Assembly: GCA_002435705.1 (NCBI GenBank)
Contig: DIVA01000052.1
Span: forward strand, 89,936 to 153,935
Origin: Bacteriovoracaceae bacterium UBA6144
GTDB lineage: Bacteria; Bdellovibrionota; Bacteriovoracia; Bacteriovoracales; Bacteriovoracaceae
DNA length: 64,000 bases
Reading direction: 5' to 3'
The notes below the pieces were generated by a model. The model saw only the letters and a list, made by a program, of their open reading frames with translations, was not told where the DNA came from and searched no databases. Shown here piece by piece: positions 1-64,000 of this stretch. Each line of letters opens with the position of its first letter. Positions within the stretch are counted from its first letter, which is position 1. The position numbers and the translations under genes were made by a program.

Positions 1-90
1 GATCAATAATCTCCTCTTTAGGTAAGTAAAATTTACTCAACGGGCCCTCCTTCACTAGGGAGCGAGTGTGAGAAATGCTAGAAGTTTGCC

Positions 91-2250
91 ATGCAAATCA
101 ACGTCCGTTTCCTCGAAAATTTACGTCTAGAAGCCGCCTTTGATGACTTCAAAGTCATCGCCGATCAACCTATCCGCTACAAAGGCGATGGCACGGCCCC
201 GGGGCCCTTTGATTATTTCCTCGCCTCCTCAGCCTTGTGTGCAGCGTATTTTGTTAAAATTTACTGCGTGGCCCGAAATATTTCAACCGATGACATCAAG
301 GTCACGCAAGACAACATCGTGGATCCGGACAACCGCTACAATCAAACTTTCAATATCGAGATTGAGCTGCCCGAAGGCATTAGTGAGAAGGATCGCGAGG
401 GGATGATCGCGGCGATGGATCGCTGTACGGTGAAGCGCGTGATTCAAAATACTCCCACCTTCAAGATCACTCCTAAAAGTGTACTGGGAAGTGAGAATAA
501 ACTCATCCTTGCGGGGATCGCGAACTTCGATGAACGCACGATCATCCCAGGTAAAGATTCTTCCTTGGAAGAGACTCTGCTGCGCATGACGGCCATGATT
601 GAAGCGCTTGGGATTAAGCTCGAAGTGGCGTCCTGGAGAAATCCGGTGCCCCACGTCTGGTCGGTGCACATCCGTGATGCCGATTCTCCGATGTGTTTCA
701 CCAATGGCAAAGGCGCCACCAAGCCGGCCGCGCTTTGTTCCGCGCTCGGTGAATACCTGGAGCGCTTAAGTACTAATTATTTTTATAGTGATTTTTATCT
801 GCCGGTGGATGATTCGTTTGTACATTATCCAAATGAGAAGTGGTTCACATCCAGTGATGATTCAATCCCACAGGACTTGATGGATCAGCACCTTTTGGAT
901 GTCTACGGCGGTGAAGGGGAGTTGAAACTTTCGAACTTCTTAGACACAAACACTGAGCGCACGGGTGTGTGCGCTCTGCCTTTCGTGCGTCAGTCGGACC
1001 AAAAAACCGTCTTTATCCCGGTGAACTTGATTGCGAATATTTTTGTGAGCAATGGCATGAGTGCCGGCAATACAATCATGGAAGCCCGCGTGCAGGCGCT
1101 CTCGGAAATTTTTGAGCGAGCGGTGAAAAACCAAATCATCACCGAAGAACTCGCGCTGCCCGATGTCCCTCGCTCTGTTTTAGAGCGCTACCCTAAAATC
1201 ATGGAAGGCATCCAGAAGCTCGAAGAGCAGGGTTTTCCCGTGTTAGTCAAAGATGCCTCGCTCGGTGGTCGCTTTCCGGTGATGAACGTGACGCTTATGA
1301 ATCCGCGTAACGGAGGAGTGTTTGCTTCTTTCGGGGCGCATCCGAATTTTGAAGTGGCGCTTGAGCGCACACTGACAGAGCTCTTACAGGGAAGAAGTTT
1401 TGAAGGGCTCAATGATTTATTGCCACCGACACTGAATGAACTCGCCGTGACTGAACATAACAACATCATCGATCACTTCATTGATTCCACGGGAGTGATT
1501 TCTTGGAAGTTCTTTAAAAAGAAGAGTGATTTTGAGTTCGTGGATTGGAGCTTTAAAGGATCAACGCAAGAGGAATTCAACTACCTCATGGGGCTCTTGC
1601 GTGAGATGGAAAAAGAAGTCTACATCGCCGACTACACGGAGCTTGGGGCCTGTGCCACGCGGATTCTCGTACCTGAGTACTCAGAGATTTATCTGCCAGA
1701 AGAAATTATTTGGGATAATCACAACAAGTCTCGCCACTTTAGAGAAGACATCCTTTCGCTCCACTCACTAAGTTCTGAGAGACTTCTAGGACTTGTCACT
1801 CGTTTAGAAGAGAGTGAAATGGATAACTACACTAACATAGGTGAGCTGATCGGTGTGGCCTTCGATGAGAATTCGATCTGGGGTCAACTCACCGTGGGTG
1901 AACTCAAAGCGCTTACCTACTTGGCACTGGGCTCTGTTGAAGAGGCGAAGGTGCACGTCGAGATGCTCTCGACCTTTAGTAACTCACTGCCTGAGCGCAA
2001 AAAATTCTATCAACTCTTGAATGTGCTGGTGGATATTGAGCTCGATGACACGCTCGAGCAGAGCGAGCTTGAAGCTGCACTCACGCGCATGTATGGGGAG
2101 AGTCTCTATCAAGCGGCGCTGGGCTCAGTGACTGGCACCATTAAGTTCTATGGCCTCGCCCCCACGGATCTCAAGCTCTCAGGGCTCGATAAGCACCAGC
2201 GCCTGCTCGAGAGCTACCGCAAGCTTATGCGAGTGCGTCTTAAAAATTAA
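91..2250 (+). CDS. OsmC-domain / YcaO-domain fusion protein (719 aa)
   Basis: ATG-initiated long ORF. The N-terminal ~135 aa is OsmC/Ohr-like with two Cys (SSALCAAYF, MDRCTVKR). The central part is YcaO-like (GKGATKPAALCSALGEYLERLS; SNGMSAGNTIMEARVQALSEIFERAV). The C-terminal tail is helical. Confidence 0.8.
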   Translation: MQINVRFLENLRLEAAFDDFKVIADQPIRYKGDGTAPGPFDYFLASSALCAAYFVKIYCVARNISTDDIKVTQDNIVDPDNRYNQTFNIEIELPEGISEKDREGMIAAMDRCTVKRVIQNTPTFKITPKSVLGSENKLILAGIANFDERTIIPGKDSSLEETLLRMTAMIEALGIKLEVASWRNPVPHVWSVHIRDADSPMCFTNGKGATKPAALCSALGEYLERLSTNYFYSDFYLPVDDSFVHYPNEKWFTSSDDSIPQDLMDQHLLDVYGGEGELKLSNFLDTNTERTGVCALPFVRQSDQKTVFIPVNLIANIFVSNGMSAGNTIMEARVQALSEIFERAVKNQIITEELALPDVPRSVLERYPKIMEGIQKLEEQGFPVLVKDASLGGRFPVMNVTLMNPRNGGVFASFGAHPNFEVALERTLTELLQGRSFEGLNDLLPPTLNELAVTEHNNIIDHFIDSTGVISWKFFKKKSDFEFVDWSFKGSTQEEFNYLMGLLREMEKEVYIADYTELGACATRILVPEYSEIYLPEEIIWDNHNKSRHFREDILSLHSLSSERLLGLVTRLEESEMDNYTNIGELIGVAFDENSIWGQLTVGELKALTYLALGSVEEAKVHVEMLSTFSNSLPERKKFYQLLNVLVDIELDDTLEQSELEAALTRMYGESLYQAALGSVTGTIKFYGLAPTDLKLSGLDKHQRLLESYRKLMRVRLKN

Positions 2251-2330
2251 TTCCCAAACACTTTCATTTTACTATTTATCTTCTTCTCATTTTTTGAGTT
2301 AATTGATTGATTCATTTTTAAGGGGATTTT

Positions 2331-3194
2331 ATGCTCAGGCTCTTTGTTGTCTCTATTCTTATTCTAGGTGTGAGTTGCTCCAAGAAGAGTAAGGAAAATG
2401 TCGTTACCACTTCTCCCGCCCCGCAAGAGTCGAAGGCTCCGCCTGAGACTGTCACTCAACCAGCAGCTGAAACTAAAACGGAAACTAAAGCGGAAACTAA
2501 AACTAAGACGAGTGAACAGTTCGCAAATCCTGCTCAAGAGGCGAAGCCTGTGCCCTCTCCAGAAAAGCCCCAGACCCAACCTCCAGTCAAGGCCGAGGTG
2601 AAGGAGGCGGCAAAGCCTGCAGCTGAGCCCCGTAACCAGCAGACGATCACATTGGCCGCAGGGCAGTTTAAGACTATGGAATTCTCTGGTAACACCAGAC
2701 CATTAGTGAACGGCGGTACTTCTCAGGTCTTTAAGCTCTCTGACATCTCACGCCTCAAACTCTTGGGCGTGAGGTTCGAGTTGAATCTCTCTAAGGTTCC
2801 GCTCGATCACATCATCTCCTACTCTTATGCTGGTCGCTTTGATATTTATCTCACTACAGATACCGGTCTAAGAAAGATCTGCGGAGAAGGATTCGCCGAA
2901 ACCCCTGTGCAGGTGAAGGGGAGAAAGCCCGGAAGACCTTTTGAGATTACTTTTCCTCGTGTTCTTCTCTCAAGCTTCATGGGAGAAGATGATTGTGCCA
3001 CCAGTGTATCAAAATCCAATCTTACCCCTCCTGTGGTCTACTCCATCGCTCCTGTAAATGGCAAAACGCAGCTGGAAGTTTTCATTCACGAACCGATTCA
3101 AATCAGCATTACAGATCACCTCAATGAGGCGGTGGCCCCTGAGACCTATCCCGTGGGGTTTAATGTGATTCTTCAGACTGAGATCTCAAACTGA
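2331..3194 (+). CDS. secreted/lipoprotein-like hypothetical protein with low-complexity Pro/Glu/Lys/Thr linker
   Basis: Signal peptide MLRLFVVSILILGVSCSKK with Cys after the hydrophobic core. ETKT/ETKA repeats and a PEKPQTQPP linker are followed by a globular C-terminal domain. AAGGGG RBS upstream. Confidence 0.6.
   Translation: MLRLFVVSILILGVSCSKKSKENVVTTSPAPQESKAPPETVTQPAAETKTETKAETKTKTSEQFANPAQEAKPVPSPEKPQTQPPVKAEVKEAAKPAAEPRNQQTITLAAGQFKTMEFSGNTRPLVNGGTSQVFKLSDISRLKLLGVRFELNLSKVPLDHIISYSYAGRFDIYLTTDTGLRKICGEGFAETPVQVKGRKPGRPFEITFPRVLLSSFMGEDDCATSVSKSNLTPPVVYSIAPVNGKTQLEVFIHEPIQISITDHLNEAVAPETYPVGFNVILQTEISN
2469..2504 (+). repeat. 3 x 12-nt in-frame tandem repeat (GAAACTAAARCN) encoding ETKT-ETKA-ETKT
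   Basis: Read directly: GAAACTAAAACG / GAAACTAAAGCG / GAAACTAAAACT, in frame with the 2331 ORF. Confidence 0.9.
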
Positions 3195-3263
3195 GAACTA
3201 CTTCAATACTGGATTAATGATTTTAGTCAGGTATATGACTCCTGCTTGTCGTCCTCACTTATC

Positions 3264-3285
3264 CATATTATGATTTTATAATATG
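3264..3285. promoter_or_regulatory. perfect 8-bp inverted repeat CATATTAT-N6-ATAATATG overlapping the arsR-like start codon; candidate autoregulatory operator
   Basis: Read directly. The right arm contains the ATG at 3283. ArsR/SmtB repressors typically bind AT-rich dyads at their own promoters. Confidence 0.35.
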
Positions 3286-3591
3286 AATACGTCCCCTAAC
3301 CAAATGAAAGAAAACTGCCAAGAGGTGGCTTCTTTACTTAAAACCATCGCGCATCCTCAGAGATTGATGATTCTGTGTCATTTAGCTCAAGCAGAGATGA
3401 GTGTCTCTGAGTTACAATCCGAATGCACTATCTCCCAGTCACAGGTCTCGCAGTTTTTACTTCGCATGACCAAGCAAGGTTTGCTGACCTCCCGTCGCGA
3501 AGGGAACTTTATCTACTATCGCCTCTCTGACCCCAAAACGATTAAACTCATGAAATCCATGAATAAAATATTCTGTGAACAACCTAAGTAA
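3283..3591 (+). CDS. ArsR/SmtB-family transcriptional regulator (SqrR/BigR-like candidate persulfide sensor)
   Basis: Winged-HTH signature ASLLKTIAHPQRLMILCHL...SVSELQSECTISQSQVSQFLLRMTKQGLL..REGNFIYYRL. Cys32 and Cys98 are 66 residues apart. First gene of an operon that contains sqr. Confidence 0.8.
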   Translation: MNTSPNQMKENCQEVASLLKTIAHPQRLMILCHLAQAEMSVSELQSECTISQSQVSQFLLRMTKQGLLTSRREGNFIYYRLSDPKTIKLMKSMNKIFCEQPK

Positions 3592-3601
3592 GGAGTCCTT
3601 T

Positions 3602-3799
3602 ATGCAAAAAAATATTCACCCCATCGAGAGAGCCGTTCGTGTCGCCGGCGGAGCCTTCATCGCGAGCCTCGCCTTTTGGGGACCAGCCAATCTTTGGTTT
3701 CTGGTTGGACTCGTTCCCGTGGCCACTGGCTTGATGGGTTGGTGCCCGCCCTATCAACTCTTGGGGATCAATACCTGTAAGCTTGGTAAAAAAGCCTAG
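3602..3799 (+). CDS. DUF2892 (YgaP-type) small membrane protein
   Basis: ATG at 3602 lies 6 nt after an AGGAG RBS; the track start at 3575 is a less likely upstream extension. Motifs ERAVRVAGGAFI and GWCPPYQLLGINTC, with two TM helices. Confidence 0.65.
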   Translation: MQKNIHPIERAVRVAGGAFIASLAFWGPANLWFLVGLVPVATGLMGWCPPYQLLGINTCKLGKKA

Positions 3800-3808
3800 G
3801 GAATTGAA

Positions 3809-4408
3809 GTGAAAGAGGTGTGGAATGAGCGCTATGGGAAGAGTGACTATTTTTATGGCACACTTCCCAACGTGTATTTAGAAGCGAGTGTAAAAAAACT
3901 CAAGCCTGGGGGCTCAGTTCTTTGCATCGGTGAGGGAGAAGGGCGAAACGCCGTTTTTCTCGCAAGCCTTGGCTTCAAGGTCTCTGCTGTGGATTTCTCG
4001 GAGAGTGGCAAAACCAAAGCCCTCACCCTGGCCCAGCAAAAGGGAGTGACTCTTGAGTACCACATCTCTGATCTCTCCATTTTTGAGTTTGGAGTCGACA
4101 AGTGGGACGCGGTGGTTTCTATTTTCTGCCATCTCCCGGTCAGTATCCGCTCCCTTGTTCATGGAAAGATTGTGTCATCGCTTAAAAAGGGTGGCATTTT
4201 TGTTTTGGAGTCTTACAACCCCGAGCAGTTAAGTTTTGGCACCGGTGGCCCCAAGGATGTTTCCATGCTCTACACGCCCAGCATGATGCAAGAAGATTTT
4301 AAGGGCATGCACTGGCTTGAGCTTGAGAGTCAGATCACGGAGCTGCATGAAGGCCCAGGCCATGAGGGCAAGAGTTCAGTGCTGCGAGGGCTCGCGCAAA
4401 AAAATTAA
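3809..4408 (+). CDS. class I SAM-dependent methyltransferase (TehB-like small-molecule MT)
   Basis: Motif I VLCIGEGEGRNAVFLASLGFKVSAVDFS, post-I acidic residue, LKKGGIFVLE motif. GTG start. Confidence 0.7.
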   Translation: MKEVWNERYGKSDYFYGTLPNVYLEASVKKLKPGGSVLCIGEGEGRNAVFLASLGFKVSAVDFSESGKTKALTLAQQKGVTLEYHISDLSIFEFGVDKWDAVVSIFCHLPVSIRSLVHGKIVSSLKKGGIFVLESYNPEQLSFGTGGPKDVSMLYTPSMMQEDFKGMHWLELESQITELHEGPGHEGKSSVLRGLAQKN

Positions 4409-4419
4409 AAGGATAAATT

Positions 4420-5604
4420 ATGAAAAAAAGAATTCTCATCGTAGGCGCGGGTACCGCAGGACTCACTGTCGCGGCACAGTTAGTGAATAAACTTGGCAGT
4501 AATGTGGACATCACAATTTTTGACCCGCAAGAGACTCACTACTATCAACCCATGTGGACACTTGTGGGTGCTGGTGTGTTTAATTTTGATCAAAGTTCAA
4601 AACCTAATAAAAATTTTATTCCTGAAGGTGTCAATTGGGTGAAGCAGAAAGTGGAAAGCTTTCAGCCCGACGCTAAAACCATCACCACTCAAGATGGCAC
4701 CGTCTGGACTTATGAATTTTTGATCGTCGCCTCTGGCATCCAGCTTGACTGGCACAAGATCAAAGGCATGCCTGAGGCCTTAAAGGCTGAGGGGGTTTGT
4801 TCCAACTACGATCCCAATGGGGGAGCGAGCAAAACCTTTAAAGAAGTCTCTAAGCTTGGCGGTGGTCGAGCGATCTTCACTCAACCAGCTCTACCCATCA
4901 AGTGCGCCGGTGCCCCTCAGAAGGCAGCCTACATGAGTGATGATTATTGGCGCAGAAGTGGAGTGAGAGATCGCATCGAGGTGGTGTTTGCGAATCATGG
5001 TCCACGCATTTTTGGAGTAGAAAAATATAAAAAAGCACTGGATCAGGTGATCGCTCGTAAAGGCATCAACCCTCACTACTCTCACAATCTGATCGAGGTG
5101 CGAACAGCGACCAAAGAAGCGGTCTTTGAACGAGCCGACAAAGAGCAGGTGGTGATGAAGTATGACCTCCTGCATGTGGTTCCTCCACAGAGTGCTCCTG
5201 ATTACATTAAAAAAAGTCCCTTGGCCGATGCCGCTGGTTGGGTGGAGGTGGATAAATTCACGCTCCAGCACAAACGTTTTGCGGATGTGTTTGCCCTGGG
5301 GGATTGCTCCAGTCTACCAACCTCTCGCACCGGAGCAGCTGTTCGTAAACAAGCCCCTGTCTTGGTAGAAAATCTGATTCATCATATCAATGGGCGCACT
5401 CTTGAGGCGCGCTACGATGGCTACACCTCTTGTCCTCTGGTCACCGGAGTCGGGAGTGCCATCATGGCGGAGTTTGACTACGATGGAAATCCTTCAGAGA
5501 CCTTTCCCTTTGATCAGGGCAAAGAGCGCTGGAGCATGTGGATGGTGAAGGCGCATCTGCTGCCCTCACTCTACTGGCATGGAATGCTGAGGGGGCGCGC
5601 CTAA
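4420..5604 (+). CDS. sqr: type II sulfide:quinone oxidoreductase (FAD-dependent)
   Basis: N-terminal FAD fold ILIVGAGTAGLTVA. Redox Cys motifs PIKCAGAPQKAAY and LGDCSSLPTSRTGAA resemble eukaryote-type/type II SQR. Confidence 0.8.
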   Translation: MKKRILIVGAGTAGLTVAAQLVNKLGSNVDITIFDPQETHYYQPMWTLVGAGVFNFDQSSKPNKNFIPEGVNWVKQKVESFQPDAKTITTQDGTVWTYEFLIVASGIQLDWHKIKGMPEALKAEGVCSNYDPNGGASKTFKEVSKLGGGRAIFTQPALPIKCAGAPQKAAYMSDDYWRRSGVRDRIEVVFANHGPRIFGVEKYKKALDQVIARKGINPHYSHNLIEVRTATKEAVFERADKEQVVMKYDLLHVVPPQSAPDYIKKSPLADAAGWVEVDKFTLQHKRFADVFALGDCSSLPTSRTGAAVRKQAPVLVENLIHHINGRTLEARYDGYTSCPLVTGVGSAIMAEFDYDGNPSETFPFDQGKERWSMWMVKAHLLPSLYWHGMLRGRA

Positions 5605-6332
5605 TGCGATATCTTCTTTTATGTGCTTTTCTGATCGCGTGTTCTCATCAGAAAGAAACTCATCCAAAGTGGAGTTATGCTGGTGAGAATGCTCCCTATC
5701 ATTGGGGTGAGGTGGATGAGAGTTTTAAGCAATGTGAAACGGGCTCACAGCAATCACCGATCAATCTCGTCAAAGCGAAGGCACAAAATTTTAAGCAAAA
5801 AGTGGCATTCAACTATCAAGATATGCAAGGTGTGGTGGTGAATACAGGGCACGCGCTTGAGATTGATTTTGATAAGAGTGCCTATCTGGTGCTTGATGGT
5901 AAAAAATTTTTCCTGCGTCAGATGCATTTTCATGCCAAAAGTGAGCATGCTCTTAACGGATTGTTTTTTCCCGCGGAACTCCATATCGTGCACGAGTCTG
6001 AAGATCGGCATTTAGCGGTGGTTGGGATATTTATCGAAGTCGATGATGAAAAGTTCGATCGCTTTGGTTTTTTTCAATCACTTCCTGAGGCCGGTCAAAA
6101 GCGGGCCAGCAGTAGTATTCAATTCTCTAAAATCATGAATAACCTGGGTGGTCACTTTTACTATAAAGGCTCCCTGACCACTCCGCCTTGCACAGAGGAT
6201 GTTCATTGGTTGGTGTTTGATCATCACCTTAAACTGAGCTCACTTCAGCTGGAGCGCTTAGCAGCGCTGTATTCAAATAATTACCGCCCTCTCCAGCCAC
6301 TTAAAAAGCAACAGCTCTTCTATGGGCAGTAA
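5604..6332 (+). CDS. alpha-class carbonic anhydrase, lipoprotein/periplasmic
   Basis: ATG at 5604 overlaps the sqr stop (TAATG). Lipobox signal MRYLLLCAFLIAC. Zn ligands in QMHFHAKSEH and ELHIVHE, plus GSLTTPPCTE. The track start at 5538 is an antisense-free upstream extension without a signal peptide. Confidence 0.85.
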   Translation: MRYLLLCAFLIACSHQKETHPKWSYAGENAPYHWGEVDESFKQCETGSQQSPINLVKAKAQNFKQKVAFNYQDMQGVVVNTGHALEIDFDKSAYLVLDGKKFFLRQMHFHAKSEHALNGLFFPAELHIVHESEDRHLAVVGIFIEVDDEKFDRFGFFQSLPEAGQKRASSSIQFSKIMNNLGGHFYYKGSLTTPPCTEDVHWLVFDHHLKLSSLQLERLAALYSNNYRPLQPLKKQQLFYGQ

Positions 6333-8147
6333 CTAGATTTTTTGAATCTCAGGAAATCCCCAAAAAGTTTTAATCAAAAGTCTGGCACAGATCAGACCGT
6401 TGAGTGTCAGACTCAATGAGGTGAGTACCACGAGAAAGGGAGCTCGAATCATGGTTTCTGCAAAGAGAATATCCTCTGCCCAAAAGATGCTAGTGAAGGG
6501 ATAACCCGAGAGTCCGATGAAGGCCAAGAAGAAGGCATAATAGTGCCAGCGGTTATTTTGACTCAGACCATGGAAGCGGTTGAGGCGGATTTGACCGAAG
6601 GGTCTCAGGGCCCACCAGCCCAAAAGACAAAGGGGGATGGCAGAGAGAGCGTAGAGTTGAATTCCTCCCAGCGTGTGAGAATCAAAAACGAAATTCGCGC
6701 TGATGAAGAGCACTTGTGCCAAAAGAAAGAAATTCCAGATCTTCTTTGGAGACTCATAGGAAGACAGGCAGTACAGGCAGATCGTGAGATCGGTTGCAGC
6801 AATGAAATGCGCTACACTCTCCCTGCTGGTTAATTCAGCGGTCATCTGCAAGATGACTAGCGTGAGGGCTGCGAGCAACAAACTCATTACCAGTACACGG
6901 TGGTGGTTCCACAATATTTTGAGTTTTATGAGAGGCAGTGGGAAGAAACCACGCTCAGATGTTGAAATGTATCCTTCCATAAAAGAAAAAATAAAGAGCG
7001 TCGCCTTGAGGCGTCTTCTGAACGAAGAAAGCGGCTTCGGGGTAAGACCGATTGAATGTTGAGTGAGGGTCTTGGCGTGCTCAATCACCACCGAGGGCGA
7101 AATGAGAATCTGATAGCAGCGGTAGAGCGTGTGGAGGGCAAAGTGCACGAGGAAAATCGTTTTGAATCCTAGCGCCAGTTCACACATCATCAGGCTCACC
7201 TGGCGCACCGAGAGGTAGGCGAGCTGGCCTTTAATGGTTGATTGCGTGCGAGCGATGAGGCTGGAAAAAATAATGGTCACCAGTCCAATCCCAAAGATCA
7301 GTGCCTGGGCCCAAGCAAACTGCTCGATCAGCGGCAGCATGCGGTAGATGAGGATCACCCCTCCGTGAATCGAGAGGGCCCCATAAAAGACAGCGCTCGA
7401 AGGGGTGGGCCCTTCCATCGCGCGTGCTGGCCAGTTGAGAAAAGGAAACTGCGCCGACTTACCAAGTGAAGCCAGGATAATCAAACCCACGATTAAGGAG
7501 CCCATCGGTGTGATGACTTGACTCACGTTAGCTGGGTCTTGATGGATGAAGTAGAGGAAGTGACTCGAGTCACTGGAAAGAGTATGGGTTAGGATCGCAC
7601 TAAAGAGCAGGCCCACATCACAGATGCGATAGACCGTAAAAATGCGAAAGGCATTTTTAATGACTCGGGTCCGTTCAAAATAAAAGCCGATGAGAATAAA
7701 TGAGCACAGGCCCACAATCTCCCAGCCCGCAAAGAAGAGATCCAGTGTGCCCGCACAGCTCATGAGCTGGAAGCCGAAGAGGAAGAGATTAATGGTGGCA
7801 AAAAATCTCGCGAAGCCTTTTTCGCGGTGGAGGTAGCTCTGGCTGAAGCGGTTGATGACTAAGAAGAGAAAACCGCTCAAGATGAGATTGAGAAGACTCA
7901 GCTTATCCACAAAAAAATTGAAATCGATGTGGTGCTCCTGCCAGTGCAGGGAGGCGAGGTCAAAGGCTAAATCCTTGGCGCCGTTTTTGAGGTAGAGCCC
8001 GAAGAGGAGAGTCGAGAGGGATAAGTTTAGCAGGGCCCCAGCCAGGCTCAAGCGAGCGATGGTCTTCTCGCTGAGTGATCTCCAAGTGAGGATGATAAAG
8101 AACAGCAGCAGGGGCATAAAAAAGAGCACGACGATAAGAGACCTCAT
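6333..8147 (-). CDS. dabB: DabB, NuoL/MrpA-like proton-pumping membrane subunit of the DAB inorganic carbon transporter
   Basis: 604-aa polytopic protein of the NADH-dehydrogenase subunit 5 / proton antiporter type (GWEIVGLCSFILIGF, SAQFPFLNWPARAMEGPTPSSAVFYG). 4-nt overlap with dabA upstream. Confidence 0.75.
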   Translation of the reverse strand: MRSLIVVLFFMPLLLFFIILTWRSLSEKTIARLSLAGALLNLSLSTLLFGLYLKNGAKDLAFDLASLHWQEHHIDFNFFVDKLSLLNLILSGFLFLVINRFSQSYLHREKGFARFFATINLFLFGFQLMSCAGTLDLFFAGWEIVGLCSFILIGFYFERTRVIKNAFRIFTVYRICDVGLLFSAILTHTLSSDSSHFLYFIHQDPANVSQVITPMGSLIVGLIILASLGKSAQFPFLNWPARAMEGPTPSSAVFYGALSIHGGVILIYRMLPLIEQFAWAQALIFGIGLVTIIFSSLIARTQSTIKGQLAYLSVRQVSLMMCELALGFKTIFLVHFALHTLYRCYQILISPSVVIEHAKTLTQHSIGLTPKPLSSFRRRLKATLFIFSFMEGYISTSERGFFPLPLIKLKILWNHHRVLVMSLLLAALTLVILQMTAELTSRESVAHFIAATDLTICLYCLSSYESPKKIWNFFLLAQVLFISANFVFDSHTLGGIQLYALSAIPLCLLGWWALRPFGQIRLNRFHGLSQNNRWHYYAFFLAFIGLSGYPFTSIFWAEDILFAETMIRAPFLVVLTSLSLTLNGLICARLLIKTFWGFPEIQKI

Positions 8148-10486
8148 GGGCTCACCTCATGCAGTTTTATAAAGGCATCGGTATCATAGCGATAAAAAAC
8201 ACCTTCTGAGGCATTGAAACACATCAAATTAATCCAACTACCTTTGAACCAGCGGCTTAAGGCGACATTGCGCTTTAAGATTGTTTGTAAAATAGAGGGG
8301 TCTTGCTCGATCAAAAAAGTGATCCGTAAGGGGTCATGCAGCTCGACCATCTGGGAGGCAAGGCCCGTGAGAAGATCATCCTCGGTTCCGTTACTCAGAC
8401 CGATGAGTCCCACGATGTTGTGAGAGAGTTTGGAGCCGGCGCCGATGGAGAGGTTGTTTTGGCGAGAAAAATAGTAATCGAGGCTAATACCTCCACAGAC
8501 GGGCACGATGTTATTGAGGATGGCCTCAAGTCGCTCGCCTGACTCATCCCTTAGAGGTGAATAGGATTGCAGAAAGGAGCGACGGTTAAAAGAAAAGTTT
8601 TTACTCATCTGCCGATCACCCACCACACACAGAGCGTTGTTGGTGTGACCCAGCTCTGGTCTGGGCTCAAAGATCGATTGCGCACGCAGCTTCAACTCAT
8701 CCAGCGCTTCACTGGGATCTACCAAGTGAGAGGTCTTTTCAAAATCTCTCACTCGCTCTAGGGCACTCATGGAGAGGGCCGCTTCCAGAGTCGAAAGCAA
8801 AGTCTGTGGCAGCGACTCTCTAAGGGCGTAGAGGGTGAGCTCTTCCTTGGTGGTGTCGTGCAAGCAGGCAATGGCTTTTGTGCTCTTTGGAACATCAATG
8901 TGATGATTAAGCTTCAGCAGCTCGCGGACTTTTAAGTTATTAAACATCTGGGCAAAAATCTGCGCATTCACTCCACCGGAGCGACCGGAGCAAGCTCCAC
9001 AACCGTAAGCGGTGAAGTAGGGATTATTGGTCGTGGTGGAGAAGTGGCCAAGAATTAAGAGGTGATCGGCAAAGTTATCCGTGAGGCTGATGGAGGAGAG
9101 AGTGGCGGCGATGCGTTCGGCGGCCTGGACTTCGGTGTAGGATTTTTCACCTTCAAGGAAGAGGTTTGTTTCAATCGTGGGCTTGCACTGCACACGCAGA
9201 TTTGTGGCCTGAGGGAAAATGATATCAGTGAAAAATTTGGGTAAACTCAGAAGCGTGTTTTGGATGTCATGACTGAGACCAGATTTTTTAGATTTGTGAT
9301 GATGAAACCAGGAGAAGCTGAGTTTGTTTTGCTCGTGTTTGTTTTGGGTCAGTTCAAACTTGGCGCTCAGGGGAGCGGGACAGCTTTTAATGGGGAAGCT
9401 CTCATGGGTTTTTTTATAATAGAAATCTAGACCAAAGTGCCCCGGGGTACCGTAGGTCTCAATCTGGGGATCGAGGCTTTCAATATTTCGTCTCAAGAGG
9501 CATTCTCGGTCATCGATGCAGAAGAGGGCTTGGTATTTTGCCTGGGATTTGGCTTTTACTTTCTCAAGGTGAGTCTTAAAGCTTGCGATAGTTTTATTCT
9601 GATAACTTTCCTCATAAGCGATCTGCCACACTTTATGCTTCAGAAATTCCTTTGAACTTAAGACAGGCATGGTGCTCTTCTCTGCCTGTTGACCGAGAGG
9701 AATAATCTTAGGGGCCAGCTCTTTGATCCATGAATACTCAATCAAAATCCGTAGCGCCACCATATCAATGAGATGCAGTTTGCGTGCATGAATCAGAAGC
9801 AGAGGGTTTTGCTCCAAGGTCTTGATCAATGAAGCCCAGCCTCGAGTGCTATAGACGCACTCCTTGATGTATTCAGCTCTGTTTTGCTCTGATTCGAACA
9901 TCTGCGCAGTGATGACATCGATGAGTTCACTGGCACTCAGATGCCGAACACTCTTGAGCCATGATTTCTTAATGGGATAAAGTGGTATAAAACTCTCCAA
10001 TTGTACTGCAATGAAATTCTCCAGCACAGGCAGGTGTGAATCGGGGATGATGTCTAAAGCAATCCCCTGATCCGTGTAACTAGATAGATAGCGGATTAGA
10101 ATCGGTTCGGTCAGATCATTCAGGGAGTGTTTAATTTTTTCATTCAAAACTTGGTGCAGAGGTCTAAACGTTTTTTCAGAGATCAAGGTAGATTTTGTTG
10201 CCGTAAAAAGATCCTCCCACTTGAGCCCTTCCCCATAACGGTGAACCACTTGTTCTAGGGCTCCTTGGGTGATCTCTCCTGCTTGATATTTCTGTTGATA
10301 GAAGTCCAAGGGAAGAAAAGGTGAGAAGCCTAGCTCAAGGCTTACGCTCTTCATGGCTTCCCAAAAGGATTGATCCATGAGTCCCGGAAACATGTTCAGA
10401 TGCAGGAACTGGTTGAGAGGCCTCAGATTGAGGAGATATTTTTCGGCATCTTTTATGATGGCACTAGTCTCTTTCATGGATGTCAC
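8144..10486 (-). CDS. dabA: DabA (DUF2309) inorganic carbon transporter subunit
   Basis: 780 aa. FCIDDRE (Cys323, Asp325) and HFSTTTNNPYFTAYGCGACSG (His480, Cys495; His-Cys spacing of 15) match the beta-CA-like Zn site described for DabA. Coupled to dabB. Confidence 0.8.
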   Translation of the reverse strand: MTSMKETSAIIKDAEKYLLNLRPLNQFLHLNMFPGLMDQSFWEAMKSVSLELGFSPFLPLDFYQQKYQAGEITQGALEQVVHRYGEGLKWEDLFTATKSTLISEKTFRPLHQVLNEKIKHSLNDLTEPILIRYLSSYTDQGIALDIIPDSHLPVLENFIAVQLESFIPLYPIKKSWLKSVRHLSASELIDVITAQMFESEQNRAEYIKECVYSTRGWASLIKTLEQNPLLLIHARKLHLIDMVALRILIEYSWIKELAPKIIPLGQQAEKSTMPVLSSKEFLKHKVWQIAYEESYQNKTIASFKTHLEKVKAKSQAKYQALFCIDDRECLLRRNIESLDPQIETYGTPGHFGLDFYYKKTHESFPIKSCPAPLSAKFELTQNKHEQNKLSFSWFHHHKSKKSGLSHDIQNTLLSLPKFFTDIIFPQATNLRVQCKPTIETNLFLEGEKSYTEVQAAERIAATLSSISLTDNFADHLLILGHFSTTTNNPYFTAYGCGACSGRSGGVNAQIFAQMFNNLKVRELLKLNHHIDVPKSTKAIACLHDTTKEELTLYALRESLPQTLLSTLEAALSMSALERVRDFEKTSHLVDPSEALDELKLRAQSIFEPRPELGHTNNALCVVGDRQMSKNFSFNRRSFLQSYSPLRDESGERLEAILNNIVPVCGGISLDYYFSRQNNLSIGAGSKLSHNIVGLIGLSNGTEDDLLTGLASQMVELHDPLRITFLIEQDPSILQTILKRNVALSRWFKGSWINLMCFNASEGVFYRYDTDAFIKLHEVSP

Positions 10487-11987
10487 CGATGATCACAAGG
10501 TTTGTCACAGAGTACTCTGCCTTGCTGTCTTCTAGCTTTTGGATGAACTGCCGAATAAGAATCTTGATTTCATGGTCAACTTTACGAGTAGAGGTCAGAT
10601 CAATCATGATGCGCTGGTACTCTTCCGGCACCAGATCCATCAGTTTCTTTTCGATAGATTTTTTTTGCAGAAAAGTCAGGTGAGAGCCGAAAGTAATCAC
10701 AAGGCGCTTTTCTTGTAAGTGGTGCTCAGTGTGAATCTTCATTTTTTGATTTTGGATGTAGTAATGATCCTTCAGGATAAAGATCACCGTCGACATCAAA
10801 CCAAGCCCCACACCTTTGAGGAGATCGAGAGACAGGATGGCGATGATGGTGATCAGAAAGGGAGCAAATTCTTCAAGGCCATGGCGCCACATGGATTTAA
10901 ACTTCCTCGGATGCGCTAGATTAAAACCGGTGAAGATAAGAATAGTGGCGAGAACAGCGAGTGGAATCTTATCAATCAAATGGGGGATGAGCACGATGGC
11001 CGCAAGCAGCAGCATGCCATGGAGGATGGCAGAGTATTTTGAGCGAGCACCTGATTCATAATTGGCGGAGGTGCGCACGATCACTGATGTGATGGCAAGG
11101 CCTCCCAAAAGACCAGAGATGGTGTTGCCCACTCCTTGTGCGAGTAGTTCGCGATCTCGATTTGTTTTACTCAGAGTGCTATCAAGATTATCTGTGGCTT
11201 CAATACAAAGCAGCGTTTCAATGCTCGCCACGGCGGCAAGGATGAAACCATATTTTAGGATCGTGGGGTCTAAGAAGAGTGAGAGCTTTGAGACACTGAA
11301 TTGTTGAAAGGGAGTGTAGCTTGCAACCAACTCCGAGATGTGCACGTAGTCTTCGTAGAAGAGGTGCATGGGAGTGGATTCAATAAGAAAGGCGATGGTT
11401 GAGCTGGTAAGAACCAGAAAGAGCGGAAAGGGCAGATATTTGAAAAAAGCGTCTTTGAGCAGAATTTTTGAACGATAGAGAGCAAAAATAATAAAAGAGA
11501 AAGCTCCGATAAAGAGTGCCCCCCAGTGCGCTTTATTGGAGAGACTAAAGACTTCTTTAAGATCCATATAGTTTTGTGAACCAAAGAGATAGGGGAGCTG
11601 CTTTATAATAAGTAAGATTCCAATCGCTGCCATCATACCTTCGATGACGGAGCTGGGAAGAAAGTCCGTCAGCTTCGCGGCTTTAAGAAAGGAGAGAATG
11701 ACCTGAATGATTCCTGCTAGAATGATGGCGTAAGTGAAATGTTCAAAACTGCCAACGTCGATGATCCCTTGGAAAATGATTGCACTAAGACCTGCCGCAG
11801 GTCCGCTGACTGACAAGGGAGAGTCGCTGATTAATCCCACCACAACCCCACCGATAATTCCTGCAATCAAGCCGGCAATAAGCGGGGCGTTTGAGGCGAG
11901 AGCAATGCCAAGGCATAAAGGCGTTGCAATGAGGGCCACGATCAGACCCGACTTGAGGTTTTGTCCCAAGGTATTTGTTGAGCTCAT
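10464..11987 (-). CDS. SulP-family anion transporter with C-terminal STAS domain (BicA-like candidate bicarbonate transporter)
   Basis: 507 aa. Multi-TM SulP core (GLIAGIIGGVVVGLISDSPLSVSGPAAG; RELLAQGVGNTISGLLGGLAITSVIVRTSAN) plus a soluble C-terminal STAS-like domain. Its 3' end overlaps the dabA start. Confidence 0.8.
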   Translation of the reverse strand: MSSTNTLGQNLKSGLIVALIATPLCLGIALASNAPLIAGLIAGIIGGVVVGLISDSPLSVSGPAAGLSAIIFQGIIDVGSFEHFTYAIILAGIIQVILSFLKAAKLTDFLPSSVIEGMMAAIGILLIIKQLPYLFGSQNYMDLKEVFSLSNKAHWGALFIGAFSFIIFALYRSKILLKDAFFKYLPFPLFLVLTSSTIAFLIESTPMHLFYEDYVHISELVASYTPFQQFSVSKLSLFLDPTILKYGFILAAVASIETLLCIEATDNLDSTLSKTNRDRELLAQGVGNTISGLLGGLAITSVIVRTSANYESGARSKYSAILHGMLLLAAIVLIPHLIDKIPLAVLATILIFTGFNLAHPRKFKSMWRHGLEEFAPFLITIIAILSLDLLKGVGLGLMSTVIFILKDHYYIQNQKMKIHTEHHLQEKRLVITFGSHLTFLQKKSIEKKLMDLVPEEYQRIMIDLTSTRKVDHEIKILIRQFIQKLEDSKAEYSVTNLVIIGDIHERD

Positions 11988-12021
11988 TTGTCTTCCTTTA
12001 GCTATTTAGGATTGGGTCAAA

Positions 12022-12300
12022 CTAAGAAAGGCAGTAAGGGGGGGGAAGATTGATATGCTGATTATACTCCAGACTACGGTCAATCCGCAGGGGAGCTATG
12101 AGAAAAGATTGAATGATGACCAAAAAAAAGCTTTCGCTCTTTGGCGTTGGGATCAGAGGAGAAGGGATTAAACCTTCAGGCACTGGACTCACTTCGCTAC
12201 TAGTGGTCTCGTGTAACTGAAAATCTCTGGCCTGAGGCAGGTCAAGGCTGAAGCTTACGAAGAGCAGGATGAGGATAATGAATCGACTCATAAAGCCCAT
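12022..12300 (-). CDS. small secreted hypothetical protein
   Basis: 92-aa ORF with an N-terminal hydrophobic signal (FIILILLFVSFSL), directly upstream of sulP on the same strand. No recognisable family. Confidence 0.3.
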   Translation of the reverse strand: MGFMSRFIILILLFVSFSLDLPQARDFQLHETTSSEVSPVPEGLIPSPLIPTPKSESFFLVIIQSFLIAPLRIDRSLEYNQHINLPPPYCLS

Positions 12301-12413
12301 TATAATTGGGGGAGTCTAGAGAAAGATAGATAAATTTTTATTAATAAAAAAGCTCTTAATTATCATGAAAGTTAATAATAATTAATTAAGATTTTCTGCT
12401 AATATACTGAATT

Positions 12414-12956
12414 ATGAAAACAACTCTATTTGTTATTCTCCTATCTTTTTCTTCATCTTTTTTTGGGCAAAGTTTTGCGCAAAGCTTTGAGCAGGAAGCA
12501 GCCCTGCTCTCCAAAGATCTCAAGCAAAATCTGGTGAAAAATCTCACGGATAAAATGCAACAAGACGGAACCATTCCTGCGCTGGAGTTTTGCCACATTA
12601 ATGTGTCGGCCCTGGCTAAGACAGCAGCGGGAGAGCGGATGGCCAATCTTGAATTCGGTCGTACCTCCCATAAGGTTCGTAATCCTAAAAATGCAGCGGC
12701 GGAGTGGATGCTTCCGTATCTGGACCAGTTTAAAGTCACCAACATCAAGTCACCTGCTAAGCCGGTTGTGCACCAGTTTAAGGATGGGAAAAAAGCCTAC
12801 CTGGATCCTCTCTACGTAGGGCCTCAGTGCATGACTTGCCACGGCTCTCCCGCAAAAGAGTTGAGTGCAAAAGTCATGGCCCTCTACCCGGAGGACAAAG
12901 CAGTGGGCTTTAAGCTTGGTGAGTTTCGTGGAATGATTTGGATCAAAGAGAAATAA
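12414..12956 (+). CDS. DUF3365 (Tll0287-like) c-type heme-binding periplasmic protein
   Basis: Signal peptide, single CxxCH motif (CMTCHG), C-terminal GFKLGEFRGMIWI typical of DUF3365. Confidence 0.65.
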   Translation: MKTTLFVILLSFSSSFFGQSFAQSFEQEAALLSKDLKQNLVKNLTDKMQQDGTIPALEFCHINVSALAKTAAGERMANLEFGRTSHKVRNPKNAAAEWMLPYLDQFKVTNIKSPAKPVVHQFKDGKKAYLDPLYVGPQCMTCHGSPAKELSAKVMALYPEDKAVGFKLGEFRGMIWIKEK

Positions 12957-12957
12957 C

Positions 12958-14694
12958 TTAGAGCTCTTCGGCGAAGACCTTCTCGGTGATCTTCCAGAAT
13001 TTTTCTTGCTTACGGGCAATGACAAAAGCGGGCAGTCTTAGAAATTTTTGAATTTTGATTAGATCTGAAGGTGTCTGGATTTGTGTCTTCAACTCCGGAC
13101 GCTTGAGATGCGAGCGCAGAAAATTAATATTGAATTTTTTTAAACTCTGCGGGTTTGAAAAGAAATGCGCTTCAGACAGGTATTGAGCGTCGGCATCGTA
13201 GTAGCGCACTTCCAGATAGGGATTTCCATTTTTATCACTCCGTTCATTGAAAGTGATGTCAGCCGGCGTGAGGACGTGCGCGTTTTTTGATAGCTTGGCT
13301 TGCTTGAGTTTCGAGTCCGCATCAATCAGAGCAACCTGACATCTTTCGCAAGTTTTCGCACTCAAGTCATTCTCAGCTTCACAGGCGTGACAGAGTTTAA
13401 AGCGAAAGCGAAATCCGCAGGGAACTGTCTTATAGGTTTGGGGATTGAGTTTTCCTCCACGGCATTTGCGGCCATAGTGTTCGATCACATCTCCTTCAAA
13501 ATCTACCAGTCCCCAGAAGTCGTTGGGAAAGCCACACTCGGGGCAGTGAATGGTCACGGGGACAGATTCTTTAGAAGGTTTTTTATCAGAAATTTCAGGC
13601 TTGAAGATATCATGGCCCATGCCGGTGTAGTCGAGCACGAAGCAGTCACTCTTTCCAGGATCGAGCCTGAGGCCTCGGCCGATGATCTGCTGATACAAAC
13701 TGTTGGATTCCGTGGGTCTTAAGATGGCAATCACATCCACGTGAGGGGCATCAAATCCTGTGGTGAGTACAGAAACGTTCACGAGGTATTTAAACTTTTT
13801 CAGTTTGAATTCTTGGATAATAAGATCGCGCTCTTTAAGATCCGTTTCACCGATGACGAGTCTGGCCTGTGACTCTGGGAGATAACTCAGTATTTCTTGG
13901 GCGTGTTGGACCGTGCTACTGAAAATCATCACCCCCTTCCGTTCAAAACGCTCGGTGATGTCGATGATGTTTTTTACGATCAAAGGAGTCAGGCGCTTTT
14001 GATTCTTGAGCAGCTCTTCGACTTCACTCATCGTGTACATGCGACCTTTTTCAGTCAGTTCACTAAAATCATAACAGGTCACAGGGATGTCGACCTTAAC
14101 CGGTTGGGTGAGGAATTTATTTTTTATCATAAAGCTCAAAGGCAACTCAAACACACACTGTTTGAAAAATTTTTTCTGTTCTGACTTACTCTCACCCTGA
14201 GGCCCCGTCTCATAGATCCAGCCCAGCCCAAGGCGGTAGGGAGTAGCGGTCAGTCCTAGGATACACAGATTGGGGTTATTCTCTTGCAGCTGGGTGATGA
14301 CTTCTTGGTATTGAGTATCCCCATCATCAGCGATGCGGTGACACTCGTCGATAATCACCAAGGAAAAATCTCTAAAAAAACTTTTATCGGCGCGTGCGAC
14401 GGATTGGATGCTCCCAAAGATGGCTTTCTGCGAATCATCTTTTTTATTTAATCCCGCAGAAAAGAGCCCAGCTGAAAATCCAAAGCTGGTGTATTTTTGA
14501 TGATTCTGTTCCACTAGTTCTTTGACGTGAGCGAGTACCAATACTCGGCCTCGGGCGATGCGTGCCAGCTCTGCGATGACAAGGCTTTTACCCGCACCGG
14601 TAGGAAGCACAATGAGTGCTGGCTCTCGTGAGCGTTTAAAATACTCTATCGCACGATCGACAGCTTCTTGTTGGTAGGGGCGCAGCTTATACAT
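12958..14694 (-). CDS. radD: SF2 DNA repair helicase RadD (YejH-like)
   Basis: The N-terminus [21 protein letters not shown]...[37 protein letters not shown] with DECHR box closely resembles E. coli RadD as I recall it. Cys-rich zinc-ribbon (CPECGF...CHACEAEN...CERC). 578 aa. Confidence 0.75.
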
Positions 14695-14735
14695 GGCTTA
14701 AATTTTAGAAGATTGCTGGCATGATTGTATATGCC

Positions 14736-14960
14736 TTAAGCAGCTTTGGGATTAATCAAGCCTCGACGGATATCTCGCACACCAGGACCAAAGTCTTTGA
14801 TCGCCTGAAGCAGGGTCTTGCGATCAATCTGCAGTGAAGCTTCCCACTTTAAAAGCTCTTCCTCACTCGTAGGGTCAATTTTTGCTTGAGGAGGCTCTTT
14901 GTAGTAGGCCCCGGGGCTAAATCCATTACCGTTTCCAGCATCAATTTTAAAGCGACTCAT
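14736..14960 (-). CDS. small DUF3606-like protein
   Basis: 74-aa ORF. IDPTSEEELLKWEASLQIDRKTLLQAIKDFG resembles the DUF3606 consensus. Confidence 0.4.
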   Translation of the reverse strand: MSRFKIDAGNGNGFSPGAYYKEPPQAKIDPTSEEELLKWEASLQIDRKTLLQAIKDFGPGVRDIRRGLINPKAA

Positions 14961-15046
14961 GAGGAGGATTATACCATACCAAAAAGCTTCTACGAAGTTA
15001 GGCGGTGATAGATCACTTTCAGAGGAGAGTTTGACAAAATATAGTC

Positions 15047-16567
15047 ATGAAACGACTCATCTTTTTGGCACTTATGATTTCCTCAACTCTCTGGGCGCAA
15101 TCCCCTCAAGAGCACTACTTTTTAAAAGGCTTGCAAACGAGTGAAGAGCTCTTTGAGTTTTTAGTCTCTCATCCTTGTGAAATAGGCATGGATCGAAGTT
15201 GCGATAAACCCATGAGCGCTCGAGACCTGCTTCGCCTTAAAAAGATTCTCAGCAATCTTGAGGAGTGGAGACTCATCGCTTTTGATGGTTTTGTCCCGAT
15301 GTCTCATCTTGAAGTGGCCATGCCTTTTGAACTACAGTCTGGAGAGTTTTCGATTGTTGAGAAAAAAAGATTCAACTGGAGCCGCTTACAAACTGAAACC
15401 TGGCAATTGATCACATTAGGATCAGACACAGAGTCACAAAACTTCTTAACTCAAACCCAAATGGGAGTCTCAGTTAATCTTGTTTTGTACGACAGTTTTT
15501 TTCGTTTAACAGAAATTCTCAGTCAGGCTAAAAAACTTCGCTCCATCCTTGAGCGGGATCTTCCCTTTGAGGGAGCATGGCTTTCAAAAACCTTGAGTCT
15601 GGCATTGGATGAGGCGCGCTGGGAGAAAACTCGTTACTCCCTCAAGCTTCTCACTTCCCAAGTCAATCGAGAGAGATCTGTTTTTACTGATTACTCTCTT
15701 AAGTCTTTTACTGCTCAGCAGATGCAAGAAGGAAGACTTGATGCGCGTGTGAGACAGGTTATGTTTGTGAAGGGTCAGCTGGAGCAGTCGCAGTTTTTTG
15801 AAAAAATCTACAAACTGACAGGTGTGATCTCTAAAATATTTGGCAATACGGCGGGACTCTTTCAGTTCCGAGAAGGCAAACTTAAAAAGCTATCCAAGTC
15901 AGAACTTAACTCCATTCGTCGCACTCTCAGGCCCTTGAGTCTTGTGTTGGAAAAAACACCTTTTCGTCTCACGGACAAATTTATTCCTGGCTACTTTGGA
16001 CATGTGGCCATTTGGCTGGGAGAGCCTCAAGAACTCATGGGGTTGAAAATTTTGCATCGAGGCCGAGTAATTGATTTTCTTGCTCATCCTGATGTGACTC
16101 CGCATCTTGAGAAGTTATCTCAGGGCAAACTAGTTCTTGAGGCCCTCAGAATTCCTGGAGTCACACTCAATACACTCGAGCAATTTATGGATATTGATGA
16201 TCTTGTGGTCCTAGACCCTCCGCAGATGAGTCAAGAGAATCAAGCAGAGCTCTTGCTTCGTGCCTTTCAGCAAATTGGAAAGCCTTATGACTTCAATTTT
16301 AATGTAGAGAGTGAAAATGAAATCGTTTGCTCTGAACTCGTCTACACTGTTTATAGTGATAGAGAGTGGCCCACGGATAGAACCCTCGGTCGTTATACCA
16401 TTAGCCCAGACCATGTGGCCTGGAAGGCCGTAGAGGAGTGCTTTCAAATCAAACAGCTCTATCTCAATGGTGAGAAGATTCATGGCAACACTCTGCCTGA
16501 GTTAAAACGTGTGCTCCAAAGCAAAGAGGGCCTAGGCTATGAAGCGCGTGTGAGGTGCTTGTTCTAG
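15047..16567 (+). CDS. secreted protein with C-terminal YiiX/permuted-papain (NlpC/P60-like) domain
   Basis: Signal peptide MKRLIFLALMISSTLWA. C-terminal GYFGHVAIWLG ... KPYDFNF ... CSELVYTVY fits the permuted His/Cys arrangement of YiiX-type amidases. Confidence 0.45.
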   Translation: MKRLIFLALMISSTLWAQSPQEHYFLKGLQTSEELFEFLVSHPCEIGMDRSCDKPMSARDLLRLKKILSNLEEWRLIAFDGFVPMSHLEVAMPFELQSGEFSIVEKKRFNWSRLQTETWQLITLGSDTESQNFLTQTQMGVSVNLVLYDSFFRLTEILSQAKKLRSILERDLPFEGAWLSKTLSLALDEARWEKTRYSLKLLTSQVNRERSVFTDYSLKSFTAQQMQEGRLDARVRQVMFVKGQLEQSQFFEKIYKLTGVISKIFGNTAGLFQFREGKLKKLSKSELNSIRRTLRPLSLVLEKTPFRLTDKFIPGYFGHVAIWLGEPQELMGLKILHRGRVIDFLAHPDVTPHLEKLSQGKLVLEALRIPGVTLNTLEQFMDIDDLVVLDPPQMSQENQAELLLRAFQQIGKPYDFNFNVESENEIVCSELVYTVYSDREWPTDRTLGRYTISPDHVAWKAVEECFQIKQLYLNGEKIHGNTLPELKRVLQSKEGLGYEARVRCLF

Positions 16568-17526
16568 CTCATTTGAATGATCATTAAAAATAAGGGCATG
16601 CCTAGTGTGATGTTTAAAGGAAAAGTCACACCTAAAGCCATGGGGATATAGAGTCCCGGATCAGCTTCCGGGGCTGCTAGTCGCATGCTAGCCGGCACAG
16701 CGATGTACGATGCTGAAGCCGCTAAGATGGCAAACATGAACCTGTTGCCGACATCCAGTGTTATCCACTGGCTGGTATAGGCCACAATAACTCCATTCAG
16801 GAGAGGGACTAGCAAAGCAATCAGCACGCTGGCCTTACCATAGTCAAAGCAGCCTTTAATCCTTTTGGCCGTGATCATGCCCATTTCTAAAAGGAAGATG
16901 GCCAAGAATCCTTTAAAAATGTCATTGGTAAAAGGTTTAATGCCTTCAGCTTGTTTGGTGTCGGCAATAATGCCGATAATGAGACTGCCTACAATCATTA
17001 AGACTGATCCGTTGGTGAGTGAGTGAAAAACCACTGAGCCCAGAGATTCTTGGGTTGCTACATTTTTCTGATAGCGCTTCATGAGAGAGACGCCAACGAT
17101 GATGGCCGGTGCTTCCATAAAGGCCATCACCGCAACCATGTGGCCGCCGTATTCGATTTGACTGGCTTCTAGAAAATTTGCAGCAGACACAAAGGTGACC
17201 GCTGAAACCGATCCATAAGCAGCAGCGACGGCACCTGCGTTAGAGGGACCAAATTTTGGTAAAGCGAGGTAGAAAAGATAAAATGGAATCACGGCAGAGA
17301 TCACGAGAGCATAGAGGAGAGAGTAGATGATTTCTTGATTTATGCCACTGTGAGCTAGCTCCTGCCCTCCTTTAAATCCGATTGAAAAAAGAAGGTAAAG
17401 AGAGATAAACTTGACTGAAGGCTGAGGAATTTCCAGATCGCTTTTTACCAATGAGGCAATAATGCCCAAGAGGAAGAAGAGCAAAGTGGGATTTGTAATA
17501 TTTGAAATTAAAATGTCTGTATTCAT
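16564..17526 (-). CDS. SbtA-like sodium-dependent bicarbonate transport family permease (DUF897)
   Basis: 320-aa polytopic protein. The N-terminus PTLLFFLLGIIASLVKSDLEIPQPSVKFISLYLLFSIGFKGGQEL matches the Sbt_1 family consensus. Confidence 0.7.
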   Translation of the reverse strand: MNTDILISNITNPTLLFFLLGIIASLVKSDLEIPQPSVKFISLYLLFSIGFKGGQELAHSGINQEIIYSLLYALVISAVIPFYLFYLALPKFGPSNAGAVAAAYGSVSAVTFVSAANFLEASQIEYGGHMVAVMAFMEAPAIIVGVSLMKRYQKNVATQESLGSVVFHSLTNGSVLMIVGSLIIGIIADTKQAEGIKPFTNDIFKGFLAIFLLEMGMITAKRIKGCFDYGKASVLIALLVPLLNGVIVAYTSQWITLDVGNRFMFAILAASASYIAVPASMRLAAPEADPGLYIPMALGVTFPLNITLGMPLFLMIIQMS

Positions 17527-17581
17527 GCCGGCATTTTATGTTCATCCACTCTTTCTTGCCAATGGTTTTGGGAGCCCATGA

Positions 17582-18715
17582 GTGACAATTAAGTTTAATC
17601 GATTTGAATGGGCAGGAAGTCTCGGGGATATTGGCACTGATCTGCCGCTACTGATTGCTATGATTTCAGCAGCTCAGCTGGATATTGCAAGTACTTTTAT
17701 TATCTTTGGGCTGATGCAAATCGTTACCGGACTTTTCTATGGCATGCCCATGCCGATGCAGCCCTTAAAGGCCATGGCAGTTATTGTGATTGGCCAAAAA
17801 ATCCCAGCCCCCACTCTTTATGCAGCCGGCTTTGTGATCGGAGTGATGATGCTGCTCTTCACACTTTCGGGGGCTTTGGGAAAAATCAAACAATGGATTC
17901 CCCACCACGTGGTAAGAGGAGTCCAGCTGGGGCTCGCGTTCTCCCTGTTAAAGATTTCTTTGCTAAACTATATTTTTACCTCCGATACACAAGGTATCTT
18001 TTTAGCCTTCATCTCAGGCATCTTTTATCTATTGGCCAAACAAAAAGCGAAGTTTCCAGCGGCTTTTATTTTTATTTTTGCAGGAATCATTTATGCCATT
18101 GGAGTCAAGGGACAAAACATGGGATTTCTGCTAACTCCCAAAATCTCACTTCCCGTTCTGCATGGTTTGCAGCTACAGGAACTCTGGCCTGCTTTTTTAA
18201 TCCTGGCCCTTCCCCAATTCCCCTTGAGCTTAGCTAACTCTGTCATTGCGACTCAACAGACGGCCCAAGATCTTTTTCCGGCTAAAGGACTCAGTCTCAG
18301 GCAGATTGGGTTTACTTACTCGATCGTCAATCTGATCGTTCCTTTTTTTTCTGGTGTCCCTCTTTGTCATGGCAGCGGTGGACTTGCGGGGCATTATGGA
18401 TTTGGGGCACGCACAGGTGGCTCTGTGATCATCTATGGCAGTTTTTATCTGCTCACAGGCCTATTCTTTGCTCATGCCCTTGGAGCAGTGTTAGAATTTT
18501 TTCCTGCTTCTCTCTTAGGTATGATACTTTTTTTTGAAGCTATCGTTTTAATCAGTTTGTCGAGAGATCTAATGTCGCGGCGACAAGAACTGGGAATTGC
18601 TCTCATGGTAGGTGCTACTTGTGCTCTTCTGCCCCAGGGGTTTTTACTAGGAACGATGTTAGGGGTTGTGCTCAGTAGGGCAAAAGATAAAAATTCGCGC
18701 GTAGGAGAAAGATGA
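17582..18715 (+). CDS. MOT1/SulP-related putative molybdate/sulfate transporter
   Basis: 377-aa polytopic protein. The N-terminal FEWAGSLGDIGTDLPLLIAMI is typical of MFS_MOT1-type transporters. GTG start. Confidence 0.55.
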   Translation: MTIKFNRFEWAGSLGDIGTDLPLLIAMISAAQLDIASTFIIFGLMQIVTGLFYGMPMPMQPLKAMAVIVIGQKIPAPTLYAAGFVIGVMMLLFTLSGALGKIKQWIPHHVVRGVQLGLAFSLLKISLLNYIFTSDTQGIFLAFISGIFYLLAKQKAKFPAAFIFIFAGIIYAIGVKGQNMGFLLTPKISLPVLHGLQLQELWPAFLILALPQFPLSLANSVIATQQTAQDLFPAKGLSLRQIGFTYSIVNLIVPFFSGVPLCHGSGGLAGHYGFGARTGGSVIIYGSFYLLTGLFFAHALGAVLEFFPASLLGMILFFEAIVLISLSRDLMSRRQELGIALMVGATCALLPQGFLLGTMLGVVLSRAKDKNSRVGER

Positions 18716-19470
18716 TGAATACACTTATGGCCTTTATTCTTGGGATAGTGGAGGGGATGACAGAGTTCTTGCCTGTTTCTTCAACGGGGCATTTGATTCT
18801 TGCCTCGAATGCTCTGGGAATTGAGAACAATGAGTTTCTGAAACTGTTTGAGATTGTGATTCAAACCGGTGCTATTTTTGCCATTATTTTTATCTACTTC
18901 AAAGAACTCTGGGCTGACAAAACTTATGTTATTAAGTTGGCCGTGGCATTTTTTCCAACAGGCGTTTTGGGATTAGTCGCTTATCCGATTATTAAAAAGC
19001 ATCTTTTTACTCCTGAAGTCGTTGTGGGTGCTCTCTTTGTGGGTGGGATCGTGTTGATCTTTTTAGAACAGTTCACAGCGCGTATCCCTGAACGCAAGCA
19101 AACTTATCCGCGACTTTTCCTCTTGGGGATTTTCCAGTGCCTGGCCTTCATCCCTGGTGTCTCACGTTCTGCTTCTACCATTCTGGGCGCTAAGCTTCTA
19201 GGGGCCAGTCGTGCCGAGGCAGTTAAATTCTCATTTCTGCTTGCGATACCAACGATTCTTTCGGCCTCGGGTTACTCACTTCTCAAGGTAAATCACACAC
19301 TGAGCACCGATGAGATTTGGTACTTAGTTGTTGGTCTTGTGACTTCATTTGTCTTTGGCTATATCTCGGTGAAAATTTTTTTAAAGCTGCTAGATAAGAA
19401 GGCTTTTGTGATTTGTGGTGTCTACCGAATCATTTTTTCTCTGATTTATTTCTTTGTGTTTATTCGTTAG
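18712..19470 (+). CDS. uppP: undecaprenyl-diphosphate phosphatase
   Basis: GIVEGMTEFLPVSSTGHLIL and PGVSRSASTI motifs of BacA/UppP. 4-nt overlap with the upstream gene. Confidence 0.85.
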   Translation: MMNTLMAFILGIVEGMTEFLPVSSTGHLILASNALGIENNEFLKLFEIVIQTGAIFAIIFIYFKELWADKTYVIKLAVAFFPTGVLGLVAYPIIKKHLFTPEVVVGALFVGGIVLIFLEQFTARIPERKQTYPRLFLLGIFQCLAFIPGVSRSASTILGAKLLGASRAEAVKFSFLLAIPTILSASGYSLLKVNHTLSTDEIWYLVVGLVTSFVFGYISVKIFLKLLDKKAFVICGVYRIIFSLIYFFVFIR

Positions 19471-20132
19471 GCTTTGCGTGTTCCATCGGGCTGAGTGGAG
19501 TTAATAGTATAGTAGCTTCCTGCTGGGATGATTTGTCCTGCAGGAATATTCGTTCCCGGCCCAAGTGTGCAGAATGCGCCAATAAATGTTCCTTTAGAAA
19601 TTTTAATGTCTTTAATATAAATGTACATTTTTCCATTCTTTGTCATGGCCACATGAGGGGAGATGTAGGTTTTATTTCCAATGAAGACGAAATCTTCAAA
19701 ATGGACATTCCCCCGATCAACGATCTCTACTCCAGGGAGAATATAAACTCCTTTTCCAATTTTTGATCCCCACAATCTCAGCCAAGCATTATATAGACCC
19801 GGTATCAGGAAGAGCATGCGCTCTAACTGAGGAAAAATCATGAAAATCTTCTGCATACGAAATGAATTGATCCATGGGTGGTATTCATTGGGATCAACGA
19901 GGGTTGCCCCTTGTTTCATAGGATAGAGGGCATTGAAAAATCGTTGGGTGAGTGGCGGAAGAAGATAAATATTGGCCAGGGCCAATATGAAAAAGAGAGG
20001 TTGAGATTTTTTTAGACCAAGATAAATTAGTGTCGTAAAACCAATCGCTAAAAAGAAAGCGAAATAAATGAGAAAAAACTTAGTAAGATTATAAACCCAG
20101 CGGGGCATGACTCGATTCTTCTTTTTACTCAT
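19467..20132 (-). CDS. membrane-anchored hexapeptide-repeat (left-handed beta-helix) acyltransferase-like protein
   Basis: Two N-terminal TM helices, then an LbH-like region GKGVYILPGVEIVDRGNVHFEDFVFIGNKTYISPHV...ISKGTFIGAFCTLGPGTNIPAGQIIPAGS. Confidence 0.5.
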   Translation of the reverse strand: MSKKKNRVMPRWVYNLTKFFLIYFAFFLAIGFTTLIYLGLKKSQPLFFILALANIYLLPPLTQRFFNALYPMKQGATLVDPNEYHPWINSFRMQKIFMIFPQLERMLFLIPGLYNAWLRLWGSKIGKGVYILPGVEIVDRGNVHFEDFVFIGNKTYISPHVAMTKNGKMYIYIKDIKISKGTFIGAFCTLGPGTNIPAGQIIPAGSYYTINSTQPDGTRKA

Positions 20133-20152
20133 GATTTAGTGTAGCATAAATT

Positions 20153-21505
20153 ATGACCATAAAACTTCAGCCGCAGATGCCTCCTAAAGATTTTCTTACA
20201 GGCCCAGTTTCTGGGCATATGTTTCAGATGATTAAAGATCGCTTCCAGTTTCTCCAAAAAGCCATGTTAAATCAGGGTGATTTTGTCCACTTTAAGTATT
20301 TTAGAGATAATACTTATTTAATGCTTCATCCCGATGGCATAAAGCATGTTCTCTCAACGGGGCAGGCCAAGTATTCAAAGATGGTGCGAGGGACGCAGAT
20401 GTTAGCGCTTATTGGAGGTCGAGGACTTTTGACCAGTGAGGGTGAGTTTTGGCAGCAGAGTCGACGTGTGATACAGCCTTTCTTCATCAAAAAACAATAC
20501 GCTCGCTATGTAGAAATGATGAATGATTGTGCGCTTAAACTGGTGGCGCGCTGGAAAGAGAGATTTCTCGACCGTGAGTTTGATCTTTCTCCTGAAATGA
20601 CAAAATTTACTCTCAACGTTTTAGGACGCTCCATCTTTAATGAAGACTTTGACCCTCATACAGATACGGTTTATGAGTCGCTCAGAGGCTTACTCAATAT
20701 TACCGAAGATCGTATCGTGCATTTAATCCCACGCAGGGGAAAAGCTAAAAAAGAACAAGATCTGGCTTTTGCTCGCGAGATGAAGATATTAGAAGACTTA
20801 GTGGATGGTTTGATCATTAAAAGTAAAAACGCCACGACCCTAGATCCGGAGAAGAATTTTATTCATGCCATGATGGCAAGCAGTGTGGAGTTTAGTGACA
20901 AGGATCTAAGAGACCATGTGATCTCCCTTTTGATTGCAGGCCATGAGACGACTGCTACGGCCTTGAGCTGGTTGTTCATTCTTTTAGAAAATCACCCGAC
21001 CCATAAAAAGAAGATATTAGACGAGATAGCTCTTATCCCTCAGGAGCAAGTCAGCTTGGAGGAGATCGATTCACTGGAATTCACAAAGTGCTGTGCCCAA
21101 GAATCACTTAGACTTTATCCTCCTTTCTGGATCATGGGACGTGTCGCTACTCAGGAAGATGAACTCCTGGGCCACCCCATAAAAAAAGGTGATCGAATTC
21201 AAATCAATCCTTATTTCACTCACCATAACCCTCGTTACTGGGAGCAGCCGGAAGAATTTAGACCGGAGAGATTCTTGCCTGAGAATATTTCCAAAATAAA
21301 TGAGTATTGCTTCATTCCTTTCGGCAAAGGGCCTCGAACTTGTATTGGAAACCACTTTGCGATGTTTGAAATGCTAGTAGGAGTGTTTCAACTCTTAAAG
21401 CATTTTGATTTTCAGGTCGTGAATGCTCAGGCCATCAAGCCTGATTTTAGAATTACCCTAAGGCCTGATCAAGAGGTGAAAGTTAAGATTAAAGTGATCA
21501 AGTAG
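20153..21505 (+). CDS. cytochrome P450
   Basis: Heme-thiolate loop FGKGPRTCIGNHFA, I-helix AGHETTA, ExxR (ESLR). Confidence 0.9.
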   Translation: MTIKLQPQMPPKDFLTGPVSGHMFQMIKDRFQFLQKAMLNQGDFVHFKYFRDNTYLMLHPDGIKHVLSTGQAKYSKMVRGTQMLALIGGRGLLTSEGEFWQQSRRVIQPFFIKKQYARYVEMMNDCALKLVARWKERFLDREFDLSPEMTKFTLNVLGRSIFNEDFDPHTDTVYESLRGLLNITEDRIVHLIPRRGKAKKEQDLAFAREMKILEDLVDGLIIKSKNATTLDPEKNFIHAMMASSVEFSDKDLRDHVISLLIAGHETTATALSWLFILLENHPTHKKKILDEIALIPQEQVSLEEIDSLEFTKCCAQESLRLYPPFWIMGRVATQEDELLGHPIKKGDRIQINPYFTHHNPRYWEQPEEFRPERFLPENISKINEYCFIPFGKGPRTCIGNHFAMFEMLVGVFQLLKHFDFQVVNAQAIKPDFRITLRPDQEVKVKIKVIK

Positions 21506-22348
21506 AGCTATAAGTATCCAGCAAGCATAAAAAAGCCCGATATAGGCACTACCGATCAAAGTAATTTTTTCTTTTTTCACGACCCTACTCAATCGTAGTA
21601 TCTGGACACAAAAGAGTGTGACAGGAATCCATGATTGAGTCAGGTAAAGCATTGACCCCATGGCAATAAAAGCGAACACATCACTTAGAAGCAACGAGGG
21701 CATGAAACCCAATGCCTGAGAGTAAGAGCGTTTCCCTGTTTTTTCGTCTCTTGGGTAGAATATTTTTCGAGAAAATTCATAATAGAGAAATGAGCTCGCA
21801 AAAGAAAGCATAAGGATGAGATCCTCATATTGAGGATCCGTGGACCAATGGAAGTAAAAAAGTGCTGTGATGTAGATCGAGAGAGCGATGTTTATAGGAT
21901 AAGTTAATATTAAATTAAGCATCATATGTGAGCGCACTATGGCAGATTTTTTCTCGAGGATGAGGAGAAAAAAAGAATAGGCAATCTGGCCTATGAGAAT
22001 GGCAAGGACCTCATAACCATTTAGGGCATTTAACGATAGAAAACCGGTGCAACTGATCAAAATAAAAAAATAGAGATCACGATGCGTTAAGCTTTTTTTC
22101 ACCAAGGGTCGGTCAGGATTAAAATGAAGATCATATTCATAGTCTTTGATCTCATCCATGATTCGTAAAAAAAGTAGTGAGAGATAGAGGGTGAGGATTG
22201 CGACAATGAGATAGGGTGAAAATTGAAGTGCGTGGCCATGCGTGAGGCAGAGTCCACAGTAGAAAGCCAAGACCCAATTAAGGGCGAAGTAGAGGTGGAC
22301 TCCTGGATGGTAGACGTCTCGGCAAAATTGATTTAATTTTTTCATCAT
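21458..22348 (-). CDS. UbiA-superfamily-like polytopic prenyltransferase (last gene of PKS-like operon)
   Basis: About 8 TM helices. Asp-rich loop MDEIKDYEYDLHFNPDRPL resembles the first UbiA motif followed by RPL. 4-nt overlap with the upstream gene. Confidence 0.5.
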   Translation of the reverse strand: MMKKLNQFCRDVYHPGVHLYFALNWVLAFYCGLCLTHGHALQFSPYLIVAILTLYLSLLFLRIMDEIKDYEYDLHFNPDRPLVKKSLTHRDLYFFILISCTGFLSLNALNGYEVLAILIGQIAYSFFLLILEKKSAIVRSHMMLNLILTYPINIALSIYITALFYFHWSTDPQYEDLILMLSFASSFLYYEFSRKIFYPRDEKTGKRSYSQALGFMPSLLLSDVFAFIAMGSMLYLTQSWIPVTLFCVQILRLSRVVKKEKITLIGSAYIGLFYACWILIALLDHFNLNFHLLIRP

Positions 22349-25032
22349 GACTCAATGATACGAATGATCCCAAGACCCCCATCGATCTCAATCATTTGTC
22401 CCTCTTTTATCTTTTGAGTGACTCCAGGAACCGACACAATTGTGGGGATCCCAAATTTTCTGCCAGTGATCGCCGTGTGGGAGAGCATCGACCCTCGCTC
22501 CACCACCATCCCTTTGGAGGCGAGCATCAGAAAAAGCCACCCTGGATCTGTTTCTTTGGCGATCAAAATATCACCATCAAACATTTTTTCTACTTTTTGT
22601 GGATCAAGCACAATCCGCGCACGGCCTCGAACAATCCCAGGGCTAGATCCCAACCCCTTGAGTGTTGTTGCATCTTCTTGGATTTCTGGTTTTATGAGGA
22701 CCTGCTGATAAAGCGCTCCATTTGTGGTGATATCCATGGGGAGATCCACTTTTTCATGGGCTGCAAATTCTTGTCTTCTCAGATGAATGATCTCTTTTAA
22801 ATTGGTTTGAAGACTCGATCCCTCAATCAATCCAAAAACTTCATCTACGTGAAGAAAAAAGATGTCACTGGTATCTTGAATGACTCCAGCGTCTTTGAAA
22901 TGGAGAGCGATGCGATTAAAGATACGTTTAGAAAAGCCAAACAGTTCTGAACGGCAGTAGCGGGTATCTTCACGGTTTTGAATAAAACCTCTGAGACGCC
23001 AAAACTGAAAGCGCAGGATGGCGCGCTTAAAGGGGGAGAAGCGTAGTTTTTTAGCCAGTAGAGCTTCACCCTCTTCTCGGCGTTTTAATTCATCTTCTAG
23101 TATTTTTTCAACTGTCAAATTTTGAGAAAGGTAGTTTTTGATAATTTGAATGAGTTGAACCGGATCATCTCTCAGGCTTTTTTGTTCCAGCTTTAATTCC
23201 TGTAGGCCCCGGTCTCCAAAATGATACAGGTGATGCTCGATTTTTTCTTTCAGATGGCTGAAGGCATTGTCTTGGTAAATTCTATTCCATATGAAACTCT
23301 GATCTTCGGACTCAAAGAGTTGCAAGAGTAATGGGTCTTTTTTTACGAATTCACTCAGTGAGACACCATTGTACATGATCTCAACGCTCTTAAAATTATG
23401 ACCTCCGCACAGGAGGTTACTCATGAGTTGAGGATCATGTATTTTCCATGATTTCATGAGAAATTCTGTCACATGGTAGGCGGTCGGCAGGTGAGTGTCA
23501 TTGAGGAGAGTGATCCACCACTTGACGCCTACATCCTGCCATAATTGACGGTAGAGACTCATGCATTCAAAGCTTGAAAGTTCTTTAAAGTCTTTGCCTC
23601 TTAGTGGCTTGAAACGTTCTTCCCACCACATCAAGAATCGATTCACGTCTCTTTGATTGGTCAGGTAGCGCCAACTAATCAGCGCCAGTCCAAAGAGCGT
23701 GTAGCGAATAGAACCCAGACCTTTAATAAATTTTTTAAACTGACCTAGTCCTTGATCAATATGAAAGGAGCCAGAAAACCCCATCATGTCTTCCCATTGC
23801 TTTTTAAAAAAGATAAAAAGCGGACTCAGTGAGTGCAGGCGATAGAAACTTGAAAGATTGTAATAAATTTTACCATGCAGATAACCCACCATATGGTCGA
23901 GATGCTCAATGTTTTGCATGATAATTTTTTCAGGAACACCCAGGGCCCGATAGCAGTCGATAAATATGATACGGTAGAAGTCTTGAGCAAAAGAAAAGGT
24001 CAAGGGGGTGCTGGTCCCAGGAAAACTTTCAGACACATTGGCACTTGTCCAAACGATCACGCTTTGTTCACTAAACTGAATAGGGCGAGATTGTAAAATA
24101 TAAATCCTCTCATCTACCAGACACCCCTCAATGTCTTGGGGGGAAGCAAAAATCTTTTCAATTTTTTTGCCCATCTCACACAGCTTAAGTAGTTGGGCGT
24201 CGGTTAGGACCGGAGCCGTTTTTAGATCTGCCGGAGTAGGCTTTTCTATGATGCCTTCACCCTTCAAATCATCGTGGGTGAGATAGGTCTCTTTCGTTAC
24301 CACTTTTTTCTGAATAAAATTATTATTGGTTTTAATAAAATAATGATCTGTCTCGACCTTCTCTTGAACCACTCCTTCGCCCACACCGAGGCCTGCAACG
24401 ATGAGGGTTTTTTTCTCTAGGGTGTTTGGGTCACAGGTGAACATGACAAAAGATTTCTCTGCAAATATCATCTCTTGTATCCCCACCGCGACAGTGAAAT
24501 CAAAAAGATCAATCCCTTGCGTATGACGATAGGTCAAAACTTGAGGGCTAAAACCAGAGGCAAAACAGTCTTTTATGCGACTCAGAAGACTTTCTTTTTT
24601 TACATACAAAAAAGATTCACTCATTCCCGCAAAGGCATGGAGAACGGAGTCTTCGCTGTGGTCACGATTTTGAGATATCATCGAAGAGCGCACAGAAACC
24701 AGAGTGCCTGGCTTAAAGAGTTGATCAAATTTCTGGTGGAGAAGTTGGCTGAAGTCCTGAGGAAACTCAATATTTGAAATGAGTGAGTGGAGCTTGTGGC
24801 TTGCATCTTTTATACTTTGATCCGACTGCCAGTCAGTAGCCGCCAGAAGCTCTCGGAAGTCTTTTTGGAGATGACTCACTAGCTGTTTAAATACTTCTCC
24901 AGTGAGGCAAAAAAATGGAGGTACGGGTAATCCTGCTCGGGCCATAACCGATTGTTTCTGAAATTTTCCACCGACTTCTTCATCATGGAGTTTGTCACTT
25001 GAGAGCTTAAGGTGTCCGGCGGAGAGCTTCAT
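22345..25032 (-). CDS. PEP/pyruvate-binding (ATP-grasp) + swivelling phosphohistidine domain protein, rifampicin-phosphotransferase-like architecture
   Basis: N-terminal PPDK_N-like EEVGGKFQKQSVMARAGLPVPPFFCLT. C-terminal PEP-utiliser mobile domain ILIAKETDPGWLFLMLASKGMVVERGSMLSHTAITGRKFGIPTIV. About 450-aa helical middle domain. 895 aa. Confidence 0.75.
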   Translation of the reverse strand: MKLSAGHLKLSSDKLHDEEVGGKFQKQSVMARAGLPVPPFFCLTGEVFKQLVSHLQKDFRELLAATDWQSDQSIKDASHKLHSLISNIEFPQDFSQLLHQKFDQLFKPGTLVSVRSSMISQNRDHSEDSVLHAFAGMSESFLYVKKESLLSRIKDCFASGFSPQVLTYRHTQGIDLFDFTVAVGIQEMIFAEKSFVMFTCDPNTLEKKTLIVAGLGVGEGVVQEKVETDHYFIKTNNNFIQKKVVTKETYLTHDDLKGEGIIEKPTPADLKTAPVLTDAQLLKLCEMGKKIEKIFASPQDIEGCLVDERIYILQSRPIQFSEQSVIVWTSANVSESFPGTSTPLTFSFAQDFYRIIFIDCYRALGVPEKIIMQNIEHLDHMVGYLHGKIYYNLSSFYRLHSLSPLFIFFKKQWEDMMGFSGSFHIDQGLGQFKKFIKGLGSIRYTLFGLALISWRYLTNQRDVNRFLMWWEERFKPLRGKDFKELSSFECMSLYRQLWQDVGVKWWITLLNDTHLPTAYHVTEFLMKSWKIHDPQLMSNLLCGGHNFKSVEIMYNGVSLSEFVKKDPLLLQLFESEDQSFIWNRIYQDNAFSHLKEKIEHHLYHFGDRGLQELKLEQKSLRDDPVQLIQIIKNYLSQNLTVEKILEDELKRREEGEALLAKKLRFSPFKRAILRFQFWRLRGFIQNREDTRYCRSELFGFSKRIFNRIALHFKDAGVIQDTSDIFFLHVDEVFGLIEGSSLQTNLKEIIHLRRQEFAAHEKVDLPMDITTNGALYQQVLIKPEIQEDATTLKGLGSSPGIVRGRARIVLDPQKVEKMFDGDILIAKETDPGWLFLMLASKGMVVERGSMLSHTAITGRKFGIPTIVSVPGVTQKIKEGQMIEIDGGLGIIRIIES

Positions 25033-25958
25033 GGATGGCCTCTGGAGAGTGATTGTGCAAGTGGCTTGAGCTTCCCGATTGAATCGATAGCTTTAAACTC
25101 AGGGTATAGACTGATTAATTTTTCAGTGTCCATCGTTTGATTTTGACCAATCAGTTGCAGTTTTGTTGCCAGTGACTTCGGGCCCACTAGTTTTGTGACA
25201 GCAATAAAGAGCTTCACTGGAATGCTTCGGCGATGATGAAAGTTACCAAAGAGTGAATAGATTTCTTTGAGACTTATGCTTTGCGGGTAAGCGACATTTA
25301 AAACCATGGACTTCTCTAGATTGAGACCCAAAAGTATCAAGCGTACATAATCTTCTACGAGGATGTAACTGTATCGCTGTTCTCCGTTCCCCAATAAAAC
25401 ACCTTTTTGGAACTGCTGATAAATTTTGGGAAGTGTTTCTGTTTCACGCGGATCAAATAAAAAGCGTGGTCTAAAAATGTGATAAGGGATCTGTGCATTT
25501 GTTGCAAAGTTCACTACGAGTTCTTCAGCCTCTCGTCTGGTGTGGGCGAGGTTGGTTTGCGGGGCAGTTTGAGCTTCTTCGCTAACATTCAAAAAAGGTC
25601 CTTGGCCGTAGACTGACATGGATGAGCCCAGAAATATTTTTTTTATCCGATTCTGACCTGCAGTTAATATATTTTTGAGTCCATGAACATTGGTTTTTCT
25701 CAATGTTTCAAGATCTCGTGCTTTATGTTGATGGGCGAAGTGAAATAAAAAACTATTCTGTGAAAAGAGATCAGCGGGGATCGATTGAGTCAGATCGCCC
25801 ATGACGTAATCCACACCTGCCAGAGGCTTTGCGGGTAGTCGACGCACAAATGCCTTTATCGTATTTTGTGGATAGGCCGAGATTAACTCTTTAAGTAATG
25901 AGCTACCCACCAGACCATTCGCACCAGTTATAATGAAATGGATCGAGTGATCTACCAT
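25029..25958 (-). CDS. NAD(P)-dependent epimerase/dehydratase-type (extended SDR) oxidoreductase
   Basis: Rossmann motif FIITGANGLVGSSL and SSMSVYG segment. 309 aa. Coupled to its neighbours. Confidence 0.7.
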   Translation of the reverse strand: MVDHSIHFIITGANGLVGSSLLKELISAYPQNTIKAFVRRLPAKPLAGVDYVMGDLTQSIPADLFSQNSFLFHFAHQHKARDLETLRKTNVHGLKNILTAGQNRIKKIFLGSSMSVYGQGPFLNVSEEAQTAPQTNLAHTRREAEELVVNFATNAQIPYHIFRPRFLFDPRETETLPKIYQQFQKGVLLGNGEQRYSYILVEDYVRLILLGLNLEKSMVLNVAYPQSISLKEIYSLFGNFHHRRSIPVKLFIAVTKLVGPKSLATKLQLIGQNQTMDTEKLISLYPEFKAIDSIGKLKPLAQSLSRGHP

Positions 25959-26602
25959 AGCAGGGGAATGATCCTTTTACGGTTGAGAGCATACTCGGGA
26001 TATCCTTTGATTTGAAAGAGGGCCCGCTCTTCCACGAGGATGCGATAGACCACTGCAGGCACATGGATGAGCGCCCAAAACGCGAGAGTCCAATAGTTAA
26101 AAAAGAATAAACTGAAACCGAGGTGAGAGAGGATCATCCCTGTGTAGGCCGGATGGCGCACAAATCGGTAGGGACCCTGACTGATGATTCGATGTTCTGA
26201 TTGAACACGGACTCTGTGCGAGTAGAACTGACCCAACTGTCGAATGGCGACTAAACGAAAGATAATGGCGAGAACAAAGAGGGTGAAGCCTATAGCGTGC
26301 AGGAGATGTAATTCTAAAAATAATCCTGAAAAGTAGAGCCCAGACAAAACAACCAGTGCACGTGAGAATGCGTAGAGTTCAAGTGAAAACGAATCAATTT
26401 GAGTCTTCTCCTGACCGATTTCTTTGGTAGCAACCTTGGACTCTAAAACAATCCACAAGAGGTAGAGTCCCACAAAAACCAGTGTAGGAATAAAGAGAGT
26501 GCTTCCTTGAAGTTCTTGAGCACGCAGATAAGTCAGCCCAGAAATAGAGCCTAGAAACAAAACGGAGAGCAGGATGGGCAAGAAACCTTGAAAATGTCGC
26601 AT
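25952..26602 (-). CDS. isoprenylcysteine carboxyl methyltransferase (ICMT/PEMT)-family membrane methyltransferase
   Basis: Polytopic. C-terminal signature GPYRFVRHPAYTGMIL...VEERAL. Confidence 0.7.
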   Translation of the reverse strand: MRHFQGFLPILLSVLFLGSISGLTYLRAQELQGSTLFIPTLVFVGLYLLWIVLESKVATKEIGQEKTQIDSFSLELYAFSRALVVLSGLYFSGLFLELHLLHAIGFTLFVLAIIFRLVAIRQLGQFYSHRVRVQSEHRIISQGPYRFVRHPAYTGMILSHLGFSLFFFNYWTLAFWALIHVPAVVYRILVEERALFQIKGYPEYALNRKRIIPLLW

Positions 26603-26611
26603 GAACTTCTC

Positions 26612-27274
26612 CTACCAAATAAAAGGGATCATTTTGAAGCGAGTCTGCTTCGCGTATTCTTTGTATCTATTATCCTGCATGAGCAGTTTTTCTTCTAGCT
26701 GAATTCTCAAGATGACTACTCCCAGCCAAAGGCATAGAAAGAGCAAGGAAAAGCGGTTGAGGAATATCAAGCTGACACCAGCGTGAATAAAAAATGTTCC
26801 GCTATAGGCGCCATGGCGAATAACTGAGTACATCCCGCGGTCATGCAGATGTGTTCCAATCTCACGGATTCGATGCCCATAATGAGGTCCCAAATCTTTG
26901 ATACTCTTGCCTCTGACAAAAAATCCTAAAAGCATGATGCCGTAACCAATGCTCGCCACTATCAGGTAGTATTCAGAAGCGATAAGTTGGTTGGCCAAAC
27001 CGAGGCACGAAGCTAGAAGTGAGATCTTGATGAGAGCGGCAAGTTCCATGGTATTTTTGTCATAATCCAGACTTGCGCTCTTGTTCATCTCATTGACTGA
27101 AATTTTTGACTCAAAACTCATATAAAAGACATAACTCACCACAGTCAAAAGTTGGATCACTAAAAAACTCACAGGCCGTGGGATGAGAAACTGTTTGATA
27201 CTAACAAATCCTAAAAAAATCAGCCCGAAAATGGTGAAAAGTAAGGGAGAGAGCTTAATTAATTTATCTTTCAT
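26612..27274 (-). CDS. ICMT-family membrane methyltransferase paralogue (variant motif)
   Basis: Polytopic. GMYSVIRHGAYSGTFF...LEEKLL is homologous to the downstream neighbour, but the canonical RHP motif reads RHG. Confidence 0.65.
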   Translation of the reverse strand: MKDKLIKLSPLLFTIFGLIFLGFVSIKQFLIPRPVSFLVIQLLTVVSYVFYMSFESKISVNEMNKSASLDYDKNTMELAALIKISLLASCLGLANQLIASEYYLIVASIGYGIMLLGFFVRGKSIKDLGPHYGHRIREIGTHLHDRGMYSVIRHGAYSGTFFIHAGVSLIFLNRFSLLFLCLWLGVVILRIQLEEKLLMQDNRYKEYAKQTRFKMIPFIW

Positions 27275-28746
27275 TGGATCTCCTCAAAAGAGGTCTTGTA
27301 GATTTTGATGAGACTAGGGACCTTGTAGTTGGATAAATTTTGGCGAATCTTTTCAGCAATCTCTTTTTTGGTTAACAGAAAGTCTTTGGACACAAAAAGA
27401 GAAAGTGTTAGTTTTTCTCTCTCTCTTTCCACACTCATAAAAGCGCGTGCCATCTTAACGCCAAAAATGGTCTTACATAATTCTTCAATCTCTTTGAGAT
27501 CGACCATATTGCCTAGGACTTTAGTGAAATTAAGTCTTCTGCCTAAGAAGATGATCTGATTCTGTTCGTTGAAATAAGCCAGATCTCCCGTGCGTAGCCA
27601 GCCTGAACGAAAGAGCTGATCTCGAAAAGATTCATCACCGATATATTTCGTAATCACCCCTTGACCGCGTAAGCATATTTCTCCTGCTTTTCCTTTTGGA
27701 ACTTCGAACCCTTTACTGTCCAGGATTTTAAGTTCCACTCCCGGACGCATCAGCATACCTAGGGTCGCTGGTTGCGGATCTTTGGGGTGGTTTGTAAGAA
27801 TTGGCAGTGTTTCTGTGAGACCATAGCCTTGGGTGACTTTAAGGTTAAATTTTTCAGATATTTGATTAAAGAGATGAGGAGTCAGATAACTTCCACCTGC
27901 CACAATCGTCAGGTGTGAGAGATCTCTTTTTTCTCTAAGTTTACTCGCCTCGAGGAGCATCTTTTCTAGGATGACCGGGACCACGTTCATGTGCTGAATC
28001 TCATATCGTTCGATGAGTTGCAGGATAGAGCTTAGTTTTTTATCAGAAACATAAAGCTCACAGCCTTCAAAAATAGGAAAGAGTAAGTTTGTCACAAGAC
28101 CGAAAACCGGATAAGAAGGCAAAGTCAAGAGTAAGCGGTGACGAGGTTTGAAATCAAAAATACGTGCACAACTCTCGATAGCATAGAGGTAGTCTTCATA
28201 GGTATGTTCAACTCCGAGAGGAGTGGCAAATCCCTTAAAGGTCATGTGACAAGTCACAACTTGATCATGCTCAGGAGCAGTAAGTTTGTCAGGTTTTTTA
28301 GAAGGGGTAAGGCAGTTATGAAGAAAAAACAGCTCATGGCTAAGTTCTTGGTCGCCATTCTTAAGAGTTAATACAGCTTCAAGATTTTTATGAGAGAGAA
28401 AGAAATCAGTGTGATCGATAAGAAACGAGTAGTCACAAAGTACTGTTTTAAAGTTCACAAGCTTGGCAATGTTTTTTAATTCATAGGAAGTGCAATGTGG
28501 TGCAACCGGCAGGAGTATTGCCCCGAGAGAGCTCAGTGCCAGAAAACTGATGAGCAAGTCCTTTTCACTTTCAAAAGCGACCAAGACGTAATCACGCTTT
28601 TTGATACCTTGCTTTTTCAAAAAGGTTAAAAGTTGCCTTGCTTCTAAAGAGAGATCTTCGTAGGTGGTCTCTTTTTTTTGATCCACATAATTAAAGGCCA
28701 CGAGTTTTTCATGCTGACGAAAATTATGGAAGAGGCAACTTTTCAT
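27271..28746 (-). CDS. AMP-dependent synthetase/ligase (acyl-AMP / acyl-ACP ligase candidate)
   Basis: Adenylate-forming motifs TQGYGLTET, GWLRTGDL and the C-terminal K in NYKVPS. 491 aa. 4-nt overlaps on both sides. Confidence 0.8.
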   Translation of the reverse strand: MKSCLFHNFRQHEKLVAFNYVDQKKETTYEDLSLEARQLLTFLKKQGIKKRDYVLVAFESEKDLLISFLALSSLGAILLPVAPHCTSYELKNIAKLVNFKTVLCDYSFLIDHTDFFLSHKNLEAVLTLKNGDQELSHELFFLHNCLTPSKKPDKLTAPEHDQVVTCHMTFKGFATPLGVEHTYEDYLYAIESCARIFDFKPRHRLLLTLPSYPVFGLVTNLLFPIFEGCELYVSDKKLSSILQLIERYEIQHMNVVPVILEKMLLEASKLREKRDLSHLTIVAGGSYLTPHLFNQISEKFNLKVTQGYGLTETLPILTNHPKDPQPATLGMLMRPGVELKILDSKGFEVPKGKAGEICLRGQGVITKYIGDESFRDQLFRSGWLRTGDLAYFNEQNQIIFLGRRLNFTKVLGNMVDLKEIEELCKTIFGVKMARAFMSVEREREKLTLSLFVSKDFLLTKKEIAEKIRQNLSNYKVPSLIKIYKTSFEEIQ

Positions 28747-31571
28747 TTCTCACCTCTTTGCAAGTGATAGTAATCGGGGCTGACGACTTGGGCTTTTATC
28801 TTACCTTGTCCGAAGACTCGCTCTTCGAGCATGAAGTCAACGATCACGTCGGCCACCAGAAAGTCTTCTGTTTCCGTGAGTTTGAAATTTTGCAGTTTCA
28901 TCTGGAAGGGTGGCTTGACCCACTGTGCGAGGTTGATCTCTGTGGCAATCAGATTCATCTTTGAACTCAAGGGTATTTTTTTAACCAAGTGAGCCAGTAA
29001 CATTACAAACTGCCGAGTCACCTCTGCAAAATAGAGTGTTGAAGGAGTCGTGAGCCCGTTAAAGAAAGGTCCTCTCTCTTCAGAGAGTGGTAGGGTCCAA
29101 ACAGTCTGGGACTCAAGGTCCAGAGTTGAAACGAGAACGTTTTCTTCGCGATGTTTGTGAGTCAACTTTTGATTCTCTCTCGTAAAGATTTGATCAAGTT
29201 TTGGACTAAAACTGGAAAAATGAGGGAGTGCTTTCACATCCACCTTGAGAATTCCGGCCCGGACCTTGTCTTGATTGATCTCAAATTCAATAGAACCACT
29301 TTCTCTTTGGGTAAGACTTATTAAAACCGGTTTATTCTTTTCTAAAAACTTTGTAAATCTGATGGTCATCGTTTGGATCAGATAAGGTGAATCCATAAAC
29401 CAGCGTAAGAGCTCTTCGCATCCATGAATGGGGAGAATGCCTGGTATATGGTCAAGGGGGTGATCAAAGAAGTATTTCTCAGTCTCATCCACCACGAGAG
29501 TAGCACTGGCACTGTGAGTTGTTTTCTGACATTTCTCCAGGAACCTCCCAAGCTTTTCCTCATGAGTATGGTCAATTTTGAGAAACATTAAAAGATTAAG
29601 GTAATCAAGTGCTATTTGTTTGTTGAGTTTACTTTGAGCAATAAGATCTTGCATCAGTTCTGATGGGCCTGACTTAAGAAGAGTTTTTTCTAATTTAAGA
29701 TCTCTGAGATTAAGATGCAGTTCTTTCGTTTCAAGAAATTGATAAAATTCGAAAGCTCCTGTCGCTTCTCCCAGTTCTCTGGGGTGTCCTGTCGTTTGGG
29801 ATGCCCCCAAGGTTATCTTTGCAATGGAATTGGTATTTTGCATTTGGCGCAGCCTAAGTCCCAGCATAAAAGCCTTTTCTGGCTTCTCAACTGATCGATG
29901 GGCGATAAGCAATATAATTTCTCCCTGAGCTTGTGCTAAAAGTTCAGGAATAAGTTTTAGTGCAGAGATGAAGCAACCCTCATCCCCACTTAGAGTCATG
30001 TGATGGCCCTGAAAGTTAAACAGAATGCTTGGGTGACCACTCATCATGGATGGAAGAGTCGATGCAATAGCTTCAATACTGAGTTCTGGGTGAGTCAGGT
30101 TGAGGTGGTACTTCTTTTCAAATTCCACACTCAGCTGTCCCCCCAAATTATTGACGGCAATGCAACTCATATTACGTTTTTCTGCTTCTTCGCTATTAGA
30201 AATGAGTTCTTGGGTCAGGTGCATCGCCCATCTCTGAAGCGGATCAATCCTCTCCTGCATCCGAGGCCCCATTCCTACATTTTTTATGACCGGTGGAGCC
30301 TGATTTAGAGATTGCGCATTGAGCGGTATGAAGTTTTGCACATAGAAAGTCGCATCTGCTTTTGGCTTTTGTTGTGATTTCTCAGTCAGCTCTGAGGTCA
30401 AAATAATGTGCGCATTTGAGCCACCAAAACCAAAAGAGGAAATACCTATCACCATCGAGTCTTTTTGTATTTTCTTGGGTGTATCAAGGATGGAAAGATT
30501 TAAGCGGCTAAGATCCTCTCTCTCGGTAATGGAAATATGAGGCAAGAGTACCTTATGCTTAATCATGAGAACAGATTTAATCAGGGATGCCAGTCCTGAG
30601 GCAGCGAGAGTGTGGCCAATGTTGGCTTTCAGTGATCCGATGGTAAGTTTTTTATGTGGACTCGGTTTAAAGAATTGATGAAGACTTCTGCATTCTGTCT
30701 CATCTCCCAAGATGGTAGCCGTTCCATGAGCTTCAACGTAGTCTACTTGATCAGGAGATATTTTTGATTGTTGATAGGCCCGCTCATAGGCATGAAGCTG
30801 TCCAAAAAATCCCGGACTAAAAGCTGACCCTTCACTGCCGTCACTCGAGAGACCAATGCCAGCAATTTGTGCGAGAGCATTGTGAGGCTTAAGACTTAGT
30901 GTAATTCCACAAACGGCCTCACCAAGCACAATTCCGTCAGCATTTTTATCAAAGGAATTGAGCTCTCCCTTAAGTGAAAGTGCCCCAAGTTTTGTAAATC
31001 CTCGGTAAAGAAATGAATGAAGGGAGAGATTGAGTCCTAAGACGATCACTTGGTCACACCCCTGCTGCAGGATCCCTCGCGCCAGCTCCAATGCGTAGAG
31101 CGATGAAGCACAGGCGGTATCAACCGCTAAAGCCGGCCCTTCAATACCCAAAGACTTTTGAATCACCTTTACTTGCCGATCTAGAGCGTAACCTAAGTGC
31201 GCAGGTATGATATTGAGCTGGGCCTTGTAGAAACTGTCATCAGTCCATTCGCATGCGATGACAAGTCCCGTTCGCAGCATTTGGGAATCAGGGGGGAGTC
31301 TATTTTTTAATCTTAGACCAATGTCGATGGCCCCTTGGATTTGCCGAGGAAAAGTTTTATCTTGAGGTCTATACTTGGCTAAATGGGCGAGGTCTTGCTG
31401 GATCTTTCCATCAACCTGATGCCGATAAGTTTCTGGGTCTAGCCCCCAGTAATGAGCTAGGCTCTCTGCTTTAGTTTTTTTTCTTTGGATCAGAAGTTCC
31501 CAAAACTCTTCAAGGTTTGCGGATTCAGGAAATATTCCGTCCATGTCATGAATGTATAAGGATTGGGTCAT
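28743..31571 (-). CDS. type-I-PKS-like ketosynthase fused to a truncated KS-like half-domain and an AfsA-like double hotdog domain
   Basis: KS triad: DTAC(154)ASSL, EAH(282)GTAT, NIGH(320)T. Residues ~435-600 repeat the KS N-terminal half (RIDPLQRW..., SGDEGC(533)FISAL) without a His-His half. C-terminus has YFFDHPLDHIPGILP (aa ~699-713) and HKHREENVLVS...GPFFNGLTTPSTLYFAEVTRQ (aa ~805-853), like the two AfsA repeats. Confidence 0.7.
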   Translation of the reverse strand: MTQSLYIHDMDGIFPESANLEEFWELLIQRKKTKAESLAHYWGLDPETYRHQVDGKIQQDLAHLAKYRPQDKTFPRQIQGAIDIGLRLKNRLPPDSQMLRTGLVIACEWTDDSFYKAQLNIIPAHLGYALDRQVKVIQKSLGIEGPALAVDTACASSLYALELARGILQQGCDQVIVLGLNLSLHSFLYRGFTKLGALSLKGELNSFDKNADGIVLGEAVCGITLSLKPHNALAQIAGIGLSSDGSEGSAFSPGFFGQLHAYERAYQQSKISPDQVDYVEAHGTATILGDETECRSLHQFFKPSPHKKLTIGSLKANIGHTLAASGLASLIKSVLMIKHKVLLPHISITEREDLSRLNLSILDTPKKIQKDSMVIGISSFGFGGSNAHIILTSELTEKSQQKPKADATFYVQNFIPLNAQSLNQAPPVIKNVGMGPRMQERIDPLQRWAMHLTQELISNSEEAEKRNMSCIAVNNLGGQLSVEFEKKYHLNLTHPELSIEAIASTLPSMMSGHPSILFNFQGHHMTLSGDEGCFISALKLIPELLAQAQGEIILLIAHRSVEKPEKAFMLGLRLRQMQNTNSIAKITLGASQTTGHPRELGEATGAFEFYQFLETKELHLNLRDLKLEKTLLKSGPSELMQDLIAQSKLNKQIALDYLNLLMFLKIDHTHEEKLGRFLEKCQKTTHSASATLVVDETEKYFFDHPLDHIPGILPIHGCEELLRWFMDSPYLIQTMTIRFTKFLEKNKPVLISLTQRESGSIEFEINQDKVRAGILKVDVKALPHFSSFSPKLDQIFTRENQKLTHKHREENVLVSTLDLESQTVWTLPLSEERGPFFNGLTTPSTLYFAEVTRQFVMLLAHLVKKIPLSSKMNLIATEINLAQWVKPPFQMKLQNFKLTETEDFLVADVIVDFMLEERVFGQGKIKAQVVSPDYYHLQRGEK

Positions 31572-34500
31572 ACATTTTTCCCAATGCTATAATTGAGCGT
31601 AGACTTTGGAGTGAAGAGTACTTTTGAATGATTCAGACCGTGGTGTAGCACTTCTTCCTTAAACAAACGAATGCCTGCGCGATTGGAAATACCAGATAAC
31701 TTCAACTCTTGCATCCTGAGGAGGAGATTGTCTTGGGCCAATCCCGTTTCACTCCAAACAGACCAGAGGAGCGCCGCTACGGGATAGGGAGATTGAGCAT
31801 TCCATTTGATGGCCAGTTGGTTTAGAACTTCATTGGCGTAAGAGTAGTCTGTCTGACCGGGAGCTCCCGACCAACTAGAAAGGGAACTAAAAAAACAAAC
31901 GAAACTTAGCTTCTTTTCATCTGAAAATGTTTCATAAACATTATACGCAGAAGCAATCTTTGACTGTACCACCTGTCGAAAGTCTTCGTAGCTTTTATTT
32001 TTTAAAAGATTATCTCTGGTTAAGCCAACAGCGTGAATAATTCCATCAATCTTGCCAAAGTCTTTTTGAATTTTACTAACCGCTTTTTTTAAATCGATAC
32101 TCTTGGTTGCGTCAGCCGAGATATAATGAAAAACACCACCGCGGCGCTCAATTGAATCTTTGGTGTTCCAAATTTCACGCTGATTATTCACTTCCGTGTA
32201 GCGAAGGTTAAATAAAAAGTTTTGTTCTGAGGCATCGGCATGGGCATGAGTTTTAAGAATTTCTTTTTTTAGTTCATCTCTTAACTCAGCATCACTTTGA
32301 CACTCATCAAAGGGGCGAGTGGCGCTGAGGGGCGTTCGACCAATGGCACTGACCGTTGCTTGTCGATAATCAGCTAGGAATTTTGCAATTTCTGAGGTGA
32401 TTCCTCTGGCTCCCCCTACAAGTAAAATGTGTGGAGAGGCAGGGAGAGTGATGTGAGCATTAACTTTTGGGGGTTCAATGATTTTAATTGCTTCTCTAAA
32501 GAAATTATTGCCCTGCTGAGTGAGAGAAATGAATCGCTCATTTGTGTTTTGATAGAAAAACTGCCAGGGGATGCTCTTGGTTGTCGTTTTGTTAATTGTC
32601 ATGTCCAGCAGGCGGAAGGAGTGAGTCACTTCTTTCGAAAGTGACTTTAATGCTGCCGGCAAAGAAGCGATAAGAGGGTTATGGTGAGAATCATAAATGA
32701 GACAGAGCTTGGTTGGGCTCAGTTGGTTCAGTGACTGACATAACTCATATATTTCTTCTATTTGTTTTTCGATATTCGCCCTCTCCCAACTGAGATGACT
32801 AAATTGAAGAAAGATAAAATAGCATGAGAAGGAGCCAAGATTGGTGATTTGATTGCGTAGAGTACTCATGGTTGGGAGCGTAAAATATTTTTGATCGGCA
32901 AAAAAATCTTTGAACCCAATGTTTTTCTCCCACGGCCCAACCAGTAAATAGGCATGGTCCGGGTGATCTTTTCGGCTTTCTTGTTTAAATTTTATTTCCT
33001 CTAGTTCAAATTCAAAACGAGAAACTTCCTCGTCACTTCCACGGGTTTTTGATCTACGGTCAAAGATTTCTTCAATCTCGAGTAAGTCACCTAGGGTTTT
33101 TGCATGAAGCATTTCTCGAACTGCGAGCTGCAAGTAAGGATGTTTAACGATGAGAGAATTAATGAAATCCTCTTTCTCGAAAATATTAAGACGTAGGTCA
33201 TGTTCAAAATCACTCGTGGACTGTATTTTTTCAAGTTTAAGGTTTAAGAAATGCGCCAAATTTTCTTTGATCGAGAGTGAGCTTTTCTTCTCATGCCCCT
33301 CTCCTGTCAGCCGCCCCTGATGTTTAATCAAGAGTGTTTGAATCTCAAGGAGACTGTTGACGCGAGTAAGCTCTTCAATCTTTAAGTCGAGTTGTGGGAA
33401 GCGTGTTTTAAGATTCGCAATAAGTTCCAGCTTAATAAGAGAATCAAGCATCAGGTCTTCATTAAAGCTCGAAGAGGGTGAAATCTTGTCCGTGCTTATG
33501 CCGGTGTAATTTATAATTTCGTTTCTCAGCCACGCCACTTCGTCTCTGAGCTCTTCCTGGGAGTTTTGTACTTTGTATTTAGAGATAATAGCATTTAATT
33601 CTCTGACCGAATTTGCATTGAGTAGTGCCGTCATATCAGACACATCTGCCTTAAACTTTTCAGATAAATTAGACAACAATTCAAGCTTGGTCATTGAATC
33701 GAGGTACAGGTCGCTGTCAAAACGTGCGTCGAGGCTAATCTCTGAAACTTTAAAACCTGTGAGGAGTGAAATTTCATTTAAGATGAGCTCAGTGGAAGGG
33801 TCTAAGGTGGAATGCTCATTTGTCTGCGGTGTAAGTCCTTCTATCTTAAAAAAGTTTGCAAGAACTTCTTCCGTGTCAGCAGCGATGATTCTTTTCACTG
33901 CACTTTGCTCACCAGCTGAGAGTTGAGAAACCTGGGCCATGAGGAGCTGTTGTTTTTCCAAGAAACCTTTGATGATTTTGTTTTCCTTATCACCTTTAGA
34001 CGTTGCAATGGTTACATTACTGACTACAGCGTCCAGTTTTTTTTGACTTTCTTTTACCTCAATACCCAAAGCTAAAAGGGGCATCAGAAAGTTCTCTAGC
34101 TCTTTAGTTCCATCTAGATTTAGACAGATGTAATCTTCACCAAGAATTTCTTGCGTGAGTTTTGTGAGAATGTTTTTTGGACCAACTTCAATAAAGAGTT
34201 TTACCCCTTTTGTGGCAAGGGTATTCACTGCATGGATCCAATCAACTTGATGGGTCAGTTGTTGTGAGAGATGTGTCACGACATCGCTAGTATTTTGGTA
34301 GCTGCTCACAGGGTTACAGGCGATGACTGTATTGACTCGAGTCCTCTTGGTAGTGAGGAGTTTTTGTAAAAATTGATGGAACTTCACTTCGGCAGGTTTC
34401 ATGAGCGGAGAATGAAATGCAGCTGAGGCTGTGAGCATTGTAGAGCGAATCTGATGTTTAAAACAGATCTGAGCTAACTCTTCAATATCATCGACTCCTG

Positions 34501-35263
34501 CGGAGTAAACGATTTGAGAGGGGGAATTGATATTGGCAAGCCAGTTTTCAGCTTGGGGTATGAGATCGACTATCTTCTGATGTAGGTTTTTCCAATTATG
34601 ATTATCTCTTTCAAAGATAGCGAGCATTTTTCCTGAGGCCAGGATATTGGCCTCAGCCATCACTCGCCCACGCTCAAGACTCATGTCGACTAACTCATCT
34701 AAAGAGATGAGTTCACTGTGTTTGAGAGCGCAGAGTTCTCCAAAGCTATGTCCCGCACTAAAGGCGGCGAGAATGTTGTGGCTTTCAAGTAGCCTCAGGC
34801 TTGCCATGTTGGCACAAGTTAAAAGTGGCTGAGTGAATTGAGTCTGATCAATGCCTGCTTCCATTCCATTGTAGAGAGAGGCGAGAGCTAATTTCTTGTC
34901 TGAGAATTTTCTTAAGAGTTGCTCAAAGGTCTCACTGAAAGCAGTATAAGTCTGAAGGTGCTGGAGCATTTGCACGTACTGGCTGCCTTGGCCTGGAAAG
35001 AGAAAGGCCCTTTGCTCAACAGGTATGCTCCTTTCAGAATAGGTAAAAAAATCTGAGCGATAAAAAGTTGAAGTCGAAGCTTCAAGGTCTGTGACGATTT
35101 GTTTTTTTAATTTCTGAAACTGATCTTGATGTTGCAGGAGTAGGCAGAGTCTCACTGGTCCAGAGCCCAGAGTGCTTATCTTATCCGTAGGATACGTCGA
35201 CTGATTGAGAAGATCCAAAATGCCATATTTAGAATCTGCTTTGAGGAGCAAAAGTTTCTTCAA
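31568..35263 (-). CDS. multidomain PKS/FAS-like protein: acyltransferase - ACP - ACP - degenerate ACP-like - ketoreductase
   Basis: AT: FLFPGQGSQYVQM, GHS(173)FGE, AFHSPLM. ACP1 LDS(523)M. ACP2 LDS(608)L. Third ACP-like helix bundle has Asn693 in the Ser position (LRLNIF). KR: LLVGGARGITSEIA and Y(1140)SYAN. TTG start after AGGGA. Confidence 0.8.
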   Translation of the reverse strand: MKKLLLLKADSKYGILDLLNQSTYPTDKISTLGSGPVRLCLLLQHQDQFQKLKKQIVTDLEASTSTFYRSDFFTYSERSIPVEQRAFLFPGQGSQYVQMLQHLQTYTAFSETFEQLLRKFSDKKLALASLYNGMEAGIDQTQFTQPLLTCANMASLRLLESHNILAAFSAGHSFGELCALKHSELISLDELVDMSLERGRVMAEANILASGKMLAIFERDNHNWKNLHQKIVDLIPQAENWLANINSPSQIVYSAGVDDIEELAQICFKHQIRSTMLTASAAFHSPLMKPAEVKFHQFLQKLLTTKRTRVNTVIACNPVSSYQNTSDVVTHLSQQLTHQVDWIHAVNTLATKGVKLFIEVGPKNILTKLTQEILGEDYICLNLDGTKELENFLMPLLALGIEVKESQKKLDAVVSNVTIATSKGDKENKIIKGFLEKQQLLMAQVSQLSAGEQSAVKRIIAADTEEVLANFFKIEGLTPQTNEHSTLDPSTELILNEISLLTGFKVSEISLDARFDSDLYLDSMTKLELLSNLSEKFKADVSDMTALLNANSVRELNAIISKYKVQNSQEELRDEVAWLRNEIINYTGISTDKISPSSSFNEDLMLDSLIKLELIANLKTRFPQLDLKIEELTRVNSLLEIQTLLIKHQGRLTGEGHEKKSSLSIKENLAHFLNLKLEKIQSTSDFEHDLRLNIFEKEDFINSLIVKHPYLQLAVREMLHAKTLGDLLEIEEIFDRRSKTRGSDEEVSRFEFELEEIKFKQESRKDHPDHAYLLVGPWEKNIGFKDFFADQKYFTLPTMSTLRNQITNLGSFSCYFIFLQFSHLSWERANIEKQIEEIYELCQSLNQLSPTKLCLIYDSHHNPLIASLPAALKSLSKEVTHSFRLLDMTINKTTTKSIPWQFFYQNTNERFISLTQQGNNFFREAIKIIEPPKVNAHITLPASPHILLVGGARGITSEIAKFLADYRQATVSAIGRTPLSATRPFDECQSDAELRDELKKEILKTHAHADASEQNFLFNLRYTEVNNQREIWNTKDSIERRGGVFHYISADATKSIDLKKAVSKIQKDFGKIDGIIHAVGLTRDNLLKNKSYEDFRQVVQSKIASAYNVYETFSDEKKLSFVCFFSSLSSWSGAPGQTDYSYANEVLNQLAIKWNAQSPYPVAALLWSVWSETGLAQDNLLLRMQELKLSGISNRAGIRLFKEEVLHHGLNHSKVLFTPKSTLNYSIGKNV

Positions 35264-35416
35264 GATTTCCCTAAGTCTTTAATGAGATTGTCTGAATTTA
35301 TTTTAGGTTAATTGGAGAGTTGTCTCAATAAAACAATACCTGAGTAAAAGTCTCTTGCCTTGTGTTCAATTCCTTCTATTGATACCTTTTATGTGTCACT
35401 AAACAAGAGAGAAACC

Positions 35417-36085
35417 ATGGCTTTTATTGAAGCTCGTCAATTGAGAAAATCCTATGCTAGTGCGGATCACGAAGTCGAGATTTTGAAAGGGATTAATCTG
35501 GGGATTGAAAAAGGTGAGTTCATTTCACTGATGGGACCTAGTGGTGCGGGAAAAAGTACTTTGCTGCAGTTACTTGGTGCCCTTGATCGTCCCAGTGCGG
35601 GAGAAATTATTATTGATGGAAAAGATCTATCTCGGATGTCGGATACCGAATTAACTCTTTTCCGTAGGCGCCGTCTTGGTTTTATTTTTCAATTTTTTAA
35701 TCTCATGCCTACTTTAAATGTTCTAGAAAATGCGGCCCTCCCGTGTTTTCTTGATGGAAAGAGCCTGAACTCAGTGCGAGGGTTTGCCACGGAAACATTG
35801 GAGCGCTTGGGCCTTGGGCATCGACTCGATCATCGCCCCCACCAACTCTCAGGTGGAGAAATGCAACGGGTGGCCATTGCCCGCGCCTTGGTCAATAAGC
35901 CTTCACTTATCTTAGCCGATGAGCCAACGGGTAATCTGGATTCAAAAAATGGGGCTGAGGTTCTCAGCATTTTAAAAAATTTAGTGAAAGATTTTAATGT
36001 GACTTTAGTTATGGTGACTCATGACAAAAGTGCGGCAGAAGTGGCAGATCGTAAAGTGCAGCTTCTCGATGGCGTTGTCGTTTAG
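35417..36085 (+). CDS. ABC transporter ATP-binding protein (MacB/LolD-type)
   Basis: Walker [10 protein letters not shown], signature [15 protein letters not shown], Walker B LILADEPT. The ATG at 35417 is preferred over the TTG at 35360. Confidence 0.85.
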
Positions 36086-36094
36086 GAGCCTTGA

Positions 36095-38701
36095 GTGATT
36101 TTAAATCTATTTCGTTATTTTTCCTTGCGCTATCTTATTCTTCATCCCTTTAGAAGTCTTTTGACAGCATTGGGTGTTGCTCTGGGCATATCATTGTTTT
36201 TGTCGATTCGACTCCTCAATGATGCGACGCTGAGATCTCTTGATCAAAACATTGAATCGATGACGGGGAAGTCAGATCTTACGATTACTTCTGATGGAAT
36301 GGGCTTCGAAGAGGCGGTACTGGAAAAAGTCAAGGCCCTCACATCCGTGAAGGCTGCCATCCCTCTCATATTAAATTACGCCTATGTTGATGATGCCCCC
36401 GATGCCACTCCCATGGTTTTCCTTGGGATTGATATGCTCAAGGACACATCCATTAGAGATTACAATGAGGGTGGGGGAGACATCGTTCCTGATCCACTGG
36501 CTTTTGTGAATCAAGCCGACAGTGTGATAGTCACAAAATCTTGGGCGAAACAGAACAATCTTCAGATGGAAGATAATATTGATCTGTTAACGAAAGAAGG
36601 GGTGAAGTCATTTGCCATTCGCGGCCTGATCGATAACGTAGGTCCAGCTAAAGCTTTCAATGGAATGCTGGCCATCATGGATATTGATGGGGCGCGATTT
36701 AATTTTGGCCGCGATGGTCTTTATGATCGTATTGATATTCTGATTCATCCTGGGTCGAACCTCGATGAACTAAAAACAGAGCTGCAGCAACTTCTGGGGT
36801 CGCGTTTTCGGATAGAGGATAAAACTGAGCAGTCTGAATCAATGCAGCAGCTCGTGAAGTCAGTGCAAGATGTTTCAAACCTCTTAGGTCTCATTGCTTT
36901 TCTTGTGAGTTTCATGATTATTGTGAACACCGTTAACACCGCGATCTCTCAGCGAAGAAAAGACATTGGTTCATTACGTGCTTTTGGAGCAGCTTCTCAT
37001 CACATCGTCATACTCTTTGCTGGTGAGTTTCTCTTCCTGGCCCTGATCAGTTCCATTCTTGGTTGTTTTATTGGGATCAGCTTTGCGGAGAGTTCAGCAG
37101 ATCAGATGGCCCGCGGTCTTAATTCGACCCTTATGACAAACGTGAATCAGATGGCGATCACTTTTGGACTAAGTGATTTTTTCGCCTCTGTTATCTTGGG
37201 GCTTCTCAGTTCCTCGGTCGCTTTAATCTATCCTCTCTATAAAGCGCTTCAGATAAACCCGATTGAAGCCATCAAGCCTGCAGTGGTTGATTTTACTCAT
37301 CATAAAAAGCCCAGGCTTTTCATCTGGGCCGCTTGGCTTGGATTTTTATTAATGAGTCTCACTGTGGCGGCTGATTTTTTCTCGGCTCAAGTGGAGTGGC
37401 TCCAGGCCAAAGACATCCAACCACTCATTCTTCTACTAGGACTCTCAGGAATTGTTCTCATGGGTCCCTACCTCGTTCTCACTCTCTTGGGGCTCATCCA
37501 TCGCTTGCCTTTGCCTTTTCTGTTTAAGTTTTCTATGGCGAATTTACTTAAAAATCCTCTCCGGACGGCCAGCACATCCATCCATCTTTCTTTGGGCTTT
37601 AGCCTCGTGATCATTGTAACGGCCATCAACCTCTCTTTTAAATCCACCATCCTAAGCTGGACCGAACGAATTACTAGTATGCCTCACTCCGTAAATATTA
37701 CTCCTTGGGGCAGTATTTCTGGGCTTCAGATTCAACCTCTGCATGAATCCTTGATTCCACGCTTAAAGGAAAGCCTGCCAGGGTTGAATCCCTTAAACCC
37801 TAAGCCCATTCTTGCGATACGTATTATTCCTCTGACCATTCAATCTCAGCGCTATATTGTGAAGGCTTACGATAAGCCTTCAAATACCTCAATCATCCGC
37901 TACATTGATCCTATTGAAGGGAAGCGGGAAGACTTGGCCAATGCTCTTTTTGATCCCTCACAAGACACGCTCCTTTTATCTGAGACGATGTTGAAACATA
38001 TAGGCAAAAAAGTCGGTGATCAATTTGAGATAGAGACTCCCTCTGGATTAGTAAGTTTTAGGATCGGTGGTAATATCCGTGAGTTCGCAAGCCCTAATGG
38101 TGTCATCTACATGGACCGTGAGGTTTATAAAAAATACTGGAAAGACCCTCTTGTCACTCTCCTCTCGGTCGATCATGACCCTGCTCTCACAAGTGTGGAT
38201 TATATCAAACTCATTAACTCTCAGGTCAAGGGAGAGCATCTTGTGGTGAATCTCCCGGCCAAGATTCGTGAAGAGGTGGCACGCAACCTGGAAGATAATA
38301 TGGCCATGAGTGACTCGACCAAATGGGTGGCACTTTTTATTGGAACATTAGGACTACTGAATTCAATCCTCATTGCTATCCTTCAGCGTTTTCGAGAACT
38401 GGGCTGTATTCGATCGATTGGTATGACCAAAGGGCAGATGCTTTTGATGATTCTGCTGGAATCAGCGAGCCTTGGATTTATCGGTATTATCGTTTCTTTT
38501 GCTCTCACTATTCCACTCTCTTATCTTTGGGTGAATTCGACCTTGAGCTATATGCTTGGCTGGAAAGTGGATTTCTTTTTTACGATGAAGGACTTCCTGT
38601 GGCTCTTTGGCATCGGTCTCTTTGTTTCATTTATTGCAGGCATCCTTCCGGCCATTAAAGCCTCAGGCCTAAAGTTGCGAGAGGCCCTAGAATACGAATG
38701 A
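36095..38701 (+). CDS. ABC transporter permease with two FtsX/MacB-type domains (YbbP-like)
   Basis: 868 aa. Two copies of the 4-TM FtsX module, each preceded by a large periplasmic domain (RKDIGSLRAFGA...; RELGCIRSIGMTKGQ...). Confidence 0.8.
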   Translation: MILNLFRYFSLRYLILHPFRSLLTALGVALGISLFLSIRLLNDATLRSLDQNIESMTGKSDLTITSDGMGFEEAVLEKVKALTSVKAAIPLILNYAYVDDAPDATPMVFLGIDMLKDTSIRDYNEGGGDIVPDPLAFVNQADSVIVTKSWAKQNNLQMEDNIDLLTKEGVKSFAIRGLIDNVGPAKAFNGMLAIMDIDGARFNFGRDGLYDRIDILIHPGSNLDELKTELQQLLGSRFRIEDKTEQSESMQQLVKSVQDVSNLLGLIAFLVSFMIIVNTVNTAISQRRKDIGSLRAFGAASHHIVILFAGEFLFLALISSILGCFIGISFAESSADQMARGLNSTLMTNVNQMAITFGLSDFFASVILGLLSSSVALIYPLYKALQINPIEAIKPAVVDFTHHKKPRLFIWAAWLGFLLMSLTVAADFFSAQVEWLQAKDIQPLILLLGLSGIVLMGPYLVLTLLGLIHRLPLPFLFKFSMANLLKNPLRTASTSIHLSLGFSLVIIVTAINLSFKSTILSWTERITSMPHSVNITPWGSISGLQIQPLHESLIPRLKESLPGLNPLNPKPILAIRIIPLTIQSQRYIVKAYDKPSNTSIIRYIDPIEGKREDLANALFDPSQDTLLLSETMLKHIGKKVGDQFEIETPSGLVSFRIGGNIREFASPNGVIYMDREVYKKYWKDPLVTLLSVDHDPALTSVDYIKLINSQVKGEHLVVNLPAKIREEVARNLEDNMAMSDSTKWVALFIGTLGLLNSILIAILQRFRELGCIRSIGMTKGQMLLMILLESASLGFIGIIVSFALTIPLSYLWVNSTLSYMLGWKVDFFFTMKDFLWLFGIGLFVSFIAGILPAIKASGLKLREALEYE

Positions 38702-39964
38702 GGCCCCAAAGCCGATAGAGCTGAGATCTTTGAGCACTCCGAGGGGAGTGTTAGAACTTCCCTCAAAAATCAGAGCATAGACTGAGAGGTGGAAATTCTC
38801 TGTCCACAGATAGTCAAATTGCGGCGTAAAAAGCTGAGCACTTTCATAGTGAAAGTAATTAAGCCATGAAAATTTAAATTTGAATTGATTCAATTCCAGC
38901 GGCTCATATTGGTAAACGATGAGTGAACCCAGGCGAGTCTCTTGATGTTGTGCTTGAAGTAAAAGATTAATGTTTTGCACTGAGCGAGTAATCTGATCAT
39001 TTGAGGGTGAGCGCTGGTAATCTGGGTAATGGTGAGCCACCGCTTGTAGGTTAAAGCGGTGATTATCTCCGACACTCTTTTCAAACCCTACAACTGCATC
39101 CAAGCGGTCTGGGTTCGTGATGGCATCGGCATTAGCAATAGTATCGAGGCGACGATGATAGGCCAATTCCGTTCGTACAATAAAAGTTTCGAAGTCTTTT
39201 GCCAGATTTAGACCATGGCTTTCCTGACGAACATGAATGGGTTTTAGGGTGATATTGAGGGGAAGAAGGTTACGTGACTGCTCAGTGAGTAGTGGTGTTT
39301 TGTTCACGCCTCGATAGAAGATGTAATCAAAATCAAAGCCTTCACCGAGGTAATTGAGCTTGAAGGCGTATTCTTGTTCTTGAAAGAGCTCTTGATCTCT
39401 CAGTGTGATGACATTTTTAGTCAGCCCACTATTGAGGAGAACATCTGAGTAGGCGTGTTCATGAACATACCAAAACTCAAAGCTCCAGGGGCTGGCCCCA
39501 CTTGAAGGAGTCCACTCAAGACTTGCACTGGTGTGACCCCTGCGCGTGAGAGCGTCATCAGTGACTAAAAGTAAGTTTCGTTTGCCGCTGAGAAAATCGG
39601 TGGGGTTGAGACCATCAGATTTTCCCCAAGAAGTGATCTGGCGACCTGCCTTAAGACGAAAACTTTCTGTCTTGTAAAGAAGGGAGAGTTGATTGAATTC
39701 TAAAAAAGTTTCACCCCGTTTTAAATCTTTGTTGGGCATGATGAGCAGGGGAGTTTGAATGGCATAGCCCAAGGTTTCTAAAGAGAATTGCCATGACTCA
39801 TGGGGCTTGTATTTGGCAAATATTCTGGCCCCGCCATTGTGCTGAGTTTCCTCTTGAAAGAGATGAGAGGTCTTAGAGAGGGAGTTGCCCCACATCTTTC
39901 CACCCCACTCAAAAGCATGGAGAGTTGGACTTAGCAGAAGGAGCAGTAGGGCTAATTTAGTCAT
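38687..39964 (-). CDS. putative outer-membrane beta-barrel protein
   Basis: Signal peptide MTKLALLLLLLSPTLHA. Alternating hydrophobic beta-strand pattern throughout. C-terminal GFGASFVF with terminal Phe, typical of OMPs. Confidence 0.5.
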   Translation of the reverse strand: MTKLALLLLLLSPTLHAFEWGGKMWGNSLSKTSHLFQEETQHNGGARIFAKYKPHESWQFSLETLGYAIQTPLLIMPNKDLKRGETFLEFNQLSLLYKTESFRLKAGRQITSWGKSDGLNPTDFLSGKRNLLLVTDDALTRRGHTSASLEWTPSSGASPWSFEFWYVHEHAYSDVLLNSGLTKNVITLRDQELFQEQEYAFKLNYLGEGFDFDYIFYRGVNKTPLLTEQSRNLLPLNITLKPIHVRQESHGLNLAKDFETFIVRTELAYHRRLDTIANADAITNPDRLDAVVGFEKSVGDNHRFNLQAVAHHYPDYQRSPSNDQITRSVQNINLLLQAQHQETRLGSLIVYQYEPLELNQFKFKFSWLNYFHYESAQLFTPQFDYLWTENFHLSVYALIFEGSSNTPLGVLKDLSSIGFGASFVF

Positions 39965-40751
39965 CTTTGCCTAGCTTCTGTTTGTAAAAGCGGGCTTCAG
40001 GAATAGCTGTTTTCCAGTCGACATTTGCAAACTCGAGAATCGTGAATTGTGAGTTCGTGAGATTTTTCATTTCAAGTTTTGTAAAAAAGAATTTTCCAGG
40101 ATTGATGGCAACGGGCTGGGTGGTATCGAGCTGTTTGAAAATCTTGTTATTTTGATCTAGGTAGTGCACTCGATCAGTCATCGAGTTATCCTGACGAATC
40201 CAGAGAATGAGTTTGTGATAACCCAGACGTTGAGCACTTTGAGGATTCTTGAGGGCGGAGTTAATCTTATAACACTTCACCTGTGCTAGGTTAGGACAGG
40301 TCTCTAGGCTTTCTTCTTTAAAAGTATAGTCTTCATTTTGCAAGGCCGTAATATCTGAGAAAGTGAAGTCACTGGCCATGAAGCTTGAGTTCTGTTGTGA
40401 GCTTTCGATGATGCGGGTTTTTTTAAATGTCGGCAGCCACATAAGAATTTCATTTTTTTCACCACTGCTTTCTAAAAAGAGAATGGCCTGATTCTTCACT
40501 GTGGCAGGCGTATGAAAAATAGTCAGAGTATTAAAGTGGATTTGATCTTTTTGGATCTGCCTCCACCAGGTAAAGGTCTTCTCTTGGCGCTTGCGCGTCC
40601 CCCCGTCAATAATGATCTTTCCTTCAGCTTTTAAGCTTAGTGTCTGGCGCGCCTTTTCATTTTTTGCCATGACATCCTTGGCCGTCCATTTTTGGGCGAT
40701 ACTTTCGTCGATAAAAATGAAAGAGGGCAAGAGAAGAAGAAAAAGAAACAT
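39957..40751 (-). CDS. outer-membrane lipoprotein-sorting (LolA-like, PF17131-type) protein
   Basis: Signal peptide. MWLPTFKKTRIIESSQQNSSFMASDFTFSDI closely resembles the LolA_like consensus (LYLPALKRVRRISSS..SFMGSDFTYEDL). Confidence 0.7.
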   Translation of the reverse strand: MFLFLLLLPSFIFIDESIAQKWTAKDVMAKNEKARQTLSLKAEGKIIIDGGTRKRQEKTFTWWRQIQKDQIHFNTLTIFHTPATVKNQAILFLESSGEKNEILMWLPTFKKTRIIESSQQNSSFMASDFTFSDITALQNEDYTFKEESLETCPNLAQVKCYKINSALKNPQSAQRLGYHKLILWIRQDNSMTDRVHYLDQNNKIFKQLDTTQPVAINPGKFFFTKLEMKNLTNSQFTILEFANVDWKTAIPEARFYKQKLGKDD

Positions 40752-40830
40752 TTAAAACCACCTTGTTTCCAACATCATAACTTATCGACTATCATGATGC
40801 GAACAGCTGATTGAATGTTTAAGGAAAATT

Positions 40831-41469
40831 ATGAAATTTCTTGTGCTCCTCGCTCTGATCGCCTGCTCGCATGTGCGTCATAATCATGCCAATAAACACA
40901 TGCATAAAAAGTCCCATGAAGAGCTGATCGCCCGCTTTGAAGATCCCCGCCGCGATCAATGGCAAAAGCCTTTAAATGTTTTAGACAAAATGGGTTCTCT
41001 CAAAGGGCTCACCTTGATTGATATTGGGAGTGGTGGGGGGTATTTTACGAAATATTTTATTTCGCGAACTCATAAGACTGTTGCTGCTGACGTGGATCAA
41101 GTTTTTCTTGATTTTGTGAGCTCACGCTTTAAAGATCAGTCGAATTTTGAAGCACGAAAAATTGGCTACACTGATCCTTTGATGAAGGAGTCGGAGTTTG
41201 ATGTGGCCTTTACCGCCAACACCTATCACCACATTGAAGATCGGGTGAACTACTTTTCTAAAGTGCACCGTGGATTAAAGTCTCAGGGCCGTTTAGTGAT
41301 TGTGGATTTTAAGAAAGATCAAAATGCTCAAAGCTTTGGTCCGCCCATTGATATGAGAATTGATTCAGCTCAGGTAGCCCAAGAGTTAAGAGCGGCGGGC
41401 CTTGAAATCCTGACTCTGGACGAGCAAAGTTTGGAGTTTCAGTACATCATCATCGCGCGCAAAAAGTAA
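40831..41469 (+). CDS. class I SAM-dependent methyltransferase with lipoprotein signal peptide
   Basis: Lipobox LALIAC, His-rich stretch, FEDPRRDQWQKP, motif I LIDIGSGGGYFTKYF. Confidence 0.65.
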   Translation: MKFLVLLALIACSHVRHNHANKHMHKKSHEELIARFEDPRRDQWQKPLNVLDKMGSLKGLTLIDIGSGGGYFTKYFISRTHKTVAADVDQVFLDFVSSRFKDQSNFEARKIGYTDPLMKESEFDVAFTANTYHHIEDRVNYFSKVHRGLKSQGRLVIVDFKKDQNAQSFGPPIDMRIDSAQVAQELRAAGLEILTLDEQSLEFQYIIIARKK

Positions 41470-41548
41470 AAAGCTCGGGAATTTTTTTCTGGGCCAAAGC
41501 ATGGGCTTTTTGAAATGATTTCAGGGTTTCATTCCCAGGAGTCATACA

Positions 41549-42454
41549 ATGTTTTTGCTCATGAGTTTACTATTTTCATTTTCTCTTCAGGCGCAACATT
41601 TGGATTTTGTCTGCCGTCAGGCCTATCTGCCATTAGGTGGAGGCTACTATCAACATAATCCACCGGTGATTCAAGACAACTACCTCGCCCGCAGAGCGCG
41701 CTTGCAAGAACGGGGGATGAGCTATGTGGTTGAGTCTTTACAGGGCAAGCGCATCTATCAAACTCCCGAGCGCATTTATGATCTCGTCGCCATCGACGAT
41801 CACCTGGTGCTGCTCATGGGCTTTAAGCTCTCGGTCATTAATCTACAGGGTCAACTCATCACAGAGTTTGCACTCAATGCTCTTCCTTACGGCGACTCTC
41901 ACGGCCGCTCCATGGTGCGCGTGGATCGCCACCTCTACATCGCTCGCGGGCAAGCCGGAGTATCAGCCTTCTCTATCGATGAGATGAAGATGGTGTGGGA
42001 CGCGGATCTGAGAGACATTGAAAAGGGTGGCGCAGCTGAAACCATCGTGTTTGATGGACAGCATTTGCGTCTCGTGGCGGCAACCACGCAGGAGTTTGGC
42101 TTCACTGGAATCGTCACCATGGATTTGTCGGGAAAAATTCTTCAGACCACTCCCTATGATACTCGCCGCTCAGGGGTTATTGGAGTCGGGGCGCGGGCGC
42201 GCTGGTTTAACGACTCACTCTTCATCAATAACCTGGGCTGGGTCCACATCTTTACTCGCGCACAGCTCGCCCAGTCCCGCGCTGTTAGAGCGCGCTGGTT
42301 GGCCCATCAAATCACTGAACCCAATAATCGCTACCACTATATGATGCTCACCGGAGACATGATCCTGGATGGACAAAAGATTGTGGGCTGTGGCCTGACC
42401 TATGAGGGAGCCGCTCGCGAGCGTGTGTCACGACTTTTTGAGATCAAACTTTAA
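41549..42454 (+). CDS. secreted hypothetical protein (possible LVIVD-like beta-propeller)
   Basis: Signal peptide. Repeated segments of the type DRHLYIARGQAGVSAFSI. No firm family assignment. Confidence 0.35.
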   Translation: MFLLMSLLFSFSLQAQHLDFVCRQAYLPLGGGYYQHNPPVIQDNYLARRARLQERGMSYVVESLQGKRIYQTPERIYDLVAIDDHLVLLMGFKLSVINLQGQLITEFALNALPYGDSHGRSMVRVDRHLYIARGQAGVSAFSIDEMKMVWDADLRDIEKGGAAETIVFDGQHLRLVAATTQEFGFTGIVTMDLSGKILQTTPYDTRRSGVIGVGARARWFNDSLFINNLGWVHIFTRAQLAQSRAVRARWLAHQITEPNNRYHYMMLTGDMILDGQKIVGCGLTYEGAARERVSRLFEIKL

Positions 42455-42459
42455 GTATT

Positions 42460-43290
42460 ATGCTGATCGATCCCTATTCGCATCCCCTGATTAAAGAGCG
42501 CCTACCGTGGAAGTCAGGTCGCTTTGTCATGGGCGTGGGACTGAAGCCCGTCAAGGCGAGTGAGATTTTTGATACCACTTCATTCTACCCAGAGTATATC
42601 GCCCAAAAAGCTGAACGGCGAGCAGAGAATCTCGAGCGCTACTATCCTCACTCAGTGGGGTTGAGCCCAGAGGAGCAAACCCTCGCGGTGGAGAAGATTA
42701 AAAGTTTTGTGCCACAGCTTGAACTCAACCGAGCGGGAGAGTACCGCGATGAGTTTGATCAAATGGTCACGCATCTCGCTGAAGATGTGAGTTTGTGGAA
42801 GAAAGAGGGCAGGCGCGAGTGGCTGGCGAGCATTCACCTGTGCGCGCCTAACCACTGGGCGGCCGGGGATAAGATTGGAAAGTCTTTCATTGATAGCCAT
42901 CTTCCGGTCCCAAAGATTGCGCCGATCGCGCAGATCGCTCTTAAACTTTTTGAACAATCCGTCGAGCGTGGAGCGCAGGAGCGCATGGCTTGGGGAGTAG
43001 CGACCGATACTATTTTGAACCACCACCCACAAGCTCCCTTCAAGGGCCGCTCGTTTAATCCTGCCCAGCCTGAGCTTTATGCTCGAGTGGAGCGGCAGAC
43101 TCTATGGCCTGTCACGGATGATCTTTTGATTTTTACCATCAGAACTTATTTCATCGATATCGCTAAACTCGAGAGAATAGACCGAGAGTTGATTGTGTCT
43201 TGTCTTAAATCGATGGATGAAGAGATTCTTCGTTATAAAGGTCTCATCCACGACCGAGAGAGCCAGATAGATTGGCTGATGAGTTTTTAG
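42460..43290 (+). CDS. DUF3445 family protein (heme-dependent oxidative N-demethylase-like)
   Basis: IHLCAPNHWAAGDKIGKSFIDSHLPVP resembles the DUF3445 core motif. 276 aa. Confidence 0.5.
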   Translation: MLIDPYSHPLIKERLPWKSGRFVMGVGLKPVKASEIFDTTSFYPEYIAQKAERRAENLERYYPHSVGLSPEEQTLAVEKIKSFVPQLELNRAGEYRDEFDQMVTHLAEDVSLWKKEGRREWLASIHLCAPNHWAAGDKIGKSFIDSHLPVPKIAPIAQIALKLFEQSVERGAQERMAWGVATDTILNHHPQAPFKGRSFNPAQPELYARVERQTLWPVTDDLLIFTIRTYFIDIAKLERIDRELIVSCLKSMDEEILRYKGLIHDRESQIDWLMSF

Positions 43291-44309
43291 AGAGCGACTA
43301 AGAGAAAGACAAGGATAGAAACTAAGCCCAAGCGGCTGCCTAGTTTTGGTATCTCGATCCCATGAACTGAAAAACCCCGATCCACCCAGCTTCCCACCAT
43401 GGCCATGGCAGATAATCCGGCGATAACGATCAGCAGTTTTTCTTCACCGTCATAAAAGTTTTCTTGAGATAAGAAAGCTGTGAGTCCCATAATTAAAGCA
43501 ATACTGATCAGGCTGATAGCTATTTTTTCATTCGCTCTGAGGGCCACTCTCGTAATAGGCTTAATCCATTTAGGCACAAATTGAATGAGGTTGGCATTCA
43601 AAGGATTCGTGTGTGATTGAACACGGTGAACGCCGAAGACCACTTTTTCACTCTCTGGCTCATAGGACTTAAAAAGATAATCCCAAACACTTAGGACACC
43701 AGCAAAATTTTTGTCGATGTATCTTTTATTCTTTCCGTGATGAACTCGATGGTGTGAGGGCGTGACAAAAAACCATTCAAAGATGGGGATGCGCTTTTCA
43801 AAGAGCTGCGTATGAGTCCAGATCTGAATCGCGGCATGCCCTGAGATGACGAGGATGTAGTCTTGGATGGAAAAACCCATAAGGGCCAGTGGCAGGGGAG
43901 TCCAGAAGGAGACGACCTTATGCCACCAAGGCATGCGCAGGCCCACGGAGTAATTGTAGTCTTCAGATTGGTGGTGCACTCCATGAATGGCCCAGAGCCA
44001 TTTGTTGGTGTGGCAGAGGCGATGGTTCAGATAAAAAATGAGATCGATCACGATAAATAAAACACCATAGTGAAGCCAGCGATTCTCGAGGTTCAAATGC
44101 AAGGAGGAAGTCTTCGTAAGCACGAGTGCATAGAGAGCGATGAGTGGGAGCTTAAAGAGCGCGTCCACAAAGAGCTGGCCCATGCCGCAGTAGATGTTGC
44201 CGAGAGTTTCGTGGAAGCGGTAGACGCTCTTGCCCTGGCGACGCATGAGCCAGTACTCCAGGAGCATCAGCAGAATAAACACGGGAATGGCCAAAACGAT
44301 CGGGTTCAT
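43287..44309 (-). CDS. fatty acid hydroxylase / sterol desaturase-family membrane di-iron enzyme
   Basis: His boxes HRLCH, HGVHH and HHRVHH in a polytopic protein. Extra C-terminal TM helices. Confidence 0.75.
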   Translation of the reverse strand: MNPIVLAIPVFILLMLLEYWLMRRQGKSVYRFHETLGNIYCGMGQLFVDALFKLPLIALYALVLTKTSSLHLNLENRWLHYGVLFIVIDLIFYLNHRLCHTNKWLWAIHGVHHQSEDYNYSVGLRMPWWHKVVSFWTPLPLALMGFSIQDYILVISGHAAIQIWTHTQLFEKRIPIFEWFFVTPSHHRVHHGKNKRYIDKNFAGVLSVWDYLFKSYEPESEKVVFGVHRVQSHTNPLNANLIQFVPKWIKPITRVALRANEKIAISLISIALIMGLTAFLSQENFYDGEEKLLIVIAGLSAMAMVGSWVDRGFSVHGIEIPKLGSRLGLVSILVFLLVAL

Positions 44310-44384
44310 TTTAAGCTCTCTTTAAGGAGCTCTCCTATACCATTGATCGAGGTGGTGCTGGGGAGAGTGTGAAAAAAGGTAAGA

Positions 44385-45320
44385 GTGAAAACCCGCCGAA
44401 TTGACCTTTTGTACCGATTAAGATGGCCCTGGTGGTACCTGCGCGGAAACCGCCCCTCAGCTAGACCCTTTAAGTGGGTCCCAAAGGGTGATAAAGCCTC
44501 TCAAGAAACCAAAGACCCTCAGGACATCGAGCTTGTTTTTCTAGGGGATCTTCTGGGAATGGGATCTCAAAAACTTGAACTTTCTCGCGAACTCCAAAGC
44601 TGGATGGGGGAGCCCAACTACATCGTCTTCAACCTCGAGGCCCAGGTCCAGACCGCAAACCACCTACCGCTACTAAAACAAAGCTTTCGAGACTTTTCAT
44701 TCTTTGAAAGCCTTAGAGAAAGTTTTCTCAAGACAAAGCTCATCGCCGGAGTCGCCAACAATCATTTTCATGATTTTGACTCACAGTCTCGAAAGAATTG
44801 CTTCGATGGACTAATAGAGCGCGGGATTTTAGTGTGCGGAGAAGAGGGACAAGAAACGCTTGATCTTGCTCCGAAGCTAAATCTCAAGTTTCACACTGCC
44901 TGGGTTGAAGACACAAATCAAAAGCCCGGGCCTTCTCCTATTGAAGATCTGAAGCTCGAAAAGAATGCTCAGCATATTCTTTTCCTGCACGCAGGTCAGG
45001 AGTTTTCAGTCGCTCCAGCCAAAGAGCTCGAAGAGTTCGAAGCAACACTTCCTCAAAATCTCCTCGCCCTAGTGTGTCATCACACGCATCGACCCAGCGG
45101 AATTGAATGGAGAAAGCAGCGCCTCGTCGCCTGGGGGCTTGGGAACTTTTGCACACCTTTTGGGGGCAACCCCGTTCGCTGGGGGCAGGTCTTGAAGCTA
45201 CGTCTGAGTCGCGGGGAGAGTGCGTGGCGGATCAGTCACGTTGACTGGAGTTTTTTGAAGTGCAGGAGAGTGTCGGGGAAGTCGGTTGTGGAGCTGCAGG
45301 AGAGTTACCCGTATCTTTGA
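44385..45320 (+). CDS. CapA/PGA_cap-like metallophosphatase-fold protein
   Basis: LVFLGDLLG ... FNLEA ... GVANNHFHDF ... CHHTHRP pattern typical of CapA-type proteins. GTG start. Confidence 0.45.
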   Translation: MKTRRIDLLYRLRWPWWYLRGNRPSARPFKWVPKGDKASQETKDPQDIELVFLGDLLGMGSQKLELSRELQSWMGEPNYIVFNLEAQVQTANHLPLLKQSFRDFSFFESLRESFLKTKLIAGVANNHFHDFDSQSRKNCFDGLIERGILVCGEEGQETLDLAPKLNLKFHTAWVEDTNQKPGPSPIEDLKLEKNAQHILFLHAGQEFSVAPAKELEEFEATLPQNLLALVCHHTHRPSGIEWRKQRLVAWGLGNFCTPFGGNPVRWGQVLKLRLSRGESAWRISHVDWSFLKCRRVSGKSVVELQESYPYL

Positions 45321-45352
45321 GGGTTGAGTAGAATACTCGGGGAGCAAGGGTT

Positions 45353-45373
45353 GCCTTTAGAATCGGTAAAGGC
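45353..45373 (+). terminator. hairpin GCCTTTA-N7-TAAAGGC followed by ATTT; weak intrinsic terminator candidate
   Basis: Read directly, 33 nt after the capA-like stop. The T-tract is short. Confidence 0.3.
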
Positions 45374-45432
45374 ATTTGGGATGAAAAAATGAGACTATCT
45401 TTTATAAATCTAGACGAAGTTTTGGAGAGTAA

Positions 45433-46848
45433 ATGAAGTGGTTAGTTCACATCTTTTCAGTTTTGTTAACTTATGAATCATTCGCGAGTGATGTACCCAA
45501 GAATGAATGGCCTTTCTATAGCTTCCAGTTAGATGAGTATTCTATAAATGATAACGGTATTAATGATTTTAAAAGAAAAGGCTTTAAATCCAAAAAAGAA
45601 GTTGAAGCCATACTTTGTAAACAGATTCCAAAGAATTGCAAGCTAGATGACCACCCGAAAACAGCACCACATCCACGTGGGTTTCCAAATAGTTACTTTT
45701 TGTATCGATTGACTGAGTTGAGGAGTCATCCAAATAAAACATCATCTTTTGCTGGTTTTATGGTTGAAGCGGCTGGAATGGAAGGAGGCTATTTAGAGAT
45801 ATATGGCATCAGATGGTTGGAAAAGCCAGAGTTGGATGCTTCATTTGTCATGAATCTTAATGGCGAGAGAATGGGATTAATTAACTATCACCCACGTGTT
45901 TCTGACAAAAACTTTCCAAAAGATTTATATTTTTTGGCTTCGTCAGTTGTTGCTGAGCCCGAACCAGGAGTGGAAAAAGATTATTGGCTTGGTTTCAAGG
46001 ATTGGACTGACACTACAAAAAGACTGTGGTTTCAGAAAAAAACAAAGGTCTACACCCCTAAATACTCTGCATTTGCATTAAGTACAACAAACAGAGATGA
46101 CTATTTTAAAAAACTTTTTGAAATCTCTCCGCAAATTCAAGGATTCTACAATGCTGGAAGATTTGAGTTCGTTGATAATAATAAATTTAAGTTTTTGCAT
46201 GAGCCTGCTTTTTTTATTAAGGCCTTGGATGGGGATGATTTAGTTTTAACCTTTTTTGATTCTATAAGAAAATCTCAATACGTGGATCATGTTAAAGATT
46301 TTAATTTACGAAGTTTTAGTTATGGAGGTGAAGAAGATATTAGTGGAGTCTATATTGAGAGAATTGAGAAGAACAGTTTAGATAGTCCAATTAATTACAA
46401 TCCTGAAAGCAAAGAAGTGATGAATAATCATTCTGTAAAAAGAAATTTTAGTTTTTTTGTAGTCAACAACTATCCTTGTTACGATCTTAGATTATTTAAA
46501 AATGAGATTCATTTTATTGAAGAACCAATTTTTTGGTTTACGAGGCTTGCTGAAAAGAGGTTTCCTCCGCTTGAAATAAAAATACCTGTGGCAAATCTTT
46601 TTAATGGGATAAAACTAAAAGAGGGTATTTCAATTGTAGGATTTGACTCGCCATTAATCTTTGAACCAGCTATCCCAAACGATGAGGGTGCTGATCTTTT
46701 TCCTGTTGAAATGTATTTAAATTTTCAAAAATTGATTCAGAATCATCATTTTGCAAGAGTAATGTCGATTAAAGAGCGGAATGATTTGTTAGAGGAATCA
46801 AAAAAAATGAGGCTTGAGTACTGTAAGGATCGAAAGTTTGTTCCCTAG
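45433..46848 (+). CDS. secreted hypothetical protein (AT-rich islet, paralogue family A)
   Basis: Signal peptide MKWLVHIFSVLLTYESFA. 471 aa with no recognisable domain. Shares IPKxN..NCK and FDSPL motifs with the 47020/47271 product. Confidence 0.6.
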   Translation: MKWLVHIFSVLLTYESFASDVPKNEWPFYSFQLDEYSINDNGINDFKRKGFKSKKEVEAILCKQIPKNCKLDDHPKTAPHPRGFPNSYFLYRLTELRSHPNKTSSFAGFMVEAAGMEGGYLEIYGIRWLEKPELDASFVMNLNGERMGLINYHPRVSDKNFPKDLYFLASSVVAEPEPGVEKDYWLGFKDWTDTTKRLWFQKKTKVYTPKYSAFALSTTNRDDYFKKLFEISPQIQGFYNAGRFEFVDNNKFKFLHEPAFFIKALDGDDLVLTFFDSIRKSQYVDHVKDFNLRSFSYGGEEDISGVYIERIEKNSLDSPINYNPESKEVMNNHSVKRNFSFFVVNNYPCYDLRLFKNEIHFIEEPIFWFTRLAEKRFPPLEIKIPVANLFNGIKLKEGISIVGFDSPLIFEPAIPNDEGADLFPVEMYLNFQKLIQNHHFARVMSIKERNDLLEESKKMRLEYCKDRKFVP

Positions 46849-46854
46849 CCTTTT

Positions 46855-47013
46855 ATGTTTGCTCAGGATCAGGATGATTCTTATCACAAAGATTCAGTCA
46901 GGATGGAATCACAGAAACAAGTTGAAGTTGATATGTTTTATCAACAAAGAAAACTTATGGAATTGAAGCTTGAGATCGAAAAGAAGAAGTTAAAAGAAAA
47001 ATCGAGTAACTGA
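46855..47013 (+). CDS. possible 52-aa charged coiled-coil micro-ORF
   Basis: Hand-translated as MFAQDQDDSYHKDSVRMESQKQVEVDMFYQQRKLMELKLEIEKKKLKEKSSN. It fills the gap between two genes, but no clear RBS is present. Confidence 0.2.
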   Translation: MFAQDQDDSYHKDSVRMESQKQVEVDMFYQQRKLMELKLEIEKKKLKEKSSN

Positions 47014-47019
47014 GGCAAT

Positions 47020-47310
47020 ATGAAAAAATGTTTAACTCTTTTGGTTCTGCTAACATCCTTTATGTCAAACTATTTGCATGGTTACCAAGAAAACTATCAA
47101 GACCCCAAGGAGGACAGGGGTATTTTTCAACAGCTGTACCAGGGGGACGCGACGAAGATTGTAAATTTCTATAGTGTAAAAAATCTAGATTATATTTATA
47201 CCTCATATACTTCAATGCTCAAGTCTATTCCCAAGGAAAACTTTTCAATGCCGGGAGATCATGTCGAAAATTGCAAACGTTTTTTTTTAAGAGCAAGGCA
47301 TGTCCGTTAA
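47020..47310 (+). CDS. N-terminal fragment (signal peptide part) of a secreted hypothetical protein, interrupted at a T9 tract
   Basis: Signal peptide MKKCLTLLVLLTSFMS. The ORF terminates 22 nt after the T9 run, and its continuation lies in the -1 frame. Confidence 0.5.
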   Translation: MKKCLTLLVLLTSFMSNYLHGYQENYQDPKEDRGIFQQLYQGDATKIVNFYSVKNLDYIYTSYTSMLKSIPKENFSMPGDHVENCKRFFLRARHVR

Positions 47311-48179
47311 ACCAAAAAGAATATTACTTAATATACAAATTTTATAATGAACCTAGCAATGATTCACCTGTTACGGGGGCATTGTTTTTAGGGAGTGACA
47401 TAGATGGATACTCCAAAGATTTTGTTGGAAAAAAAATCGTGTGGAAAAGCTTCAACTTTTCTTTTGATGGGAAAAGCCTCAAAAGTAAAAGCATAGCATT
47501 CCCTTTTGAAAAAACCTACGAGTATACCTACCTAAAAGATGTTAAAAAGGTTTTAAATTCTCATGGGAATGAGGTTACTTGGATAAGGCTTATTGATACC
47601 CCAGAGGGAAGACCTGCCTGGTTTAATCTTAGTCAAGCTTTTGCTGATGAAATGGGAAATGTTGTAGAGAAATTTAGAAAAGAAAGCATGAAGATAGAAG
47701 GCCTAGAACACGGAAAAAATTTTTACATTTCTATGAATGATTTCAAGAGTAATACAATTGAAATTGAAATTATGGAAGAAGCTCGAAAGCCTAGCGACAA
47801 ACCAAAACCTATGGATCATGCTTTAGGATGGGTGAGAGGTAAATATTGTTTTGATAAAATTCAAAATGGCAGATTGTATTTTAGAGTTCAATACTTTCCA
47901 GGAATTGAAAAAGGCTTATCAACAGATCCAAAAATTTTGTCCGGTTATGAATATCTAGAAAAAAAATACAAAGACATGCCTGATCAAGTTTACTCAATAA
48001 ACTTAGATGAATACTTGAAAAAGGGATTTTTACGCTTCGTAAAGCCTGGAATTTATAAATGTAGTTTTGATTCACCACTTATGAATAAGGGGTTTGCGCT
48101 TTCAGATGAGGATAGGAAGAATGCACCAACTCTACCTTTTCCATCTGATGGGCCATTTATAATGAATTACCCAGACTAG
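47271..48179 (+). CDS. C-terminal part of the same secreted hypothetical protein (paralogue family A)
   Basis: 302-aa ORF whose only start is a TTG inside the upstream ORF. No signal peptide of its own. CSFDSPLMNKGF resembles VGFDSPLIFEPA in the 45433 product. Confidence 0.5.
   Translation: MQTFFFKSKACPLNQKEYYLIYKFYNEPSNDSPVTGALFLGSDIDGYSKDFVGKKIVWKSFNFSFDGKSLKSKSIAFPFEKTYEYTYLKDVKKVLNSHGNEVTWIRLIDTPEGRPAWFNLSQAFADEMGNVVEKFRKESMKIEGLEHGKNFYISMNDFKSNTIEIEIMEEARKPSDKPKPMDHALGWVRGKYCFDKIQNGRLYFRVQYFPGIEKGLSTDPKILSGYEYLEKKYKDMPDQVYSINLDEYLKKGFLRFVKPGIYKCSFDSPLMNKGFALSDEDRKNAPTLPFPSDGPFIMNYPD
47280..47288 (+). other. T9 homopolymer / U UUU UUU slippery heptamer at the junction of two overlapping ORFs
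   Basis: Read directly: CG TTTTTTTTT AAGAGC. T10, or a -1 slip on T_TTT_TTT (47280-47286), joins ...ENCKRFF to FKSKACPLN... Confidence 0.9.
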
Positions 48180-48260
48180 CCGGTTAACCTCTCCCCACTT
48201 ATTCTAGAACCTTTATGTTCACAGCCTGAGTTGATTTACCGAAAAGTTTGGACCTTTTTT

Positions 48261-48857
48261 TTAATTAACTCCAAACTGCCAAATAAATATCGCCACCACT
48301 CCGTAGAGAAGAATGTTGAACGCCGTCGTTACCCGCAGAATTTTAAGAAACTGAGGGTCCTCTTTACTGGCATACCAGATGGCCTTGTCACCTTTGGTTT
48401 TCTCACGCACGAGTTTTAAAAACGCATAGGCATACCAAATTTCGACAGACAGAGAAATGACGAGTGCGATAGCGAAGGCCTGTACCCACCAAGCTGCAGA
48501 GATAAAACTTTGGTGGCCATAGACATAAAAAAAGATAAGGCCTGCGAGCGTAAAAAAATCGTGACTGATGCCAATTTTAGGCGTCCAGTTTTTTGAAACA
48601 AAGAGCATGTACATTTCTGCTATTCCTCTGAGCCACATCGACAAACTCAAAAAGCCCCAGCCCCATAAAAAAGCATCGGGCCACTGATCTGTCAGAAGGG
48701 TGTAAGGAATGAAGAGGAACCAGACATAAATCGTCCAGTAAAGCCACAGACCTTTAGACGGAGCAATCGGCCCACCAAGGCGCTCGCCTTTGTTCTGTCT
48801 CCAAAAAATGGCAAAACCTAAAAGAGCACTAAGAATTGTTCCAATCATTAATGTCAT
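48261..48857 (-). CDS. polytopic membrane protein of unknown function
   Basis: 198 aa with about 6 hydrophobic helices, Trp/Phe-rich. Divergent from the GH3 operon. Confidence 0.5.
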   Translation of the reverse strand: MTLMIGTILSALLGFAIFWRQNKGERLGGPIAPSKGLWLYWTIYVWFLFIPYTLLTDQWPDAFLWGWGFLSLSMWLRGIAEMYMLFVSKNWTPKIGISHDFFTLAGLIFFYVYGHQSFISAAWWVQAFAIALVISLSVEIWYAYAFLKLVREKTKGDKAIWYASKEDPQFLKILRVTTAFNILLYGVVAIFIWQFGVN

Positions 48858-48894
48858 CTATTCCCCACTGGTAAGCCTCGGTTTATGATGAGTT

Positions 48895-50460
48895 ATGCTA
48901 AAGGCACTGGTGCATTTTATTTTAAAGCTTTATTCCCAAAAAAAATATCACTCTTTTTTGGAAGCCCGCTCGCATGTATCAAAGACCCAAGCGCAAAAGC
49001 TCAAGCTTATTTTTCAGACACTCTCAAGCACACAGCATTATGCATCTTTGGTTGATGGAAAGGATCTGACTTATGATCAGTTCGCCAAGAGATGGCCTGT
49101 GACGACCTATGCGGATTATCAAAACTTGATTGATCGGCAACGTGAAACGGAAGAGACCATTATCTCTTCTGTCCCTCAACGTTATCAGCCAACCAGTGGA
49201 TCAACTAACCAGCGTAAGTGGATTCCTTACACCAAAGAATTTCTGCGTGAACTTGATCAAGCAAGCCTTGTCTGGTTGCACGATCTCTATCTGGAGCATC
49301 CAAAAATTCGCCGTGGTACTCATTACTGGTCACTTTCGTGGCTGCCGAGTGACCTCAGGCATACCACCAGTAATGATGACTTAGACTATCTTGATGCCTT
49401 TACGAAAAATCTTTTGTCTCAAGTCATGGCCGTGCCTCAAGCGGTACAGAATACGGCAAGTCTCGAGTCATCGTTGTTTGCTACAATCTGCTACTTAGTG
49501 GCGCGTGAGGATTTAAGTTTTGTGTTCGTGTGGTCTCCCACATTTTTTCTGAGTCTCTTGCAGGAGATTAGTCTTAAGAGAGATAAAATTGTTAAGACGC
49601 TTGAAACAGGAGAGTGGAGTGAGCATGCGCTTGAGTTAGCTTCACTTTCAGCTCCAAGGTCAAAGGCCCAAGCTCAGTGCTTGAAGGATTTGAGCTTCTC
49701 TGCAGGATGGCCTCAAAAGCTATGGAGAGATTTGTCTCTTCTGAGTTGTTGGACCTCAGCTGATTCGGGGCAGTGGATCCCAAAAATTAAGACTCTCTGT
49801 CCAGAGCTTGAGATTCAAGGCAAAGGGCTCTTTGCGACTGAGGGCGTGGTGACGATTCCGGTGCAGGGTAAACTACACCTGAGTTTTCAGTCTCACTTCT
49901 ACGAGTTCTTGTTGCAAGATGGCTCAATTAAGCTCGCCCATCAATTAGTGCCAGGTGAGAAGGCGCGCGTCTTAATCACGAGTAGTCATGGACTTGTTAG
50001 ATACGATCTAGGGGATGAGCTTCGAGTGGTTGAAATGGTGGGCGAGTGTCCGGTGCTTGAATTTTTAGGTCGCGCTCTTACAGTTGATCTGGTGGGAGAA
50101 AAAATAAGCCATTCTTCTTTGCGACTCATTTTGCAAGACTTTCGCTCCCACTTCAAGGTTCAAGCTTTAGGCTTTCTGGCGGGATTAAACCCCGAGCTTA
50201 ACCAAGCCCAGTATGTCATAGTCATCGAAAGTCCTCTGGAGCAGAGACATTCTGAGTGGCTCGAAACTAACCTGCGGCAACATCATCACTACGCTCTGGC
50301 CCGTGAGTTAGGGCAGCTTGCCAGTGCTCGGGTTATTTATACTGCCAATGGCCTTGGCTTTTTTGATGAGCTTATTAAACTATACGGATGGAATAAGGGA
50401 GACGTGAAATGGGAGACTGTACTTAAAGTTCCCACACTCACGATAAATATAAATGAGTGA
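48895..50460 (+). CDS. GH3-family adenylate-forming acyl-acid amido synthetase-like protein
   Basis: YQPTSGSTNQRKWIPYT corresponds to the GH3 P-loop-like SSGTT.GK.K.IP motif. 521 aa, typical bacterial GH3 size. Confidence 0.6.
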   Translation: MLKALVHFILKLYSQKKYHSFLEARSHVSKTQAQKLKLIFQTLSSTQHYASLVDGKDLTYDQFAKRWPVTTYADYQNLIDRQRETEETIISSVPQRYQPTSGSTNQRKWIPYTKEFLRELDQASLVWLHDLYLEHPKIRRGTHYWSLSWLPSDLRHTTSNDDLDYLDAFTKNLLSQVMAVPQAVQNTASLESSLFATICYLVAREDLSFVFVWSPTFFLSLLQEISLKRDKIVKTLETGEWSEHALELASLSAPRSKAQAQCLKDLSFSAGWPQKLWRDLSLLSCWTSADSGQWIPKIKTLCPELEIQGKGLFATEGVVTIPVQGKLHLSFQSHFYEFLLQDGSIKLAHQLVPGEKARVLITSSHGLVRYDLGDELRVVEMVGECPVLEFLGRALTVDLVGEKISHSSLRLILQDFRSHFKVQALGFLAGLNPELNQAQYVIVIESPLEQRHSEWLETNLRQHHHYALARELGQLASARVIYTANGLGFFDELIKLYGWNKGDVKWETVLKVPTLTININE

Positions 50461-51514
50461 GTCATTAACAGAAAAAGATGGATTAATAAAAGAGAACTGG
50501 TATGTAGCCTGTCTGTCCTATGAAGTGGGTCAAGGTCAAGTCATTCAGCGGATTGTCTACGATCAGCCTTTGGCGATTTTTAGAACTCAGTCAGGTAAAG
50601 TTTCTATTTTACAAGATCGCTGCCTGCATCGCATGGCCTTGCTCTCCATGGGAGAGGTCAGAGGCGAGCATCTGACTTGTATGTACCACGGCTGGGAGTA
50701 CAACCGTGAAGGGCAAGTGCAACGTATCCCCTCTGAAGATCCCGAGTCCAAAGATCAAGCGCGCTACTGTCAGACGAAGATTTTCTCCTGTGAGCAAGAT
50801 GGTGCTATCTGGGTGTGGATGGGCCAAGGAGAGCCATCTTCAGCTACCCCTCCATGGAGATTTCCCGAACGGAATAATCCGGAGTGGGAGAGCTACTTCA
50901 TGATTACTGACTTTCCTAATGAAGTCACAAATCTGGCAGAGAATTTTATGGATGTGCCCCACACAGTGTATGTGCATCGCGGGTGGTTTCGAGATGAGCA
51001 AAAAGAGCGAAAAAAAATTCCTACCACTGTTGAAGTAGGCCAAGGACGAGTGTTAGTCACGTACCATCAGGAAAAAGATGAATTCAGTTGGGGCGCGCGA
51101 CTCCTGTTAAATCCTCATGGCGCCCCCATGAAGCACACGGATGAATTCATCTACCCCAATATCACCCGCGTCGACTATAGCTTTGGTTCCAACGGTTTTA
51201 TCATCAACTCTCAGGGGACTCCTGTCTCTCACATGAACACACGCGTCTACACCTACATTGCTTATAAAATTCCAATCTTCAAAAAAATACTCAAACCAGT
51301 CTTTGGGTATTACACTCGTCAGGTGATTGAGCAGGATGTGCTCATCATGCAAAACCAGGCCCGCTGTCTGAATCTGCATGACCAACAAAAATTCCACTCC
51401 ACTGATTGTGATGAACTCCACGTCCAGATAGAGCGGCTACGCTATTACGGTAAGACAGGTCATCCTTTGCTAAAAACCTACGAATCAAAAAAAGAGATTT
51501 ATTTTTGGATCTAA
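50453..51514 (+). CDS. Rieske [2Fe-2S] non-heme iron oxygenase (PaO/Tic55-like alpha subunit)
   Basis: Rieske motif CLHRMALLS...CMYHGWEY. Mononuclear iron motif ENFMDVPHTVYVH (E-x3-D-x2-H-x4-H). Confidence 0.85.
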   Translation: MSESLTEKDGLIKENWYVACLSYEVGQGQVIQRIVYDQPLAIFRTQSGKVSILQDRCLHRMALLSMGEVRGEHLTCMYHGWEYNREGQVQRIPSEDPESKDQARYCQTKIFSCEQDGAIWVWMGQGEPSSATPPWRFPERNNPEWESYFMITDFPNEVTNLAENFMDVPHTVYVHRGWFRDEQKERKKIPTTVEVGQGRVLVTYHQEKDEFSWGARLLLNPHGAPMKHTDEFIYPNITRVDYSFGSNGFIINSQGTPVSHMNTRVYTYIAYKIPIFKKILKPVFGYYTRQVIEQDVLIMQNQARCLNLHDQQKFHSTDCDELHVQIERLRYYGKTGHPLLKTYESKKEIYFWI

Positions 51515-52641
51515 TCTCTTTGCGTGATTTTACCTCAGGCTTTAAAGGTGTCTCGCTGGCCCGTGCGGAGGATTCTCAAGAGTTATGTGATTTCTTTGAA
51601 ATGAAGCCCATGAAAGGGGAGAGTCTCATCCTCACCTATCTGCGAAGACCTGATTTTTTTGGTTTACTGCGTGCGCACAGTTCTCGCTTTTTCGTGCTGA
51701 TCTTACGAAATCCTGAAGGAAAACTTATTGGTGCGGGCAGTATTGTCATCAGATCTGCGTATCATGAGGGAGCACTGATTGATGTAGCGTACTTGGGTGA
51801 TTTACGTGTGATCAATCCTCGACAGTCGGCACGCGCATGGAGAGATTTTTATTTAGCACTTTTGAATAATCGCCAGCAGATTCAGGAACTCAAAGATTGT
51901 CGCTACTTCTATACATGCATCTTGGAAGACAATAAGCAGGCACAAAAAGCCTTGGAAACAAAATCTCCTTTGGGGTATCACCTTTTTGAGCGCTACCAGA
52001 TGGTTAATGTTTTTTATAAAAAACCATGGGCCAAAATTAATACTGCTCTCACTTGTGTGACTCATCCCTCGGATAAAAAAATTCTAGATTTTCTAAGATT
52101 AAATCCAAGACCTTTGGGATTTGATTTTGAAGGATCTAAGCATCAGTGGCAGTGGCGTCAGTTAAACTGGCCTGGGTTTGAGAGCTATCCCAGTTTTGCC
52201 ATCTTCCAAGGTGAAGAGATGGTGGCATTTACCAAATTATGGTCCCCCCGCTTAGTGAAAAAGATTCGCTTAGATCGTGTACCAGTCACGCTCAAAATAC
52301 TTTTTAAGTTACTGTCACCTTGGATTCGCTTACCTCAAAGCGGTGAAGAATTTCAGGTCGTGTATATGAGTCTACTCACGTTTAAAAACGGAATGGCCGA
52401 GCAGGTCAGACAGGAAGCCATGAGTCTTCTCTTACTTCATGCTTTAGATTGGAGTAAGAAGCAGGGATTCCATGCCCTGAGTTTTGCAGATTTTGAAGCT
52501 TTTTCACTTGAACCCTCTCTCTCTGGTTACCTTACTCATAAAACTCCTTTAAAATTATACTTTGTTGATCCCGCAAGAGATCCTATGACAGATTTTTTGC
52601 AAGCAGGTGCACCTTCAGGATTTGAAATGAGTTTAGTTTAA
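51505..52641 (+). CDS. hypothetical protein, possible tandem GNAT-fold acyltransferase
   Basis: AYLGDLRV ... ILEDNKQAQKAL and a second half with ALDWSKKQGFHALSF resemble GNAT beta4-alpha3 / alpha4 elements. The TTG start overlaps the Rieske gene. Confidence 0.35.
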   Translation: MDLISLRDFTSGFKGVSLARAEDSQELCDFFEMKPMKGESLILTYLRRPDFFGLLRAHSSRFFVLILRNPEGKLIGAGSIVIRSAYHEGALIDVAYLGDLRVINPRQSARAWRDFYLALLNNRQQIQELKDCRYFYTCILEDNKQAQKALETKSPLGYHLFERYQMVNVFYKKPWAKINTALTCVTHPSDKKILDFLRLNPRPLGFDFEGSKHQWQWRQLNWPGFESYPSFAIFQGEEMVAFTKLWSPRLVKKIRLDRVPVTLKILFKLLSPWIRLPQSGEEFQVVYMSLLTFKNGMAEQVRQEAMSLLLLHALDWSKKQGFHALSFADFEAFSLEPSLSGYLTHKTPLKLYFVDPARDPMTDFLQAGAPSGFEMSLV

Positions 52642-55397
52642 TGACAACCATGGCGCTTCCCAAACCTTTTGCTCTCCCCCAATGGCGTGATCCGCGCTGG
52701 ATGATTTTTAGCATTTTAGGGGGCTATCTCATACTGGGCTTCACCCTTTTGGGTTTCAACCGCACACCTCTGCAGGCGATCATGACCACGCTTTGCTGCG
52801 GGCTGATGGAAATTATTTTTAGTCGGATCTTTCAAAAGCGCTGGGTTTTTCCTCTCTCAGCGATCATCACCTCACTCTCTCTTAGTATCCTTTTAAATTA
52901 CTCTCATGATTACTGGCTACTTTTAGTGCCGGTGTTTTTTGCCATTGGCTCGAAGTATCTTTTTACCTTCAATGGCAAACACAACTATAACCCCGCTCAA
53001 GTGGCCGTCACCTTCTCTCTCATCTTTTGTGGCGACCTGATTACCTCTGCTCCTGCGTATCAGTGGTATGGGATGGAATCTATCAGTGTGCTGATCGTGG
53101 TGCTCGGGCTCTTCTTTGTGCTCCCGCAGATCAATCGTTTATATCTCGTGGGGACCTTTCTCATCGGCTACACACTGCAAACGCTCTTTCGTGCCTGGCT
53201 CATGCAGCACCATCTCCCTTTTGCCACACTCTTTTTGGGATCCATTACTTCGCCGGCTTTTTTTCTTTTCACTTTTTTTATGATCACCGATCCGGCCACC
53301 TCGCCCAACCCCAAGCGGGAGCAGATCAAAGCGGGTGCGCTCTTGGCGATTTTGGATTTGATTTTTCATATCCGTCAGAGCTACTACACCTTCTTCTACG
53401 CGGGCTTCACACTGCAGAGTTACCGGCTACTCAAAAACCACTTCTTTGCTTTGAAAGCCGAGGGCCCTAAAAGCTATTTCACCACGCGTTTTATTCAATC
53501 GGGCTACTACCAGCGCGTCCTAACTCTCGCTGCCATGGCCTTGGTCAGTGTCACCGCCTACACCCAGATCATCTATCCCACTCTCCCCAAGCAGAACCTG
53601 AGTTTTCATCTGGAAGAAATCGCTCCAGAAACATCTGGGCTTAAAACTGAGTTTGCCGACACACTTAAGCGCGTGGACTCGCGCTTGCACCACATTATCA
53701 AATGGATTCTCTCGGTCGGTGACTCTGTCGCCGTTGGGGACTTTGACAATGATGGTCTTCCGGATGTGTTTCTCACCAATATGCTCAAGCGCGATCAAGA
53801 CCGCGCGAGTCTCTATCGTAACGTGGGTGGTTTTAAATTTGAAAAAGTGGCGCTGCCTGCGCTTGGTGATCGTTTCGTGAAGATTGAAACTAACGGTCTG
53901 CCCAGTAATGCCTTATTTGTCGACTTCGATAATGATGGCGATCAGGATCTTTTTATCATGGTGGCGTTTGGGACTCCGGTCATGCTCGAGAACCAGTTGG
54001 CGCAGACGCAAAAAGTTAGCTTCATAGACGTCACAAAAAAGCTGGGTCTGGATGAGTATGTGAACGGGATTGCGGCGAATTTTGCGGACCTCGATGGGGA
54101 CGGACGTCTTGATCTTATTGTGGGTCACGTGTGGCCGGCTTTTTTGCCAGACTATGAGACGCCACAAAAGCTTAACGTGTTTAAGCTCCCTGAGCCTGAG
54201 TATGAAGGCGATAAGCGCATGTTCAATTTTATGCACTCGTCTTGGCACCTCTCCGACAATGGGGGAGTCAACGTCATCTATCGGCAAAAGGCAGAAGGTG
54301 GATTTGAGCGGCTTGACTCACAGGCAGTAGGCATACCTGAAAGTTTTTGGACTCTGGCGATTGGTACCGCCGATTTTAATCAAGACGGTCTGATCGATCT
54401 TTATATGGCCAATGATTTTAGCCCAGATAATTTTTATTTGAACCTGGGTGGAATGAAATTTAAAAAAATTGAAGGAAAGCATTTTGGTGACCTCGGGCTT
54501 GATACCTACAAAGGCATGAATGCCTCGGTGGAAGACGTGGACAATAACGGCTCACCTGATGTCTATGTCTCAAACGTCCATCATGAGATGCAAGCTGAGG
54601 GAAGTCTCTTTTGGTTTTTTGCGATGAAAGATGGCAAGCTAACTTTTAAAGACCGTGCCACTGAGTTGGGAGCTTTGAATGAGAATCGTTTTGGCTGGGG
54701 AGCGAGCTTTCTAGACATCAACAACGATGGTCGCCTTGATCTTATTCAGGCCAATGGCATGGTGGATGACACCCCTGATAAGATTTTTGAGAAGTGTAAG
54801 GATTATTGGTACACCAACGAAAAGATCGCCCGTTCACCCCCTGAGATTCATCGCTACATTCACTACTGGGGTGACATCCGCGGCTACTGCATCTATCCCA
54901 ATGAGCCTAATCGTCTTTATCTCAATACGGGAAGAAGTGATAACCAAATGTTTGTTGATGTGGCTTCCTACGCAGGGCTCACCCAGTTAAAAAATTCCCG
55001 TGGAGTGGCGTCGGCAGATTTTAATAATGATGGTCGTATGGACGTGATTATTTCCAATCAATTCCGTGATGCTGACCTCTTAAGAAATGTGCCTCGCGGT
55101 GAGGAGCAACACTCTTGGATCGGCTTTGCTTTGGAGTCTAAGAATGCCGCCTGTAACAGTCAAGGTTTAGGCAGTCTCATCAGTCTCACTTTGCGTGAGA
55201 CGGATGGGAGCGAGAGAAAAATCTTTAAAGAGCTTAAGCTTGCCAACGGTTTTAGTGCTCAGAATGAGGTCCGCGCTCACTTTGGGCTGGGGTCGCATCA
55301 GGGTGTACTTGAGGTGAGTGTAAATTGGTGCCAAAAGTTTCAGCGGACCTATGAGTTTAGTGAGTTTAATCGGTATGAAAGGCTGGTGCTTCCGTGA
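52641..55397 (+). CDS. fusion of RnfD/NqrB-like polytopic membrane domain with FG-GAP/VCBS beta-propeller and UnbV/ASPIC C-terminal domain (CRTAC1-like)
   Basis: N-terminal ~300 aa: FFAIGSKYLFTFNGKHNYNPAQVAV and FFMITDPATSPNPK match RnfD/NqrB hallmarks. There are then at least 7 repeats of the type VGDFDNDGLPDVFLTN / ADLDGDGRLDLIVG / SADFNNDGRMDVIISN. The protein ends with GFSAQNEVRAHFGLG (ASPIC/UnbV). Confidence 0.75.
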   Translation: MTTMALPKPFALPQWRDPRWMIFSILGGYLILGFTLLGFNRTPLQAIMTTLCCGLMEIIFSRIFQKRWVFPLSAIITSLSLSILLNYSHDYWLLLVPVFFAIGSKYLFTFNGKHNYNPAQVAVTFSLIFCGDLITSAPAYQWYGMESISVLIVVLGLFFVLPQINRLYLVGTFLIGYTLQTLFRAWLMQHHLPFATLFLGSITSPAFFLFTFFMITDPATSPNPKREQIKAGALLAILDLIFHIRQSYYTFFYAGFTLQSYRLLKNHFFALKAEGPKSYFTTRFIQSGYYQRVLTLAAMALVSVTAYTQIIYPTLPKQNLSFHLEEIAPETSGLKTEFADTLKRVDSRLHHIIKWILSVGDSVAVGDFDNDGLPDVFLTNMLKRDQDRASLYRNVGGFKFEKVALPALGDRFVKIETNGLPSNALFVDFDNDGDQDLFIMVAFGTPVMLENQLAQTQKVSFIDVTKKLGLDEYVNGIAANFADLDGDGRLDLIVGHVWPAFLPDYETPQKLNVFKLPEPEYEGDKRMFNFMHSSWHLSDNGGVNVIYRQKAEGGFERLDSQAVGIPESFWTLAIGTADFNQDGLIDLYMANDFSPDNFYLNLGGMKFKKIEGKHFGDLGLDTYKGMNASVEDVDNNGSPDVYVSNVHHEMQAEGSLFWFFAMKDGKLTFKDRATELGALNENRFGWGASFLDINNDGRLDLIQANGMVDDTPDKIFEKCKDYWYTNEKIARSPPEIHRYIHYWGDIRGYCIYPNEPNRLYLNTGRSDNQMFVDVASYAGLTQLKNSRGVASADFNNDGRMDVIISNQFRDADLLRNVPRGEEQHSWIGFALESKNAACNSQGLGSLISLTLRETDGSERKIFKELKLANGFSAQNEVRAHFGLGSHQGVLEVSVNWCQKFQRTYEFSEFNRYERLVLP

Positions 55398-56161
55398 GTC
55401 GCCTCAATTTTAAAATTGAATCCATTAAAGATGTCAAACAAACTGATATTGAACGGATGCAAAAACTTTTCTTAAACTATTATGACCTTCCAAATCCAGA
55501 TGATTTCTTCAGAGACTTTCAAAAAAAAGATCATGTGATTATTCTGCGTGATAAAAGATCTGGTGAGATTCAAGGATTCTCTACTCAGAAAATTATTACT
55601 CACAACATTCAGGGACGTGTGTACCAGGGAGTCTTTAGCGGAGATACATTGGTGGACAAAAATTACTGGGGCGATCCTGCTTTGGGATTTGGTTTTTTTT
55701 GCTATCTCATGAAAATAAATTTAAGACATCCCACCCAAAAGCTTTATTGGCATCTTATCTCTAAAGGCTATAAGACCTATCTGCTCCTGACGAATAATTT
55801 TGACTCCTATTACCCGCGCTATGATCTTGTGACACCTGCTTTTGAGCAGGCCCTCATAGAGAGCTTCTCACAACAGCTTTATCCGCAAGAGTTTAAAAAG
55901 GATTTGGGTCTTCTGATTTTTGATGGTCCCCATGAGCGACTCAAAGCGGAGGTGGCACCCATCACGCAAGAGTTGCGCGAGAAGAATCCAAAAATTGATT
56001 TTTTTGCCACTCGTAACCCTCACTGGGAGCGAGGAGACGAACTAGTGTGTCTAGGAGAATTCCATTTGCTCTTACCTTTGATCCATGCCAAAAAAGTCCT
56101 GAGTAAAAACTTTAAAAAGCTCTTAGGGATCAAGCATGGGGCAACACTTCCTTCTCGCTAA
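55394..56161 (+). CDS. hypothetical protein (possible GNAT-related fold)
   Basis: 255-aa ORF, GTG start with 4-nt overlap of the upstream stop. No confident motif. Confidence 0.4.
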   Translation: MSRLNFKIESIKDVKQTDIERMQKLFLNYYDLPNPDDFFRDFQKKDHVIILRDKRSGEIQGFSTQKIITHNIQGRVYQGVFSGDTLVDKNYWGDPALGFGFFCYLMKINLRHPTQKLYWHLISKGYKTYLLLTNNFDSYYPRYDLVTPAFEQALIESFSQQLYPQEFKKDLGLLIFDGPHERLKAEVAPITQELREKNPKIDFFATRNPHWERGDELVCLGEFHLLLPLIHAKKVLSKNFKKLLGIKHGATLPSR

Positions 56162-57269
56162 AATCTGGCGCTGGCATGATAATCCTATGCTCACGGGTCT
56201 CACCCCAGAGGATAATCTTTATCTTTGGGAGGATCAGTTTGCTTCCCGCGCTCTTCCTTTCACCGACCTTCCTCATCCCTTGAGCCGCTTTGATCGGGAA
56301 CGGCAAAGCCACATGGATTCGCTCTTTGAAACCGTGAAGACTCCTGTCAAAAAGATTAAATCCCTCTCCGAATTGAAGGGCCTTAAACTCAAGGCCTATT
56401 ACTTTTATGATGACTATTATCTTTCGGCCCTAGACCACAGAGATGTGGAATTCATATTTCGTCATCCACAGCATTTTGTAGCAGAAGAAAAAGCTCTCAA
56501 GGCGATGACTCAAAAAAGTAATTTCACTGATTTTCGTTTAAAACTTGAGGGCCAGAATATCTACGCGCAAACATCCTACTCTCATGTGGTGAGCAGTGAG
56601 GCAGAGGCCCATGGGATTAAATGCCTCAATGAGTTTTTAAAACAGGCAGGACCAGATCGATATCTAGATGAGAGAAACGAATTTGAAGCCAGTAAGGCCG
56701 GCACTCATTTCTCCTGCCTTCTTTCTCAGGGCTTACTTTCTCCTCAGCACATTCTCTCTAAACTGCAGGCCTTTGAGGATCAGCATGGGGCCAGTAAATC
56801 AAGTTATTGGATAAAGTTTGAGCTTCTCTGGAGAGAATTTTTTTATTTCATCCAAAATTATTCAACACGCGCACTCTATTTCTCCGATGCAAAATCCTCT
56901 CTCCCTCTGGCACCAATCTCGCTTAGAGGTTTGATGATGGATCTGGCCCGTGAGCCATTGATTGGGGCCATGTTAAATGAACTTACTCAAACCGGTTTGC
57001 TCTCCAATCGCTGTCGTCAGATCTTCGCGAGCTATTTTGTTCATTTAGGTCGCTATGACTGGCGTTACGGGGCCTATCTCTTTCAATATTTTTTAAAAGA
57101 CTATGATCCCAGTTCCAACTGGGGCAACTGGCAGTACCTGGCCGGGGTCGGTCGTGATCCTAGAGGCCTGCGCTTTTTTAATCTTCAGACGCAACTCGAG
57201 CGCTACAATCCCGATGGCTCGTATTTAGCTCAGTGGGGAAATCAAAAAGACTTTCTCGCTCACCTCTAA
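56136..57269 (+). CDS. cryptochrome-DASH/photolyase-family protein with shortened N-terminal domain
   Basis: FAD-binding domain motifs SCLLSQGLLSPQHIL, YWIKFELLWREFFYF, LSNRCRQIFASYFV, DYDPSSNWGNWQYLAGVGRDPRGLRFFNLQTQLERYNPDGSY. The N-terminus retains IWRWHDNPML, but the whole protein is only 377 aa. Confidence 0.75.
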   Translation: MGQHFLLAKIWRWHDNPMLTGLTPEDNLYLWEDQFASRALPFTDLPHPLSRFDRERQSHMDSLFETVKTPVKKIKSLSELKGLKLKAYYFYDDYYLSALDHRDVEFIFRHPQHFVAEEKALKAMTQKSNFTDFRLKLEGQNIYAQTSYSHVVSSEAEAHGIKCLNEFLKQAGPDRYLDERNEFEASKAGTHFSCLLSQGLLSPQHILSKLQAFEDQHGASKSSYWIKFELLWREFFYFIQNYSTRALYFSDAKSSLPLAPISLRGLMMDLAREPLIGAMLNELTQTGLLSNRCRQIFASYFVHLGRYDWRYGAYLFQYFLKDYDPSSNWGNWQYLAGVGRDPRGLRFFNLQTQLERYNPDGSYLAQWGNQKDFLAHL

Positions 57270-57854
57270 GTTTTGAAAGCGTGGGTTATCCAGTGGCCCG
57301 CTCTTCTCCTCCAAGAGCTCGATCTGCATGCCACTGTAAGCCTGCCGCACTTCAGCTTCACTGACATTGAAGGGGGGACCCGAGACTTTGTCTTGCTCGT
57401 ACTCAATGGTGAGGAGCAAGAGTTTGGTGGCCGGACCCATGAGGGATTTAATTTTTTCGATGTAGCGGGGACGCATGCTCTCAGGCAGAGCGATGGTGGC
57501 CGCCCGATCGTAGATAAAGTCAAAACCCTTAAGGGATTCGAAAGCAAAGATGTCTTGTTGAAAAAGCTCGATTGATTCGCTCTGGTAGTGATGATGGTTT
57601 TTCGCATGGCCAATCTGCTCTTCGCGGAAAAAATCATCACAGGCAATAGGGGAGAGTTCGACACCCGTGACTTTTAATCCTTGATCACGCCACCACACCA
57701 AATCCTTCGTCTTGCCACATAGAGGCACGAAAACGCTTTGACCTTTCATCGGGGACAAGCGACTCGCGTGGCGCAGGAGAATGGGGTTGACCTCAGACTT
57801 ATGAAAGCCAATTTGATTGGTTTGCCAGCGCTCATGCCAAAACGATGCATCCAT
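57225..57854 (-). CDS. tpm: thiopurine S-methyltransferase family protein
   Basis: FWHERWQTNQIGFH ... VFVPLCGKTKDLVWWRDQGLKVTGVELSPIA is characteristic of TPMT. Confidence 0.8.
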   Translation of the reverse strand: MDASFWHERWQTNQIGFHKSEVNPILLRHASRLSPMKGQSVFVPLCGKTKDLVWWRDQGLKVTGVELSPIACDDFFREEQIGHAKNHHHYQSESIELFQQDIFAFESLKGFDFIYDRAATIALPESMRPRYIEKIKSLMGPATKLLLLTIEYEQDKVSGPPFNVSEAEVRQAYSGMQIELLEEKSGPLDNPRFQNLEVSEKVFLISPLS

Positions 57855-57887
57855 TGGTTTTCTCCTGAGAATTTACTATACTAAAGC

Positions 57888-59207
57888 ATGTCTCAAATTC
57901 CCTATCAACACCTATTAGTCGATCCTCTCACAGGTCTTGAGCTGCCTCAGCTTTTTAAGCTCTCTTCTCGAGTCGATTGCCTCCTGCCCAACGCTCACTT
58001 AGCGCTTGAGCACATCGCAGGTCAGTGGCACATGCTCTCGACGAAACTTCAGCGCGACATTTCAGAAGAAGAAGCGCTCCTGAAGCATCCAAATCTCCAC
58101 CCTCTGATGCGCGAGCGGATGCAGACGGATGTGGAGTGGCAAAAGAAATTTCTGGGCCAGCTGCAGGAGATTTTTAAATCCATTCCGACGCATGTGAAGA
58201 GTGCTTTTCACGACAAGACCCTTCAGGGCCTGGGCCACACACTGCCTCTCACACAGCCCTTGATTGGACATCCCAAAAATATTTTTCGGGACTGGAGTTG
58301 GGGTGAAGCCGAAAACCGGCGCTACCTCGAACTGGTGCAGGCGCGCGTGCAAGGGGAGAAGAAGAATATTCTCGTCATCGCTGCTGGTGCGGGACGGCTC
58401 GCTTATGATTTGCACCACCACTTGAAGGCGCAGTTTACCTTTGCCCTGGATAATAGTTATTTTTTCAGTGAGTGTTTTCAGCGCATCTGCTGGGGTGAGG
58501 GCGTGGAGTTGGTGGAATTTCCGGCGCCGAGACTGGGAGATGAAAACCTTGCTCACGAGCACAAGCTCATGGCCCCTAGTCTTGCTAGGGAAGGCTTGGT
58601 TTTTCACTTGGGTGACCTCAATTATCTTCCCTATAGGCCTGAGAGTTTTGATCTCATCATCACACCCTGGATCATTGATCTTATCCCTTCAACGCTGCCT
58701 TTTCTTATCTCCAATATCTCAAGTCTTCTCAATCCTCAAGGCCAGTGGATCAATTTTGGCCCCTACTCACTTCCTTCGGATATTCCTGCCCGTTATCGCT
58801 GGTCGCAGAATGAAATAAGAGGCTTCATCGAAGAAGTCGGCTTGGAAAATTTCGAAGAGACTTGGGAGCAAGTCGAGTACTTGAAGTCGCCGCACACAAG
58901 TCTCACGCGCCAGGAGAGAATGTGGACCTTTAGCTGCACGAAGCTCGAGTCCACAGGCCTTTCTATCCAGCGGCCGCAGCTCAAAGAGTCCTGGCTAATT
59001 CACCATGACCACGCCATTCCCTTGAGCTCGAAAGTGCAAATGAGTCTGATGACCCATAAAGTCCCGGCCCGGGTGTTTGAACTCATCAATGGAAAGCGCT
59101 CACTCAATCAGATCGCCCGCGTGATCATGCAGGAGTTTCAAATGTCAGAAGCTGAAGCTCAGCAAGCGCTCGTGCACTTTCTCTCTCGCTGGGCAGAATC
59201 GGGTTAG
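57888..59207 (+). CDS. N2227-like (carnosine N-methyltransferase family) SAM methyltransferase with C-terminal PqqD-like domain
   Basis: ILVIAAGAGRLAYDL...ALDNSYFF and GDLNYLPY..FDLIITPWIIDLI...LNPQGQWINFGP match N2227 motifs. The last ~60 aa, VFELINGKRSLNQIARVIMQEFQMSEAEAQQALVHFLSRWAESG, match the PqqD/RRE consensus. Confidence 0.55.
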   Translation: MSQIPYQHLLVDPLTGLELPQLFKLSSRVDCLLPNAHLALEHIAGQWHMLSTKLQRDISEEEALLKHPNLHPLMRERMQTDVEWQKKFLGQLQEIFKSIPTHVKSAFHDKTLQGLGHTLPLTQPLIGHPKNIFRDWSWGEAENRRYLELVQARVQGEKKNILVIAAGAGRLAYDLHHHLKAQFTFALDNSYFFSECFQRICWGEGVELVEFPAPRLGDENLAHEHKLMAPSLAREGLVFHLGDLNYLPYRPESFDLIITPWIIDLIPSTLPFLISNISSLLNPQGQWINFGPYSLPSDIPARYRWSQNEIRGFIEEVGLENFEETWEQVEYLKSPHTSLTRQERMWTFSCTKLESTGLSIQRPQLKESWLIHHDHAIPLSSKVQMSLMTHKVPARVFELINGKRSLNQIARVIMQEFQMSEAEAQQALVHFLSRWAESG

Positions 59208-59599
59208 CCTCTTTTTCTGGCAATCCACGTGTCGATCGCATAACGACCTCCACCCTGAGCAAGATAAAGCACACCAAATGCCAGATAGAGTAGGGCCATT
59301 TCTTTTTTGGCAAAGGGGTCTGCGGCATGTACCACAAAAGCCGCTCCGGCCATCACACCCACCCACAGGCCTCCCATCACGCGAGTGAAGAGTCCCATGG
59401 CAATAAAAATGCCACCTATTAATTCAATCAAACCAACGGCCCACGCCATGACAAGAGGAAGAGGGAAGCCGAAGGAGCCGATGGCACCAATGAGTCCTTC
59501 ACTCGGAGGAACTTTTCCAACTCCGTGAGCAAAGGCCATGGTGAGTCCCACAAAAATTCGAACAGCAGCAAAAAGTGTATGGCCTGTGATCTCTTTCAT
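59204..59599 (-). CDS. DoxX-family membrane protein
   Basis: 131 aa, 4 TM, LFAAVRIFVGLTMAFAHGVGKV-type DoxX N-terminus. Confidence 0.7.
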   Translation of the reverse strand: MKEITGHTLFAAVRIFVGLTMAFAHGVGKVPPSEGLIGAIGSFGFPLPLVMAWAVGLIELIGGIFIAMGLFTRVMGGLWVGVMAGAAFVVHAADPFAKKEMALLYLAFGVLYLAQGGGRYAIDTWIARKRG

Positions 59600-59624
59600 C
59601 CTGACTCCTCAAAAAAATTTATTC

Positions 59625-59633
59625 TGCTATAAT
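59625..59633 (+). promoter_or_regulatory. extended -10 element TGCTATAAT, 6 nt upstream of the GDPD start codon
   Basis: Read directly. The spacing would place the transcription start at or next to the ATG at 59640. No Shine-Dalgarno with proper spacing is present. Confidence 0.3.
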
Positions 59634-59639
59634 CTTAGG

Positions 59640-60491
59640 ATGAAAAAACTAATCTTTCCGCTTCTTTTGTTGATGAATTTAAATGCATGGGCCTTTGATT
59701 GGCAGGGGCATCGAGGCGCGCGGGGCTTATTCCCAGAAAATAGTCTAGAAGGGATGCGCGAGGCGCTTAAGTATCCGATCACAACACTTGAGTTTGATGT
59801 GATCGTTTCTCAAGACCAAAAGGTTCTACTCAGTCATGAGCCTTGGCTTGGTGAAGAGGCTTGTCTCAATCTTGAGGGCAAAGAGGTCAAAGAAAAAGAG
59901 ATTAATCTCTATAAATTTAAATATGATGAGATAAAAAAATTCGACTGCGGCTCTAAAAAGCATCCTCGTTTCTTGGAGCAAAAAAAAATAAAAATTCATA
60001 AACCTCTCTTATCTGATGTGCTGACTCAGATTGAGGCAGAGTATGCTGCTCGAAAGATTTTCTACAACATTGAAATAAAATCGACTCCTCAAGATGAGTT
60101 GGAGGGGTTTCAACCCAGCGTTTCTGTCTTTACTGATTTGGTGGTCGCGGCCATAAAAGCTCATTTGCCTGAGGATCGGTTTTTTATTCAGTCTTTTGAT
60201 TTTCGTGTCCTGGCTTATCTGAATAAAAACTATCCCACTATCCAGACCGTGGCCTTGATTGAAGAAAATTTGCCGCAAGAATTAGTGCTCAAGCAGTTGG
60301 GCTTTAAGCCCACGGTGTTTTCTCCCTACTTTAAATTTCTCAATAAAATGAACGTCACTCAGTGGCAAAAATTAGGGGTGAAGGTTATTCCGTGGACGGT
60401 GAATGATCTTCAAGACTTAAAGCGCGTCAAAGCTTTGGGAGTGGATGGAATTATCACAGACTACCCTGACAGGATTACTAAGGTAAAATAA
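59640..60491 (+). CDS. glycerophosphodiester phosphodiesterase (GlpQ/UgpQ family), secreted
   Basis: Signal peptide MKKLIFPLLLLMNLNAWA, then WQGHRGARGLFPENSLEGM, EFDV and a C-terminal GVDGIITDYPD. The track start at 59538 would overlap doxX and lacks a signal peptide. Confidence 0.85.
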   Translation: MKKLIFPLLLLMNLNAWAFDWQGHRGARGLFPENSLEGMREALKYPITTLEFDVIVSQDQKVLLSHEPWLGEEACLNLEGKEVKEKEINLYKFKYDEIKKFDCGSKKHPRFLEQKKIKIHKPLLSDVLTQIEAEYAARKIFYNIEIKSTPQDELEGFQPSVSVFTDLVVAAIKAHLPEDRFFIQSFDFRVLAYLNKNYPTIQTVALIEENLPQELVLKQLGFKPTVFSPYFKFLNKMNVTQWQKLGVKVIPWTVNDLQDLKRVKALGVDGIITDYPDRITKVK

Positions 60492-60495
60492 TCCC

Positions 60496-60513
60496 TCTTG
60501 GGATTAACCAAGG
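60496..60513 (+). terminator. short hairpin TCTTGG-N6-CCAAGG followed by CTTTTCC; weak terminator candidate
   Basis: Read directly just after the GDPD stop. 6-bp stem including one G-U pair. Confidence 0.25.
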
Positions 60514-60544
60514 CTTTTCCATACAATAGTTAAGGGAGAGAAGC

Positions 60545-61123
60545 ATGAAATTGTTTTTTGTATGGCTCGTTTTACTTGGTCCTGTGTGGGCAGAAGAAAA
60601 CTGTGATCCCGTTCCCGCTGGGATGAATGGTCTTAAAGATTTTGCTTATCAAAATCTTTCTGTCACAGAACAGATGTTTAAAAACGTCCTGAAGTTCAAC
60701 GTCAAGATGGCCGGAGAAGGTAATATTTCTGTCTTAGTGAATGATAAAGGTCAGCTTGAGGCCCTTCGTCTTAACTATTCCCATAAAGATGATAAAAAAT
60801 CTTTTGTTCTCGATCGGACAAAGCTTGATCGTGCTGAGAGAATCTCTCTGCCCGGCAGGCCTGGAGAAGATGATCAGCCACCACTGCAATTTTATCCTGT
60901 GAAGCCACCGGGCCTTGATTTTGTGAAAGGCGGTGTGTTTAAGATTGCCATCATCACAGAGCAAGATCCCCCTCGTACCGAAGAGTATGAAGTGACTTTA
61001 CGGAAATCAGGACCCGACTGGATTCTTGATCAAAATAACAGAAAAGTCACCAGCATGACTCTTCACCCTGGCGTTAGCTTTCTGAGTTGGAAAGGAACCT
61101 TCAACCGCATTGAGTTCCGCTAA
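60545..61123 (+). CDS. secreted hypothetical protein
   Basis: Signal peptide MKLFFVWLVLLGPVWA, GGGAGAG RBS upstream, no recognisable domain. Confidence 0.55.
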   Translation: MKLFFVWLVLLGPVWAEENCDPVPAGMNGLKDFAYQNLSVTEQMFKNVLKFNVKMAGEGNISVLVNDKGQLEALRLNYSHKDDKKSFVLDRTKLDRAERISLPGRPGEDDQPPLQFYPVKPPGLDFVKGGVFKIAIITEQDPPRTEEYEVTLRKSGPDWILDQNNRKVTSMTLHPGVSFLSWKGTFNRIEFR

Positions 61124-61125
61124 CT

Positions 61126-61443
61126 CTATCTTTCCGTACAGCTAATGGTGTGAGTGGTGAAACGAATTTTTTCGCGAAAGTCTCTGAGATAAATAGTCCG
61201 AAAGCTATTCATCTTGCGATAGATCGTCTCCCAATAGAAATGAGTCTCTGGGCTGCGCTCTGTGTGCAGCATAATGGTCCCTCGACACTCAACATCTGCA
61301 TCTGTGTGATTATAGATGTCGACACTGGCCATGTTCCCAAAGCCAGATACTCGGGGATTCAAAAAAACTGGACGCCCTGGGTAAGAAAAGGCCGCTAGAC
61401 TCATGAGGCAAAGAAAACTTAACAACAAAAATTTCATACTCAT
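61126..61443 (-). CDS. small secreted hypothetical protein
   Basis: Signal peptide MSMKFLLLSFLCLMSLAAFS. 105 aa with two Cys in the mature part. Confidence 0.5.
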   Translation of the reverse strand: MSMKFLLLSFLCLMSLAAFSYPGRPVFLNPRVSGFGNMASVDIYNHTDADVECRGTIMLHTERSPETHFYWETIYRKMNSFRTIYLRDFREKIRFTTHTISCTER

Positions 61444-61508
61444 TCCTTTGATAGGTATAATTAACTCAAACTCAAATCGAGTTGTCTACCTGCCCAAGAG
61501 AGGATCAG

Positions 61509-61949
61509 ATGTCACAGTATAAGGTCTTAGTTGTCGATGATGAGCAGGACATTCGTGAATGCATGGAAATGCTCGTGAAAGACAAGCACATCTCCTTCAC
61601 CTTGGCTGAAGACGGACAGGCCGGTCTTGATATTTTGTTGCAAGAGAAGTTTGACTGTGTGGTAAGTGATATCAAAATGCCTCGTATGGACGGTATCACG
61701 ATGCTAAAAAAAATGCGTGCAGCCCATATTCATACTCCCATTATTTTTATTTCCGCTTTTGCCAGTGAAGATTTTGCTCACGATGTGAGTGTGTATGGAG
61801 CCGCCAAGATGATCCATAAGCTAGAGCTCACACAGATTAAGAATCACATTCTTGAGGCGATTAAGTCAGCGGGAGAGATCAAGGCCCTTGAAAGCAGTGG
61901 TGATGATATCGCTTCAGACTTTCTTAACTTGGTGAATAAGACAAAATAA
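61509..61949 (+). CDS. stand-alone response regulator receiver (CheY-like)
   Basis: KVLVVDDEQDIRE ... DCVVSDIKMPRMDG ... IIFISA. ATG at 61509 is preceded by GAGAGGA. No output domain. Confidence 0.85.
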   Translation: MSQYKVLVVDDEQDIRECMEMLVKDKHISFTLAEDGQAGLDILLQEKFDCVVSDIKMPRMDGITMLKKMRAAHIHTPIIFISAFASEDFAHDVSVYGAAKMIHKLELTQIKNHILEAIKSAGEIKALESSGDDIASDFLNLVNKTK

Positions 61950-62560
61950 TGGATGCGCACACTCATCGTGCCGAGGGTCATCACCCCCGCGCCTATGTGT
62001 TAGCGGCGACGGAGCTTATGGCTCCACCGGACCATGAGAAATTCTGCGCTGGCATTCACCCCTGGCACATCTCCGGTTACCCCGCTCAAAAACCAGATCT
62101 CTTTAAACTCTTTTCTCACCGCAACTGTATTGGGATTGGAGAGACGGGACTGGATCGTCTTTATCCCCATCTCGCGCTTCAGGTTGAATCCCTCATGTGG
62201 CATTGGGATAAGGCGGAAGACTTCGAGAAACCCCTCATCTTACATCTGGTCAAAAGCAGCAGTGACATTTTGGCCCTACTCAAAAAGCGCAAGGCCCGCA
62301 CCCATTGGATCTTTCATGATTTTCAGGGCCCTGCTGATGTGGTGAAACGAATTCTTAAACTCCACCCACAGAGTTTTTTCTCCTTTGGTCCACGGGGGCT
62401 TGCTCGCTCTGATTCTCGGCACCTATGGGAGCAAGTCCCGGCCCATCTCAGGCTCATTGAGACCGATGATTCTGGACTTGAGATTGAGGCCGTCCTCAAG
62501 ATGTCTCAAGCTTCGCCGGAAGAGATGTCAAAAAATTTTCACACTGCCTTTTCACTCTGA
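61949..62560 (+). CDS. short TatD-family metal-dependent hydrolase
   Basis: DAHTH, GIHPW, GIGETGLD, LILHLV, FHDFQG and IETD motifs in TatD order. Start overlaps the upstream stop (TAATG). Confidence 0.65.
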   Translation: MDAHTHRAEGHHPRAYVLAATELMAPPDHEKFCAGIHPWHISGYPAQKPDLFKLFSHRNCIGIGETGLDRLYPHLALQVESLMWHWDKAEDFEKPLILHLVKSSSDILALLKKRKARTHWIFHDFQGPADVVKRILKLHPQSFFSFGPRGLARSDSRHLWEQVPAHLRLIETDDSGLEIEAVLKMSQASPEEMSKNFHTAFSL

Positions 62561-62637
62561 AAGCCTTGGCGTATTAAAACAGAAATTGATATATGTTAAG
62601 AAATTGTCTTAACTGCAGTTAAAACTTTGGAGGTTTT

Positions 62638-63096
62638 ATGCGTCTACTTTCTATGCTTATGGTTATTTTTTCTCTCAGTGCTTTCGCCACTGAATATGAA
62701 AAGAAGACTTTCAGCCACACTGATTTTGGCAACGACGGCTTTTCTCGTAACTACTACGCTTGTAGCTTCGCTGAAGCGGCTTTGAATGATCACTTGGTAC
62801 AATTAGGGGCCATCAACGTCCGCACCAGCTGTTCTGGCGGCATTGAACCATGGGGCACAGTATTCCCAGTTTCTCTTCGCGCCACTTATGAAGCGCCAAA
62901 GGCCGGACAAGATTTTTCACGTACAGAGAGAGTCCGTCTCACCTCTCAGTCTCGTGGCAACTCAAGCTGTTTTTTCCACACGAAGCTTTTGAGAAAGCTT
63001 CTTCCTGAATTCGCTAACGTGAAGATTTCTTCACAGCGCTCAACATGCTCAGACAACAACAGCCGTTGGAGCTACGATCTACAGGTTTCTCTTTAA
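62638..63096 (+). CDS. secreted hypothetical protein with several Cys
   Basis: Signal peptide MRLLSMLMVIFSLSAFA, GGAGG RBS, 152 aa. Confidence 0.55.
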   Translation: MRLLSMLMVIFSLSAFATEYEKKTFSHTDFGNDGFSRNYYACSFAEAALNDHLVQLGAINVRTSCSGGIEPWGTVFPVSLRATYEAPKAGQDFSRTERVRLTSQSRGNSSCFFHTKLLRKLLPEFANVKISSQRSTCSDNNSRWSYDLQVSL

Positions 63097-63102
63097 ATTC
63101 TC

Positions 63103-63124
63103 AGGGGCCTCTTTGGAGGCCCTT
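63103..63124. terminator. bidirectional intrinsic terminator candidate between convergent genes
   Basis: GGGCCTC-TTTG-GAGGCCC perfect 7-bp GC-rich stem (63105-63122), extendable by G-U and A-U pairs. It sits in the 31-nt gap between the convergent stops. Confidence 0.5.
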
Positions 63125-63127
63125 ACT

Positions 63128-64000
63128 CTACTCAACTCTCACTAAGACAAATTTCAAGTAGCGCATCTCTTCCAGTGCCAAGGGCCAAGTATGATCCTCT
63201 GGCTGCCCACGCACCACCACCACTTGACCTTTGCGACGGGCCTTTGAAAGTGAGTCTCTCACAATCTCTAAGAAAGCTTCAAAACTAATATGACCTGAGC
63301 AGCTCGACGCCGCAAACAGTCCCTGAGGAGAGACAAGTTTAATGGAGTCACTGAACACTTCAATGTAAGCTTCTCGTGCCTTCTCGACAGCTTTTTCATT
63401 GGGTGCAAAAGAAGGTGGGTCAGTAATGACGATGTCATATCTCTGTTTGTTTGCAACTGCATCCTTCAGCCATTTGAAGGCATCAGCGGTGATGGCCTCA
63501 TGGAGATCAGGCAGGTGATTGAGTTGCCAATTGATCACACTGGCTTCAATCGCTTTGGCCGCGATGTCTACGGTGGTGACATGTTTAGCACCGCCAAGCC
63601 CTGCGAACACAGAGAATCCTCCGGTATAGCCAAAAAGATTGAGAAGAGTTTTATCTTTTGAAAGTTGCCCGATGAGAAAGCGATTGTCTCTCTGATCCAG
63701 AAAAAATCCCGTCTTGGCGGCATCAATCAGATGAGTTTCAAAAAGTGCACCGTTTTCAAAAAATTGGAGATGCTCAAGATCATGGCCTCCATTGATCAGA
63801 ATTTCACCTTTATCATCTTCACGGTTTCTTCTCTTCAGATAGACACCCGTCACAAGTCCCGTCTCAACCAGAAACTCAGCAATCGCAGGTGCATCCCAAA
63901 ATGCTTCACTGGCCTTGCCATCAAGCTTGATCACCGCGAGGTCACTGTATACGTCACACACCAGCCCCGGGAGTTCATCACCCTCGCCGTTAAAGAGCCT
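63128..64000 (-). CDS. rlmI: class I SAM-dependent 23S rRNA (cytosine-C5) methyltransferase RlmI-like, 5'-truncated by window edge
   Basis: LNLFGYTGGFSVFAGLGG, IVITDPPSF. The frame stays open upstream of the internal GTG at 63961 to the window end (RLFNGEGDELPGLVCDVY, typical of RlmI). Confidence 0.7.
   Translation of the reverse strand, partial: RLFNGEGDELPGLVCDVYSDLAVIKLDGKASEAFWDAPAIAEFLVETGLVTGVYLKRRNREDDKGEILINGGHDLEHLQFFENGALFETHLIDAAKTGFFLDQRDNRFLIGQLSKDKTLLNLFGYTGGFSVFAGLGGAKHVTTVDIAAKAIEASVINWQLNHLPDLHEAITADAFKWLKDAVANKQRYDIVITDPPSFAPNEKAVEKAREAYIEVFSDSIKLVSPQGLFAASSCSGHISFEAFLEIVRDSLSKARRKGQVVVVRGQPEDHTWPLALEEMRYLKFVLVRVE

Follow-up and report, generated by a model that had tools for sequence, protein, structure and literature searches.

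The window, which is the whole stretch of 64,000 nucleotides of Bacteriovoracaceae bacterium UBA6144 DNA analysed here, includes a 21-kb cluster of conserved genes that is probably a biosynthetic locus for a phosphorylated butenolide or γ-butyrolactone lipid and represents an undescribed sister family of spt, the spt1-9 cluster of Salinispora associated with the antimalarial salinipostins (Kudo et al. 2020, bioRxiv 10.1101/2020.10.11.335315; Creamer et al. 2021, PMC8209734). The family to which the window belongs is characterized by the combination of AfsA, an ICMT methyltransferase, an atypical SDR, a PPDK-like phosphotransferase, and a UbiA-like protein.

All 14 genes listed in the original prediction are present in the sequence with their domain calls and junction lengths (Table 1). 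The eight minus-strand genes of the core, from PKS subunit A to the UbiA-like gene, are connected by overlaps of 4, 4, and 4 nt, a 9-nt gap, and overlaps of 7, 4, and 4 nt, an arrangement that had been described exactly. Domain calls within the core were borne out by Pfam and NCBIfam; that of the UbiA-like protein, for which a Pfam search gave no match, was supported by NCBIfam, its motif, and an AlphaFold model. The domains of the flanking P450, LbH transferase, MacB/FtsX ABC, LolA-like, and outer-membrane barrel proteins were also confirmed. The P450 gene is convergent with the UbiA-like gene, with a 48-nt overlap. The divergent intergenic region includes the best sigma-70-like match of the region (minus strand, 35328-35300); since the total of promoter-like sites did not exceed that of shuffled sequence, this match is only consistent with a promoter and does not demonstrate one.

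Table 1. Features of the locus, in positions of the window.
Feature	Coordinates	Strand	Basis
PKS subunit A, 1231 aa	31568..35263	-	Pfam, NCBIfam, motif inspection
PKS subunit B, 942 aa	28743..31571	-	Pfam PF00109/PF02801/PF16197/PF03756, NCBIfam
Acyl-AMP ligase, 491 aa	27271..28746	-	Pfam AMP-binding, E 4e-53
ICMT-family membrane methyltransferase 1, 220 aa	26612..27274	-	Pfam PEMT/ICMT
ICMT-family membrane methyltransferase 2, 216 aa	25952..26602	-	Pfam ICMT, E 5e-20
Atypical extended-SDR/epimerase-like protein, 309 aa	25029..25958	-	Pfam Epimerase/3Beta_HSD
PEP-synthase/rifampin-phosphotransferase-like phosphotransferase, 895 aa	22345..25032	-	Pfam, NCBIfam, PDB
UbiA-superfamily intramembrane enzyme, 296 aa	21458..22348	-	NCBIfam, alignments, AlphaFold and Foldseek
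Cytochrome P450, 450 aa	20153..21505	+	Pfam E 5e-82, haem motif
Membrane-anchored left-handed beta-helix (hexapeptide) acyltransferase, 221 aa	19467..20132	-	Pfam Hexapep, NCBIfam WcaF-like
Divergent intergenic region, biosynthetic operon/ABC exporter genes	35264..35416	.	Promoter-like site scan
LolD/MacB-type ABC ATPase, 222 aa gene call	35417..36085	+	Pfam, NCBIfam
Duplicated FtsX permease with MacB periplasmic core domain, 868 aa	36095..38701	+	Pfam FtsX x2, MacB_PCD
DUF1302-like predicted outer-membrane beta-barrel, 425 aa	38687..39964	-	Pfam, E 1e-5
LolA_like (PF17131) periplasmic carrier-like protein, 264 aa	39957..40751	-	Pfam, E 8e-35

The eight-gene core was found in the same order, with 32-72% identity and different flanks, in 12 or more independent contigs, among them those of Ideonella azotifigens and a Bacteriovoracaceae MAG. 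Because gene order is kept in many unrelated contigs, the cluster is more than a chance association. The view of a co-conserved, translationally coupled biosynthesis locus for an acyl-derived molecule is upheld. An independent test started from UbiA-like genes of metagenomes: an AfsA and/or a PPDK-like gene adjoins the UbiA-like gene in 20 of the 24 loci whose flank reached 3 kb or more, and all loci with at least 7 kb upstream of it carry both. The family as a whole was seen in Proteobacteria, a Bacteriovoracaceae MAG, a cyanobacterium, and actinomycetes, and a literature search found no paper describing it. In actinomycetes an AfsA-ICMT-PPDK-UbiA cassette is present in S. clavuligerus pSCL4, Plantactinospora, and Streptomyces sp. 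DASNCL29, the last of which also has a NUDIX gene, a hint of a pyrophosphate intermediate. Ketobacter-type relatives encode a single fused FAAL(AMP-binding)-ACP-KS-AT-ACP-TE-AfsA protein followed by ICMT-SDR-PPDK-UbiA, a fusion that fixes the logic as starter loading, one extension, and release by AfsA. Paenibacillus lentus keeps KS-AfsA, the AMP-ligase, ICMT, and SDR and has neither PPDK nor UbiA, so the tail is separable from the front end.

Subunit A includes an AT domain (amino acids 82-381, with GHSFG and Ser173, identified by Pfam and motif inspection), two PP-binding domains (ACP1, Ser524; ACP2, Ser608), a third ACP-like repeat at about residues 660-730 from which the serine is absent, and a KR domain (946-1172; GGARGIT, K1101, and YSYAN). 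This KR looks active and could reduce the 3-keto group required by AfsA chemistry, an observation that counts against a butenolide product. The subunit A gene is found upstream of the KS-AfsA gene also in loci L082-L087 and L134. Subunit B consists of a KS (nt 30372-31571) that, judging from its invariant Cys154, His282, and His320, reads as active, a partial KS-N-like second domain (nt 29652-30371, E 2e-6), and a C-terminal AfsA-type double hotdog made of two AfsA repeats (nt 28746-29651), which is a predicted phosphorylated butenolide synthase. The latter includes the motifs DHxxDHxPG and ExxRQ and matches the ScbA/BarX NCBIfam model with E 1e-15 and 58 bits, against a family cut-off of 200. 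Its similarity to stand-alone AfsA proteins by BLASTP is weak, and an HMM built from it retrieved stand-alone AfsA genes located beside UbiA-like genes. The predicted structure is a double hotdog (pLDDT 89), a fold that by itself does not separate AfsA from a DH or a thioesterase; an AfsA structure was sought for active-site comparison and none exists. Because the AfsA domain makes a butenolide or butyrolactone phosphate the expected intermediate, the statement that this was not a classical butyrolactone locus was the least tenable part of the original prediction. The acyl-AMP ligase, whose P-loop (A3) motif is degenerate, is the probable starter-loading enzyme.

ICMT-family methyltransferase 1 (ICMT1), which has RHGAYSG and EE motifs, TM segments, and a weak match to the LmtA NCBIfam model (27 bits, cut-off 325), is an additional paralogue that occurs where a cluster carries a KS-AfsA fusion gene. 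ICMT2 is the copy belonging to the conserved cassette; its C-terminal 102 amino acids share 57% identity with the ICMT of the S. clavuligerus locus, and its PDB matches are the ICMTs 5V7P and 4A2N. The protein called an SDR is extended-SDR/epimerase-like and retains the Gly-rich NAD(P) motif, but the catalytic YxxxK dyad is replaced by L-x-x-T/S-R throughout the family, as seen in an alignment with an Spt5-type reductase, and BLASTP gave no match between the window SDR and the Spt5-like protein. The phosphotransferase includes PPDK_N/ATP-grasp, Rph_4th, and PEP-utilizers swivelling His domains, the latter with His852 (Pfam). Its best NCBIfam model is the uncharacterised PRK06241.2-2 (603 bits), its best PDB matches are 5HV1 and 5FBS (247 bits), and it aligns from end to end with its counterpart in the S. 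clavuligerus cassette at 37% identity (571 bits). The UbiA-like protein matched NCBIfam PRK13592 (E 6e-14), shares 32% identity with its S. clavuligerus counterpart, and has a UbiA fold in the AlphaFold model (pLDDT 92.9), for which the top Foldseek PDB matches were DGGGP synthase and UbiA homologues (6M31, 7BPU, 4OD5, 4TQ4, and 8J8J). It retains a canonical first Asp-rich motif (D65 E66 xx D69 xxx D73 ... R80 P81 L82); the second is absent, with Y190 E191 xx R194 K195 in its place. The suggestion that the product is prenylated is thus unsupported, and even in Salinispora the roles of Spt7, the UbiA protein, and of Spt1 are putative.

The P450 (haem motif FGKGPRTCIG) is found in L082, L084, L085, and L134 and is absent from L086 and L087. 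The LbH transferase, which has an N-terminal TM segment, is co-conserved with it, and both are clade-specific tailoring enzymes confined to the close clade. On the other side of the core, the ABC ATPase ORF opens at 35360, and translation probably starts at the ATG at 35417. The ABC gene and the FtsX permease gene, whose product has a TM profile, are located together in L082-L084. The genes for the DUF1302-like barrel (signal peptide, C-terminal ...SFVF with Phe last) and the LolA_like protein (signal peptide) are conserved in L082 and L084 only; L083 keeps just the ABC and FtsX genes of the exporter. The whole exporter is absent in L085, L134, and L087, and other transporters replace it in L091 (MMPL) and L086 (FtsX-ABC with an HlyD-like adaptor). 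An envelope exporter does adjoin the locus, as was originally stated, but being missing or replaced in those relatives it lies outside the conserved core.

We propose that a fatty-acid starter would be loaded onto an ACP of subunit A by the acyl-AMP ligase, and that, by homology, the AT would provide malonyl-ACP and the KS the 3-ketoacyl-ACP. The AfsA-type domain would then release the chain by condensation with dihydroxyacetone phosphate (DHAP) to form a 2-acyl-3-(phosphonooxymethyl)butenolide, a reaction that AfsA, Spt9, and the PBS domain of gladiostatin biosynthesis have been shown to carry out. The phosphate head would be the target of the conserved four-gene tail. The Rph/PEP-synthase-like enzyme may transfer an ATP phosphoryl group via His852 to give a diphosphate or enol-phosphate, filling the role of the Salinispora kinase Spt6; the UbiA-like membrane enzyme may use the Mg-diphosphate intermediate; and the ICMT enzyme(s) may O-methylate an acidic oxygen, most plausibly on the phosphate, possibly leading to an uncharged phosphate methyl ester comparable to the P-OMe group in cyclophostin. 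A phosphorylated and methylated product, as had been suggested, is likely. In the clade of the window the P450 and the hexapeptide acyltransferase would decorate the chain, and the MacB-type ABC, LolA-like, and barrel proteins could extract the lipophilic product from the cytoplasmic membrane.

It is unlikely, in our view, that the product is a new envelope lipid, the reading nearest to the original prediction, for which the AfsA-like domain would only acylate DHAP to acyl-DHAP as in ether-lipid pathways, the backbone would be reduced, alkylated or prenylated by a DGGGP-synthase-like UbiA, phosphorylated, and methyl-capped, and the resulting unusual membrane phospholipid would be brought to the outer membrane by the Lol-like system. 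The UbiA-like model does find its best structural matches in 6M31 and 7BPU, which are archaeal lipid ether synthases, LmtA is an ICMT/PEMT-type enzyme that methylates a lipid phosphate, LolA-like, barrel, and MacB-type ABC genes adjoin the core, and varied exporters recur beside relatives. Nevertheless, the 3-ketoacyl-DHAP ester proceeds to the butenolide in all tested AfsA-family enzymes, and the AfsA/PPDK/UbiA trio is common to a cluster making a butyrolactone phosphotriester. In addition, several otherwise identical clusters have no exporter, the SDR, which this route needs to reduce the ketone of DHAP, has no catalytic Tyr, and the cluster includes no polyprenyl-diphosphate synthase.

Nor do we favour an A-factor-like diffusible signal, that is, a simple γ-butyrolactone or butenolide autoregulator from which the phosphate is removed and for which the other genes would be minor tailoring functions. 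A signal without phosphate would not require the 2.7-kb phosphotransferase, the UbiA-like protein, and ICMT, which are strictly co-conserved with AfsA across phyla, and the dedicated lipid-type exporter and the ligase that loads fatty acids indicate that the end product is lipophilic. Such signals are the best-known products of the AfsA family, simple Sal-GBLs also come from the spt cluster, and a TetR-family gene is located directly upstream in one relative (L086), but no TetR/ArpA-type receptor, BprA homologue, or phosphatase was found within the window cluster or next to it. A secondary lipid synthase, of the PUFA/Pfa type or another, with the hotdog acting as dehydratase or thioesterase and an ordinary modified fatty acid or alcohol as product, is very improbable. 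The split AT-ACP-ACP-KR and KS-(half KS)-double-hotdog arrangement superficially resembles PfaA/PfaC, NCBIfam gave partial PfaA matches, and TesB, FatA, and PKS DH domains are among the structures that Foldseek matched to the hotdog part. This region, however, fits the AfsA and ScbA/BarX profiles and not FabA or PS-DH, carries the AfsA-type motifs and not the DH motif HxxxGxxxxP, and yields an HMM that picks up stand-alone AfsA genes located in this same type of cassette; no enoyl reductase, FabA-type DH, or long ACP array is present.

Several known systems resemble parts of the phosphorylated butenolide lipid locus proposed here. In the gladiostatin/gladiofungin trans-AT PKS of Burkholderia gladioli an AfsA-like PBS domain condenses an ACP-bound 3-ketothioester with DHAP (PMC7756379, PMC7756420), and as in the window the PKS-fused AfsA releasing domain is found in a Gram-negative bacterium. 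The PBS domain ends a long trans-AT line producing a glutarimide polyketide that loses the phosphate, whereas the window AfsA comes after just one KS, in a subunit that has no ACP, and is always accompanied by the phosphate-directed PPDK-like, UbiA-like, and ICMT enzymes. The A-factor, SCB, and virginiae butanolide pathways share the two-repeat AfsA-family double hotdog; the BprA-type reductase, phosphatase, and TetR receptor of A-factor/SCB pathways have no equivalent in the window, nor have the remaining window genes a counterpart in these pathways. The phosphotransferase resembles Rph (5HV1, 5FBS) and PEP synthase/PigC-RedH in its three-part architecture of ATP-grasp, substrate-binding (Rph_4th), and swivelling phospho-histidine domains, but its score with the Rph NCBIfam model is 311 bits against a cut-off of 999 and its context is biosynthetic, not resistance. 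LmtA of Leptospira, an ICMT-family lipid A 1-phosphate O-methyltransferase, provides a precedent for an ICMT-fold membrane enzyme acting on a lipid phosphate, the window match being weak and the substrate putative. At the product level only, cyclophostin and the cyclipostins, bicyclic butyrolactone-fused enol-phosphate triesters of Streptomyces (PMC6681047), are also comparable. Cyclophostin is the methyl phosphotriester (P-O-methyl) congener of cyclipostins and salinipostins, and as of the 2020 preprint a gene cluster for cyclophostin and the cyclipostins had been neither identified nor predicted. By analogy an ICMT/LmtA-type enzyme could install the P-O-methyl group, and the occurrence of the minimal AfsA-ICMT-PPDK-UbiA cassette in Streptomyces, the genus making cyclophostin, is a putative link; judging from its enzymes, the window would give a product with a far longer acyl chain and additional tailoring.

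The closest relationship is to spt, in which Spt1 has PF01326 and PF00391, Spt2 is an AMP-binding protein, Spt4 an ACP, Spt7 a UbiA, and Spt9 an AfsA protein (PMC8209734; bioRxiv 10.1101/2020.10.11.335315). The Salinispora salinipostin work showed that Spt9 converts a 3-ketoacyl thioester (3-keto-SNAC) and DHAP to a butenolide phosphate, and the kinase Spt6 makes the GBL-pyrophosphate. The window shares with spt the AfsA, Rph/PEP-synthase-like, and UbiA-like trio as well as the AMP-ligase and ACP, and the first committed intermediate, butenolide phosphate from 3-ketoacyl-ACP and DHAP, is expected to be the same. Compared with the canonical spt-like locus L127, the PPDK-like protein is 27% identical to the Spt1-like protein (313 bits), the UbiA-like protein 28% identical to the Spt7-like protein (E 2e-13), and the AfsA motif region matches with E 9e-8. 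The prediction of an orphan locus is only partly right, since neither the window cluster nor any other member of its family has a known product, but it does have a known relative in spt; as to synteny with a pathway of known product, the spt gene set is partly shared and gene order differs. Absent from the window are the NDK (Spt6), the NAD_binding_4 reductase (Spt5), the nucleotidyltransferase-like Spt3, and the luciferase-like Spt8, and because Spt6, an Spt5-type reductase, and Spt3 are missing the chemistry past the butenolide phosphate may differ substantially. Unlike spt, the window has its own KS/AT/ACP/KR for the 3-ketoacyl-ACP, with AfsA fused to the KS, ICMT methyltransferases, and a Tyr-less SDR, and its clade adds the P450, LbH transferase, and envelope exporter. 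All 91 reported spt-like clusters are from actinomycetes, while the host of the window is Gram-negative. The cluster is therefore not strictly spt-like and is most likely an uncharacterised Gram-negative cousin of the salinipostin pathway, and as a sister-family cluster it is a good genome-mining lead.

The ORF map reproduced exactly the eight minus-strand genes of the predicted core, which run from 35263 to 21458 and are separated by junctions of -4, -4, -4, +9, -7, -4, and -4 nt, in agreement with the overlaps and the single gap that had been described. These genes encode a PKS subunit A, a KS-AfsA subunit B, an acyl-AMP ligase, two ICMT-type methyltransferases, an SDR, a PEP-synthase/Rph-like phosphotransferase (PPDK-like), and a UbiA-like protein, and each of these domain assignments was confirmed by Pfam and NCBIfam. 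The flanking genes were also verified: a P450 and a TM-anchored hexapeptide transferase on one side, and a LolD-like ATPase, a duplicated FtsX/MacB_PCD permease, a LolA_like protein, and a DUF1302-like barrel on the other. The overlaps between stop and start codons suggest that the core genes are co-transcribed. In a promoter and terminator scan of the region, shuffled sequence had promoter-like sites just as often, but slightly fewer terminator-like sites, and there was no match to tRNA, rRNA, or Rfam families within the window. The P450 gene is separated from the divergent hexapeptide transferase gene by just 20 nt according to the ORF-map starts.

Coordinates of genes and regions in the window and of minimal cassettes in related loci
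Feature	Coordinates	Remarks
OsmC-YcaO fusion	91-2250	719 aa; N-terminal OsmC-like domain and YcaO cyclodehydratase with C-terminal domain
Carbonic anhydrase, eukaryotic type	5538-6332	inorganic-carbon uptake
DabB-like proton-antiporter subunit	6333-8147	inorganic-carbon uptake
DabA	8144-10486	inorganic-carbon uptake
SulP permease	10464-11987	inorganic-carbon uptake
SbtA-like Na+/bicarbonate transporter	16564-17526	inorganic-carbon uptake
bacA	18712-19470	convergent with, and overlapping by 4 nt, the hexapeptide transferase gene
Region of the hexapeptide transferase and P450 genes	19467-21505	P450 gene convergent with the UbiA-like gene, overlapping it by 48 nt
UbiA-like	21458-22348	296 aa
PPDK-like	22345-25032	895 aa
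SDR	25029-25958	
Acyl-AMP ligase	27271-28746	
Genes past the LolA-like gene	40831-44309	class I SAM methyltransferase, 301-aa protein without Pfam match, HODM_asu-like protein, fatty-acid hydroxylase
ORF without Pfam match	45433-46848	
Low-G+C stretch	46001-48000	G+C 0.33, against about 0.44 elsewhere
ORF without Pfam match	47271-48179	
Gene set unrelated to the biosynthetic locus	48895-55397	GH3-family (acyl-acid amido synthetase-like) protein; Rieske/VanA-type oxygenase; 918-aa protein with RnfD/NqrB-like membrane domain and FG-GAP/ASPIC-UnbV repeats
Minimal cassette, locus L089	7490-14899	AfsA, ICMT, PPDK-like, UbiA-like; actinomycete
Minimal cassette, locus L133	8481-15226	AfsA, ICMT, PPDK-like, UbiA-like; actinomycete
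Minimal cassette, locus L090	8437-14534	AfsA, ICMT, PPDK-like, UbiA-like; actinomycete

Judged from its sequence, the locus most probably works like an AfsA-type phosphorylated-butenolide pathway. The C-terminal part of subunit B includes two AfsA repeats, each matching PF03756 with 45-51 bits (the Pfam gathering cut-off is 24), and the NCBIfam ScbA/BarX family matches the same part in two stretches (E value of 1e-15). The family motifs are present, FFDHxxDHxPG in one repeat and HKxxxENVL together with ExxRQ in the other, and D703, H704, D707, H708, P710, G711, H805, K806, N811, E850, R853, and Q854 are invariant among 24 fusion proteins. By the mutagenesis of ScbA, the motif residues are probably catalytic. 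The motif region can be aligned with the AfsA proteins of S. clavuligerus and of L127, a canonical locus of the type of the Salinispora salinipostin (spt) cluster, where it corresponds to Spt9. A PDB sequence search gave no match for the AfsA part. Its AlphaFold model (pLDDT 89) is a double hotdog, for which Foldseek found the double-hotdog proteins TesB and FatA and PKS DH domains, a predicted fold that does not tell AfsA from DH or TE. In Gram-negative bacteria, chain release from a PKS by an AfsA domain has a direct precedent, the PBS domain of gladiostatin (PMC7756379, PMC7756420).

Pfam and motif inspection defined subunit A as AT-ACP-ACP-KR, with GHSFG as the AT motif and Ser524 and Ser608 as the ACP serines; another ACP-like repeat, the third, lacks the serine, and the KR motif set looks intact. 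The KS of subunit B is complete, its residues Cys154, His282, and His320 being invariant across 24 relatives, and the middle of this subunit is a partial KS-N-like domain of 240 amino acids. The original view that this is neither a PUFA nor a heterocyst glycolipid system holds, as Pfam, NCBIfam, and motif inspection revealed no FabA- or PS-DH-type dehydratase, no PfaD-type enoyl reductase, and no multi-ACP array, the functional ACPs being only two. In the acyl-AMP ligase the canonical (S/T)(S/T)G(S/T)(S/T)GxPK P-loop is missing and TCHMTFKGFATPLG is found in its place, but this enzyme retains GYGLTE, TGD, and, at the C-terminal end, YK(V)P as intact motifs.

The last genes of the core form a tail that encodes ICMT, SDR, PPDK-like, and UbiA-like proteins. 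Pfam detected PPDK_N (ATP-grasp), Rph_4th, and PEP-utilizers in the PPDK-like protein, with His852 (SHTA) as the swivelling histidine. The ATP-grasp, Rph substrate, and swivelling His domains are also those of Rph, but the score against the Rph equivalog NF041857 (311 bits) is under the cut-off of 999. In the SDR the NAD(P) motif GxxGxxG near the N terminus is conserved, and YxxxK is replaced by L-x-x-(T/S)-R in all eight aligned members, i.e. the window protein and its homologues from the related loci L084-L087, L091, L099, and L106. The Pfam matches of the window SDR included Epimerase (74 bits) and, secondarily, NAD_binding_4 (32 bits). Possibly this protein binds NAD(P) in a non-canonical way or for a non-redox role. 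The window copy of the UbiA-like protein had no match in Pfam or in a PDB sequence search, and it matched NCBIfam PRK13592. The model of this protein (pLDDT 92.9) has the multi-helix intramembrane UbiA fold, with DGGGP synthase and UbiA homologues as the best PDB neighbours (Foldseek TM-scores of about 0.6-0.66 to 6M31, 7BPU, 4OD5, and 4TQ4). The first Asp-rich motif, D65-E66-x-x-D69-x-x-x-D73 ... R80-P81-L82, is invariant, and the second DxxxD motif is absent, an invariant Y190-E191-x-x-R194-K195 being found instead in all aligned members (alignments A2 and A4), which suggests a donor or a chemistry unlike that of ordinary prenyl transfer. Some enzymes with the UbiA fold take other diphosphate donors, such as the membrane PRTase 8J8J, which is among the Foldseek matches found here.

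About 15 proteins are related to the KS-AfsA protein at 40-72% identity, within a wider family of KS-AfsA fusions of about 1,000-1,300 amino acids. The named sources include Ideonella azotifigens, Paenibacillus lentus, Klebsiella oxytoca, and Aquirhabdus, as well as MAGs labelled as Bacteriovoracaceae, Oligoflexia, Planctomycetota, Chloroflexi, Bryobacteraceae, Desulfobacteraceae, and Deltaproteobacteria. A contig scan seeded on the KS-AfsA alignment used generic KS peptides and returned mostly unrelated PKS/FAS loci, with just five true KS-AfsA loci. The core proved to be co-conserved, with identical gene order in relatives at 32-72% identity whose flanks are unrelated: 72% in L082, about 50% in L083 and L084, 45% in L085 and in L134 (a Bacteriovoracaceae MAG), and 32-35% in L086 and L087 (Ideonella). 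Other KS-AfsA fusions are found without the PPDK/UbiA tail, in L004 (P. lentus), L003, L005, and L088 (Neisseria sp., Aquabacterium, and an ENA metagenome contig). P. lentus keeps AT-ACP-KR, the AMP-ligase, one ICMT, and the SDR, and in L088, whose contig carries P0051, a close relative of the K. oxytoca protein P0047, the neighbours of the KS-AfsA gene encode an AMP-ligase and an ACP protein together with a HAD hydrolase and a FAD monooxygenase. These tail-less loci are probably further, different, uncharacterised AfsA pathways in non-actinomycetes.

The proposal that biosynthesis and export form one locus could be kept only in part. The LolD/MacB-type ATPase and the FtsX permease with a MacB periplasmic core domain are hallmarks of MacB/Lol-type systems; no periplasmic adaptor (HlyD/MacA) and no canonical LolA or LolB partner was found in the window locus, the partners being a PF17131 LolA_like protein and the DUF1302-like barrel, and the NCBIfam Lol scores were all under the cut-off. 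The four exporter genes are present together in L082 and L084 only; L083 retains ABC and FtsX alone, and L085, L134, and L087 have no exporter. Different transporters adjoin L086 (FtsX, ABC, and HlyD-like) and L091 (MMPL), and the P450 and hexapeptide transferase genes are limited to the close clade. Because the exporter varies or is absent across relatives, the biosynthetic unit in the window clade is best taken as 19467-35263, with the exporter as a frequent but exchangeable neighbour.

Some neighbouring genes have counterparts at the related loci. The SAM methyltransferase and 301-aa genes past the LolA-like gene are also adjacent in L082, the relative with 72% identity, and not in L084, and a fatty-acid hydroxylase gene also ends the Ketobacter cluster (L091); the genes at 40831-44309 may be optional tailoring genes. 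Farther away, the low-G+C stretch spans two ORFs without Pfam matches and is possibly recently acquired DNA, the gene set at 48895-55397 is an unusual group of neighbours, and the carbon-uptake genes (5538-11987 and 16564-17526) hint at an autotrophic or CO2-limited lifestyle of the host.

Co-occurrence was assessed independently by a metagenome scan anchored on the UbiA-like protein, not on the KS, which yielded 41 loci whose six-frame ORFs were scored with HMMs made from the cluster proteins. Twenty-four of the loci offered 3 kb of flank or more, and in 20 of them an AfsA and/or PPDK-like gene was found beside the UbiA-like gene; wherever 7 kb or more was available upstream, both were present. 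In L095, L096, L120, and L121 (3-5.6 kb of flank), the exceptions to this otherwise strict linkage, no gene for AfsA, PPDK-like, ICMT, or SDR proteins could be detected nearby. Four types of cassette can be distinguished. Type A, that of the window, consists of KS-AfsA, AMP-ligase, ICMT, ICMT, SDR, PPDK, and UbiA. Type B is the megasynthase type of Ketobacter: K. alkanivorans encodes a single 2,520-aa protein with the organization AMP-binding-ACP-KS-AT-ACP-TE-AfsA, followed downstream by ICMT, SDR, PPDK-like, UbiA-like, MMPL, and fatty-acid hydroxylase genes. Type C has a stand-alone AfsA with ICMT, (SDR), PPDK, and UbiA and includes the cyanobacterium Cyanosarcina radialis (L106), and type D is the canonical spt-like type (L115, L127, and L128).

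Minimal cassettes were found in actinomycetes. On the S. clavuligerus plasmid pSCL4, the genes for AfsA, ICMT, a PEP/pyruvate-binding protein, and a UbiA-like protein are adjacent, and this was the sole location found by tblastn in the plasmid collection with the window UbiA-like protein as query; overall, the plasmid database gave only pSCL4 and one partial match in S. durmitorensis. The window PPDK-like protein is 37% identical to that of S. clavuligerus from end to end, and ICMT-2 shows 57% identity to the S. clavuligerus ICMT across the C-terminal 102 residues, the catalytic part. The same cassette is present in Plantactinospora sp. BB1, where an SDR-like region that is not translatable as one open frame comes after the UbiA-like gene, and in Streptomyces sp. 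DASNCL29. The Streptomyces cassettes continue with a gene for an oxidoreductase of the NADP/zinc-ADH type and one for a NUDIX hydrolase, in DASNCL29 a zinc-ADH and then a NUDIX hydrolase. No NDK was found in the minimal cassettes of L089, L133, and L090, and therefore they are not of the published spt-like type; they would offer a compact system in which to study the cassette. The PPDK cluster of the Streptomyces sp. PRh5 type, considered as a way to the published spt-like locus, proved to be a minimal AfsA-ICMT-PPDK-UbiA-ADH-NUDIX cassette. In a set of 1.84 billion clusters at 50% identity, 109 representatives belong to the UbiA-like subfamily at E <= 1e-30. The S. clavuligerus PPDK-like protein as query found 857 proteins at the same threshold in a 90%-identity clustered collection, several of them on contigs that match in length those with KS-AfsA proteins; a word-indexed search with the UbiA-like protein returned 16 close relatives only, none from an actinomycete. 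The genome-sequenced isolates Ideonella azotifigens JCM 15503, K. alkanivorans, and S. clavuligerus (pSCL4) are among the carriers. AfsA-type chemistry together with phosphate-modifying enzymes appears to be widespread beyond actinomycetes.

Homology and the fused architectures point to a pathway in which the AMP-ligase would put a fatty starter on an ACP, AT, KS, and ACP would extend it to a 3-ketoacyl-ACP, and the AfsA domain would off-load the 3-ketoacyl chain onto DHAP to give a phosphorylated butenolide. The PPDK/Rph-like enzyme would phosphorylate an intermediate, perhaps to a diphosphate, standing in for the missing NDK, or alternatively, if it acts as PEP synthase does, to an enol phosphate. 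A pyrophosphate intermediate would fit the presence of a NUDIX gene in the Streptomyces cassettes. The UbiA-like enzyme, with one intact Mg-diphosphate motif, would use the phosphorylated intermediate; among enzymes of the UbiA fold are some for which a diphosphate serves as donor in the alkylation of a phosphate or hydroxyl oxygen (6M31, 8J8J). The ICMT enzymes may methylate an acidic oxygen, by analogy with LmtA, a member of the ICMT family that methylates a lipid phosphate.

The natural phosphotriesters, i.e. salinipostins, cyclipostins, and cyclophostin, inhibit serine hydrolases potently and covalently, and their activities are antimalarial, antimycobacterial, and insecticidal. The long-chain cyclipostins and salinipostins have a P-OMe congener in cyclophostin (PMC6681047). 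A speculative, rather unlikely extension of the proposed pathway is that AfsA, ICMT, PPDK-like, and UbiA-like proteins convert the butenolide phosphate to a neutral, methyl-capped cyclic enol-phosphate, a warhead of the cyclophostin type, which in the window would be attached to a long P450-hydroxylated acylated fatty chain and exported. If this were true, a Gram-negative bacterium with relatives in the predatory Bacteriovoracaceae would release a lipid-like compound that inhibits serine hydrolases covalently, a biosynthetic route to natural methyl phosphotriesters would be at hand for the first time, and this chemistry would reach beyond actinomycetes to Proteobacteria, Bdellovibrionota-like bacteria, and cyanobacteria. 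Even if the product is a plain signal or lipid, the KS-AfsA fusion stays a compact, portable module for chain release, and the locus is a solid genome-mining lead.

Among known systems, the closest is the spt cluster, which comprises Spt1 (PF00391 and PF01326), Spt2 (AMP-binding), Spt4 (ACP), Spt5 (NAD_binding_4), Spt6 (NDK), Spt7 (UbiA), Spt8 (luciferase-like), and Spt9 (AfsA) (PMC8209734; bioRxiv 10.1101/2020.10.11.335315). Spt9 forms a butenolide phosphate from a 3-keto-SNAC and DHAP, the reduced GBL phosphate is turned into a pyrophosphate by Spt6, and the latter step has been proposed to drive formation of the cyclic phosphate, which is lastly esterified with a fatty alcohol (bioRxiv 10.1101/2020.10.11.335315; PMC8209734). 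Creamer et al. (2021) defined spt-like clusters by the presence of spt1, spt5, spt6, spt7, and spt9, and all 91 of the 91 published ones are from actinomycetes (PMC8209734). By Pfam, L127 includes Spt1, an Spt2-3 fusion (AMP-binding and a weak nucleotidyltransferase match), ACP, an NAD_binding_4 reductase, NDK, AfsA, and UbiA. The window has homologues of Spt1 (the PPDK-like protein, 313 bits and 27% identity to that of L127 from end to end), Spt7 (the UbiA-like protein, E value of 2e-13, with a UbiA fold in its model), and Spt9 (the AfsA motif region, 9e-8). The contention that the locus is an orphan without a known pathway does not stand for this trio, which is common to spt clusters; it does stand for the ICMT-containing cassette and the KS-AfsA fusions, of which no description was found in literature that took in subscription journals only in part. 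Among papers outside subscription, there was no later work on Spt1 or Spt7, no cyclophostin gene cluster, and no AfsA combined with an isoprenylcysteine methyltransferase. The locus is less surprising than originally held, because the chemistry of its first committed step is predictable.

On the other hand, the window locus departs from three defining spt-like features: Spt5, Spt6, and Spt2-3. Spt6 is present in L127 and missing from the window, where no ORF scanned matched the NDK Pfam, and the NxxH[GA]SD motif was found in none of the six frames of the window or of 12 related loci of types A-C. Spt5 has no counterpart, the SDR having no BLASTP match to the Spt5-like protein of L127 and no YxxxK where the latter has YERSK, and an AMP-ligase is present with only 22% identity, with no counterpart of the C-terminal Spt3 part found. 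The idea that Spt3 is an ICMT was ruled out, as no ICMT was detected by Pfam in the L127 Spt2-3 fusion. A role of AMP-ligase, ACP, and SDR in making a fatty alcohol, as proposed for Spt2, Spt4, and Spt5, is disfavoured since the SDR, devoid of YxxxK, does not belong to the NAD_binding_4 type, and since the Ketobacter-type proteins have the ligase in the position for starter loading. Nor does the locus look like an A-factor-type system, because there is no BprA, phosphatase, or receptor. With the trio homologous to that of L127, an SDR without a match, and no NDK motif, the window locus most probably belongs to a distinct, ICMT-containing sister family of spt. This family retains the PEP-synthase-like phosphotransferase and the UbiA-like protein, while ICMT methyltransferases replace the kinase and the fatty-alcohol branch, and its comparison with spt helps show which enzymes form the ring and which add the third ester.

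Follow-up and report, generated by a model that had tools for sequence, protein, structure and literature searches.

Does a ketosynthase (KS) fused to a hotdog domain resembling the butenolide synthase AfsA make a beta-ketoacyl chain and release it onto dihydroxyacetone phosphate (DHAP)? The question was raised by a gene at 28743..31571 (minus strand) in the window, ie the whole stretch of 64,000 nucleotides analysed here. The ATG-to-stop reading frame translates to 942 aa plus stop, and the protein matches the Pfam families for the N half and the C half of ketosynthases, KAsynt_C_assoc and AfsA. AlphaFold gave a model with mean pLDDT 93.4 and pTM 0.75, and the domain order is an intact KS, a degenerate half-KS and a C-terminal double hotdog.

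The KS domain occupies aa 1-405 (30357..31571, minus; PF00109/PF02801, E about 1e-34) and can be aligned to solved ketosynthases of polyketide synthases (PKS), eg 7zma. The first-pass annotation had claimed an intact catalytic triad, and this proved correct: C154 lies in DTACASS (codon 31110-31112), H282 in EAHGTAT (30726-30728) and H320 in NIGHT (30612-30614), the codons were verified on the minus strand, and all three residues are unchanged throughout an alignment of 75 homologues. Between KS and hotdog there is a KS-like stretch of about 230 aa which had been missed (aa 406-637, 29661..30356, minus) and which matches PF00109 weakly over profile positions 77-171. This half-domain appears to lack the conserved active-site cysteine, the equivalent position in a hand alignment being 'x' in the family consensus. 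A long helical linker, assigned by DSSP on the models, follows at aa 638-664 (29580..29660, minus). The best Foldseek match for the whole model was the KS-chain-length-factor didomain of PfaC, a PUFA synthase (6riw, 757 columns), in which an active KS is followed by an inactive KS-like domain, as in the N-terminal two thirds of the fusion. However, sequence identity is 18% and the second domain of the fusion is only about half a KS; the resemblance is one of fold only.

The C-terminus had been proposed to resemble AfsA and not to fit a PKS dehydratase, and both parts of the proposal held. PF03756 (AfsA) scored 45.2 bits with the full-length fusion and 50.8 bits (E 2.3e-13, two matched stretches) with the C-terminal 311 aa alone, far beyond chance with a curated cut-off of 24 bits, whereas PF14765 (PS-DH) and PF07977 (FabA) gave no match in the fusion protein even at E<=10. 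When 18 diverse family members were scanned, AfsA was matched by all of them (best 1e-30), FabA weakly by nine (best 7e-4) and PS-DH by none, and the dehydratase motif HxxxGxxxxP is absent from the double hotdog. With AfsA matched by every member and no dehydratase hit in the fusion, the profile comparison went to AfsA over PF14765 and PF07977 and supports a double hotdog of the AfsA family rather than a dehydratase of PKS or FabA type. Modelled alone, the domain had a double-hotdog fold at pLDDT 94.3. A structure search with it returned only double-hotdog thioesterases and dehydratases of a generic kind, at TM about 0.5, the closest being the thioesterases TesB and FatA together with PKS dehydratases, with no AfsA structure there as a comparator.

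All the hotdog motifs quoted earlier were located in the translation between aa 700 and 854: YFFDHPLDHIPGILP at aa 700-714, HKHREENVLVS at 805-815, GPFFNG at 834-839 and YFAEVTRQ at 847-854. Repeat 1 (aa 665-790, 29202..29579, minus), which bears YFFDHPLDHIPG (29430-29474) and the best Pfam AfsA stretch (aa 681-755), has the second repeat of ScbA as its homologue; aa 687-760 align to positions 193-272 of 290 in the NCBIfam ScbA/BarX model, and family profile positions 24-92 align to ScbA 191-260 with 31.7 bits. Repeat 2 (aa 791-942, 28746..29201, minus), with HKHREENVLVS and YFAEVTRQ (29010-29033), has the first repeat of ScbA as its homologue, family profile positions 135-218 giving 28.2 bits against ScbA 2-84. 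The repeat order is the opposite of that in canonical ScbA/AfsA. D703, H704, D707, H708 and P710 of repeat 1 (D-H-x-x-D-H-x-P) are invariant in the 75-homologue alignment, as is K806 in repeat 2, where E850, R853 and Q854 are present in 74 of the 75, and the conservation of these two motifs strengthens the fit to the AfsA family. With the functional residues of ScbA taken from PMC13454427, the E850/R853 pair is the equivalent of E78/R81, and the equivalents of E240/R243 are His716/Glu719 in the window clade, ie one of the two E-x-x-R pairs is retained. This replacement, the reversed repeats and an NCBIfam ScbA/BarX equivalog score of 57.8, where the cut-off is 200, count against AfsA-type release.

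The fusion gene sits in an eight-gene operon. Its start is overlapped, as ATGA, by the stop of the upstream gene (31568..35263, minus), which encodes a 1231-aa protein with an acyltransferase (AT, 34139-35014), two ACPs (33596-33787 and 33344-33541) and a ketoreductase (KR, 31748-32428), matched by Pfam Acyl_transf_1, PP-binding (two stretches) and KR. From GHSFG and AAFHS we take the AT to be of malonyl type; LDSM and LDSL are presumably the phosphopantetheine sites of the two ACPs, with serine intact, and we read GGARGIT plus K/S/YxxxN as the motifs of an intact KR. That KR, the pseudo-KS, the swapped repeats and the loss of the ScbA E240/R243 equivalents were absent from the first-pass annotation. 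Downstream, an AMP-dependent ligase (27271..28746, minus; PF00501, 181 bits), whose best NCBIfam match was a long-chain fatty-acid ligase subfamily, below cut-off, would activate the starter acid. In loci L002, L003, L005 and L006 it is the next gene downstream of KS-AfsA, in L004 it has another place in the cluster, and ligase matches were found in almost all KS-AfsA loci. The operon appears to provide all that is needed for a 3-oxoacyl-ACP, plus a KR, and the earlier suggestion of a supply in cis fits this translationally coupled set of ligase, malonyl-type AT, tandem ACPs and intact KS.

Two ICMT/PEMT-family membrane methyltransferases follow (25952..27274, minus; Pfam ICMT/PEMT), the first (26612-27274) weakly matching the model for the lipid A 1-phosphate O-methyltransferase LmtA and the second (25952-26602) sharing 57% identity over 102 aa with the ICMT adjoining an AfsA-related gene of S. 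clavuligerus. Also on the minus strand are an NAD-dependent epimerase / NAD_binding_4 type reductase (25029..25958; Pfam Epimerase, 3Beta_HSD and NAD_binding_4), conserved across related clusters, an 895-aa PEP-utilising / PPDK_N phosphotransferase (22345..25032; PF01326 plus PF00391; Spt1-, PigC- and Rph-like) and a UbiA-superfamily-like membrane protein (21458..22348; weak match to the NCBIfam prenyltransferase PRK13592). The last two are 37% identical over 920 aa and 31% identical, respectively, to their S. clavuligerus cluster counterparts, and the UbiA-like orthologue in L003 matches PF01040 weakly. A cytochrome P450 (20153..21505, plus; PF00067, 277 bits) adjoins the operon and occupies the same position in L003 and several related loci. 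A likely export set was identified by Pfam at 35360..40751, with an ABC ATPase and a MacB/FtsX permease on the plus strand and DUF1302-like and LolA-like genes on the minus strand; ABC/FtsX genes also lie upstream in L002, and we infer that the set belongs to the cluster.

The fusion is not confined to the window: its architecture and catalytic residues are kept in at least 75 full-length homologues, which come from many phyla, and a KS-AfsA fusion was printed earlier for Pseudomonas (PMC8719888). PEP-utilising and ICMT genes occur in 29 of 78 AfsA-related loci, 27 of the 29 having a UbiA-like gene as well, and these loci include actinomycete ones with a stand-alone AfsA-related gene. Some related clusters carry the hotdog domain C-terminal to a full PKS module (FAAL-ACP-KS-AT-ACP-TE-AfsA). 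In Pseudomonas and enterobacterial clusters KS-AfsA has a reductase and a HAD hydrolase as partners, corresponding to the other two A-factor steps. All these gene neighbourhoods speak for the pathway proposed below.

Upon the domain identities, catalytic residues, operon structure and cross-phylum conservation established here a pathway can be drawn, of which every chemical step, the acceptor and the product are predictions. With a probability of roughly 60%, the fusion both condenses and releases the chain in a minimal type I PKS of two proteins, the chain leaving as a phosphorylated butenolide. The ligase would activate a carboxylic acid, probably a fatty acid, malonyl would be loaded by the AT onto the tandem ACPs, and the KS, through C154/H282/H320, would condense the two to a 3-oxoacyl-ACP. 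The AfsA-related double hotdog, replacing a thioesterase, would then transfer the 3-oxoacyl group from ACP to a triose phosphate hydroxyl. The precedents of AfsA, Spt9 and the gladiostatin PBS domain make DHAP the likely acceptor, and homology suggests both this acceptor and butenolide formation; glyceraldehyde-3-phosphate could serve instead, as proposed for StoB/AcaA (PMC7154651). Intramolecular Knoevenagel condensation would give the phosphorylated butenolide, and the KR and/or the epimerase-type reductase would saturate the ring double bond or reduce the exocyclic ketone. Most likely the chain is off-loaded in this form and its phosphate tailored afterwards. The phosphate would be retained, and the PEP-utilising enzyme, the UbiA-like protein and both ICMT-type methyltransferases would modify it, with hydroxylation of the product by the P450 and its export by the ABC/LolA-like set as possible additions. 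A HAD phosphatase, which Pseudomonas-type clusters carry, had no match in the scanned window genes, and this counts for a retained phosphate. The absence of an NDK match in the genes scanned (about 16.6 to 41.5 kb) counts against the scheme, since Spt6 makes the pyrophosphate intermediate of salinipostin. The predicted product of the widespread KS-AfsA cluster family is probably a phosphate-bearing lactone lipid.

The intact KR also counts against butenolide release, as by acting first it would remove the 3-keto group needed for the Knoevenagel condensation. Just that order is assumed if the AfsA-related domain works as an acyl-ACP:triose-phosphate (or glycerol-phosphate) O-acyltransferase, forming no butenolide, and the product an unusual membrane or signalling phospholipid, which we consider rather unlikely. 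Reduction by the KR would lead to a 3-hydroxyacyl-DHAP, which the epimerase-type reductase would turn into a lysophosphatidate-like lipid, to be alkylated or prenylated by the UbiA-like enzyme and methylated by the ICMT-type enzymes. Such a route is favoured by the KR, which looks intact and forms one protein with the AT and ACPs in every window-like cluster, by the conserved NAD-dependent reductase, by export genes of lipoprotein/lipid type (LolA-like and MacB), by the CarS-like and Lgt genes of the Paenibacillus lentus cluster, both acting on glycerophospholipids, and by the UbiA superfamily, which includes glycerol-phosphate prenyltransferases. However, some clusters with the same ICMT/reductase/PEP-utilising/UbiA-like set use a PKS without detectable KR, so that the shared chemistry needs no 3-keto reduction, and all assayed AfsA-family enzymes lead to butenolides from 3-oxoacyl thioesters (PMC7756379; 10.1101/2020.10.11.335315).

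It is more doubtful still that the double hotdog has lost AfsA chemistry and is a thioesterase, dehydratase or cyclase releasing or modifying the ACP-bound chain. Its nearest solved folds, the weak FabA match in half of the members scanned, the permuted repeats and the unconserved E240/R243 equivalents speak for this, and the generic hotdogs at TM about 0.5 count against butenolide release. Against it stand the AfsA matches of all 18 members, none of which matches PS-DH, the missing dehydratase motif, and neighbouring phosphatase or phosphate-handling genes, which are expected for a phosphorylated product. The separate TE domain of some relatives can be counted in its favour, and a TE beside the hotdog can also be taken to argue that the hotdog itself is not one. 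An artefact or pseudogene joining two unrelated reading frames, which has next to no chance, was refuted by the conservation in at least 75 full-length homologues; the identical protein was present on at least five independently assembled contigs, the whole chain forms one confident model (pTM 0.75), and no evidence favouring that reading was found.

The first-pass annotation had also suggested new chemistry. Its AfsA domain call stands, but newness in kind does not, as AfsA-like 'phosphorylated butenolide synthase' (PBS) domains of Burkholderia gladioli were shown in 2020 to release PKS chains onto DHAP (PMC7756379, PMC7756420), a PKS-embedded domain of this sort condensing 3-ketothioesters with DHAP in vitro (PMC7756379). 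Likened by description, the PBS of the gladiostatin/gladiofungin trans-AT PKS is a PF03756 domain placed covalently in a non-actinomycete PKS, where it replaces a thioesterase, and its release of a 3-keto thioester onto DHAP is the mechanism proposed for the window fusion. It is the last domain, after an ACP, of a large multimodular trans-AT line, whereas the window domain is attached to a KS and pseudo-KS, with ACPs on a separate protein and a single module with its own AT; the accessory genes include a phosphatase in the gladiostatin system and phosphate-modifying genes in the window. Streptomyces AfsA, ScbA and BarX share with the fusion a pair of hotdog repeats, HP-x-DH-[VI]-PG and the helix motif E-x-x-R-Q, and use 3-oxoacyl-ACP plus DHAP. 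They are stand-alone enzymes supplied from fatty-acid synthesis, whereas the window enzyme is KS-fused and its donor would come from a dedicated PKS; it also differs in its reversed repeats, single E/R pair and equivalog score (57.8 vs 200), and no ArpA/ScbR-type receptor gene was found nearby among the scanned genes.

At the Pfam level the window's accessory set resembles that of the salinipostin (spt) phosphotriester cluster of Salinispora, Spt1-9, and spt-like clusters have been reported from actinomycetes only (PMC8209734; 10.1101/2020.10.11.335315). There an AfsA-family enzyme is clustered with Spt1 (PPDK_N plus PEP-utilisers, the same Pfam pair), the AMP-ligase Spt2, the ACP Spt4, the NAD_binding_4-type reductase Spt5 and the UbiA-type protein Spt7, and the phosphate is kept and elaborated, not removed, as proposed for the window; Spt9 is reported to be the butyrolactone synthase, acting like the gladiostatin PBS (preprint 10.1101/2020.10.11.335315). 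The window differs in having no match to Spt6 (NDK) or Spt8 among the scanned genes, in its added KS, AT, KR, two ICMT methyltransferases and P450, and in gene order. AfsA-like butenolide synthases also work in Pseudomonas, where StoB/AcaA (styrolide/acaterin; PMC7154651) are Gram-negative examples using a 3-oxo thioester together with a C3 unit from glycolysis, in clusters that also encode a ligase, ACP-like proteins and the KS StoI; unlike the fusion, they are stand-alone, with glyceraldehyde-3-phosphate proposed as the C3 unit and a separate KAS III condensing enzyme. By description, the same fusion is the 'KS-AfsA domain' protein of the orphan 'PKS 1' of Pseudomonas Ps664 (PMC8719888), although there it is one part of a larger PKS (A / T / KS-AT-KR-T-KS-AT-KR-T / KS-AfsA / TE). 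The AfsA-type release mechanism itself was already known.

The minus-strand ORF at 28743-31571 is real, as judged from the ORF list and its translation, and encodes a 942 amino acid protein in which a ketosynthase (KS) is joined to an AfsA-like double hotdog. A Pfam scan of the whole protein (KS-AfsA) placed the two ketosynthase halves at residues 1-348, with E about 1e-34, together with a KS C-terminal extension. Aligned to solved KS domains it gave E 1.9e-64 and thiolase-fold matches, as is found for elongating beta-ketoacyl synthases. The first-pass annotation had read an intact active site here, and its three residues, C154, H282 and H320, are indeed at those positions and are invariant in an alignment of 75 full-length homologues. 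Downstream, PF03756 (AfsA, 'A-factor biosynthesis hotdog') matched in two stretches at 45.2 bits. When the last 311 residues were scanned alone the score rose to 50.8 bits (E 2.3e-13), compared to a Pfam gathering cut-off of 24 bits, and neither PS-DH (PF14765) nor FabA (PF07977) gave any match to these residues even at E ≤ 10. Among 18 diverse family members, AfsA was matched in all 18 (best 1e-30), FabA weakly in nine and PS-DH in none. The dehydratase motif HxxxGxxxxP is absent, as PLDH follows H704 and there is no glycine at +4. Neither the profile match nor the motif expected of a PKS dehydratase or FabA/FabZ is seen in this protein. The annotation's view of the C-terminus as AfsA-like rather than a PKS dehydratase is thus borne out; a better dehydratase score was not seen, and every hotdog motif it quoted was found in place. 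D703, H704, D707, H708, P710 and K806 of the hotdog region are invariant across the 75 homologues, and E850, R853 and Q854 are kept in all but one.

The order of the two hotdog repeats (residues 665-790 and 791-942) sets the protein apart from the canonical enzyme, in which the repeat carrying E78 comes first and the DHVPG/E240 repeat second. Comparison of the family hotdog-region profile with a genuine ScbA/BarX protein of Streptomyces aligned the HKH-x-x-ENVL ... E-x-x-RQ repeat (profile positions 135-218) to ScbA 2-84 and the YFFDHPLDH-PG repeat (positions 24-92) to ScbA 191-260, ie the KS-AfsA repeats are in the opposite order. The NCBIfam ScbA model gives the same swapped mapping, and the stand-alone 'AfsA-related' protein of an Aliiroseovarius plasmid has the same, colinear, order. 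The ScbA/BarX equivalog NF041195 scored 57.8 bits, under its curated cut-off of 200. The swapped order defines a recognisable AfsA subfamily that is missed by current equivalog models. An 'AfsA-related' protein of S. clavuligerus gave no BLASTP match to the window protein; to the family profile it aligned in its E-x-x-RQ repeat only. A plasmid collection was also searched for the gladiostatin PBS domain (phosphorylated butenolide synthase, an AfsA-like off-loading domain), and the sole Burkholderia match was a stand-alone AfsA-related gene. Mutagenesis of ScbA has identified E78, R81, E240, R243 and R174 as important (PMC13454427); our comparison took in the first four, the loop residue R174 lying outside the alignment. 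The equivalents of E78/R81 are E850/R853, conserved in 74 of the 75 homologues. Those of E240/R243 are His716/Glu719 in the window's clade; glutamate occupies the E240 position in 49 of the 75, and the arginine is not conserved.

AlphaFold modelling of the whole chain, with the alignment of 75 sequences as input, was confident (pLDDT 93.4, pTM 0.75), and the best PDB match of the model was the KS/chain-length-factor didomain of PfaC, 6riw, over 757 columns. Between the KS and the hotdog, residues 406-637 (window 29661-30356) match the N-terminal KS profile weakly, and the active-site cysteine position, placed by hand alignment to the KS motif, is unconserved in the family consensus. For these two reasons the segment is read from sequence as a degenerate half-KS; a long helix, residues 638-664, follows it. 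It would give a KS/chain-length-factor-like arrangement, for which dimer mimicry and ACP docking are candidate roles. The segment appears longer in relatives of 1100-1200 amino acids. Residues 641-942 modelled alone (pLDDT 94.3) form two helix-in-sheet units, ie a double hotdog. Its Foldseek neighbours are generic double hotdogs, the thioesterases TesB and FatA, and PKS dehydratases, at TM about 0.5, and these matches do not discriminate between functions. A PDB sequence search with the hotdog region gave nothing at E ≤ 10, indicating that the PDB holds no AfsA-family structure.

The gene belongs to an operon of eight genes on the minus strand, running from 35263 to 21458, mostly with overlaps of 4 nt (ATGA-type) or 7 nt. 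Its first member, from Pfam and motif reading, is an AT-ACP-ACP-KR protein. With the printed sequence read against standard PKS motifs, we take the AT motifs GHSFG and AAFHS to be of the malonyl type; both ACPs keep the LDS serine, and the KR has GGARGIT and the K/S/YxxxN residues. KS-AfsA and an AMP-ligase come next, and then two methyltransferases of the ICMT/PEMT family, one of which weakly matches LmtA, a lipid A phosphate methyltransferase. The last three members are an epimerase/NAD_binding_4 reductase, a PPDK_N plus PEP-utilisers protein (895 aa, PigC/Rph/PEP-synthase type) and a membrane protein called UbiA-like through NCBIfam. The reductase gave no BLASTP match to the NAD(P)H-binding gene adjoining genuine scbA, which is in a BprA-like position, and so it is not called a BprA orthologue. 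A scan of neighbouring genes placed a P450 and a hexapeptide acyltransferase directly downstream. Upstream and divergent from the operon, at 35360-40751, an ABC ATPase and a MacB/FtsX permease are encoded along with two further proteins, one DUF1302-like and one LolA-like ('outer membrane lipoprotein-sorting'). On the Aliiroseovarius plasmid the stand-alone AfsA-related gene is flanked by a similar LolA-like/MMPL/ABC-FtsX set, which suggests a dedicated lipid-type export route. Past the export genes, 40831-44309 encodes a class I SAM methyltransferase, an ORF with no Pfam match, a haem-dependent oxidative N-demethylase alpha-subunit-like protein and a fatty-acid hydroxylase family protein. The GC content falls to 0.33 at 46001-48000, compared to about 0.45 elsewhere, and the ORFs at 45433-46848 and 47271-48179 have no Pfam match; this stretch is therefore possibly a foreign insertion. 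Further on, at 52641-55397, a 918-aa ORF has the unusual architecture of an NqrB/RnfD-like membrane domain with FG-GAP repeats and an ASPIC/UnbV domain.

An identical KS-AfsA protein is present on several independent assemblies. About 78 of the best 120 database matches are KS-AfsA fusions, from Bacteriovoracaceae, Ideonella, Bryobacteraceae, Planctomycetota, Chloroflexi, Desulfobacteraceae, Klebsiella, Paenibacillus and others. When 1.84 billion representatives were searched exhaustively with phmmer, only 214 proteins reached E ≤ 1e-3, their lengths clustering at about 1000-1260 aa, 2000-2600 aa (the match always C-terminal) and 260-450 aa. The motif YFFDH[PA]LD was scanned in one genome per GTDB species and the ORFs of the resulting 78 loci were compared with the window proteins; the best locus was 57% identical, the window's own genome not being among these representatives. 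The window is placed taxonomically by its closest relatives, in Bacteriovoracaceae and 'Proteobacteria' pond MAGs, and by neighbouring genes of diderm type. PEP-utilising and ICMT genes occur together in 29 of the 78 loci, 27 of which also have the UbiA-like gene.

Four cluster arrangements were seen. The window-like one (AT-KR protein, KS-AfsA, ligase, ICMT, reductase, PEP-utilising, UbiA-like) is found in Bacteriovoracaceae and pond MAGs, Bryobacterales, Planctomycetota, Ideonella, Polyangiaceae, Syntrophomonadaceae and delta-proteobacterial MAGs. A second has a single large PKS: in locus L066 one 2617-aa ORF reads FAAL-ACP-KS-AT-(DH-like)-ACP-TE-AfsA, with no detectable KR, and is followed by the same ICMT/reductase/PEP-utilising/UbiA-like set; L079, L068 and L071 have ORFs of about that length. 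The Pseudomonas type (L004 and L016-L060, including L022) comprises KS-AfsA, an AMP-ligase, a tandem-ACP protein, an epimerase-type reductase, a HAD hydrolase and an FAD aromatic-type hydroxylase, and occurs in about 38 Pseudomonas species as well as in Serratia, Leclercia, Janthinobacterium, Neisseria and Klebsiella. Comparison of its ORFs with the window proteins found no phosphate-handling genes. It also contains an SRPBCC protein and an outer-membrane beta-barrel, and is a very widespread orphan cluster of plant- and host-associated Gram-negatives; one Neisseria version was present on many contigs from different samples. In the actinomycete type the AfsA-related gene stands alone, and the ICMT, PEP-utilising and UbiA-like genes come after it in the window's order; it occurs in Streptomyces humicola, Micromonospora, Planobispora, Actinokineospora and the S. 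clavuligerus megaplasmid. The PEP-utilising protein is 34-40% identical to that of the window over about 900 aa, ICMT reaches 57% identity and the UbiA-like protein has about 30%. This conserved and apparently uncharacterised cassette was located at L009 (S. clavuligerus megaplasmid, NZ_CP065235.1 454064-461473), L072-L078, L082, L084 and L085, and in some cases includes an oxidoreductase, NUDIX or P450 gene. A Firmicute version in Paenibacillus lentus (L006) is without the PEP-utilising and UbiA-like genes; there, CarS-like (CDP-archaeol-synthase family) and Lgt (diacylglyceryl transferase) genes adjoin an ABC exporter, which hints at a glycerophospholipid-like intermediate.

AfsA converts 3-oxoacyl-ACP and DHAP to a butenolide phosphate, and enzymes of its type lead to the actinomycete butyrolactone/butenolide hormones and to the salinipostin/cyclipostin phosphotriesters, the latter being potent lipase and serine-hydrolase inhibitors. 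On the evidence, KS-AfsA is best read as the subunit of a minimal PKS that both condenses and releases the chain. Its KS would make a 3-oxoacyl-ACP from a ligase-activated acid and malonyl-ACP, and the double hotdog would off-load that chain onto a triose phosphate to give a phosphorylated butenolide; inferred here are the acceptor, DHAP or GAP, the length of the chain and what becomes of the phosphate. KS and AfsA share a single ORF here and in most related loci, so that an AfsA-family domain is covalently joined to PKS domains, as in PKSs with gladiostatin-type AfsA/PBS chain release. Support for off-loading extends beyond the profile match, because the domain holds a terminal, TE-like position in full PKS modules, because what is added in the Pseudomonas-type clusters is exactly the reductase and the phosphatase needed to complete biosynthesis of the A-factor type, and because the window-type clusters carry a salinipostin-like phosphate-handling set with no phosphatase detected. 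The thioesterase and dehydratase folds among the structural neighbours, and the weak FabA matches in half of the members scanned, are what a thioesterase- or dehydratase-like role for the hotdog can draw on; set against the AfsA profile, we hold such a role to be improbable.

The KR is a real complication for off-loading. It is probably accessory, since the large single-PKS relatives share the tailoring genes yet have no detectable KR; it would then reduce an exocyclic ketone or serve in a first round of elongation, and would not define the chemistry. The main rival, which we regard as unlikely, is an acyl-DHAP lipid pathway in which no ring is formed; the lipid-type exporter would suit it. 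Held to be about as unlikely is the suggestion that cyclophostin/cyclipostin-like cyclic enol-phosphotriesters are made by the recurring AfsA-related/ICMT/PEP-utilising/UbiA-like set, whose first component is fused to a KS in Gram-negatives but stands alone in actinomycetes such as S. clavuligerus. The ICMT-type enzymes would in that case O-methylate the phosphate, in the way that LmtA acts on lipid A. Were this so, there would be a Gram-negative route to organophosphate serine-hydrolase inhibitors, possibly in a predatory bacterium, and the window would point to the genes for cyclophostin-type compounds; no paper found in our literature search assigns genes to cyclophostin.

The locus is a member of a large, cross-phylum, uncharacterised cluster family that wires the AfsA-type step directly to its own ketosynthase and, in the window type, has phosphate-modifying genes in place of the usual phosphatase. 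If the off-loading reading is correct, phospho-butenolide chemistry reaches well beyond actinomycetes, and the family would supply a 'KS plus release' unit, compact and portable enough to be used in engineering, as well as a genetic handle on the assembly of phosphotriester natural products. The first-pass annotation had held that a KS-AfsA fusion outside actinomycete gamma-butyrolactone systems would point to a new signalling-lipid or phospho-butenolide chemistry. The release mechanism, non-actinomycete AfsA enzymes and the fusion itself are already in print, and what appears undescribed is the size and phylogenetic breadth of the KS/pseudo-KS/AfsA family, the swapped repeat order that marks it, and its tight link to the ICMT/PEP-utilising/UbiA-like module common to the actinomycete stand-alone versions.

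Among known systems, gladiofungin is lost on deletion of its AfsA-type domain, and orphan PKSs with terminal AfsA domains have been noted in Gloeobacter, Paenibacillus and Ruminiclostridium (PMC7756420). The Pseudomonas products styrolide and acaterin depend on the stand-alone AfsA-like StoB/AcaA (PMC7154651), and among the proteins published for an orphan PKS of Pseudomonas is one with a 'KS-AfsA domain' (PMC8719888); no paper found in the literature search assigns a product to a KS-AfsA cluster. A further comparison is with salinipostin, whose cluster encodes the AfsA homologue Spt9, the PPDK_N/PEP-utilisers protein Spt1, an AMP-ligase, an ACP, an NAD_binding_4 reductase, the UbiA protein Spt7 and the nucleoside-diphosphate kinase Spt6, which pyrophosphorylates the butyrolactone phosphate; such clusters have been reported from actinomycetes only (PMC8209734; 10.1101/2020.10.11.335315). 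An spt-like cluster as defined by Creamer et al. has homologues of spt1, spt5, spt6, spt7 and spt9 all present. The window differs in that neither the Spt6 kinase (PF00334) nor a HAD phosphatase was matched among the genes scanned, at about 16.6-41.5 kb. The UbiA link is weak, being an NCBIfam PRK13592 match, with PF01040 found in an orthologue only. At the Pfam level the window has counterparts of Spt1 (PF01326 and PF00391), Spt5 (PF07993), Spt7 (UbiA) and Spt9 (PF03756).
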